From a virus (lineage: Duplodnaviria > Caudoviricetes): a DNA stretch of 34,456 nucleotides. Made by a program: the position numbers and the translations under genes. Shown one piece after another: positions 1 to 34,456 of the stretch (its first letter is position 1; every line of letters begins with the position of its first letter). The notes under the pieces are model-generated. The model saw only the letters and a list, made by a program, of their open reading frames with translations, was not told where the DNA came from and searched no databases. Location: positions 1 to 34,456 of the IMG/VR virus record IMGVR_UViG_3300002098_000020. The stretch is one strand, 5' to 3'.

Positions 1-70
1 TCAGCCACTGTGGTTGCGGCTTCAGCAGGCACACCTGACGCTTGTAGAGTGGCAGCGATTTCTTCTGTGG
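1..70. repeat. 70-bp terminal direct repeat (identical to 34387-34456); circular assembly overlap
   Basis: tcagccactg...tcttctgtgg occurs at both ends, and a reading frame runs unbroken across the join. Confidence 0.97.
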
Positions 71-1727
71 TGGCTCCGGTTTCTGCAAGGTGTGCGGCAG
101 CACCAGCCACATCTGCTGTGGTGGTTGCTGTGCCTGCTAATGCATCACCAATCATGGGTCCTACTACACTACCAAGCACTGCCACAGTAAACAGTTTGCC
201 AAAGTCACTGTTGATGAAATCACCAAAACTGGGACCAGCATTTTGAGCATTTTGTTCTGCGGCTCGAGCAGCCACTTGTTGATAGTTCGCTTGTTGATTG
301 GCCTTGCTGACATCAGTCAACTGTTGATTCACAGCGGCCTGATTTAATACTTTACCGGTGGACAAATCAATGTTTTGATTTATGTCACCTGTGTTTTTGA
401 TCCAATGTCCAGGTTCACCAGTGGCCTGGTTTGTAGGTGTGAGAGTATAGGTCACACCACCTGGCATGTATCTAGTGGCACCGGTTGGTAGTGTAGCAGG
501 ATCTGGTAATTTGCTTTCAAAGTCTGCTTGCGCGGCAGACGATGCGGTAGCATCTGCTTGCTGTTTTGCTATTAAAGGAGCATTGGCAGCCTCGGCTGCT
601 TGTTGTGATGTAGTGATTGCATCTGCTCTAGCCTGTGCTTGTGCGGCTGTTTGTGCGGCTTGCTCTGCATTGCGGGCATCAGCAGCCTGTTGTGATTCAG
701 CAACACCTTGTGCTGTGGCAGCAGTTTTTGCGGCTGCCTGTTCAGCAACTTGTTGTGGTGCTTGTATTTTCTTTATGGCTTGATCAATGTAGCCCTGGTC
801 CAAGGTAGCACCAGCGGCCTTGGCTTGTGCCTGGATGGCATCAATGTCTGCTTGGCTAGTGGCTTTTAACAAATCAGCATTGTATGATTGACCTGCTCGG
901 ACGCTGGCAGCCTGTGCTTGTTCAGCGGCTTGGGCATCGGCTGTGGCTTTTGCATCTGCGGCAGCCTTGTCAGCAATGGCCTTTTCAGCAGCCTGACGAT
1001 CAGCCGTGGCCTTTGCGGCGGCAGCCTGGGCTTGTGCTTGACGCTGGGCTTCAGCAACTTTGGCATCGGCAGCGGCCTTGGCTTGTGCGGCCGCGGCTTC
1101 TTGTGCGGCTTTAGCGTCGGCAGCGGCTTTGGCCGCAATGGCTTGTTCGGCGGCCTGACGATCGGCACTGGCTTTGTCAGCGGCTGCTTTTGCGGCAGCA
1201 GCCTTGGCATCTGCGGCTGCTTTGGCATCGGCAGCGGCCTTGGCCTGTGCGGCTTTGGCATCTGCGGCTGCTTTGGCATCGGCCACTGCTTTGGCGGCTG
1301 CGGCTTGTGCGGCTGCCTGTTGTTCCAGGTTTATTTGTGCTATGGATTTGGTACCAGTTGTGGGCGCCGCAGGAGTTGTGCTGGGTTTGATAGCCTGTGT
1401 GGTTTCAGCCTGGTTGACGGCGGCTGTGGTGGCTGCATCGGCTGCGGCCTTTGTGCTGTTGGCAATGCCAACTGCTGTGTTGAACTGTTGGGCATTGCTA
1501 AAGGCAACACCTGAACCTATTGTGGGTTTGCCTGCGTTGTTTAGTGTGACAGGCACATAATTGGTTGTGCCTGGTTTTTGTGCAACCCAATATGGTGCTT
1601 TTGAGCCTCCGGCTGGCACAAGATAGTATGTGGTGCCATCGTAACCTTTGACACTTGAAGTACCTGACTGTGCGGCTGTGGCCGCTTGGGGTAATGTGAA
1701 TGAATTTATTAATGCTTGTGTGGCCAT
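1..1727 (-). CDS. 5' part of origin-spanning 1259-aa putative ejection/internal virion protein (Ala/Lys/Gln TolA-like helical repeats)
   Basis: My translation from ATG 1727 (MATQALINSFTLPQ...AADAKAAADAKAAQAK...) stays open to base 1 and is in frame with ORF 32334..34418. It is missing from the ORF track because it crosses the origin. TAAATA lies 5 nt upstream. Confidence 0.85.
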   Translation of the reverse strand, partial: MATQALINSFTLPQAATAAQSGTSSVKGYDGTTYYLVPAGGSKAPYWVAQKPGTTNYVPVTLNNAGKPTIGSGVAFSNAQQFNTAVGIANSTKAAADAATTAAVNQAETTQAIKPSTTPAAPTTGTKSIAQINLEQQAAAQAAAAKAVADAKAAADAKAAQAKAAADAKAAADAKAAAAKAAADKASADRQAAEQAIAAKAAADAKAAQEAAAAQAKAAADAKVAEAQRQAQAQAAAAKATADRQAAEKAIADKAAADAKATADAQAAEQAQAASVRAGQSYNADLLKATSQADIDAIQAQAKAAGATLDQGYIDQAIKKIQAPQQVAEQAAAKTAATAQGVAESQQAADARNAEQAAQTAAQAQARADAITTSQQAAEAANAPLIAKQQADATASSAAQADFESKLPDPATLPTGATRYMPGGVTYTLTPTNQATGEPGHWIKNTGDINQNIDLSTGKVLNQAAVNQQLTDVSKANQQANYQQVAARAAEQNAQNAGPSFGDFINSDFGKLFTVAVLGSVVGPMIGDALAGTATTTADVAGAAAHLAETGATTEEIAATLQASGVPAEAATTVA

Positions 1728-1732
1728 AATGA

Positions 1733-1738
1733 TATTTA
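1733..1738 (-). promoter_or_regulatory. TAAATA late-type promoter, leaderless
   Basis: AATAAATA-TCATT-ATG(1727). Confidence 0.75.
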
Positions 1739-1768
1739 TTGGTTCCCGGTTTTTGGGGTGGATTACCC

Positions 1769-2716
1769 TTACTGTTTGACCACCTGTGCTGATAGACTTC
1801 TCAGGCCAAGAATCACATCATTAACCTGGATCTCAGTGCCATCCACTGGATAATCATAGATAACTTCTAGAATATACCAGTAATATCCTTTGTCTGGTTG
1901 GTCTACCACAGTTGAAAAAATGGTTTCTAGATCTATGGTGCCTGTGCCTGACAAAGCAGGATAGTTATAAATTTTTCTTGCCACTGTGGCTTGTCTTTCA
2001 AACAAATAATCTGGATTGGTTGGATTGTAATTGGGACCACCAACATATCTGTTGATGGCTACCCAAATTCTTAAATCACTAGGGCCTGAGGTCACATCAT
2101 AAGAAATGGTCTGATTCAATTGTCCTGATATAAAAACTCTATCGGTTGCACCTGTAATAGTTACCCGTGCATTACAATCTGTAGAAATATAGTCAGAATC
2201 ATCAAAATTTGCAGTGACTGAATAACTGACTTGACCACCACTTACATAAGGACCCAAGGGTGTCATGATAGATGCTACTGTGCGTACTATAACATATTCA
2301 GTGGTGCATTCAACCACACCAATCTGATTGATACTGGTACCTGCCGCTCGCAAAGCCGCTTTGTTATAACTGTCAGGAACAATGCCGGTAACATTGATAC
2401 CATTGCCAAGACTGAATGGTGGTGGATCATGTGGTGTTGCAAATGTGTATTTGATAGTTCTATCATCCAGTTGTTCCGCATTGCTGAGATCAAAAGCCGG
2501 CACATACAAATTGGCCAGGCCTGTTTGACTGTAGGGTATTCTAAAATTACCTGTAAGATATGTGGGTGTTTTCACAGGATCTTGACCCACATAATCGGGT
2601 CTATAGGCACTGAATCCAGCAAAGTTTTGGCCAAGTCCACCAGGACCTGACAGCAAGTAGTTCAAGGCATCTGCTACGCCTTCATCATCACCAATCTCTA
2701 CAGGATATTTTGACAT
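1769..2716 (-). CDS. Putative tail/virion protein (315 aa, beta-rich)
   Basis: Long ORF coupled by a TAATG overlap to the nozzle-like gene; position in tail module. Confidence 0.65.
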   Translation of the reverse strand: MSKYPVEIGDDEGVADALNYLLSGPGGLGQNFAGFSAYRPDYVGQDPVKTPTYLTGNFRIPYSQTGLANLYVPAFDLSNAEQLDDRTIKYTFATPHDPPPFSLGNGINVTGIVPDSYNKAALRAAGTSINQIGVVECTTEYVIVRTVASIMTPLGPYVSGGQVSYSVTANFDDSDYISTDCNARVTITGATDRVFISGQLNQTISYDVTSGPSDLRIWVAINRYVGGPNYNPTNPDYLFERQATVARKIYNYPALSGTGTIDLETIFSTVVDQPDKGYYWYILEVIYDYPVDGTEIQVNDVILGLRSLSAQVVKQ

Positions 2717-4668
2717 TAACGATCATCCTCAACTTGTGTGACTTGCCAGGTGGTGGCACTACACATCCAAATGTTGGTGTTTGATGTGTTTGATAATTCA
2801 ATTGTGTTCACACGGAAAGCATTCTGATCAATCTGTGCCCAGGGATTCTGCGCATTGGTTGCACCATTGGCATCCACAGGTATTGTGACAGGTGTTTTGC
2901 TTGTGGGCACTGAACCTACTGAATTGGCGCCTTCAATTGTGACAGTGATATTGCCTTTGAGAGCAGTTTGATCAGGCGAAATTGGTATGTCTGCTGTGTT
3001 CAAGTTTACAACTTCGGGCAAGATACGATGTACCATGAGTTTGCCTGAATAGTCCTTGATCAATTTGATATTGTCTCTGCGGAATGTTGACGCAATGGCA
3101 CCTGTGGGATTGGCATTGCTAGTGATAAAACTATAGCCTTGATCTTTTTGCAAGATCTTGCCATTGGTCACACCAGGTGCATAGGCCACAGTTCGTGATC
3201 CTTTGTTGGCAGACCAAGCAGGTATGGTGGATCCATCATGTGCATAAAAAATAGGTGCTTCACATGAGAATGTGGCACTGGATACATCTCTAGGTGCTTG
3301 CCACACATCTAGATCATAACGATAGGCCAACATTTTGTTGGGCACACCATTGTGAATGGGATTGGTTGCTGAGGCATATTCTGGTCGGGTTGTGTAGTAG
3401 ATTTCAATCTGATTTTTTTGAGTGTTACAATCCACAAACAATCTATCCACAAAAGCCGGATCCAGTTGATCAAACAACCAATTTTTCACACGCTGATTTC
3501 CCAATCCTGTAAAATCCTGACCATCAAACACCCAGACATCTCGTGCGTCAATACCATAAATGGTACGGTCAGTGTTGGCCCAGGCATTTGATGTCAACAT
3601 GCCACGACCCTGATTGAATAAACGCACACCCAAGATAGGTGCTGAAGTTGTGGTGTAGTTGATGGGCGAGAAAACCACTGTGTCCCAGTAACTGCTCAAG
3701 AAGAACTGTCCATTGAATGCAAATGCGTCCACGCAAACACCGCGCAAGGGCACTTCCAATTGGTTGGCAATGTTGGTCACTGTGGGTGCCCAGGTCTTGG
3801 GTGCTTGTTCTAGTCCAAAACTTTGTGACCATTGCACAGTTACAGGAAATGATTGAACTGTATCATCCAAGAGTGTGACTGTGAGATTACCGGCCACAAG
3901 GATTGAGCCCACATTGGGTGTGTTGTAGATTCGCATGAATCCAGCATAATAACTTTTCCAATTGGGATTGTAGTTCCATTGATAGAGTGGACTGACAGAT
4001 CCGCCTCCGGGATAGGCTCCTCCAGGCACAGCAAAATAGTCCACATAGGTGGTTGTACCACCAGCCACTGTGAATGTGCCATTGTAAAAATTATCAACTC
4101 CAGTGATTACTATTTGTTCACCCACAGCAAATGGTGTGTTCACCGCGGATGAAAATGTCAATCTTTGTGTTGTTGGTGATTGATATTGAATATTGGCAAT
4201 ACTAGCCGGAATTGTGTTTGAATACAAGATCATACGAGCACCATCTTCATTGGGCCAGAACATGGGTGGATTCAAACTGTCATTGAAGAATGGAATGGTA
4301 CCAGACCAGGATTCTGTGATGTTGGTGGCCTGTGTATAACCTGCAAATGGTCCTGATGCAGGTGTGATATCCTGCCAGTAGTCATCTGATCCATCCGATG
4401 CATACCAATAGCCTTCTGTGGTGGCCACAATAAAAAAGAATCTGTCATCCAGTCTATAGCCACCAGTCATGAATGTTGGTGTGCCGGGTATGCTGGAAAG
4501 TATGGCCTCATCTCCGGCCACACTACGAATGCCACGCACATCTGATTCTACATTGACACCTGCGTTGTATTCGTTTGGACCCAGTGCTGTTGATGGCACA
4601 TCGGGTGTGAATGACATTTTGGCAAATGGTATTCGCGCTTCTTGATAACTTGATTGTATTTGAGCCAT
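2716..4668 (-). CDS. Putative tail nozzle / DNA-stabilisation protein (P22 gp10-like position and size)
   Basis: 650-aa beta-rich ORF between fibre and ejection genes; motifs such as VQWS, VFDG and YRYDLDVW are typical of podovirus tail hub propellers. Confidence 0.65.
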   Translation of the reverse strand: MAQIQSSYQEARIPFAKMSFTPDVPSTALGPNEYNAGVNVESDVRGIRSVAGDEAILSSIPGTPTFMTGGYRLDDRFFFIVATTEGYWYASDGSDDYWQDITPASGPFAGYTQATNITESWSGTIPFFNDSLNPPMFWPNEDGARMILYSNTIPASIANIQYQSPTTQRLTFSSAVNTPFAVGEQIVITGVDNFYNGTFTVAGGTTTYVDYFAVPGGAYPGGGSVSPLYQWNYNPNWKSYYAGFMRIYNTPNVGSILVAGNLTVTLLDDTVQSFPVTVQWSQSFGLEQAPKTWAPTVTNIANQLEVPLRGVCVDAFAFNGQFFLSSYWDTVVFSPINYTTTSAPILGVRLFNQGRGMLTSNAWANTDRTIYGIDARDVWVFDGQDFTGLGNQRVKNWLFDQLDPAFVDRLFVDCNTQKNQIEIYYTTRPEYASATNPIHNGVPNKMLAYRYDLDVWQAPRDVSSATFSCEAPIFYAHDGSTIPAWSANKGSRTVAYAPGVTNGKILQKDQGYSFITSNANPTGAIASTFRRDNIKLIKDYSGKLMVHRILPEVVNLNTADIPISPDQTALKGNITVTIEGANSVGSVPTSKTPVTIPVDANGATNAQNPWAQIDQNAFRVNTIELSNTSNTNIWMCSATTWQVTQVEDDR

Positions 4669-4674
4669 TGTTTA

Positions 4675-5634
4675 TTAATTCCAAAGTTGTGCTGTTGAAC
4701 TTACACTAACCAATGAAGTGTTTACATTTCCTGGTGAGTAATAACCAGCCGTAACCCATCTTGGTTGACTTGATACTTGACCATATGCCAGGCCAAGCCA
4801 TTGTCCCGCCTGAGGCAAGGTAGAATAGGTCCAAGTTCCTGCTGGATTGGTTGCATATAATGCATTTTTTGTGCCGCCGAAGTCACCTCCAGTGATAACA
4901 AATTGATTGTTGGCATATTGTACCTTATACCAAAAATTAGTATTGTAAGCAGTGGTAGTGCTCCAAGTACCGCCACTATCAGTACTCCAGGTTATTGTGC
5001 CTTGAGTAATACCAAATATATCTTGAACTCCTACCCAATAACCAGCGCCATAAGCAATGTTCCTTATGGATGCGGTTTGTCCTGCGGCTTTCAAAGTCCA
5101 GGTAATAAGATCTGAACTTACATACACTGTGCCTATGAGTGTCCAGGCCATGTACAAACCAGCACCATATCCTACACAACTATAAAGCCCAGAGGCAAAA
5201 GTTTTTGAACTCCAGGTAATACCATCTGATGATGTAGCATAGGTAGTAGTGGCACTGCCACTAGTTGTGGTTCCAACAGCAACATACCCACTGGCTCCAT
5301 ATGCCACACTATAATAACCTAAACTAGGTAAACCTGTACAAGCGGTCCAGGTAATACCATCAGTGCTGTAGGCACCAACACCATTATCGCCTACAGTAAC
5401 AAATTTGTCACCATAAATCATTGATCGATAACCAGTACTGGGCAAAGTGCCAACGGTCCAGGTTTGTCCACCTGTGGTTGAATATGCTGATTTGTTATTT
5501 GTTCCGCCGACCATGGCAAAAGTATTTGTGCCGTTAAAAGCCACATTATTCCAATCATTATAAGCAGGCGCTGTTGGTGTATTCAATCTCTGCCACCATA
5601 AACTATCCTGTGCTGAGGTTGCGGCTGAGAACAT
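4675..5634 (-). CDS. Beta-propeller (BNR/Asp-box-like repeat) protein, probable fibre-associated receptor-binding subunit
   Basis: Repeats YSTTGGQTW, YSTDGITW, TSSDGITW, VSSDLITW, WSTDSGGTW alternate with VAYG..YVAVG; TAATG-coupled to the fibre gene. Confidence 0.75.
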   Translation of the reverse strand: MFSAATSAQDSLWWQRLNTPTAPAYNDWNNVAFNGTNTFAMVGGTNNKSAYSTTGGQTWTVGTLPSTGYRSMIYGDKFVTVGDNGVGAYSTDGITWTACTGLPSLGYYSVAYGASGYVAVGTTTSGSATTTYATSSDGITWSSKTFASGLYSCVGYGAGLYMAWTLIGTVYVSSDLITWTLKAAGQTASIRNIAYGAGYWVGVQDIFGITQGTITWSTDSGGTWSTTTAYNTNFWYKVQYANNQFVITGGDFGGTKNALYATNPAGTWTYSTLPQAGQWLGLAYGQVSSQPRWVTAGYYSPGNVNTSLVSVSSTAQLWN

Positions 5635-8600
5635 TATTGGAACGCCGGTGAAATTGTGGTCAAATACCCTGTGGCATTGGCACTGGTACGATATGCGGTG
5701 ATTGAAATCATTGTGGTTGTGTTGGCAGTTGAAGCCACTGTTGTCACATTACCAGCATACTTAATTGCGGCGTTGCCAGTTGGCATGGTCACAGTGTAAG
5801 GTGTTGAACCTTGTTCAATGATCAAGGTCACTGTGTCTGTTTGGTTGTCATTATTGGTGCCATCATTGGCAGTGGTCACAAAGTTGGTGTATGATCCAAT
5901 GGTGATATTGCCTGTAGCACTTACGCTTTGCACTTGTCCATTGTCTTTGTTAATATCCCAGGTGCCTGTGGTATTGCCGCCTGCCTGGAATGTGTGATAG
6001 GCTCGCAGACTTCCCAATTGGTTTTGTGCTACTGAGTCATCATTCTTCAGGAAGTAGTAGTTGGTGGCCGCACGGTTCAGATTGGTTGAATTCCAACCAT
6101 ATGGTGTAGCATTTGATGGCATGTAATAACCAATCACATTGCCAGCAGGTGTGCCTGTGGTGCCTTGAAATTGTGCGGTATAAGCAATCTGACTAGTTGT
6201 GAATGTGCTGGTTGCGGCTCCCAATTGCACTGTGACCAAAGCACCTGTTGCGTTGCCCGCTGTGCCTCCTGTGCCAGCAAGAAATGTTGAATTGAACGCT
6301 GCCGCATGACTCACACTTGCATTACCCATTGTGACATTGCCCTGATTACCAACCACAAGAGTTTGTGTGCCGCTGTTAAGCACAGCACCCAGGTTGGTGC
6401 CGCTGGCAGCAGTAAGCGTTAGGTTACCATTACCAATTTGAGTAAAAAATCCACCACCCGAAAATCGTTTGGCGGTGTTGGTAATATTGGCACCCTGATT
6501 TAGGTCTAGAAAATAACTTGAGGTAAACAATCTACTTGCATTGTTCAGGTCAGCATTGGCCACTACCTGTGTGCCAATCACCGCCAATTGACTACCTCTA
6601 TTGAAGTTAATGGGGTCGGCATTGGCACCATAATCACCACGATAACCATTGCCATAAACTATACGATTGGGATATACTGTGGCATTGACATTGCCGGCCA
6701 CTGTGCTGTTAACAATGGTGCCGTTGCCAGTGTAATAACTTAACACATTGGCGCCTATGGTGTTGCCTGTAATACTTAGGTTGGCACCGTTGATGTTGGC
6801 AGTGGCTGTGACTGTGGTTGTGGCCAATGTATTTGTGGTATTGTTAAATGTCAAATTAGCACTACCAGCAAATGCTCCGGCATTGTTGTATTGTATTTGT
6901 GTGTTGGAACCGGCAGCATTGGCAGTGGCAGTGATACCTGTCAACTGTGAACCATTGCCAATAAAGTAGTTGCCTGTGATATTGCCTGTTGCACTCACAA
7001 TGCCACCTGTTAGAATGTTGGCACCTGTTATGTTGCCAGAAGTAATTGTACCAGTGGTTGATATTGTGTTTGAACCAAACGCAGCCAGGAATGTGGCCAC
7101 ATTGGCGTCGCCATAACTGGAAGCAACTGCTTGATCGCTCTGAACAGTGGTAAAGTAGTTGACTGTGCCTGCAATGTTGGCAGCCACAACTGTTAAAATA
7201 CTTCTTGAATTGGCCACAGCAGGCACAGTTGATATGTTACCAGCATACTGATAAGTTGATCCTGTTGGCAAGGTCACTGTGTAAGGAGTTGCACCTTGTT
7301 GAACCAGAACGGTCAAAGTATCAATCTCTTGATCAGTGTTGACTGAGTCACTCAGACTGGTGACCATATTGTTATAACCAGTTATGGTTACATTGGCAGT
7401 GGGTGCTATGTATTGCACCTGTGCATTGTTCTTGTCTATGGCAATGCTGCCTGATGTGGCTGTGTCATAACGGAATTCGTTGTAACTACGCAAGGTGCCC
7501 AACTGTGTTTGTGCCACTGCGTCATCATTCTTTAGGAAGTAATAATTAGTCGCGGCTCGCATTGAGTTTGAGTTGGTTCCACCTATGGTTGCAGTTGCCC
7601 CTGGCATATAGTAGCCAATAGTGTTTGTAGGAGTTACGGCAGCAGTTCCTGTGAACTGAACTGATGTGCCCAGGGCATTGGTAATGTTACCAGCGTTGTT
7701 GATTTGTCCCAGCACAGCAGTAGCATTGGCTATGTTGGCACCTGCATAAGTGACCAATTGACCAAAACTAGCACTAGCACCTTGTAAGGTTATATTACCC
7801 AAGGCTATAGTAGCATTTGGTTGACCCACAGTCAGGGACTGATTGAAACCTACCACACCAAACATACCATTGTTGGTGTTGGTAAAACTATTGGCACTGG
7901 CACCGCCACCAATTGCAAGAGCACCCACACCACCTCTAAACAATGACACATTGTTTGTGATATTGCCCATGATAACTTGTGGCATCACAACTAGACCATT
8001 GTATCTAACACCGTTGCCTGTGGTTTCACTCACCGTGGCACTATCCCATACCAGGGCTTTGGCACCTCTAATACTGGCAATAGTAGAATTGACTGGGCTT
8101 AGGTTACCAAAATATCCATTGCCTATGACCATTTGGCCTGGTTGTAGTGTTGTAAGTGCTGAACTGGCTCCTGACCACGCATTTGATGTGTTGAGTCTTG
8201 TGGGACTTGTTGCGTCGGCTGTGCCTATGATCAAGTTACTGAGTGTGACATTACCACTAGTGTTGTCAAAGGTCATTGCGGCGTTGCCTGCAAAGGCATT
8301 GGCATTGTTGTATTGTATTTGTGTGTTTGATCCGGCCGCATTGGCTGTGATGCCTGTGAGTTGCGATCCGTTACCAATGAAGTAGTTGCCTGTGATATTG
8401 CCTGTTGCACTCACAATGCCACCTGTCAGTACATTGCCTGCAATCACATTGCCTGTCACACTTGATACACCATTGTTTGTGATATTGCCTGCTGTGATAT
8501 TACCGCTGACACTCACACTGGTCAATATACCAACTGAAGTTATGTTGGGTTGTGCATTTGTGGTCACAGTACCAGCAGTGGTAGCACTTCCTGCACTCAC

Positions 8601-10913
8601 AGCATAGGTAGCATTGGCCACTGTGCCTGTGACATTGGCACCTGTGACACTTGTTAAAAGTGATCCATTACCAATCAGATAACTGGCTGTGACATTGCCT
8701 GTTGTGCTGATTGAGTTAGATCCAAAATTGGCCAGGAATGTTGCCACATTGGCATTTGAATATGTGGCTGGTAAACCTGTTAGTTGGCTACCATTACCTA
8801 AAAAGTAGTTGCCTGTAATGTTGCCTGTGGCACTCACAACGCCACCAGTTAGCAAATTGCCTGCAGTAGTGTTTCCACTAACGCTTAGACTTGTTAGAGT
8901 GCCTACTGATGTAATATTGGCTTGTGCGTTGCCTGTGACTGTGACTGCGGTATTGGCTGTGTTAGCCGAACCAGCAGAGGTTGCGTATGTGGCATTGGCC
9001 ACTGTGCCGGTGACATTGGCGCCTGTAATGCTTGACAAAGCACTACCATTGCCCGTAATATATGTTCCAGACACATTGCCTGTGGCTGAAATGGCTATGT
9101 TTGTATTCCAGGCATTGGCTGTGCTATTGTATGTCAGCGTGGCATATTCAGATCCCTGTGGACCCACACCCAATCCGCCTCCATTGGCCTGTGCGGCAGT
9201 TGAGGCATTGTTGGCCACATTGATAAACTTGTCATCAATTGTGACCACATTTGAATGCACAGTTGTGGTGTTGCCATTCACAGTCAAATTGCCTGTAATC
9301 ACAGCATCTGATTGTACTGTCAAGTTACCTGTTGTGACATTACCTGTTGTTGAAATTGTGTTTGAACCAAAGTTGGCCAACAAGTTCACAACATTGGCAT
9401 TGCCGTATGCGCCAACAATGTTGCCAGCATTGATATTGGTCAAGCCTGCGCCATTGCCAGTAAACACACCACTTGTGCTGGTGATATTGCCAGTGGCTGT
9501 GATATCACCCGAGGTTGCGATACTTGTGAGTGTGCCAACTGATGTTATGTTGGGCTGTGCCGCAGTATAAACTGTGCCTGCCACCAGGGCATTGGCCACT
9601 TGACCTGACACATTGCTGCCAGATACTGCGTTGGCTACATCTGATACATTGGCATGATTAGCATAACTGGCACTGTTAGAATTCAAAGCATAGGTAGCGT
9701 TGGCCACAGTGCCTGTGACATTGGCACCAGTTAATGAGGTCAAGCCAGCGCCATTGCCTGTGAATAGGCCACCTGTTATGTTACCTGTTGTGCTGATTGA
9801 ATTTGATCCAAAGTTGGCCAGCAAACTGACCACATTGGCATTGCCATAAGAGGCTGCGATGCCTGTCAGTTGAGATCCATTGCCTAAGATATAGTTGCCG
9901 GAAATGTTTGCTGTGGTTGTAATATTACCTGTGCCGCTGATTATATTGCTGCCTAGGTTTGCAAGTAAATTTGTCACATTGGCATTGCCATATGTAGCAG
10001 GTAATCCAGTAAGTTGCGATCCATTACCAAAGAAGTAATTGCCTGTGATATTGCCTGTGGCCGAAACCACACCTGTGACATATTCACCTGTGGTGGCAAC
10101 AACCACAACATTACTGACTCCTGTAACTGAAGTTGTGACATTGCCATTGGCATTAACTACTACACTACTGTTGCCATTCACAATGCTGGGTGCTGGTGAT
10201 GCCGCAATAATGCCGGTCAACTGTGATCCATTACCAATAAAGAAACTGCTGGGGTTGGCTGTGATGTTGCCTGTTGCTGATATTGCGCCAGCAGTGAATA
10301 TATTACCACCTGTGATATTGCCTGTGGCTGAGATACTGCTGTCATTGCCTATTATTACTTGTTTAAATGTACCTGTTGTGTTTGATTGGAATGTGGCACC
10401 ACCTGAATCCAGATAGAACCAGGATCCTGTGCCTATGTCATAATGGTCCACAGGCAGCGTAACACTATTGCTGTATTGCATTTGCACAAAGTCATAACCT
10501 TGCACGGCCAGACCTTGACCGTATACTGTGGGTGTGCTTACATTATTTGCTATCACATTGCTGGCTGTGACATTGCCTGTGGTTGATACAGAATTAGATC
10601 CAAAGTTGGCCAATAATGACACAACATTACTATTGCCATATCCACCCACAATGTTACCACCAGGAATGTTAGTTAATCCAGCACCATTACCAATGAATAC
10701 ATTGCCTTGAATATTGCCAGTAGCCGTGATATTGGCCACTGTGTTTGAACCATCTGTACCTGCTGCCAACAGCGCAACCACATTGGCGTTGCCATAGGGT
10801 GTGGTGGGTACTATGACGCCTTGTGTGCTGGGATACAAGGTAGTAAAGTTGTTGCTACCTGTTGTGCCATTGCTTGAACTTGTGCTGTAAAGGCTGGTTG
10901 TGTTTCCACTCAT
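5634..10913 (-). CDS. Long tail fibre-like protein (1759 aa) with GNITGNYFxGNGSQLTG repeats and duplicated C-terminal module
   Basis: Gly/Asn/Thr-rich repetitive ORF following the adaptor gene; AAGGA RBS. Confidence 0.8.
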   Translation of the reverse strand: MSGNTTSLYSTSSSNGTTGSNNFTTLYPSTQGVIVPTTPYGNANVVALLAAGTDGSNTVANITATGNIQGNVFIGNGAGLTNIPGGNIVGGYGNSNVVSLLANFGSNSVSTTGNVTASNVIANNVSTPTVYGQGLAVQGYDFVQMQYSNSVTLPVDHYDIGTGSWFYLDSGGATFQSNTTGTFKQVIIGNDSSISATGNITGGNIFTAGAISATGNITANPSSFFIGNGSQLTGIIAASPAPSIVNGNSSVVVNANGNVTTSVTGVSNVVVVATTGEYVTGVVSATGNITGNYFFGNGSQLTGLPATYGNANVTNLLANLGSNIISGTGNITTTANISGNYILGNGSQLTGIAASYGNANVVSLLANFGSNSISTTGNITGGLFTGNGAGLTSLTGANVTGTVANATYALNSNSASYANHANVSDVANAVSGSNVSGQVANALVAGTVYTAAQPNITSVGTLTSIATSGDITATGNITSTSGVFTGNGAGLTNINAGNIVGAYGNANVVNLLANFGSNTISTTGNVTTGNLTVQSDAVITGNLTVNGNTTTVHSNVVTIDDKFINVANNASTAAQANGGGLGVGPQGSEYATLTYNSTANAWNTNIAISATGNVSGTYITGNGSALSSITGANVTGTVANATYATSAGSANTANTAVTVTGNAQANITSVGTLTSLSVSGNTTAGNLLTGGVVSATGNITGNYFLGNGSQLTGLPATYSNANVATFLANFGSNSISTTGNVTASYLIGNGSLLTSVTGANVTGTVANATYAVSAGSATTAGTVTTNAQPNITSVGILTSVSVSGNITAGNITNNGVSSVTGNVIAGNVLTGGIVSATGNITGNYFIGNGSQLTGITANAAGSNTQIQYNNANAFAGNAAMTFDNTSGNVTLSNLIIGTADATSPTRLNTSNAWSGASSALTTLQPGQMVIGNGYFGNLSPVNSTIASIRGAKALVWDSATVSETTGNGVRYNGLVVMPQVIMGNITNNVSLFRGGVGALAIGGGASANSFTNTNNGMFGVVGFNQSLTVGQPNATIALGNITLQGASASFGQLVTYAGANIANATAVLGQINNAGNITNALGTSVQFTGTAAVTPTNTIGYYMPGATATIGGTNSNSMRAATNYYFLKNDDAVAQTQLGTLRSYNEFRYDTATSGSIAIDKNNAQVQYIAPTANVTITGYNNMVTSLSDSVNTDQEIDTLTVLVQQGATPYTVTLPTGSTYQYAGNISTVPAVANSRSILTVVAANIAGTVNYFTTVQSDQAVASSYGDANVATFLAAFGSNTISTTGTITSGNITGANILTGGIVSATGNITGNYFIGNGSQLTGITATANAAGSNTQIQYNNAGAFAGSANLTFNNTTNTLATTTVTATANINGANLSITGNTIGANVLSYYTGNGTIVNSTVAGNVNATVYPNRIVYGNGYRGDYGANADPINFNRGSQLAVIGTQVVANADLNNASRLFTSSYFLDLNQGANITNTAKRFSGGGFFTQIGNGNLTLTAASGTNLGAVLNSGTQTLVVGNQGNVTMGNASVSHAAAFNSTFLAGTGGTAGNATGALVTVQLGAATSTFTTSQIAYTAQFQGTTGTPAGNVIGYYMPSNATPYGWNSTNLNRAATNYYFLKNDDSVAQNQLGSLRAYHTFQAGGNTTGTWDINKDNGQVQSVSATGNITIGSYTNFVTTANDGTNNDNQTDTVTLIIEQGSTPYTVTMPTGNAAIKYAGNVTTVASTANTTTMISITAYRTSANATGYLTTISPAFQ
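6964..7010. repeat. 47-bp exact direct repeat (second copy 8380-8426) inside fibre gene
   Basis: aagtagttgcctgtgatattgcctgttgcactcacaatgccacctgt at both positions, offset 1416 nt (472 codons). Confidence 0.9.
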
Positions 10914-10923
10914 TGCGGTGTCC

Positions 10924-11910
10924 TTATTTGATGTTGTATTGGCGATACTGGCGCGGCTGCCATACTGATGTTAATCGTGTGTGTCCGCCAGACCATTTGC
11001 CAAGGTTGTTTTGATCTTCCACAATGTTCCAAGCATCGTTATACTTGCTTTGATAGATTGCGGCGTCATCTTGATTGTGACGCTTGATATAGTATTCACG
11101 CAGGCTGGCATAAACATAGCCTTCCGACCAGGTCTGCAACACAGCATTTGATTGCACCACACGACCTGTGTTCTCCAACAAGGCAATATTGGTCACTGTG
11201 CCGGCTGTGGGTATTGTGCCACCAGTGGCTGTGAAGTTTACACTTGTGCTTGTGGTTGAAGAGACTGTGTACACACCACCTGTGCCCAATGAGCCTGTGC
11301 CTGCTGTGGCAGTGATAATACTGCCAGCAGTCAATCCTGTTGTCTCAGTCATACCTGTGATCTGTGCTGTCCAAGGGCCAGAACCTGCAATGGTTCCCAC
11401 TGTGCCTGTGGTTGAAACAATAATATCATCTATTGGTGAGAACAATAGTGGCCAGGCCTTGTAGTAGTACAAGTTGATCAAGGCGCCTTCGCCAATCCAG
11501 GGCAGGAACTGGTACATATTGTACACTTCAGAGAATTTGCCACGAATCACCATTGGCACATTCACAGGTGATAGATACAACTGTGCAATCATACTCTGTG
11601 TGATGATGTCTCTGTCGCCAATACGATCATACACAATCCAAGGTCCAGACTGACTGGGTGTTGAACCATTCTGATTGAAGAACAAAATTGGTTTGTTCAT
11701 ATCAGCCGGAATAGGAACTTGTCCTAGACTGTTGGCAACACCAATGTTTTCTGTGGCATATGGATCTGAGCGTAGTGCAGGCAGTTCAATGTTACGCATT
11801 GATAACTCTGCCAAGTAGATACATTGTTTGATTTCTTCAGTGTTGGTAGAACCTGTAAAATCTTTTAAGAATGACACAAGGCTGTCGCCTGTGGGGATTT
11901 GAAAACTCAT
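10924..11910 (-). CDS. Putative head-tail adaptor with inserted Thr/Gly-rich beta domain
   Basis: N-terminal IKQCIYLAELSMRNIEL and C-terminal LQTWSEGYVYASLREYY resemble podovirus adaptor helices; second gene after MCP. Confidence 0.6.
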   Translation of the reverse strand: MSFQIPTGDSLVSFLKDFTGSTNTEEIKQCIYLAELSMRNIELPALRSDPYATENIGVANSLGQVPIPADMNKPILFFNQNGSTPSQSGPWIVYDRIGDRDIITQSMIAQLYLSPVNVPMVIRGKFSEVYNMYQFLPWIGEGALINLYYYKAWPLLFSPIDDIIVSTTGTVGTIAGSGPWTAQITGMTETTGLTAGSIITATAGTGSLGTGGVYTVSSTTSTSVNFTATGGTIPTAGTVTNIALLENTGRVVQSNAVLQTWSEGYVYASLREYYIKRHNQDDAAIYQSKYNDAWNIVEDQNNLGKWSGGHTRLTSVWQPRQYRQYNIK

Positions 11911-12500
11911 ATGGTATGTCCTTTAAAGAACTTTTGTTCGCCAGCCTTGGCAGGATATGGAACATCAATTGGGATAGGCAATCGGCCATTTGGATAGCAA
12001 ATGTATTGTGGATACTCTTGTTGTACCACACGGTAAAATTGTGCTTTGAGTGTGCGATCGTGTTTGATAGCAGCCCAGGGCATACCACCAAAATATTGAT
12101 CACTGATTCTAATTGATACAACATTGGGCAAGTCCATCCATTTCCAACCCAGTGTGCCATCGGGCATTAGGGGTGCAAGTGGATCTGGATAGCCTGCTTC
12201 GGCTGCCTTGCGATATTCTGCACAGCGGCGTGCCACTGCTTCGGCATTCATTTGCTCACGCTTGATATAAAACTTGCCATCTTCGCGACCAGTGGTTACT
12301 TTGATATTTTTACTACCGCTCCAGTCAGTACGGCTCCAATCGCCTTTCATTGCATTGTATAACCGGTCGTTTTTTAGCAATTGATCAGCAACACCATTGT
12401 GGTTTGTGATTGTGCCACCAAAGTCTTGACGCCAGTAATCGTAGTTTTTGTCTGGGTCCGTGTCGTTGAGGTATTCAGGTTTGTTGGTATCTTGGGTCAT
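11907..12500 (-). CDS. Hypothetical protein following MCP (197 aa; start revised to ATG 12500, MTQDTNKPEY)
   Basis: The ORF-track start overlaps MCP and its terminator; GCTAAATA-CTTGT-ATG at 12500; ATGA overlap with next gene. Confidence 0.75.
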   Translation of the reverse strand: MTQDTNKPEYLNDTDPDKNYDYWRQDFGGTITNHNGVADQLLKNDRLYNAMKGDWSRTDWSGSKNIKVTTGREDGKFYIKREQMNAEAVARRCAEYRKAAEAGYPDPLAPLMPDGTLGWKWMDLPNVVSIRISDQYFGGMPWAAIKHDRTLKAQFYRVVQQEYPQYICYPNGRLPIPIDVPYPAKAGEQKFFKGHTI

Positions 12501-12505
12501 ACAAG

Positions 12506-12511
12506 TATTTA
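12506..12511 (-). promoter_or_regulatory. TAAATA late-type promoter, leaderless
   Basis: GCTAAATA-CTTGT-ATG(12500), just downstream of the MCP terminator. Confidence 0.75.
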
Positions 12512-12543
12512 GCGGCACCTGTAAATAGGACCAGAAAGCCCAA

Positions 12544-12570
12544 GAGAAAAGGCTCCGAAGAGCCTCTTCT
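12544..12570 (-). terminator. Intrinsic terminator after MCP with UUCG tetraloop
   Basis: Minus strand AGAAGAGGCTC-TTCG-GAGCCTTTTCTCTT. Confidence 0.8.
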
Positions 12571-12591
12571 GGTTTGCGAAAAAACTTACTA

Positions 12592-13764
12592 TTAGTAAGT
12601 TGATCCACCGCCAGCATTTGTGCGTGACACAAATGTGCTTGGGCGTGGGCCGCTTGGTGTAGAACCAGTTGTGGAGATGTTGTTCAACATACCAACGCCT
12701 GCTGGGTTACGCACAATCAATGTGCCTTCCATCAAGAACTGATCCAGGCTAGCATCCGCATTCGAAAATACTTCATTGTTGGGTCCTAAATCACGGAGGC
12801 TGCCCCACTGAAGAACATCCTCGTTCAAGAAGTAGATTGAGTTTGAAACACCTGATTGGTCCATAATCCATGAATCATAGATTTCGTATGTGTAGTTGAA
12901 GTCACCTTCATAAGTTTGGATTGTGTCGCCACGCTCCACATTACGACGGTTGATGCTGGTGTTAGAGTTAACAATGTTGTCAGAGATCATTGTGCGTAAG
13001 GATGTTGGAACAACCATAGTACGGATCTTGGCATTGTAACGCTGTTCAGCAGTGGTAACCAATTGCTTGTAAATCACAGGCTGGAAAGTTTGGTTGGTAA
13101 ATGTACCAGTGTAGAACTGTGTACCATTTGAATTGATAACCAAATTACCCACATTGGCTGTGGTTGAATCACTACTGGCACTTGTGAGGTTAGTTGTGAT
13201 GTTGGCTGCGGCGCCACCACTTGGGTTAAAACTTTGTGTACCAGCAAAGGCACTCAATGAGCCCATACGACGACCACCAGTTAGTGATGTTGTTGGGTTT
13301 GTGATTGCTGTGGATGTTTGACCACCGTATTGGCAACCGATTTGGTCAGCGCGAACCAATTGTTGTTCCACATCGAACATCAATTCGATCAATTGCTTGA
13401 CTTCTTGATAGGCCTGTGGATCACCACCAGATTGCATAACAGCACGAGCAGTACCAGAGGCAGCGATCGTTGTCTGGAAAATCTGTGTGTAGTTGGCCAA
13501 GTTGTAACGACTATTGTTTTCAGCATTGGCTGTTGAAACAGCGGCACCTTCTTGCACGGCCTGTGCTGAAGGCAAGCGATAGATGTCATCAGTCCACAAT
13601 GGGAGTGTTGAATTTACCTTGCGCTTTTTGCTCATTGCCATATTGAGCACTGGGGTATCGTCTTTTACGCGATTGGACACATCTAGGTCTAAGTCTTTAA
13701 CGACGATGTCGGTCTGATAACTGGTTGTACCATTACCAATTTGTGATGTTGTAATTTCTGCCAT
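12592..13764 (-). CDS. Major capsid protein (HK97 fold, DUF5309/SU10-like family)
   Basis: DTPVL, WTDD, NYTQIF, ELMFDVE and EGTLIVRNP motifs; strong RBS AAGGAG; downstream of scaffold. Confidence 0.9.
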   Translation of the reverse strand: MAEITTSQIGNGTTSYQTDIVVKDLDLDVSNRVKDDTPVLNMAMSKKRKVNSTLPLWTDDIYRLPSAQAVQEGAAVSTANAENNSRYNLANYTQIFQTTIAASGTARAVMQSGGDPQAYQEVKQLIELMFDVEQQLVRADQIGCQYGGQTSTAITNPTTSLTGGRRMGSLSAFAGTQSFNPSGGAAANITTNLTSASSDSTTANVGNLVINSNGTQFYTGTFTNQTFQPVIYKQLVTTAEQRYNAKIRTMVVPTSLRTMISDNIVNSNTSINRRNVERGDTIQTYEGDFNYTYEIYDSWIMDQSGVSNSIYFLNEDVLQWGSLRDLGPNNEVFSNADASLDQFLMEGTLIVRNPAGVGMLNNISTTGSTPSGPRPSTFVSRTNAGGGSTY

Positions 13765-13779
13765 TTTATTCTCCTTGAA

Positions 13780-13785
13780 TATTTA
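13780..13785 (-). promoter_or_regulatory. TAAATA late-type promoter for MCP
   Basis: TTAAATA-TTCAAGGAGAATAAA-ATG. Confidence 0.65.
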
Positions 13786-13793
13786 ATAGTTGG

Positions 13794-14300
13794 CTATTTT
13801 TTTACTGCTTTGTTTATGTGAGCCTGTCTTCTTGCTTCGCTCCAAGGTTTTCCCTTGCTTCTTGTATTGCCCAACATAGCAAGACTCTTTTTCTTTCGAG
13901 CCTCTTCAGAATGGCTTCCTGGGTATGTTCGACCTTTTTTAGCAGTCGACTTGCCTAAGCGTTGGGACCTCTGAATCTCTTTGGTCTCTTCACTCATGGG
14001 CAATCCACGATTCCATCCAGGCTGTGCAATACCATCATTGTTATGGCGATTATATGATCTCTGATCAGCACGGGCATTTACAAGTTGTAATATTTCTGTT
14101 TCCAGAGTATACATCTCTTCTGCTGTGCCTGTAGCAACTATAGTTCTTTTCCATTGTTCCAAATTGTTTTGGATTAAAGATCGAACATTTCGACTACTAC
14201 AAATATAACCATCATCAATGCAAGCATTACGACTGGTTCTTGAACCCACATACCAATTCATTGTTGGCGTATGCGTCCATTTATAAACATAACAGTTCAT
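13794..14300 (-). CDS. Free-standing GIY-YIG homing endonuclease with NUMOD3-like repeats
   Basis: YVY-x10-YVG, catalytic-type R, LETEIL and YN motifs; C-terminal MSEETKE and HSEEARKKKS. Confidence 0.85.
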   Translation of the reverse strand: MNCYVYKWTHTPTMNWYVGSRTSRNACIDDGYICSSRNVRSLIQNNLEQWKRTIVATGTAEEMYTLETEILQLVNARADQRSYNRHNNDGIAQPGWNRGLPMSEETKEIQRSQRLGKSTAKKGRTYPGSHSEEARKKKSLAMLGNTRSKGKPWSEARRQAHINKAVKK

Positions 14301-14301
14301 C

Positions 14302-15444
14302 TCAACGACCACCTCTTTGTGCGCCGCGTATCTGTGACAGGCGTTGCATCAGGAGGTTGTCACCGGCTTTTTTATCACCGGTCTTGGCTGCTTCACGAAG
14401 TTTCTCAATGCCTGAGTCTGAACGATTGCCCTGACTCGAGCCTCTACGCTGAGTTAATTGTGCTATGCTGGATCCTGCTTGGCGTGTGCTTGGTTTGGAA
14501 CGGTATTTTAAGCCGTCTCTCACAAGACTCAACAAGTTTTCATCACTTGATATCAAATCAATATTGGGTATGCCGGGGATCATCTCACTACGGGCTTGCG
14601 GCCAAATCTTGATCACCTTGTCACGCAGTTCATTAAAGACATATTCATTTTTCAAATCCTTGTCTTGGAATGCCTTGCGGTTGGTATCTAAAACTTGTGC
14701 AACTTGCTGGCGGCGTATGTCTCGAAATTGATCCACTGCTGGTTTCAACTGTCCAATAACCGCCTGCTGTGACTGAATATAATTTTCATTCTGTCTCATA
14801 CTCGCTTCGATTCTGGCACGCTGTCCAGGATCTTGCGTGGCGGCAAGTTGTTGATGGAACACAGTTTGATAACCCTGCGTTTTCACAATCTCATCATAAG
14901 CCTTCTGCAGTTGCGGTTGTACCGTAAACTCCATAGCCAGTGTTAATCCTTCTTGCTGTGCCCGTTGTTCTTTGAGATATTCATCAAACTCGGATCGCTC
15001 GACCTTTAACTGGCGTGCTTCTTCGTGTATGGCACCTCCCTGTCCTAGAATGCTTGCGGCTTTTCGGGCGTCGATAACAACTTCTTTACCATTACGGGTA
15101 AACTTGAACTTGGCATTGGGATTAGTCTCTGCAAATTCAATAAAGTCAATTAACTCTTCGCCGGTACTGTCTGTGTCTGGGTCGCTTACAGCGGGTTGCT
15201 GGGCGGTGTCCTCTTCAGTGCCGGTATCATCCTGTACATAGTCGGTTTCATCTTCAGAACCTGAGGGTTCTACAGGGCTTGTGGCTTCTGCCTCACTCTC
15301 CACATTACCTGTTGCAACGGCTTCGGTAGCAGGAACTTGGTTACGCATTGCGGCCATTTTCTGTGCTATTGAATCCAAAGAGATTGTTGCGTTTGTGTCA
15401 TTGGCCGTGCCCTGTGGGGCATTAGGCGTGATCGCTGTCATCAT
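14302..15444 (-). CDS. Capsid scaffolding protein
   Basis: Acidic disordered N-terminus, KFKFTRNGKEVVI, coiled coil and basic helical C-terminus; lies between portal and MCP. Confidence 0.8.
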   Translation of the reverse strand: MMTAITPNAPQGTANDTNATISLDSIAQKMAAMRNQVPATEAVATGNVESEAEATSPVEPSGSEDETDYVQDDTGTEEDTAQQPAVSDPDTDSTGEELIDFIEFAETNPNAKFKFTRNGKEVVIDARKAASILGQGGAIHEEARQLKVERSEFDEYLKEQRAQQEGLTLAMEFTVQPQLQKAYDEIVKTQGYQTVFHQQLAATQDPGQRARIEASMRQNENYIQSQQAVIGQLKPAVDQFRDIRRQQVAQVLDTNRKAFQDKDLKNEYVFNELRDKVIKIWPQARSEMIPGIPNIDLISSDENLLSLVRDGLKYRSKPSTRQAGSSIAQLTQRRGSSQGNRSDSGIEKLREAAKTGDKKAGDNLLMQRLSQIRGAQRGGR

Positions 15445-15493
15445 ATGTTTTTCCTAATTGTTCACAGGGCCTTGCGGTTACCCGTCGTATTGT

Positions 15494-15499
15494 TATTTA
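15494..15499 (-). promoter_or_regulatory. TAAATA late-type promoter for scaffold
   Basis: ACTAAATA in the 65-nt gap before the scaffold gene. Confidence 0.65.
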
Positions 15500-15509
15500 G
15501 TGCGGTAGT

Positions 15510-15866
15510 TTAAAACCCAGTGTTTTGGGCGTCTGGTTGCGATTCGAAAGTGACCATTTTGTTGCGTTGATACACGGCTCTACGCAGGCTTGTGACAAAT
15601 TGGTCAATGCCTGTGAGTTGGTGAGCAATGGCAATCCTTTGCAGGTTGTCTGCTTCGGTGTGTCCAGTGATTGTGGTCAGCATATCTGCCAATTCAAACT
15701 TGTAGTGATGCACAAACATAGCAAGATCCCTGTTGCGGATCAGGGTCTCTGCTTGGCTACCATAATTTTTCACTTGATCACGCTGTGATGGCGTTAGTCG
15801 TTTGACATTTGAGGTGTCTACGGTGAGTCTCGTGTTGAAACTCTCCACTGTTTCTGTTTCTATCAT
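15510..15866 (-). CDS. Small helical head-module protein (118 aa)
   Basis: ORF with AGGA RBS between portal and scaffold. Confidence 0.7.
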   Translation of the reverse strand: MIETETVESFNTRLTVDTSNVKRLTPSQRDQVKNYGSQAETLIRNRDLAMFVHHYKFELADMLTTITGHTEADNLQRIAIAHQLTGIDQFVTSLRRAVYQRNKMVTFESQPDAQNTGF

Positions 15867-15903
15867 ATCATTTCCTATCTAAAAAAAAGTCACACGCTTA
15901 TAG

Positions 15904-18177
15904 TTAATTGTATACCTTGGGATTGCCAGCCGCAACTGCCATGTAGTCCAGTTGAGATTCGGAATCAGATCCTGATATCTCGGCCTTGATCTGTTCGGTT
16001 CTGGCCTGTGATAAACCTGCATCTGCCAGGCGTTTCTTGTCTTCTGCTGAAGGTTCTCGAGATTTGGCAGCGGCTTGACCCTGTTCAATCATTTGTTTAA
16101 CTTCATCGTCCGACGGCAAGTAACTGTCTGCTTCTTTCACACCCAGCACATACAAGGTATCAGCAAAAGGCTTCTTGACCTTGGCATACACTTCTGGTGT
16201 GAGTGTGCCTGACTGAGCCATACCTTGTGTCATTTGGTACAAATCAGTTTGACACTTCTGAATAATTTGCAAACGACCCAGGGCATTTTCCTGGCTCATC
16301 ATTCCCAGTGCAAGGTCAATGTGGATCTGTTTGCGATCACAAAAGTTCATATCGTCCCAGGCCTGGTAATCTAAGAACACAGGTTTCTTGTCTGGGTGGA
16401 ACTTGGCTGCCAATTTCTTAACACCATAGTCATCACCGTATTGTATCAGGGTACGCCACACCAACCATATGGCTTCCTTCAAGCCATCTGCGGCATTACG
16501 CACAGTATTGTCCTGAATGATTTGGTTAGGTGTCAAGGCCATTTGAAGTTTAATGCCTGAATTGCCAGGAGCCATTACTTCGGGATTGAACACATCTTGT
16601 GGCGTGGTCATTCCTACCATGGCCATTGTATCTTGTTGGATACGATTCATAGCCACTTCCAGGAACTGCAGGTTGCCGGAGGGAGGAGGTAACTGGTAGA
16701 TATCTTTGGCAGGGTCAAACTTGCTGTCCAGGATAAAGATTGCTGACTCACCGTCCTGCAACATTTCAAAGTCCAAGCGATCTGGTTTGACACCAATACG
16801 CGGTGTGGCTGTTAACAAGCCCAATTGTATTTCTGCTCTAGCCGCTGAGGTGTTGTACTCCTGCATTGGGATCACACTCTCTGCAATGCTCATACCATAG
16901 AAGTTGCCGGGCAAGGGTTTTGGACACATATTTGCCACTGGGATGAATTCCACTTCGCGGGCTGAAATAATATATGTGCCAGAGTAAATTAACTCGATCA
17001 ACTCCAATTCGCCATCACCATCAATGTCATACTTGTTCCACACAGTGACAATCGAAACCTGGCGGCTGTCTGGATCTGCTGATGCGGCTGAATCAACTGG
17101 GATACCCATAATAGGTACTGAGTCTCTTGCGTGGATGGCCAAGTTGTTGAGCACTGAACCTGCTTGATACGCACCATTCATATTGTATTCAGCGTGAACA
17201 CGGAACTCTTCCAGGTCCAGGCCAGGATACAGTTCATAGGCTTCTTGAATGGTCATTGGGTCATAGTAGCCACAGAAAGGTTGATCTTTCATTTCAGCCA
17301 CAGTGGGGTCACAAATCCAGTAGTGCTGGGCAATGGGGTTGAACTTCACACGCAGGTTATAGCCTGTGAGTTTGTATTTGGCTGTGTAAATGGTGTTGCG
17401 GTTGATGGCTTCGTTGAGTATGTCTTGTTGACCTTCCACATTGCCTGCTTGCATTTCTGTGAGTGAAGTCATTAGGTCTTCTGGGCCTTGTTCTTCGCCT
17501 AGGCTTTCAATGGTCTGATCAACCATTCCCTGAATGTGTTCTTGTTGGTGATCGCCCAGCAATTGTTTAACTTCAGCCATTACCTTTTCCAAGTCTACAT
17601 TGGTGCGTCGTCTGCTTTGGCGCAGGGCTGTTAGGCCACTTTCACTGGCCTGTTGTTCAAATGCTCGCAGTTGATCTGCTGTGCCTTGTGTTTCAACATA
17701 CCTAGTGATGGGTTCACGCACAGGCATAATCATCATCATACCGTTTTTGTGCATATTGGCATCCATGATCCAACGCTCCAAGATAAAGTGTGGATCATTT
17801 TGTTCATTGATCACTTCCGAAACCATGTTTGACGCTTGGCGTGCGGCTAGTTCATCAGTTTCACCATCAGCAACAAATTCAAAGTTGATTTCACCATTGG
17901 GGATTAGGCCTTTGGAAATTACCGCAGTAGCGTAATCCACTACTGGTTTCACACTAGGGTGAATATAATCTATGCCGTTTACTGGAGCAGTTGAATCAGT
18001 AACAGCAAGGCACAGATAGTGATAATCGCTTGCTCTATTGATAGCATTTTTGGTTCCTAAGTAGCGTAGATATGAAGCCATCTTCACATCCATTAGATTC
18101 TTCATACGCACAAAGTTGGCGTTTTGCTTTTTGTTTTGGTTAATGTCATTAACGGGAATATTTTTTATGTCCAGCAC
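15904..18177 (-). CDS. Portal protein (P22-like)
   Basis: 757 aa after TerL; INFEF, DANMHKNGMM, DIDGDGELE, FYGMSIAE, MVGM motifs; GTG start with AGGA RBS. Confidence 0.9.
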   Translation of the reverse strand: MLDIKNIPVNDINQNKKQNANFVRMKNLMDVKMASYLRYLGTKNAINRASDYHYLCLAVTDSTAPVNGIDYIHPSVKPVVDYATAVISKGLIPNGEINFEFVADGETDELAARQASNMVSEVINEQNDPHFILERWIMDANMHKNGMMMIMPVREPITRYVETQGTADQLRAFEQQASESGLTALRQSRRRTNVDLEKVMAEVKQLLGDHQQEHIQGMVDQTIESLGEEQGPEDLMTSLTEMQAGNVEGQQDILNEAINRNTIYTAKYKLTGYNLRVKFNPIAQHYWICDPTVAEMKDQPFCGYYDPMTIQEAYELYPGLDLEEFRVHAEYNMNGAYQAGSVLNNLAIHARDSVPIMGIPVDSAASADPDSRQVSIVTVWNKYDIDGDGELELIELIYSGTYIISAREVEFIPVANMCPKPLPGNFYGMSIAESVIPMQEYNTSAARAEIQLGLLTATPRIGVKPDRLDFEMLQDGESAIFILDSKFDPAKDIYQLPPPSGNLQFLEVAMNRIQQDTMAMVGMTTPQDVFNPEVMAPGNSGIKLQMALTPNQIIQDNTVRNAADGLKEAIWLVWRTLIQYGDDYGVKKLAAKFHPDKKPVFLDYQAWDDMNFCDRKQIHIDLALGMMSQENALGRLQIIQKCQTDLYQMTQGMAQSGTLTPEVYAKVKKPFADTLYVLGVKEADSYLPSDDEVKQMIEQGQAAAKSREPSAEDKKRLADAGLSQARTEQIKAEISGSDSESQLDYMAVAAGNPKVYN

Positions 18178-18201
18178 GGCGGGTTTCCTAATCTGTTATG
18201 T

Positions 18202-18207
18202 TATTTA
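18202..18207 (-). promoter_or_regulatory. TAAATA late-type promoter for portal
   Basis: GCTAAATA 24 nt upstream of the portal start. Confidence 0.65.
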
Positions 18208-18229
18208 GCGGGTGGGCTAAAGACCCCAG

Positions 18230-18472
18230 TCAATGCAGGATAATCTTGGGACGATGCACTTCTGCCAAGTGACAAGCCTGACAAGCCACAGGTTCATCGT
18301 CTGGGGGCATTTCATATATTTCTACAGGGATAGCGGCTGCGTCGCAGGTGTGCCGCATGGCCATCATGTGTGCTAGACACAGCATTGTGGCACCTTGATC
18401 CCCTACCACTATCAAGTGTGTGGCGTGGGGTACCTCATTCCAGGCTTGTCCGTATTCGTCCGTGGTTTTCAT
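18230..18472 (-). CDS. Hypothetical protein, possible Zn-binding (CLAH, CQAC)
   Basis: 80-aa ORF, ATGA-coupled to the upstream gene. Confidence 0.65.
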   Translation of the reverse strand: MKTTDEYGQAWNEVPHATHLIVVGDQGATMLCLAHMMAMRHTCDAAAIPVEIYEMPPDDEPVACQACHLAEVHRPKIILH

Positions 18473-18792
18473 TTTTTGTATTTGAGTATTAAAAAGGTTC
18501 GCAGACTGTTGTCTTCACCAGGCGCCAGTTCATCCAACCAGGCTTCAAATGTCATGGTGCGACCATTGATCATCCAGTGATGTTGCTGTTGTGCCATTTG
18601 GCTCTGCATCAGTATCTGGTTGTACTGTGCAGCCTGTTGTTGGGCCAGATTCATATTTGCACTGTGTGAGTTACTGGCCATCTGATTCTGGTTGTAGGCA
18701 TTTTGCAGTGCAGAACCAGAAGTCATGGCCAGGTTCTGTCCTGACATTGCGGTGTTGACATGTACTGGGTAGCCAAAGATTGAATTAAACAT
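18469..18792 (-). CDS. Gln/Asn/Met-rich hypothetical protein (107 aa; start revised to MFNSIFG)
   Basis: AAAGGA RBS before ATG 18792, downstream of the TerL stop. Confidence 0.6.
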   Translation of the reverse strand: MFNSIFGYPVHVNTAMSGQNLAMTSGSALQNAYNQNQMASNSHSANMNLAQQQAAQYNQILMQSQMAQQQHHWMINGRTMTFEAWLDELAPGEDNSLRTFLILKYKK

Positions 18793-18820
18793 TGCAGGTC
18801 CTTTCGTACAGTATATAGCA

Positions 18821-20431
18821 CTAGTTTGCACTGTAGGCTTTCTTCCAAGCCGGTTTGTTGGAGTCGTCGTGCCGCACATATCTATCGCGTTGAGCAGCCA
18901 TTCGTTGTTGTGGTGTTTTGTTGTCCCAATTTTCGGCTAGACCTTGAAGGCAGGCCAGGATGGCATATCTACAACTGTCCACGCAATCGTCGGGATCACT
19001 GAATCGTCCTTGTGTGTCCACATAGTAGTTGGCGGCTTCTCGCAAGAAGTCCACACAGTTCTCGTTCACCATTAAACTGCCCACTTCCAACATTTGTCGC
19101 ATTTGGTTGATACCGTAGGACTTGTGGTTGGTCACGCGACCTTGTGGGTCAGGTGGATTCATAATGGCGCCGCTTATGACATTGAGTTCGTATTGTTCGA
19201 AGAGTTCTCGGATACTTGTGCTCGACATTGTGTAGCGTCCAGGTGTGGATGCGTCCGCAGGTAGAACAATTGGAGTGCCATAAACCTCTGGTCTCAATAG
19301 GTGATTGATATACTGTGTGGGGACTGCTTCCTCAACTCCTTGAACCACTATTTGTTTATGTAGCCAGGCTGACCGTTCATACGGATCCCAATACATCAAA
19401 CTGATAACTGTTTTGTCGTTGACCAAGCCCAGGTCCAAGGCAATCACACGCTGTATGTTTGACATCTCGGCAAACTTGAAATCACCACTTGAGTAGGTTG
19501 GCCAATTGCGTAGTTGAAACACAGCACCTTTGCCCATGATAGGCCGCCCTTGCATACGAGCCTCGCGTTCGTGCGGAAGATAATCGCGCTCCAGTTGCCT
19601 TCGGGTGGTTGCAAGAAGAAAGGGCTCTCCCCATAGGTCATACTCGGGCACATCATCCCAACTCACACGAATGTAGTCATAACCCTCTTCACGATTCCAA
19701 AACTTTGATACAAGTCCATTGAGTCCTTTCAAGGGTGTGAAACTGCACAGGATCATACCTTGTGTGGTTGCTGTTCGAGTCACTATCTCACTGAAGAAGT
19801 CATCCGGTGGTTGTTCATCAAACACAGCCAGGTCCAGTTTGAAACCCTGCAGTTGTCGCACTTCTTGTGTGTAGTTGGCAAACAGCAAATAACTCTTGCC
19901 ACCACTTGTGTGTAGCACTTCAATGCCTATACAGTTGGCACCATCGCCACGCATTGTGTCTGTCACAAGGCAATGACGGGGGATGGCTCCTGTGCCTAAT
20001 GCATCACGCAGTTTGACATCTGGTGAGCCCAGCAGTTCTTGTTGTAGCACCAGGGCCACTTGACTCCAGCCTTCACCAGCCACCATACAGGTAATGGGTT
20101 TGCGAAACCTATGTCCAGTCCACCAGTCAGGATAGATGCCTGTGAGATGCATTGCTGTTTCATAACAGGTGCTTACAGTCTTGCCAATTCGGTTGGCTGC
20201 TAGGATGCCTCTACGATCACTCACTGTTTGAAAGAACTTCAACTGATGTTCAAAAGGACGAAAGTACTTGAGTTGGTTGGTGGCCATATCATCCGCCACA
20301 GCAATGGCCAAGTCTCTTAGGCTTTCTTGTGTGTGATAGTCCAGCAAGTGCAGGTTCTCGGGCGTGAGTTGATTTTGGTCACACACCCAACGAACCGCAC
20401 GACGCATTAGCACGCCTGGATCCAGCATCAA
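18821..20431 (-). CDS. terL: Terminase large subunit (P22 gp2-like)
   Basis: Walker A AANRIGKT, Walker B VFDE, coupling motif SFTP, nuclease DLG and DDCVDSCRYA. Confidence 0.95.
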   Translation of the reverse strand: MMLDPGVLMRRAVRWVCDQNQLTPENLHLLDYHTQESLRDLAIAVADDMATNQLKYFRPFEHQLKFFQTVSDRRGILAANRIGKTVSTCYETAMHLTGIYPDWWTGHRFRKPITCMVAGEGWSQVALVLQQELLGSPDVKLRDALGTGAIPRHCLVTDTMRGDGANCIGIEVLHTSGGKSYLLFANYTQEVRQLQGFKLDLAVFDEQPPDDFFSEIVTRTATTQGMILCSFTPLKGLNGLVSKFWNREEGYDYIRVSWDDVPEYDLWGEPFLLATTRRQLERDYLPHEREARMQGRPIMGKGAVFQLRNWPTYSSGDFKFAEMSNIQRVIALDLGLVNDKTVISLMYWDPYERSAWLHKQIVVQGVEEAVPTQYINHLLRPEVYGTPIVLPADASTPGRYTMSSTSIRELFEQYELNVISGAIMNPPDPQGRVTNHKSYGINQMRQMLEVGSLMVNENCVDFLREAANYYVDTQGRFSDPDDCVDSCRYAILACLQGLAENWDNKTPQQRMAAQRDRYVRHDDSNKPAWKKAYSAN

Positions 20432-20745
20432 CGACCGCCGTCAATGGGCCACGAATGTCGCACCTGTTCCAGGCTCCAAAGGCTGGCGCTGAGTGCGGCA
20501 ATCTCATCCGGCTGTGCCACCCAGGTTGCGGGTTGGTTTAACACTGTGTCCCCATCCTTGTTCAAGCAATGTTGCAGGCGTTCCATGACCAAGCGCATGG
20601 TGTGTTCCAATTGTCCTGGCAAGCGTTGCACAAAGGCTTCACGGTTGGCAGCGTTGACCTTTTGTAGGATCTTGGTTTCATCCGCACGACGGCTTTCCAC
20701 AGCATTGTGAATCATGCCGTCGCGTAGGGTGTTGTCCGAGGTCAT
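20428..20745 (-). CDS. Hypothetical helical protein coupled to terL (105 aa; alternative TerS candidate)
   Basis: 4-nt start/stop overlaps at both ends. Confidence 0.65.
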   Translation of the reverse strand: MTSDNTLRDGMIHNAVESRRADETKILQKVNAANREAFVQRLPGQLEHTMRLVMERLQHCLNKDGDTVLNQPATWVAQPDEIAALSASLWSLEQVRHSWPIDGGR

Positions 20746-21584
20746 TCGCTCAAGTCCCAAGGATTCTGTGCGGCACGCTGATCCAGGCTGATAAAGTCTC
20801 GATCAATATAGCGCACCCATTGATTGGAATCATTGTATTTCATTGTCTGCATCATTGCTTTGAGTCGTCGTCCGATAGGTGTGAGTGTGCCATCATCGCG
20901 TTGCACAATCTGTTCACCTGTTCTGGGATCCACCCACTTGATGATCTCTGGGCGAATGCGACCAAACTTGTCAATCTTTTCACCCCAGGGCTTGGGTTCA
21001 ATTGGTCCCAGTACTTCATAGGTAATAACACCATTCTTGTACTTGCGGAAGGTGCAATGCATCTTGACACCTCTAGCGTGATAGTCCGGATCCGAGTGTG
21101 GCACAAAGGCTGTGAAGAATTCATTTTGCAGGTCTTCACGGTCCGGAATGGCAGGATCACGCGGGGGCAGGGTTTTCATTGGTTCTTCAGGAACCATGTC
21201 TGCTTTGTCCAGGTAAGGATTGCCTTCACCAATGTACCGGGGATCAACTGCTGTGCCATTCAGCACATCCATTGCCACCTGGTACTTGAGTTTGTTGGCA
21301 CGACCTTTTAGGCTCAGCACAACGCCGGTCTGATCAAACACAAAGCGTTCCAGTTCAGTGGCTGTGGGGAAGTCAGTTTGCAGGCCGTCAATGTCGTATT
21401 CAGGTGAATGGATCACAACATCAACTTGATCAGCACCTGTTTTTTCAATGTGTTCAACTGCCTGTGTCAAGGCTTGAGTTTTGCTGGTGCCTGCGGGCAC
21501 AGCAATCTTTTCTTTTTTCTTTGGGGTTTCTTTTGGGACATCGTCCCAGATGTTTGCCTCGGGGGCAGGAGTGGCTTTGTTCAT
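20742..21584 (-). CDS. Hypothetical protein (280 aa; start revised to MNKATP)
   Basis: Long ORF with AAGGA RBS; no recognised motif. Confidence 0.75.
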   Translation of the reverse strand: MNKATPAPEANIWDDVPKETPKKKEKIAVPAGTSKTQALTQAVEHIEKTGADQVDVVIHSPEYDIDGLQTDFPTATELERFVFDQTGVVLSLKGRANKLKYQVAMDVLNGTAVDPRYIGEGNPYLDKADMVPEEPMKTLPPRDPAIPDREDLQNEFFTAFVPHSDPDYHARGVKMHCTFRKYKNGVITYEVLGPIEPKPWGEKIDKFGRIRPEIIKWVDPRTGEQIVQRDDGTLTPIGRRLKAMMQTMKYNDSNQWVRYIDRDFISLDQRAAQNPWDLSE

Positions 21585-21609
21585 AACATATCCTTTTTCT
21601 AAACAAATC

Positions 21610-21641
21610 AAAAACTTGAGCACACCCTGTGTGTGCCCAAG
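21610..21641 (-). terminator. Intrinsic terminator/attenuator upstream of the 280-aa/terL block
   Basis: CTTGGGCACAC-ACAGG-GTGTGCTCAAG-TTTTT (11-bp stem with one G-U). Confidence 0.7.
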
Positions 21642-21651
21642 TGGTGGTTAA

Positions 21652-21978
21652 TTAATAACCGGAAGTAGCGCCTAGTGCGCCTTTTCTAGCGCCACCAGAT
21701 TTCTGTTTGGCAGCGTTGCCTCGGGTAGGTCCACGACCCACATTGGTGTTGGTGTGCAAGCCTTCAACTGTCCGGTCTCTGAAGCCTTCCATACCTTTGC
21801 CTCTAGCGGCCACAGCATCAGTGATCATTGTGGCCAGTGCGGCCTTCTCACTACCAGTGCGGCTCTTTTCAGCCACAAAGTCTGCTCGCTTGGTACCTGT
21901 GCTTTGGTTGCCAGTGGTTGGTCCACGCTTTTGGTTGACTGCCTTGGCTTCTGGGTTCTTTGTAGATATTCTTGACAT
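21652..21978 (-). CDS. Basic Gly-rich hypothetical protein with RGPTxGN motifs
   Basis: 108-aa ORF with AAGGA RBS. Confidence 0.7.
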   Translation of the reverse strand: MSRISTKNPEAKAVNQKRGPTTGNQSTGTKRADFVAEKSRTGSEKAALATMITDAVAARGKGMEGFRDRTVEGLHTNTNVGRGPTRGNAAKQKSGGARKGALGATSGY

Positions 21979-21979
21979 A

Positions 21980-22168
21980 TTATTTCTTTCCTTTTGAGAA
22001 ACTTTTTAAAGTCTCTGCTAGTCTTGCTCGCTTGCCTTCCACACCAGGCTTCTTGGCAGCGGCAGCCAATTTCTTTGCTGGTATTTTCTGATCCTTCTTG
22101 ACACCAAGTTCTCGTTTGAGTGCACCAGGTTTCTTGATGGCACCGGCGATCCAATTTTTAGTTGCCAT
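21980..22168 (-). CDS. Small Lys-rich phage protein (62 aa, MATKNWIAGAIKKPGAL)
   Basis: AAGGA RBS; WI..AIKKPGAL...IPAKKL...RARLA.TL pattern recalled from other phages. Confidence 0.75.
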   Translation of the reverse strand: MATKNWIAGAIKKPGALKRELGVKKDQKIPAKKLAAAAKKPGVEGKRARLAETLKSFSKGKK

Positions 22169-22178
22169 TGTGATTTCC

Positions 22179-22661
22179 TTAATCGTTATACAGCACTGAT
22201 GCTGCCAATTCACTATTGACCAGTCGTGCTGGATAAGCAAATGTCTGACCTTGTGGAGCAGTAGCATACACAGCAAAGTCACCACTTGTGCCAGGTGTGA
22301 ACACCAGAGTGTGTGAACCACCCAGGGGCCAGGCAAAGCCTTGTGCTACAGGTGCCTCAGGATCTGTCACATCAAACAACTGTGCCGTGGCAGGATTGTC
22401 TTGAATCTGCGCCACATCACCTGTGGTTGTGTTCACAGTCAATTGCACAGTGACTGAACCTGTGACAGTGAGCACACTGGTGGCGGCGTTGTAACTGATT
22501 CCGGAACTGGCAGCCACATTGGCCACTTCGGTTGGGAACAGGATCTGTGCTGTGGTCTGTGTGGTGTAATTGGTCTGACCTTGATCATTGGTTGTGACAA
22601 TGCCAAGGTTCTGCACTGAAGTATTCTGTGCTGTAATGGTTGGGATAATGATTGTGGCCAT
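22179..22661 (-). CDS. Thr-rich beta protein (160 aa), possible virion decoration
   Basis: AGGAG RBS before ATG 22661 (MATIIIP). Confidence 0.65.
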   Translation of the reverse strand: MATIIIPTITAQNTSVQNLGIVTTNDQGQTNYTTQTTAQILFPTEVANVAASSGISYNAATSVLTVTGSVTVQLTVNTTTGDVAQIQDNPATAQLFDVTDPEAPVAQGFAWPLGGSHTLVFTPGTSGDFAVYATAPQGQTFAYPARLVNSELAASVLYND

Positions 22662-22662
22662 T

Positions 22663-23004
22663 TTAGACTCCTGCCTGGATGTAGATATTGCCTGTGCCGC
22701 TGACTGAGATGGCACCAACATACACATTGCCAGAATAGTTGCCTAGACTAGGATTGACCAGGGTGGTTGCACCTGTGCGAATGGCTATGCAGTCTGAACT
22801 GGCGCCACTTGTGGGATGGTTGATGGCATTGGCAGTGGCCTGTACTGTGCTAAAGGTCACAAAGGCCAAGTTGCCTGAACTGTTGTCAATCTTGAATAGT
22901 GTGCCTGGACCAGTTGATTGAGTGCCCAGGGCCACATTAGATGCTGTGGCAGTGAATGGCACATTGAATGTGTTGCCTGATGGTGTGAAAGTTACTGTTG
23001 ACAT
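22663..23004 (-). CDS. Small beta-sandwich-like protein (113 aa), possible virion decoration
   Basis: AAGGA RBS; Thr/Ser/Gly-rich beta pattern. Confidence 0.65.
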   Translation of the reverse strand: MSTVTFTPSGNTFNVPFTATASNVALGTQSTGPGTLFKIDNSSGNLAFVTFSTVQATANAINHPTSGASSDCIAIRTGATTLVNPSLGNYSGNVYVGAISVSGTGNIYIQAGV

Positions 23005-23012
23005 CCTAATCC

Positions 23013-23498
23013 TTAATACTGGCTCTTGGGGCCAAAGTTGAAGTTTGAATCACCACGGGCTGTGTTTGGTGTCCGACCAGCAGTCTCACGGTTGCTTGAA
23101 CCGCCTCCGCTCTGACCAATGCGAATCTTGTCTGGGTTGCCTGCATAGTTCTGGCCTGCCTTGGGATCCCAGGATCTTGTGCCACCCGGGTTACGCACTT
23201 GTGCACCACGATTGATTGAGTCACGCACTGAACCTTGAGCAGGTAGTGCAGGAACTGTCTTTGTAGTTGGGGTGTCACGGTATGAATCCATTGTCACACT
23301 CTTTGTGGCGCCAGGCTGGCCAGGTTTACCACAGCCCATATTGCCCCGGGTAGGACCACGACCAAAGTTCACATCGCGACCATCATTCATATGACCCGAC
23401 CAAGTGTTGGTTTGGTATTTTGAACTCCGGGAGGGAGCCATTGACTCCATACCATCAAAGTTCATATTGCGGTCTTCTTGTGTTGCACGGTTTTTCAT
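23013..23498 (-). CDS. Disordered Gly/Arg-rich protein (161 aa) with RGPTRGN motif
   Basis: ATGA-coupled to upstream gene; AAGGA RBS. Confidence 0.7.
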   Translation of the reverse strand: MKNRATQEDRNMNFDGMESMAPSRSSKYQTNTWSGHMNDGRDVNFGRGPTRGNMGCGKPGQPGATKSVTMDSYRDTPTTKTVPALPAQGSVRDSINRGAQVRNPGGTRSWDPKAGQNYAGNPDKIRIGQSGGGSSNRETAGRTPNTARGDSNFNFGPKSQY

Positions 23499-23683
23499 TT
23501 TGTTTTTCCTTTAGACATCTTGTCCTTTTTCATAGTGGCTGAGATCTTCTCACCCATCTTTTTCTTCTTACCTGCCACAGCATAGGCAATGGCCACTGCT
23601 TGCTTTACTGGTTTGCCAGCGGCAACCTCAGTCTTGATATTCTTTTGAAACGCTTTAGGGCTTTTGGATTTGTCTAATGGCAT
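23495..23683 (-). CDS. Small Lys-rich phage protein (62 aa, GKPVKQAVAIAY)
   Basis: GAGGA RBS; NIKTE..AGKP.KQAVAIA pattern recalled from phage packaging regions. Confidence 0.75.
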   Translation of the reverse strand: MPLDKSKSPKAFQKNIKTEVAAGKPVKQAVAIAYAVAGKKKKMGEKISATMKKDKMSKGKTK

Positions 23684-23700
23684 TGTGTTTTCCTCTATGT

Positions 23701-23706
23701 TATTTA
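23701..23706 (-). promoter_or_regulatory. TAAATA late-type promoter overlapping the TerS-candidate stop
   Basis: CATAAATA-ACATAGAGGAAAACACA-ATG. Confidence 0.6.
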
Positions 23707-24063
23707 TGTGTTGCGGGCGATACCAGCGATTTGGGCTATGGCTTCTGCAAAAGCCCGCTGTTTCTGCGCCACCACATCATCTGTGTCTGTGATTTCCACA
23801 GTGGTCAAGGTTGAAAGAATCTTGCCTGATATTAGGTTGTGGTATTTGTGAACCAGGTGGTTGTCATTGCCGGCTCGGGCAGTCAAGAAGTCTGTGACCA
23901 AGAGTTGTTCATAGCCCTGGCCAGTTTGGGTTTCAATGGCTTCAAGAAGGTCTTGAACAGTGACCTTGTTGCGTGTGCCCTTGGGACGCCCAGCACCTTT
24001 GCGGGCACCGCCGCGACTGCTGACCTTGGGCTTAGATTTTTTTTGATTCAATTCCGTTGTCAT
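23704..24063 (-). CDS. Putative terminase small subunit (119 aa; start revised to MTTELNQ)
   Basis: RGGARKGAGRPKGTRNK basic motif common in TerS N-termini; TAAGTA-5nt-ATG upstream. Confidence 0.6.
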   Translation of the reverse strand: MTTELNQKKSKPKVSSRGGARKGAGRPKGTRNKVTVQDLLEAIETQTGQGYEQLLVTDFLTARAGNDNHLVHKYHNLISGKILSTLTTVEITDTDDVVAQKQRAFAEAIAQIAGIARNT

Positions 24064-24068
24064 GACAA

Positions 24069-24074
24069 TACTTA
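24069..24074 (-). promoter_or_regulatory. TAAGTA variant late-type promoter, leaderless
   Basis: CATAAGTA-TTGTC-ATG(24063); same 5-nt spacing as the TAAATA sites. Confidence 0.6.
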
Positions 24075-24139
24075 TGCGGTCACAAAAAAGCCCACCGAAT
24101 TGTGGGCTCAAACCTTCCCAGTGTCTTTGCAAGGAGAGC

Positions 24140-24283
24140 CTAGGGGTTTTGTGTTTCTCGCAGGAGTTCAGATTCAATCACGGTGCGTAGCATTTCTAGT
24201 GTGGCGTCTGTGCCCCAGATCTTGACCATTCTACTGATCAGACTACGCAGGCGTGCAACTTCTAATAATCTTGAGTGTGTCAT
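24140..24283 (-). CDS. Small hypothetical protein (47 aa, MTHSRLLEV)
   Basis: TCTAAATA-ACACT-ATG upstream. Confidence 0.55.
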   Translation of the reverse strand: MTHSRLLEVARLRSLISRMVKIWGTDATLEMLRTVIESELLRETQNP

Positions 24284-24288
24284 AGTGT

Positions 24289-24294
24289 TATTTA
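24289..24294 (-). promoter_or_regulatory. TAAATA late-type promoter, leaderless
   Basis: 5 nt before ATG 24283. Confidence 0.7.
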
Positions 24295-24318
24295 GACATT
24301 TGTTGTGGCGAAGTGCAT

Positions 24319-24347
24319 AGTATAACACAAGCGTATTTCTTGGTCAA
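24319..24347 (-). promoter_or_regulatory. Sigma70-type promoter
   Basis: TTGACC-17 nt-TATACT with TGn extension. Confidence 0.7.
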
Positions 24348-24360
24348 ACACAATGTTGCC

Positions 24361-24366
24361 TAAATA
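24361..24366 (+). promoter_or_regulatory. TAAATA late-type promoter, leaderless
   Basis: CTAAATA-CTTGT-ATG(24372); 15-mer identical to the site at 12498-12512 on the minus strand. Confidence 0.75.
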
Positions 24367-24371
24367 CTTGT

Positions 24372-24779
24372 ATGCGACTGCCCAAACTCAAATACTACTA
24401 CTACGCAATGAACCCCGAATCTTACAAGCGTTTTGAAACCACACGCCAACTGCTGATCAACGAGCCCTCCGAAATCAATATCTCAACTGGTCAAGTGAGC
24501 CGGCCCACGCCGTTTCATTACTTGTATAGTCAACCCACTGTGGCTGACACACGCTTTAGGCAACTAAACAACTGGCGGGATTCAGTATATGTGCTACGCA
24601 TACCGGCGGCCATTGTGCCCAGAAAAACTCTGGAAGCCACTGATGATCCGCGTGGTATGTGGTTGTGTAGAGCCAACTTGGCCATTGAATCCTGTGCGGT
24701 AGAATGCTTTGAACTGGCTCCTGAAACATTTGAAGTGCGGGCTGAGATAGTGGCCACCAGCAAGCGACCCCGAATATGA
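24372..24779 (+). CDS. Hypothetical protein (135 aa), weak resemblance to ADP-ribosyltransferase fold
   Basis: ORF directly after TAAATA; YYYAM...YLYS..A...VYVLRIP strand pattern. Confidence 0.65.
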   Translation: MRLPKLKYYYYAMNPESYKRFETTRQLLINEPSEINISTGQVSRPTPFHYLYSQPTVADTRFRQLNNWRDSVYVLRIPAAIVPRKTLEATDDPRGMWLCRANLAIESCAVECFELAPETFEVRAEIVATSKRPRI

Positions 24780-24988
24780 GACGAGTCACAACTACCTATC
24801 GCAGACTGATCAACGGGCAATGGAAGCAGAGCATCACACTCACAACACCATTCCCTCGCCCCGTGATTGAGTTGCTCAATCAGTTTCACACAAGAGATTG
24901 TGCAAAGCCGGAGTTGGTGGCCGGTCAGGTACCATGTCGATCTCCCAGGCCGTGTCCCGACACCAGCGATTCCAACGACCCAGCATAG
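24776..24988 (+). CDS. Possible small protein (70 aa)
   Basis: ATGA-coupled to the previous ORF but overlaps the convergent gene by 113 nt. Confidence 0.3.
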   Translation: MRRVTTTYRRLINGQWKQSITLTTPFPRPVIELLNQFHTRDCAKPELVAGQVPCRSPRPCPDTSDSNDPA

Positions 24989-25280
24989 CCTCTGGTAGGT
25001 CTTTGTTGTCATCCAGTTGACTCAACATATCGTGTAGCAATTCAGCAGGTGAGTACGAGCCAGCAGTTTCTCGCTTGCGAAATTTGGGGTCAGGATTGCA
25101 AAACCAAGTTTCTAGATCTGGCCTGCGCTGACACACTGTGGCAATGTCTGAACCCACTTGGCGTAGCCAGGCATGTAATCGATCGCGCTCGCCCTGGCGT
25201 TGCTTCACATACACAGTGGCATAGTTACGACCAGGTCGTGCGGGCATTTCCAGGCGGTCTTGATATTTAAATTCGGGCAT
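24876..25280 (-). CDS. Early hypothetical protein (134 aa, MPEFKYQ)
   Basis: AGGAG RBS 6 nt before ATG 25280; last gene of a coupled four-gene operon. Confidence 0.65.
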   Translation of the reverse strand: MPEFKYQDRLEMPARPGRNYATVYVKQRQGERDRLHAWLRQVGSDIATVCQRRPDLETWFCNPDPKFRKRETAGSYSPAELLHDMLSQLDDNKDLPEAMLGRWNRWCRDTAWEIDMVPDRPPTPALHNLLCETD

Positions 25281-25476
25281 CAGCATCTCCTGGGGCGTGA
25301 TTGTCAAAACGGCGCAGGCGTTCTTGGTATTCCAGTATGCCTGAATCATAGTCAGCCTCAGGTTCATGTATCAGTTGCCAGAACGCCTGTAAGGATTCCG
25401 CAGTGTCAACAGGCAAATTGTAGATGCGATACCAAAATGCTCCGTTATCTTTTTCGGGTTGATATTGTGTTGTCAT
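25267..25476 (-). CDS. Early hypothetical protein (69 aa, MTTQYQP)
   Basis: AGGAG RBS and ATGA overlap. Confidence 0.65.
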   Translation of the reverse strand: MTTQYQPEKDNGAFWYRIYNLPVDTAESLQAFWQLIHEPEADYDSGILEYQERLRRFDNHAPGDADARI

Positions 25477-26021
25477 TGGGATTCTCCTGTGTTCCATGAG
25501 ATGGGGTTGCGACTGGTCATTTGCCAATCTCTATACTGCTCTGTTTCGCGCCAGCGACCTGTAAAACTCACTGTTTCATAATGCAAGCCCACTATGTTGC
25601 CCCAGGCTCCGGTGTGATCATTACGCAATAGAAAGAACACATGATGCTGGTCCCACAATCTTGCAGTGGGCACAGCCGTGGTGCGTGGTTGTTGTGCCAT
25701 GCCTGTCCACACATGCCAACCATAATCTCTTGCGAGCACCAGTTCAGTTCTGATTTGATCCCACAAACGCATGTGTGCGGCTTTTAGCGGAATTTGATTG
25801 CGTCGGCGTGCAAAATGCACATCTACATCTGTTCTAGTGGCACCTTGGTTGTATCTGAACCGAGCATTGAAACTGGGTTCATGATTGTTTTGTGGCCAAA
25901 ATCTAACATACATTTGACTGGGCATTTGAGTCCATACCGCACCATGACTGGAAGGTGTTTCGTCCATGTAAAACGCACGAAGTTCTGGATCCCGTTTGAT
26001 AAGTTCAACAATATCAAGCAT
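25473..26021 (-). CDS. Early hypothetical protein (182 aa, MLDIVEL)
   Basis: Overlaps the upstream stop; Trp/Arg-rich beta pattern. Confidence 0.7.
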   Translation of the reverse strand: MLDIVELIKRDPELRAFYMDETPSSHGAVWTQMPSQMYVRFWPQNNHEPSFNARFRYNQGATRTDVDVHFARRRNQIPLKAAHMRLWDQIRTELVLARDYGWHVWTGMAQQPRTTAVPTARLWDQHHVFFLLRNDHTGAWGNIVGLHYETVSFTGRWRETEQYRDWQMTSRNPISWNTGESQ

Positions 26022-26751
26022 AGTTTTTCCAATCATAAAAGTCATCTACAGGTCTACGACGAATTCGTTCTCCCCAACGGGCTTCGCCTTCATATATGTT
26101 TTGTTGTGCAGTGGTCAAAGGCTGATCAAACTTCAATTCAATGCGTTGTTCCACAGTGTACAGTGTGGCCACAATACAGGTGTCTTGGATTGTGGCTGTC
26201 ATTACCAGATCAGGAATGTTGCGTCTAAACTGATCTGGTAAATGGCCATCAAAGTTTTTGGGCTGTCTGATTCGGGCTTTGCCGATCCATTTTTGGCCTT
26301 GTAGGCCTGCCAGTGTTCTCACTTGTTGTTGAAATGGATTGGCTGGCTGAAACTCACGCATGCGGTCTGTGAGATTGAATGTGATGCGTTTGGGTGCATT
26401 TGGTGTGCCCATATCACTAGCATAGTGTATGGTTGCTGTGATGCGTAGTCGCTGGGCTTTTTGATCTGCTCGTTTGGCACGAGTCCGACTCCAGGCCCAT
26501 TGAGCACAAATCCAGGCAATGGGATCTGGTTCCGCGATCACATTACCACTTTTCTCTTGAGAAATCATGTCCTCTTCAAGAGATGTCAAGGGGTGAGGCG
26601 AAGCCTCTGAAACTCGGACTGCGTCCGTCGGGATTTCGTCTTCAGTGAAATCTATTGACTGACATTCCTGGTATTCACTGGAATTACTGATATTACTGAT
26701 ATTATAATACATTTCGCGGCCTAGACGATTTGTAATTGTTTTTTCGTTCAT
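26014..26751 (-). CDS. Early hypothetical protein (245 aa), candidate replication initiator
   Basis: AAGGAG RBS; first gene after a sigma70-type promoter; hairpins and repeats in its 5' part. Function is inferred only. Confidence 0.7.
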   Translation of the reverse strand: MNEKTITNRLGREMYYNISNISNSSEYQECQSIDFTEDEIPTDAVRVSEASPHPLTSLEEDMISQEKSGNVIAEPDPIAWICAQWAWSRTRAKRADQKAQRLRITATIHYASDMGTPNAPKRITFNLTDRMREFQPANPFQQQVRTLAGLQGQKWIGKARIRQPKNFDGHLPDQFRRNIPDLVMTATIQDTCIVATLYTVEQRIELKFDQPLTTAQQNIYEGEARWGERIRRRPVDDFYDWKNYA

Positions 26752-26790
26752 TGGAAACTCCTTTGTTAGAACTATTGCCTTTCAAGCACA

Positions 26791-26819
26791 AGTATATATG
26801 ACAACGGCAAAAAAAGCAA
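26791..26819 (-). promoter_or_regulatory. Sigma70-type early promoter
   Basis: TTGCTT-17 nt-TATACT. Confidence 0.7.
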
Positions 26820-26847
26820 CATTTTCAGGCAAAACGCAAATCACTGG

Positions 26848-26853
26848 TAAATA
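26848..26853 (+). promoter_or_regulatory. TAAATA late-type promoter preceding structured RNA candidate
   Basis: GGTAAATA-CAT-TGTCAGTGGTG; no ATG or RBS follows. Confidence 0.6.
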
Positions 26854-26856
26854 CAT

Positions 26857-27055
26857 TGTCAGTGGTGCTGACATCAATGGCAATCGCGCCCGTGATGTTA
26901 AACGCAGAGACAGATCGGGTCTCCCTCAAAGCCTGTAGGTAAAGTGATAGGCTTCAACTTCATAGTTGAACTTTTGAGTCCTTTCGAGTTAGATGTTTGC
27001 TTGCCAGCAATATTCGCCTGTAACCGATCCACACCACTGACACCCTTATTTTTTT
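26857..27055 (+). ncRNA. Candidate structured non-coding RNA (~190 nt)
   Basis: 11-bp perfect closing stem (26857-26867 with 27032-27042), several internal hairpins and a 3' T-tract; no credible ORF. Confidence 0.5.
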
Positions 27056-27063
27056 GGATTGAT

Positions 27064-27342
27064 ATGACTGTGAAATGGATTTCGGGACCAGATCCGCACT
27101 TGCACAAATTATATGTGGCATTTGGTTATCACCGAGTAAGCGCAAGACTGCGCGGAGAAACCTGGGATTTGCCGTGGGAAACCTGGCGTGATATCTGGCT
27201 ACCTAACTGGGAGTTCAGGGGCAGACTGGCCAATGACCTGTGTCTTGCTAGAATTGATATGGATGGGCCTTGGACACTGGACAATGTGCATCTAATCACA
27301 CGCAGAGAACACAGCCGACTTATCCGGGAGCATCACCGATGA
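27064..27342 (+). CDS. Small His-Me finger/HNH-like protein (92 aa; start revised to MTVKW)
   Basis: A.LRGETWDL.WE.W..IW...RGR...LCLARID..GPW..DNV pattern common in small phage HNH-like proteins. Confidence 0.6.
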   Translation: MTVKWISGPDPHLHKLYVAFGYHRVSARLRGETWDLPWETWRDIWLPNWEFRGRLANDLCLARIDMDGPWTLDNVHLITRREHSRLIREHHR

Positions 27343-27833
27343 TGTGGTACGCACCCACAGGAGCAGATGTTGCTGATATGGTCAGTCAAGCACAACACCT
27401 GTTTGAACTAGAAAATCCTGATGACGCAGGCGATATAATATTTCGCTTGGATCCCTTAGTGTACAGCCATCACATCACTCGAGCCATTGTGAATCAATTT
27501 TATCAGCCAGATCTAGACTTTGTGCGTGTGGCACGAGATGATGCCGGTCAATTGATAGCACAGACCTGGATTGGGCGTGGTGGTAGTCCGCTGTGGAGTC
27601 GAGATGAAATGGCCATCACACATATGGCACACACAGCCTACAGTCTGCCCCTACGCACACGAGTGCGCTTGATTGAACAAATGATGACAATGTGGGAAGA
27701 CTGGTGTCAGGAACACTCAATACCTATCATCAGTAGTAGTACTATGAGACAGCAAACAGATGGGTTTTTGAAGATGCACCAGCGTCGTGGTTACAGCCTT
27801 AGAGGTAATGTTGCGTACAAAAGAGTAAGTTAA
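27339..27833 (+). CDS. GNAT-fold acetyltransferase-like protein (164 aa; start 27339)
   Basis: ATGA overlap; DVADMV, FVRVARDDAGQLIA, RLIEQM..W.DW and GFLKMHQRRGY match the GNAT layout. Confidence 0.6.
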   Translation: MMWYAPTGADVADMVSQAQHLFELENPDDAGDIIFRLDPLVYSHHITRAIVNQFYQPDLDFVRVARDDAGQLIAQTWIGRGGSPLWSRDEMAITHMAHTAYSLPLRTRVRLIEQMMTMWEDWCQEHSIPIISSSTMRQQTDGFLKMHQRRGYSLRGNVAYKRVS

Positions 27834-27918
27834 CAGCCCAGGAGACTATACGGAATCAGGGTGTTTTGGCTGTTTCAACCCTGGGTATCAAGGAATTGGC
27901 AGGCCGGCCGTTGTCGTC

Positions 27919-28350
27919 TCACCCCAGAGTGGATCGTAGCATCCAAAGTGATTTTTCAAGATCTAGTGCTTGATCTTGTGCATAGTTGGCAATCTCATCT
28001 AGGCCTTCCTCATCTGCAATTGAAATCAATTCTTTGTACTCATCCAGGAGATGTTCTAGGTCTTCCTGTACCATAGTCAACAAATGATCAGCATCACCAG
28101 ATAACTCGCCGGTATCTATGTGGCTCGAGTCGATAACTTCGCTTATGTCGCAAGGTGCATACTCATCCATTGAGCGTAGCAATTCACCAATGCGATCAAT
28201 TTGATCTTGGCGGCGTGTGTAAATGCCTTCCAGTAACTTGTGATCACTACGGAAGTTGCGACCTGTGATGTTTATGTGTGCCATATGGCTACGGAAGTAG
28301 GTCACAAAGTTGTCACGAAATATCTGTGTTAGTTGTTCTGCTGTGTTCAT
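27919..28350 (-). CDS. dps: Dps-family ferritin-like protein
   Basis: HINITG..F..DHKLLE.IY...DRIGE and EK..WMLRS; H25/H37/D52/E56 match Dps ferroxidase ligand spacing. Confidence 0.88.
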   Translation of the reverse strand: MNTAEQLTQIFRDNFVTYFRSHMAHINITGRNFRSDHKLLEGIYTRRQDQIDRIGELLRSMDEYAPCDISEVIDSSHIDTGELSGDADHLLTMVQEDLEHLLDEYKELISIADEEGLDEIANYAQDQALDLEKSLWMLRSTLG

Positions 28351-28950
28351 TTATTGTCCAGTATAATTTGGCATCATTGCTCTGCGGCGTGCAAGTTCTT
28401 GTTGTTCATTGGTATTCAATCCACCTGAATAAGTCATTGCACCTAAACCAACGGCTGCTGGCGCGGCAAATGGCGCGGCAGCACGACCCATAGACGCTAC
28501 AGCAGGACCTGCGGCTCTAGCACCTGCCATTACTTTTTCAGCGGCAATCTTTTGCATTTGTTGTGCATAATTTATACCGCGTTGAACAACACTGGGCTGT
28601 TGTGTAGTACGAGCAAAATTTTCAGCATCTGTGGCTTTTAAAGCATTAAATGTTTGTTGTGCTGGAGTTATTGGTGGTGGTGGTGGAACTGCTACTGGTG
28701 GAGCAGCCATTGCGCCAGCACCGGGTCCTCGAAATGCATTTGCTAGTGCTTTACCACCTGCATATAAACCTGCACCTTCAAGACCATATTTTACTGCATC
28801 AGGAACCACGCTGGTCATTACACCTATTTTTTCATCCTGGCGATCGATAGGTTTTTCTTCTGGTATTGCTTGATCTTTGGTTGCAAGATACTGTTGAATT
28901 TCTTCATCAGTGTAACCATCTGCCTTTGCGGCTTCTACATCAAATGCCAT
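28351..28950 (-). CDS. Putative ejection/internal virion protein (199 aa)
   Basis: N-terminal FDVEAAKADGYTDEEIQQYL motif; Ala/Gly-rich hydrophobic helices. Confidence 0.6.
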   Translation of the reverse strand: MAFDVEAAKADGYTDEEIQQYLATKDQAIPEEKPIDRQDEKIGVMTSVVPDAVKYGLEGAGLYAGGKALANAFRGPGAGAMAAPPVAVPPPPPITPAQQTFNALKATDAENFARTTQQPSVVQRGINYAQQMQKIAAEKVMAGARAAGPAVASMGRAAAPFAAPAAVGLGAMTYSGGLNTNEQQELARRRAMMPNYTGQ

Positions 28951-28959
28951 AGTGTTTCC

Positions 28960-31545
28960 TTATCTGTCATAACTGGTTATGGGTTTGGTCTTAATCCAAC
29001 GCTCTTGGGTAGGATCATATTCAGGCACAGGAAATCTTACATAACCTTGTTTAACTGCTGCCGCTGTTGACCCATTTTTAGTAATATAGTCCAAACGATC
29101 TTTAGAAATTGTGGTATAAGTATCAACCAATTTCTTTTGTTCTTTGCGCCATTCTTTGTCCAACTGCAACGCATTAGATGCTGTGCTGTTTGGAGCCCAA
29201 TCACCTTTATAGCGTGCCAAATCAGCATTGAATTGACTTTGTGCCATTGAATTGTATGCACCCAGGGCTGGTACTTTGGTTGGATCCACATTGCGTTCTC
29301 TATTGGCTTGTTGTTCAGCATCACTAACTGAACCAGGACCAGCAGTGGATTTCAATGTTCTTGCATTGATTGTGGCATTCATATTGTTGTATTCAGCCAA
29401 GGCTGTTTGTTCATCGCGATTTAAACCAAGTGCGGCTGCTCGTTCACGCAATTTATCATCGGGTACACTTACTTTACCTAACACAACATCTCTAAACATT
29501 GTCCAACGCTGATCACTCGGTGATTGGCCTGAACCGTTAGCAATACCAAATATCTTGCTAGAATCTACACCTGGGCGATCAAACAGTTTGAATTGTTGTT
29601 TACGCAAACTAGAAATTTCATCACCGGCTTGTGCTTGTGGGCGAACTTCTTCATCAAGAATTTTGTTGAATGATTCACTGCGCTTGCCGGCAACTTGTAT
29701 ATTTTCCTTGGCGGCTGCTTCAGAAATAGCACCTTCGCGTTTGAGACGCTCTTTGTATTGAGCATAACTTTCATTTGCTCCTTGTGGTCCAGCACCGTTG
29801 GGAACTGGAATATTACCCAAGCGTTCCCAATGATTTGGATCTCGCTGTGGCACAGTTTGAACAAATCCTGCTTCACGCAATTTGCGTAAATCTTCAGCAG
29901 TTGCTCTGCTGGTTGGGAAGTCAATGGCATTGGCGTTTTCGTGAGCACTTGTGCCAGGTCGAGCAATAGGATTACCTTGTGCTGTCTTTCCAGGGCGACC
30001 TGCCGCAACGCTTTCATCCCATATGGCCTGTTGTTGTGCTGTTGGGCGTGTGCCACTAATAATAGGTTGACTTAATTGTAAACTATCAGCAATTGAGGCT
30101 GCTGACATTGGAGGCAATGGACCTTGTGGTCTATTGGTTTCTGCGGCTTGTGTACCTTGTTGACGAGCACCTGCGGCATTGTACACAGCAATAGGTGCTT
30201 GTGCCATTGTGGTCCAACCAGTAGTTGGCCTGCGTTCATTGCCTACTTGTACATAGGTAGAAGATGTTTGTGGATCATACATCATTTGACCCATTTCACC
30301 ATTGGCATTAGTTACAGGAGTACCGTGTGCGCTTGGTAACAAATGTGCTTTGGTTGGTAGTGCGGCAGCAGATATTCGGGCCAGGGTCTTTTGTCCAACT
30401 TCTTGACCATTAACATCAAATGCTTTGACCACACCACCTTGAGGATCGCGCACCACTGTGTATTTGTCTGTGCCCACTGTGGTAGTGTCCATTTTTAATT
30501 CTGGATTGATCATATCTTGTTCGCGTTTGGCTAGATCAGTAAGTCCCAATCTTGCAAACAATATGGCCTTGACATAACTGCCTTCTTTGGCACGCTCTTT
30601 CATATAGCGTGCCAATTCAGTAGGTGTTGCGGTTTCAATTTTCTTTTCAGCATCACGAAGATTCTTTTGATTTAAATAATCTTCGGCAATAAAACTGTGT
30701 GCCAAACGCTTGCTGGCTTCATCACCAGTTGCTAAAATATTAGCCATTGCTTGACGGCGTTTTTCTGGATCGGTTAAATTGTGTGCATCAATCACTGCTT
30801 GTCGAGCACGATCTTCAGAAGTTTCTGCAACTTGTCCCACTTGTGCCAGGCTTGCACCAGGTGCGCCAGCAGGTGCTTGTTGTATCACAGGCCCTGGTTG
30901 TGTAGCAGTGGCAGGATTTACTGGTCCAGCAACTTGAACTCCAGGTCCGGCTTGTGGCAATGCGGACATTTGTGGTGTGCCAGGCTCTGCTTCGCGTTCA
31001 ACTGTGGGCACCGCAGGTCCACTAGGTGCCATTTGAGCAGCCATTCCCTGTGCAGGTGCTTGTTGTACTTGTTGTTGTACTTGTTGCGGTTGTGGTTGTG
31101 GTGCAGGTGCCATTGCTGGCTGTGGTGCTATTGGGGTGGGTGCTACTGCTACAGGTGCTGGCGCAGGAGTTTGTGTTTTGACTATGTGTTCTTGCGATCC
31201 ATCAGCATAGGTCTTGACCTGTTGGCTTTGTACTTCTGTGTTGCCTGCGTCTGGTGTTGTAGATGGCACGCCCAGTCGTTGTTCTATAGCCTGTTGTGGA
31301 TTGGTCACAGCATTGGTCACATCGTTCACACGCTGGCCCATTTGATCCACTCTCTTGCCAAGATACTGACTGGCTAGATCACCAAGATTTACACCACGCG
31401 AGGCTCCAGGTTGTTGGCTGATACCATTTTCTTGGTCTTGAGCCTGTGCTTGTGCTTGTTCTTCAAGCAGGCGTCGTCTGCGTTGTTCTTCTGTTTCGTA
31501 ATCTCCGGGTATGTAACCGCCCATTGAATAATCATCGTAAGCCAT
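28960..31545 (-). CDS. Putative ejection protein (861 aa) with M15 (VanY-like) Zn peptidase domain
   Basis: ISGTR..QQ, ARPGTSAHENANAIDF (SxHx6D) and DPNHWE; GSVSDAEQ near C-terminus. Confidence 0.75.
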   Translation of the reverse strand: MAYDDYSMGGYIPGDYETEEQRRRRLLEEQAQAQAQDQENGISQQPGASRGVNLGDLASQYLGKRVDQMGQRVNDVTNAVTNPQQAIEQRLGVPSTTPDAGNTEVQSQQVKTYADGSQEHIVKTQTPAPAPVAVAPTPIAPQPAMAPAPQPQPQQVQQQVQQAPAQGMAAQMAPSGPAVPTVEREAEPGTPQMSALPQAGPGVQVAGPVNPATATQPGPVIQQAPAGAPGASLAQVGQVAETSEDRARQAVIDAHNLTDPEKRRQAMANILATGDEASKRLAHSFIAEDYLNQKNLRDAEKKIETATPTELARYMKERAKEGSYVKAILFARLGLTDLAKREQDMINPELKMDTTTVGTDKYTVVRDPQGGVVKAFDVNGQEVGQKTLARISAAALPTKAHLLPSAHGTPVTNANGEMGQMMYDPQTSSTYVQVGNERRPTTGWTTMAQAPIAVYNAAGARQQGTQAAETNRPQGPLPPMSAASIADSLQLSQPIISGTRPTAQQQAIWDESVAAGRPGKTAQGNPIARPGTSAHENANAIDFPTSRATAEDLRKLREAGFVQTVPQRDPNHWERLGNIPVPNGAGPQGANESYAQYKERLKREGAISEAAAKENIQVAGKRSESFNKILDEEVRPQAQAGDEISSLRKQQFKLFDRPGVDSSKIFGIANGSGQSPSDQRWTMFRDVVLGKVSVPDDKLRERAAALGLNRDEQTALAEYNNMNATINARTLKSTAGPGSVSDAEQQANRERNVDPTKVPALGAYNSMAQSQFNADLARYKGDWAPNSTASNALQLDKEWRKEQKKLVDTYTTISKDRLDYITKNGSTAAAVKQGYVRFPVPEYDPTQERWIKTKPITSYDR

Positions 31546-31555
31546 TGTTTATACC

Positions 31556-32272
31556 TTAAAATTTAAAACCAGCACTTGCCGTAGTTCCTGATGTGTTTGT
31601 GCCTGTTGGTCCTAGGCCATAACTTGCACTAGGAGCGCCATAAGGACCTGCCAAGTATTTGTTGAAATAATCTTGTGGAGTCATTGCGGCACCAACTCCT
31701 GTTTGTGCGGCACCCAGGGCTTGAGCCAATCCACCTGTGCCAATTTGTGCCAAGTTTGAAGCGGCAGACAATCGTTGTGCTTCAATGTCTTTGAGTATAC
31801 CAGCCGCAGTGGCTGCCTGTGTGGCCTGTGTTGTACCAGCCAGTTGTTGTCCTGCCAGGGCTTGTCTTGCTGAGCCCAAATTGCCTGTACCACCAAACTG
31901 TGCCTGTTGATTGGCCAAGTTCTGTTGATACTGTGCTTGTGCCGGTGCCATTGCGGCATTGAGTTGAGTTTGTGCATAATCTGGGCTGAAAAGACTTTCC
32001 AGGCCTGACACACCAGTACGCAAGGCTGATTCACCTGTTGATCCTGCTGTTTGCCCTACCTGACTGGCTGTGCCTGCTAGATTTTGTGCGGCATTTTGCA
32101 CACCACCTTGACTTGCGTTGTAAAGATTACTGGCTCCAGTGACTGCTTGTTTAATATTGGGCGCAATAGTGCTGGTAAACAGTTCATTTTGTGCTTGAAG
32201 TTGTTGTGTTTGTTCTGGCGACAATGTTGGTGTGCTAACACTGGTGGTGCCACCTTTTCCTGCGTACGGCAT
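31556..32272 (-). CDS. Putative DNA ejection/pilot protein (238 aa)
   Basis: GKGG N-terminus, Gln/Ala/Gly-rich, GNLGSARQALA motif; GAGGAG RBS. Confidence 0.65.
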   Translation of the reverse strand: MPYAGKGGTTSVSTPTLSPEQTQQLQAQNELFTSTIAPNIKQAVTGASNLYNASQGGVQNAAQNLAGTASQVGQTAGSTGESALRTGVSGLESLFSPDYAQTQLNAAMAPAQAQYQQNLANQQAQFGGTGNLGSARQALAGQQLAGTTQATQAATAAGILKDIEAQRLSAASNLAQIGTGGLAQALGAAQTGVGAAMTPQDYFNKYLAGPYGAPSASYGLGPTGTNTSGTTASAGFKF

Positions 32273-32294
32273 TATGCTTCTCCTCGTGATCTAA

Positions 32295-32300
32295 TATTTA
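32295..32300 (-). promoter_or_regulatory. TAAATA late-type promoter
   Basis: ACTAAATA-TTAGATCACGAGGAGAAGCATA-ATG. Confidence 0.65.
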
Positions 32301-32333
32301 GTGTATTCATTGTTTTGGGTCCTTTAAGCCAGG

Positions 32334-34456
32334 TTAAACCTTGGGCGCCGCTGGCTGATTGTATGGTGCTACCGCTGAGGCCTGACCAACACCTCTCAAG
32401 AGGTTTTCAATTGTTTGTGTTCTTGGATCATACATTTGTTGTAATCCATATGGTACCGCAGGTGCTGAAGGCACGGTGTTGTACAACGCAGGATCAAATG
32501 TGGTACCTGTTTGATATGGGTGTTGTCCATAATAGTATTGTGCTGCCACTGGACTTGGATTGTTGTAGTATTTTGGCACATTGGTAATGTATCCTGGATT
32601 CAATCCTGACATGTCTAATGGCACACCCTTGCCCCAATCTAGTGGTGTGATAGGACCATATGATTTTTTCACAGGAGTTGTGGAGGTGTCAATTGGTGGC
32701 ACATACACTGCTGGATATGGCGGTACAACAGTAGGTGGAGCAACTGTAGTTGGCGCAGTTGTGGTTGCAGTTGTTGTTGTGGGTGCAGTATTGGCCTGAA
32801 CTTCTGGTATGGGTTGACTTGGAGTCAAGTTTGCATTTTGTACCGGTGTCAATGGGGGCGGCACATACACAGGTGGTGGTGCAACTGGTTCAGGTCTTGG
32901 TGCTGTGATTGTGATTTCAGGAATGGTATCAACTGGTGTAGTATTTGTAGTTTGTGTAGAAGTTGTTGTGGCAGGTGCTACAGGTGCGTTTGTTTCAGCG
33001 ACTGTTGCGACAGGTGCAGCCGGTGCTACCGCACTAGGAGTTGCAGTGTTTGTGGCAGGTACCACTGCTACAGGAGCAGGTGTTGGAACAGGTGCAACTT
33101 CCCAGGCATTGGCAGCCTCATTAAATCTTGCCCGACCTGCGTCAATTTCGGTCTGTGTGGCCAACTGCGAACCCGGAGTCATCTGATTGGGCACAGCATA
33201 ATTGGGTGCTTCAGCAGTGCCAGCGGCTCCAGTAATGCTCACAGGCACAGCAGGACCTGTGTCTTGGCCCGATTCCACAATGTCTGTGGCTTCACCAGGT
33301 GTCCGGCCTTCAGCAACCAATTGTTTATATTGTGCTTCTTGAGCAGGTGTGTATGGACCTGCCACTTGTGTGCCTTCTGATGCTGTGGCGTAAGGATTAT
33401 TTTGACTCAGAGCCTGATTCAACTGTTCTTGAGTCATGTTGCCCACATCAACACCAGGTGCAACTGCGCCTGTGGCTTGAGTTTGACCTGCTGGTGCAAC
33501 AGGTGTTCCTGTTCGATCTTCCACAGGTGGTAATTGTCGGGTTTGTCCGGTTCTTGGGTCCACTGCCGCAACAGGAAATTTTGCACCTGATGTGTCTGTG
33601 GCAGCAACAGGTGTGCCTTGACTATTTGTGGTCATGCTTGAACCGTCTTCATATTCATATGTGGTGTTGCCCGCACTATCGCTTATGGCTTGTGCGCCAG
33701 CACCCACTGCACCACCTATCAAGGCAGCACCAGCAAGACTACCTGCTGTGATTGGTTGTCCGGTCACAGCATTGACCACAACAGTTGCGCCCACATTGGT
33801 TGCGGCACCTGCTAGACCCGCACCTAGCGCATCACTACCAAAATCTGGTAGCACTGATCCAATGCCGCCAGCAACACCACCACCCAAGGCACTGGTCAAT
33901 AGACTTTGTCCAGTAATTGGTTTACCAGTGATGGCATTGATTGCGGCTCCTGTGCCTGCACCTGTAAGTGCGCCATTTAGGATGGGATTGTTCACGCCAA
34001 GATTGGTCAACACATTGGTTATGGGATTTAAACTTGAACCTTCTAGTATTGAACTGGCTGTGCCACCCACTGTGCCTGCTGATGTTGGCGCTAGGCTTGA
34101 GATCATGTTGGGATCAATGTTCTTCATCAAATCAGCAGTTTCAGCGGCATTGAGTTCGGTCAATGCGGCTGTTTGTGTGGGAGCCACAGCACCTGTGGTT
34201 ATGGTACCGGCTTCAGGAGCAATAGCACCTGTTGTGGCAGCCGGAGTGGATGTGGCTATGGTTTCATTTACAGCGGCCAGGGGATTGGCTGAATTGGCAG
34301 CAGTGGTAACGGCTTCAGGTGTTATGCCATTTGCGGCACCCAAGGCTTGTGCATCTACAGTGCCATTGGTGATGCCAGTGGCTGTTTCAGCCACTGTGGT
34401 TGCGGCTTCAGCAGGCACACCTGACGCTTGTAGAGTGGCAGCGATTTCTTCTGTGG
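32334..34456 (-). CDS. 3' part of origin-spanning 1259-aa putative ejection protein (Gly-zipper hydrophobic segment, Pro/Thr-rich linker)
   Basis: In frame with 1..1727 through the 70-bp overlap. Confidence 0.85.
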   Translation of the reverse strand, partial: TEEIAATLQASGVPAEAATTVAETATGITNGTVDAQALGAANGITPEAVTTAANSANPLAAVNETIATSTPAATTGAIAPEAGTITTGAVAPTQTAALTELNAAETADLMKNIDPNMISSLAPTSAGTVGGTASSILEGSSLNPITNVLTNLGVNNPILNGALTGAGTGAAINAITGKPITGQSLLTSALGGGVAGGIGSVLPDFGSDALGAGLAGAATNVGATVVVNAVTGQPITAGSLAGAALIGGAVGAGAQAISDSAGNTTYEYEDGSSMTTNSQGTPVAATDTSGAKFPVAAVDPRTGQTRQLPPVEDRTGTPVAPAGQTQATGAVAPGVDVGNMTQEQLNQALSQNNPYATASEGTQVAGPYTPAQEAQYKQLVAEGRTPGEATDIVESGQDTGPAVPVSITGAAGTAEAPNYAVPNQMTPGSQLATQTEIDAGRARFNEAANAWEVAPVPTPAPVAVVPATNTATPSAVAPAAPVATVAETNAPVAPATTTSTQTTNTTPVDTIPEITITAPRPEPVAPPPVYVPPPLTPVQNANLTPSQPIPEVQANTAPTTTTATTTAPTTVAPPTVVPPYPAVYVPPIDTSTTPVKKSYGPITPLDWGKGVPLDMSGLNPGYITNVPKYYNNPSPVAAQYYYGQHPYQTGTTFDPALYNTVPSAPAVPYGLQQMYDPRTQTIENLLRGVGQASAVAPYNQPAAPKV
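34387..34456. repeat. Terminal direct repeat copy of 1-70
   Basis: Exact 70-bp match. Confidence 0.97.

What the first reader, a model, noticed from the sequence alone, without database searches (positions are those of the whole stretch)
1..34456. Virion-complete small phage apparently wired to a T4-like helper's late transcription system (candidate new satellite class)
Seen: a closed 34.4-kb genome with full head, tail and ejection modules. TAAATA precedes late units at 1733, 12506, 13780, 15494, 18202, 23701, 24289 and 32295 (minus) and at 24361 and 26848 (plus), with TAAGTA at 24069 and no common -35 element that I could see. I recognise no sigma factor, RNA polymerase, sliding clamp, DNA polymerase, primase, helicase, integrase, endolysin or holin. 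Known: T4 late promoters (TATAAATA, -10 only) need phage-encoded gp55, with gp33 and gp45 as activators, and are not read by sigma70. P4, PICIs and PLEs borrow structural parts from their helpers. Inference: this element does the reverse, building its own particle but borrowing late transcription, and possibly replication and lysis, from a co-infecting large T4-like phage.
Basis: partly seen in the sequence, partly recalled or inferred. Interest (0 to 1): 0.92.

Follow-up and report, generated by a model that had tools for sequence, protein, structure and literature searches.

The report
Phage parasitising jumbo-phage late transcription
This 34-kb freshwater phage encodes its own head and short tail but no recognisable sigma factor or lysis enzyme, and its particle genes sit behind the same short promoter-like box that giant phages of the same waters use, so it likely reproduces only in cells that such a giant phage also infects.

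Summary
All 11 listed boxes are present, and 10 of the window's 13 TAAATA sites precede genes, four exactly 5 nt before an ATG, as T4-type late promoters would place them. In close relatives the box precedes portal in 52/53 loci and the post-capsid gene in 58/58. In the sister clade with the same virion gene order the figures are 1/54 and 0/68. The sister carries an endolysin in 16/18 genomes, this clade in 0/24. No gp55-type sigma is found in 24 clade genomes. Freshwater jumbo phages (PA5oct/Atu_ph07/CBB-like) encode one, put TAAATA before virion genes, tolerate the same TAAGTA variant and share fibre DNA with the window. Dependence is inferred, not shown. Host, transcription starts and co-infection are untested, and a co-occurrence test was inconclusive. 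This scan noted the same idea earlier on other genomes. I found no paper describing it.

The parts
1..70 (.). Direct terminal repeat (copy at 34387-34456): circular 34,386-bp genome
1733..1738 (-). TAAATA box, 5 nt before the ATG of the 1259-aa ejection-slot gene (leaderless geometry)
1..1727 (-). 5' part of a 1259-aa likely ejection protein that continues at 34386-32334 across the junction
   Evidence: function inferred from position and composition
1769..2716 (-). Conserved 315-aa tail-region protein, no family
2716..4668 (-). Podovirus tail nozzle
   Evidence: phrog_3287; profile hit to PDB 8zkk/8zkm nozzle, E 1e-12
4675..5634 (-). Variable 319-aa protein after the fibre, likely receptor-binding
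   Evidence: function inferred
5634..10913 (-). 1759-aa repeat-rich tail fibre; segments shared with jumbo records (70.7% DNA identity over 307 nt, 65% protein identity over 156 aa, with G021)
10924..11910 (-). Virion structural protein, likely head-tail adaptor
   Evidence: phrog_2941; adaptor role inferred
11907..12500 (-). Conserved 197-aa gene after the capsid gene; TAAATA at 12506-12511, 5 nt before its ATG
   Evidence: box in 58 of 58 clade loci, 0 of 68 sister loci
12592..13764 (-). SU10-type major capsid protein; TAAATA at 13780-13785
13794..14300 (-). Homing endonuclease inserted between scaffold and capsid genes
   Evidence: phrog_314; TIGR01453 weak
14302..15444 (-). Likely scaffold; TAAATA at 15494-15499
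   Evidence: role inferred from position
15904..18177 (-). SU10-type portal; TAAATA at 18202-18207
   Evidence: box in 52 of 53 clade loci, 1 of 54 sister loci
18821..20428 (-). Terminase large subunit
20742..21584 (-). Conserved 280-aa protein, also in the sister clade; model is mixed alpha/beta with no sigma match
23701..23706 (-). TAAATA box heading the unit that runs from 23683 towards terminase
23704..24063 (-). 119-aa gene, possibly small terminase (label recalled, not confirmed); TAAGTA at 24069-24074, 5 nt before its ATG
   Evidence: TAAATA or TAAGTA 4-6 nt before the start in 17 of 18 rows
24088..24109 (-). Terminator-like hairpin separating the sigma70-driven 47-aa gene from the late units
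24140..24283 (-). 47-aa gene with both a TAAATA box (24289-24294) and a sigma70-type promoter
24319..24347 (-). Sigma70-type promoter TTGACC-N17-TATACT
   Evidence: 10 of 12 matches; similar sites in the early region of relatives
24372..24779 (+). 135-aa gene behind TAAATA at 24361-24366 (5 nt before ATG); ADP-ribosyltransferase-like fold is a lead only
24876..26751 (-). Variable early operon (245, about 185, 69 and 133 aa), no families; occupies the slot where some relatives have primase and helicase
26699..26719 (-). 21-nt element invariant in three diverged loci of the 245-aa gene, followed by short A/T-rich repeats; candidate origin or cis element
26791..26819 (-). Sigma70-type promoter TTGCTT-N17-TATACT before the early operon
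   Evidence: read by eye; below the threshold
26848..26853 (+). TAAATA box 210 nt before the 92-aa gene (27064-27342)
27339..27833 (+). 164-aa gene conserved in both clades; acetyltransferase-like by eye only
   Evidence: no family or structure match
27919..28350 (-). Dps/ferritin-like protein
28351..32272 (-). Three likely ejection proteins (199, 861 with VanY peptidase domain, 238 aa); TAAATA at 32295-32300
32334..34386 (-). 3' part of the 1259-aa likely ejection protein

Best explanation
This is a complete short-tailed phage genome whose virion genes sit behind TAAATA boxes and which encodes no recognisable sigma factor or lysin, so it is likely a self-packaging satellite that needs the gp55-type late sigma of a co-infecting PA5oct/CBB-like jumbo phage to switch on those genes and would leave the cell by the jumbo's lysis. 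Inferred order of events: (1) it enters with its own nozzle, fibres and ejection proteins; (2) host sigma70 transcribes the small early operon and the 47-aa gene, and a terminator keeps this out of the late units; (3) the DNA is copied or maintained by the swappable early module (own primase/helicase in some relatives, unknown proteins here) with a borrowed polymerase; (4) when the jumbo's sigma appears, RNA polymerase starts about 5 nt after each TAAATA, giving leaderless mRNA at some genes and Shine-Dalgarno-led mRNA at others; (5) its own terminase fills its own heads; (6) the jumbo's endolysin releases both. The clade likely arose from an autonomous podophage by losing the lysis and lambdoid-type early modules and adopting the helper's promoter. 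Shown: motif placement, gene content, the sister-clade contrast and the motif match to jumbos. Inferred: promoter activity, which sigma reads it, dependence, host, direction of evolution.
For: Motif placement: 41% of sites upstream of genes against 5-13% for shuffled-letter hexamers. All 19 relatives tested are enriched, p 0.0018 to 1e-15. Spacing to ATG in 20 genomes is 4 nt x11, 5 nt x34, 6 nt x8. T4's 8-bp box begins at -13 and has no -35 (PMC2988020 section 3), which leaves 5 nt to +1 (my arithmetic). Sister-clade control: box before portal 52/53 against 1/54, before the post-capsid gene 58/58 against 0/68; the two groups are split by a 100/100 branch of the capsid tree. Endolysin phrog_181 or phrog_7 in 0 of 24 clade genomes and 16 of 18 sister genomes. 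The sister also has Rz spanins, DnaB, initiator, annealase and resolvase. No own sigma: phrog_234 and phrog_12791 in 0 of 24 clade genomes; a profile of 82 late-sigma sequences that finds T4 gp55 at E 1e-30 gives best E 1.7 on 12,300 six-frame segments; Sigma70_r2 0 of 5. Candidate helpers: 6 of the 12 records over 40 kb picked from the fibre search encode gp55. In three examined, TAAATA is upstream in 58/159, 48/146 and 12/55 sites. In G021 the genes behind it include portal, tail tube, baseplate wedge, fibre and endolysin. Among 18 one-letter variants, TAAGTA leads the leaderless counts in both sets (8 and 6; others 0-3). DNA matches to these jumbos occur in 17 of 20 clade genomes and 1 of 7 sister genomes. 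Cultured jumbo CBB has a gp55-like gene, no gp33 or gp45, and ATAAATA before structural genes, all in silico (PMC5259590 passages). Jumbo-like contigs, including over the sigma gene, are in all four runs that hold the window.
Against: No transcript, start site, isolate or host. Dataset overlap with jumbo-sigma records does not separate the clade from its sister (13/74 against 7/72, p=0.23; union 15/115, p=0.64; lists capped at 80 loci). Jumbos of this type are common in freshwater (about 940 stretches), so presence in the same runs means little. The jumbo records were picked through fibre similarity to the window, which biases, and the shared DNA is repeat-rich at about 70% identity. The paper on PA5oct, one of the nearest cultured relatives of the sigma, reports TATAATA/TTGAC promoters and no TAAATA in its main text (PMC7318152 passages). 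In G021, 23 of 54 genes behind the box have no PHROG family and some are not structural (ligase, NifU-like, the sigma gene itself). Jumbo spacing has a second peak at 7 nt that the small phages lack. Most small ORFs of the window were not folded. No integrase and no shown way to meet a helper.
Confidence: 0.7

Rival explanations
1. Autonomous phage with its own unrecognised late sigma or activator and an unrecognised lysis system (for example a single small lysis protein).
For: Many ORFs have no family. A sigma70-type promoter could give early expression. Only two unknown proteins were folded.
Against: The box is clade-wide while no early gene is. The conserved unknown genes lie behind the boxes, and several are shared with the box-less sister. 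The 245-aa model is beta-rich and the 280-aa model mixed, with no sigma match. A sensitive gp55 profile finds nothing. An own factor would not need to match the jumbo box down to the TAAGTA variant.
Confidence: 0.12
2. A host sigma reads TAAATA, for example an alphaproteobacterial-type sigma70 that tolerates a non-T at -7, or an alternative sigma, so no helper is needed for transcription.
For: TAAATA resembles a -10 box with A at the last place; alphaproteobacterial sigma70 promoters often lack -7T (recalled, not tested). The host is unknown.
Against: No -35 conservation. The last A is strict: TAAATT, TAAATC and TAAATG are not enriched (2% each). Spacing peaks at 5 nt rather than the 6 expected from a -12/-7 box. 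The same genomes use canonical TTGAC-N17-TATA(A/C)T for early genes. It does not explain the loss of endolysin.
Confidence: 0.08
3. Helper dependence is right, but the helper is a classical T4-family myovirus with gp55, gp33 and gp45.
For: One record from the fibre search (G029) has a classical gp55. Aeh1 has (a/g)C in place of TA before the core (PMC2988020 section 9), and C is the commonest base before the box here (52%).
Against: No TATAAATA in the window. Five of six gp55-bearing records found are of the long jumbo type, and these match in core, variant and GC content.
Confidence: 0.07
4. The box is a translation or RNA-processing signal, or an A/T-rich by-product of intergenic DNA, not a promoter.
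For: Intergenic DNA is A/T-rich and other A/T hexamers are mildly enriched there (5-13%).
Against: TAAATA is 3-8 times above same-letter words, has a fixed 4-6 nt spacing class beside a Shine-Dalgarno class, heads units rather than every gene, and is missing from the sister.
Confidence: 0.03

Closest known systems
MiniFlayer, MulchRoom and Ando satellite viruses of Streptomyces phages (PMC10690885 passages; PMC13587820 abstract)
   Same: Own capsid, portal and terminase; virulent helper; MiniFlayer has short tail fibres and no known primase; Ando lacks lysis genes.
   Different: This element has a full podovirus nozzle, fibre and ejection set in 34 kb. The proposed dependence is on the helper's late sigma; the MiniFlayer paper has no occurrence of 'promoter' or 'sigma' in its main text. 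Physical attachment to a helper is not shown here.
Virophages Sputnik and Mavirus (PMC6723459 passages)
   Same: Own particle; helper's late promoter upstream of the satellite's genes (12 Sputnik genes, all Mavirus genes); giant helper.
   Different: Bacterial tailed phage, no homology implied, no virus factory; sigma70-type early promoters; no integrase; effect on the helper unknown.
T4-family late transcription, gp55/gp33/gp45 (PMC2988020 sections 3 part 1 and 9) and jumbo CBB (PMC5259590 passages)
   Same: -10-only box with the TAAATA core, 5-nt spacing, placed before virion genes.
   Different: Only the 6-bp core is kept; the genome that carries the boxes encodes no sigma; candidate helpers show no gp33 or gp45.
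P4, PICIs, cf-PICIs and PLEs (PMC10690885 introduction; P4 activation by the helper's Ogr is recalled)
   Same: Compact swappable replication module (primase plus VapE-like helicase in some relatives); response to a helper regulator.
   Different: They integrate and borrow capsids or tails; this one has no integrase and borrows no virion part.
Autonomous sister clade, such as Podoviridae sp. ctfne034, MW202484.1
   Same: Same virion gene order; capsid about 62% and terminase 53% identical.
   Different: 40-45 kb, with endolysin, spanins and lambdoid-type replication and recombination genes, and no TAAATA before virion genes.

Membership tests
Satellite virus (helper-dependent, own capsid) | Encodes its own capsid and packaging proteins | tested here: met
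Satellite virus (helper-dependent, own capsid) | Cannot propagate without a helper | not testable with these tools
   no isolate; indirect support
Satellite virus (helper-dependent, own capsid) | Depends on the helper for genome replication | tested here: inconclusive
   no replication family in the window, but unknown early genes; 6 of 19 relatives have a primase
Virophage-like strategy | Helper's late promoter motif upstream of the satellite's genes | tested here: met
   motif, variant and position shared with three gp55-encoding jumbo records; in silico only
Virophage-like strategy | Expression by the helper's transcription factor; reduced helper yield | not testable with these tools
   no RNA holder listed; no culture
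T4-type late promoter | -10-only box with no -35 conservation, about 5 nt before the start | tested here: met
   start inferred from leaderless ATG spacing
T4-type late promoter | Full octamer TATAAATA | tested here: not met
   0 sites; only the core, as in the Aeh1 and CBB variants
T4-family phage | Encodes gp55, gp33, gp45 | tested here: not met
   gp55; gp45; gp33 search uninformative
P4/PICI/PLE phage satellites | Integrase and chromosomal integration | tested here: not met
   PF00589 0 of 24 clade genomes; only a 3.2-kb binned contig among species genomes; serine integrases not searched in relatives
P4/PICI/PLE phage satellites | Lacks capsid or tail genes | tested here: not met
   capsid, portal, nozzle, fibre present
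MiniFlayer group | Homology to the MiniFlayer/MulchRoom structural module | tested here: inconclusive
   not among the 15 capsid hits in the phage collection; no direct comparison made
MiniFlayer group | Virion attaches to the helper's neck | not testable with these tools
   needs microscopy

The most novel reading that the evidence does not exclude
A widespread freshwater class of bacterial virophages: complete podophages that gave up lysis and late regulation, rewired every virion operon to a jumbo phage's late sigma, and replicate only as parasites of jumbo infections, with their autonomous sister lineage still alive beside them.
Probability: 0.55. Interest if true: 0.92.

Novelty: new variant of a known kind. 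Interest (0 to 1): 0.8.

Why it matters
If true, an abundant group now counted as ordinary small lytic phages (539 capsid-bearing stretches in the viral collection, some possibly of the sister clade; 1,169 Dps clusters, not all necessarily of this clade) would be parasites of jumbo phages, the bacterial counterpart of virophages. A 2026 review lists undiscovered elements that parasitise jumbo phages as an open question (PMC13282480 passage), and another calls it unclear whether satellites grow more common with helper size (PMC13359090 passage). The surviving autonomous sister clade makes the step from phage to satellite traceable. The claim can be tested cheaply with a promoter reporter and a cultured jumbo. 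It also offers a sequence rule (late box, no sigma, no lysin) for finding such satellites in metagenomes.

Tried and rejected
Genome-wide count of TAAATA: not above chance; only position is informative. RNA evidence: no RNA holder listed. Host: capsid search of species genomes gave two binned contigs only, 3.2 kb in an Actinomycetota bin and 22 kb (sister clade) in a Dechloromonas bin, which I do not take as host evidence; a DNA search of 401 genomes of the latter's order gave no perfect spacer-like match (best short hits 82-89%, not inspected). Co-occurrence by dataset: inconclusive. Function of the 245-aa early protein: 24 homologues without names, no usable Atlas hit, model pLDDT 69, Foldseek none, best Z 5.2 among tied beta-barrels. 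The 185-aa early protein: 11 hits, none informative; two long repeat proteins among them look spurious; not related to the 245-aa family by profile. The 280-aa protein: only an uncharacterised phage homologue, best PDB Z 4.5, weak Rho-N-like helical part Z 4.1. Acetyltransferase label for 27339-27833: not confirmed. ADP-ribosyltransferase label for 24372-24779: rank-30 Atlas hit only, no structure match. The 21-nt element as a helper-shared origin: rejected; absent from 3 jumbo records, 19 relatives and 7 sister genomes at up to 4 mismatches, and the 119 collection matches to its 16-nt core lack its context. Searches for a close jumbo partner through the 319-aa and endonuclease genes: nothing close. 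Fibre against cultured phages: no match. Rfam: none. gp33 and gp45 in jumbo records: none, but incomplete records and a silent control. A PHROG 'endolysin' hit in G034 (E 5e-7) lies in the ejection-protein slot, where other relatives have SLT domains, and was not counted as a lysin. No complex prediction was run.

Full report
What is there. The window is a closed phage genome: a 70-nt terminal repeat makes a 34,386-bp circle, rated 100% complete. The four best holders among public runs are labelled freshwater metagenome. Their contigs cover 15000-34456 and span the early region without a listed insertion. It encodes an SU10-type portal and capsid protein, a terminase, a podovirus nozzle, a 1759-aa fibre, and four likely ejection proteins, one with a VanY peptidase domain and one of 1259 aa across the junction. 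No sigma factor, polymerase, primase, helicase, integrase or lysin was found in 39 ORFs by PHROG and Pfam or in 24 by NCBIfam.

The motif. All 11 listed sites exist. Ten of 13 TAAATA sites precede genes, at 5, 5, 5, 5, 15, 17, 22, 24, 49 and 210 nt from the start codon, and the TAAGTA site is 5 nt from one. The total count is near chance, but the position is not: in the window and 9 relatives 74 of 182 sites lie 6-60 nt before a gene, against 5-13% for the 14 other words of the same letters, with no -35 signal. Ten more relatives are all enriched. Over 20 genomes the short spacing class is 4 nt x11, 5 nt x34, 6 nt x8. T4's late promoter is an 8-bp box starting at -13 with no -35 (PMC2988020, section 3 part 1 read), which leaves 5 nt to +1. 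The short class therefore fits leaderless transcripts from a T4-type promoter; this is inference, as no RNA run was listed. The full octamer is absent, as in the Aeh1 and CBB variants.

Two sigma70-type promoters lie on the minus strand, each back to back with a plus-strand TAAATA: TTGACC-N17-TATACT before a 47-aa gene that ends in a terminator, and TTGCTT-N17-TATACT before the early operon (by eye). Many relatives have such promoters in their early region. That region is not conserved. I scanned 150 of 186 non-core ORFs of 9 relatives with Pfam and 90 of 143 from 10 others with PHROG, plus 25 picked ORFs. Six of the 19 relatives carry a primase, most with a helicase. None showed a DNA polymerase (one E 0.005 partial hit), a sigma or a free-standing lysin.

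A natural control. The nearest record in the phage collection, MW202484.1, has the same virion gene order, a 62% identical capsid protein, its own chitinase-type lysin and lambdoid early genes, and 0 of 17 TAAATA sites upstream of genes. It belongs to a sister clade of 40-45-kb genomes. After dropping loci with duplicate or short capsid sequences (64 clade and 68 sister kept of 80 each), the box lies before portal in 52/53 against 1/54, before the post-capsid gene in 58/58 against 0/68, and before the scaffold in 32/58 against 2/63. A 50-row subsample tree splits the groups at 100/100 and is unrooted. In six whole sister genomes no core virion gene has the box; one genome is weakly enriched (p=0.015), at non-virion genes. 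Endolysins of two families occur in 16 of 18 sister and 0 of 24 clade genomes. Three sister genomes scanned (65 of 139 ORFs) show endolysin, initiator and other lambdoid-type genes, two also Rz spanins and two DnaB. Gain of the box thus goes with loss of lysis.

No own reader of the box. Two gp55 families are absent from 24 clade genomes. A profile of 82 late-sigma sequences, which finds T4 gp55 at E 1e-30, finds nothing under E 1.7 in 12,300 six-frame segments of 21 genomes. The largest early protein folds as a beta-rich domain and the conserved 280-aa protein as a mixed domain, neither like a sigma. The other small proteins were not folded, so an unrecognised activator is not excluded.

Candidate helpers. 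A search with the fibre's C-terminal part returned large contigs. Six of the 12 records over 40 kb that I checked encode gp55, five of a long type closest to Phosso, Atu_ph07, PA5oct and the CBB-like jumbos. In the three I examined, TAAATA is enriched upstream (58/159, 48/146, 12/55). In G021 it precedes portal, tail tube, baseplate, fibre and endolysin genes, along with non-structural and unknown ones (a matching scan of box-less genes was not run). TAAGTA is the favoured variant in both jumbos and small phages. The window shares fibre DNA with G021, and 17 of 20 clade genomes against 1 of 7 sister genomes have DNA matches to the jumbos, though the jumbos were chosen through this similarity. 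gp33 and gp45 were not detected, as reported for CBB. T4 gp55 alone gives basal accurate initiation on core polymerase, so a sigma acting in trans is plausible. Jumbo-like contigs are in all four runs, but such phages are common and dataset overlap is not discriminating. The PA5oct paper does not report TAAATA in its main text. Its Table S3 and CBB's Table S7 were not read and may bear on this.

Mechanism and odds. Best reading (0.70): a self-packaging satellite whose early genes run on host sigma70, whose virion units fire only with a jumbo late sigma, and which exits by jumbo lysis. With a classical T4-family helper instead (0.07), total odds of helper dependence are about 0.77. Rivals: own hidden activator 0.12, host sigma 0.08, not a promoter 0.03. 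How a phage without integrase meets its helper is open: it may wait as an episome or ride on the helper's virion as MiniFlayer does. The host is likely Gram-negative, inferred only from the sister's spanins and the hosts of cultured jumbos.

Novelty. Capsid-encoding satellite viruses of phages are known (PMC10690885 passages; PMC13587820 abstract), and virophages carry their helper's late promoter (PMC6723459 passages). PMC3121705 (passages) gave only background on ViI-like late promoters. Six searches of the open library (listings only) returned no paper on a virion-complete phage wired to another phage's late sigma; subscription journals are mostly not covered. I class it as a new variant of the satellite-virus strategy, not as a member of P4, PICI or PLE. 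Eight earlier notes of this scan reached a like reading on other genomes. They are unchecked and not independent support, and none matched this genome by sequence.

Noticed in passing
window 26699-26719 (-): A 21-nt stretch is invariant at DNA level in three diverged loci of the 245-aa early gene and is followed by short A/T-rich repeats inside the gene's disordered start; it may be an origin or other cis element.
   Followed up: partly
window 24372-24779 (+): A 135-aa gene behind a leaderless TAAATA box has an ADP-ribosyltransferase-like Atlas lead; if real it could act on the helper or host late in infection.
   Followed up: partly
window 26859-27066 (+): The 210-nt leader after the 26848 box folds with z -2.3 (4 of 200 shuffles as good); its first hairpin sequence recurs in G002. 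Possible small RNA.
   Followed up: partly
window 12506-12527: Back-to-back TAAATA boxes on opposite strands (12511 minus, 12522 plus); the plus one points antisense into the capsid gene's end and recurs in G002.
   Followed up: no
window 13794-14300 (-): Homing endonuclease between scaffold and capsid genes; sporadic in relatives.
   Followed up: partly
window 27919-28350 (-): A Dps/ferritin-like gene sits at the end of the ejection unit in nearly all clade genomes examined; the sister has a different Dps-like family elsewhere.
   Followed up: no
L089:9522-10055 and L396:5792-6046: Relatives carry a superoxide dismutase 46% identical to one in jumbo G021 and a GroES: possible gene pick-ups from helper or host.
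   Followed up: no
L274:8222-9124 (G021): The jumbo's late sigma gene itself has TAAATA upstream of its called start, which would be positive feedback.
   Followed up: no
window 21652-23683 (-): A run of small basic, low-complexity genes between the possible small terminase and the 280-aa gene; several are conserved across the clade and mostly lack hits in the sister.
   Followed up: no
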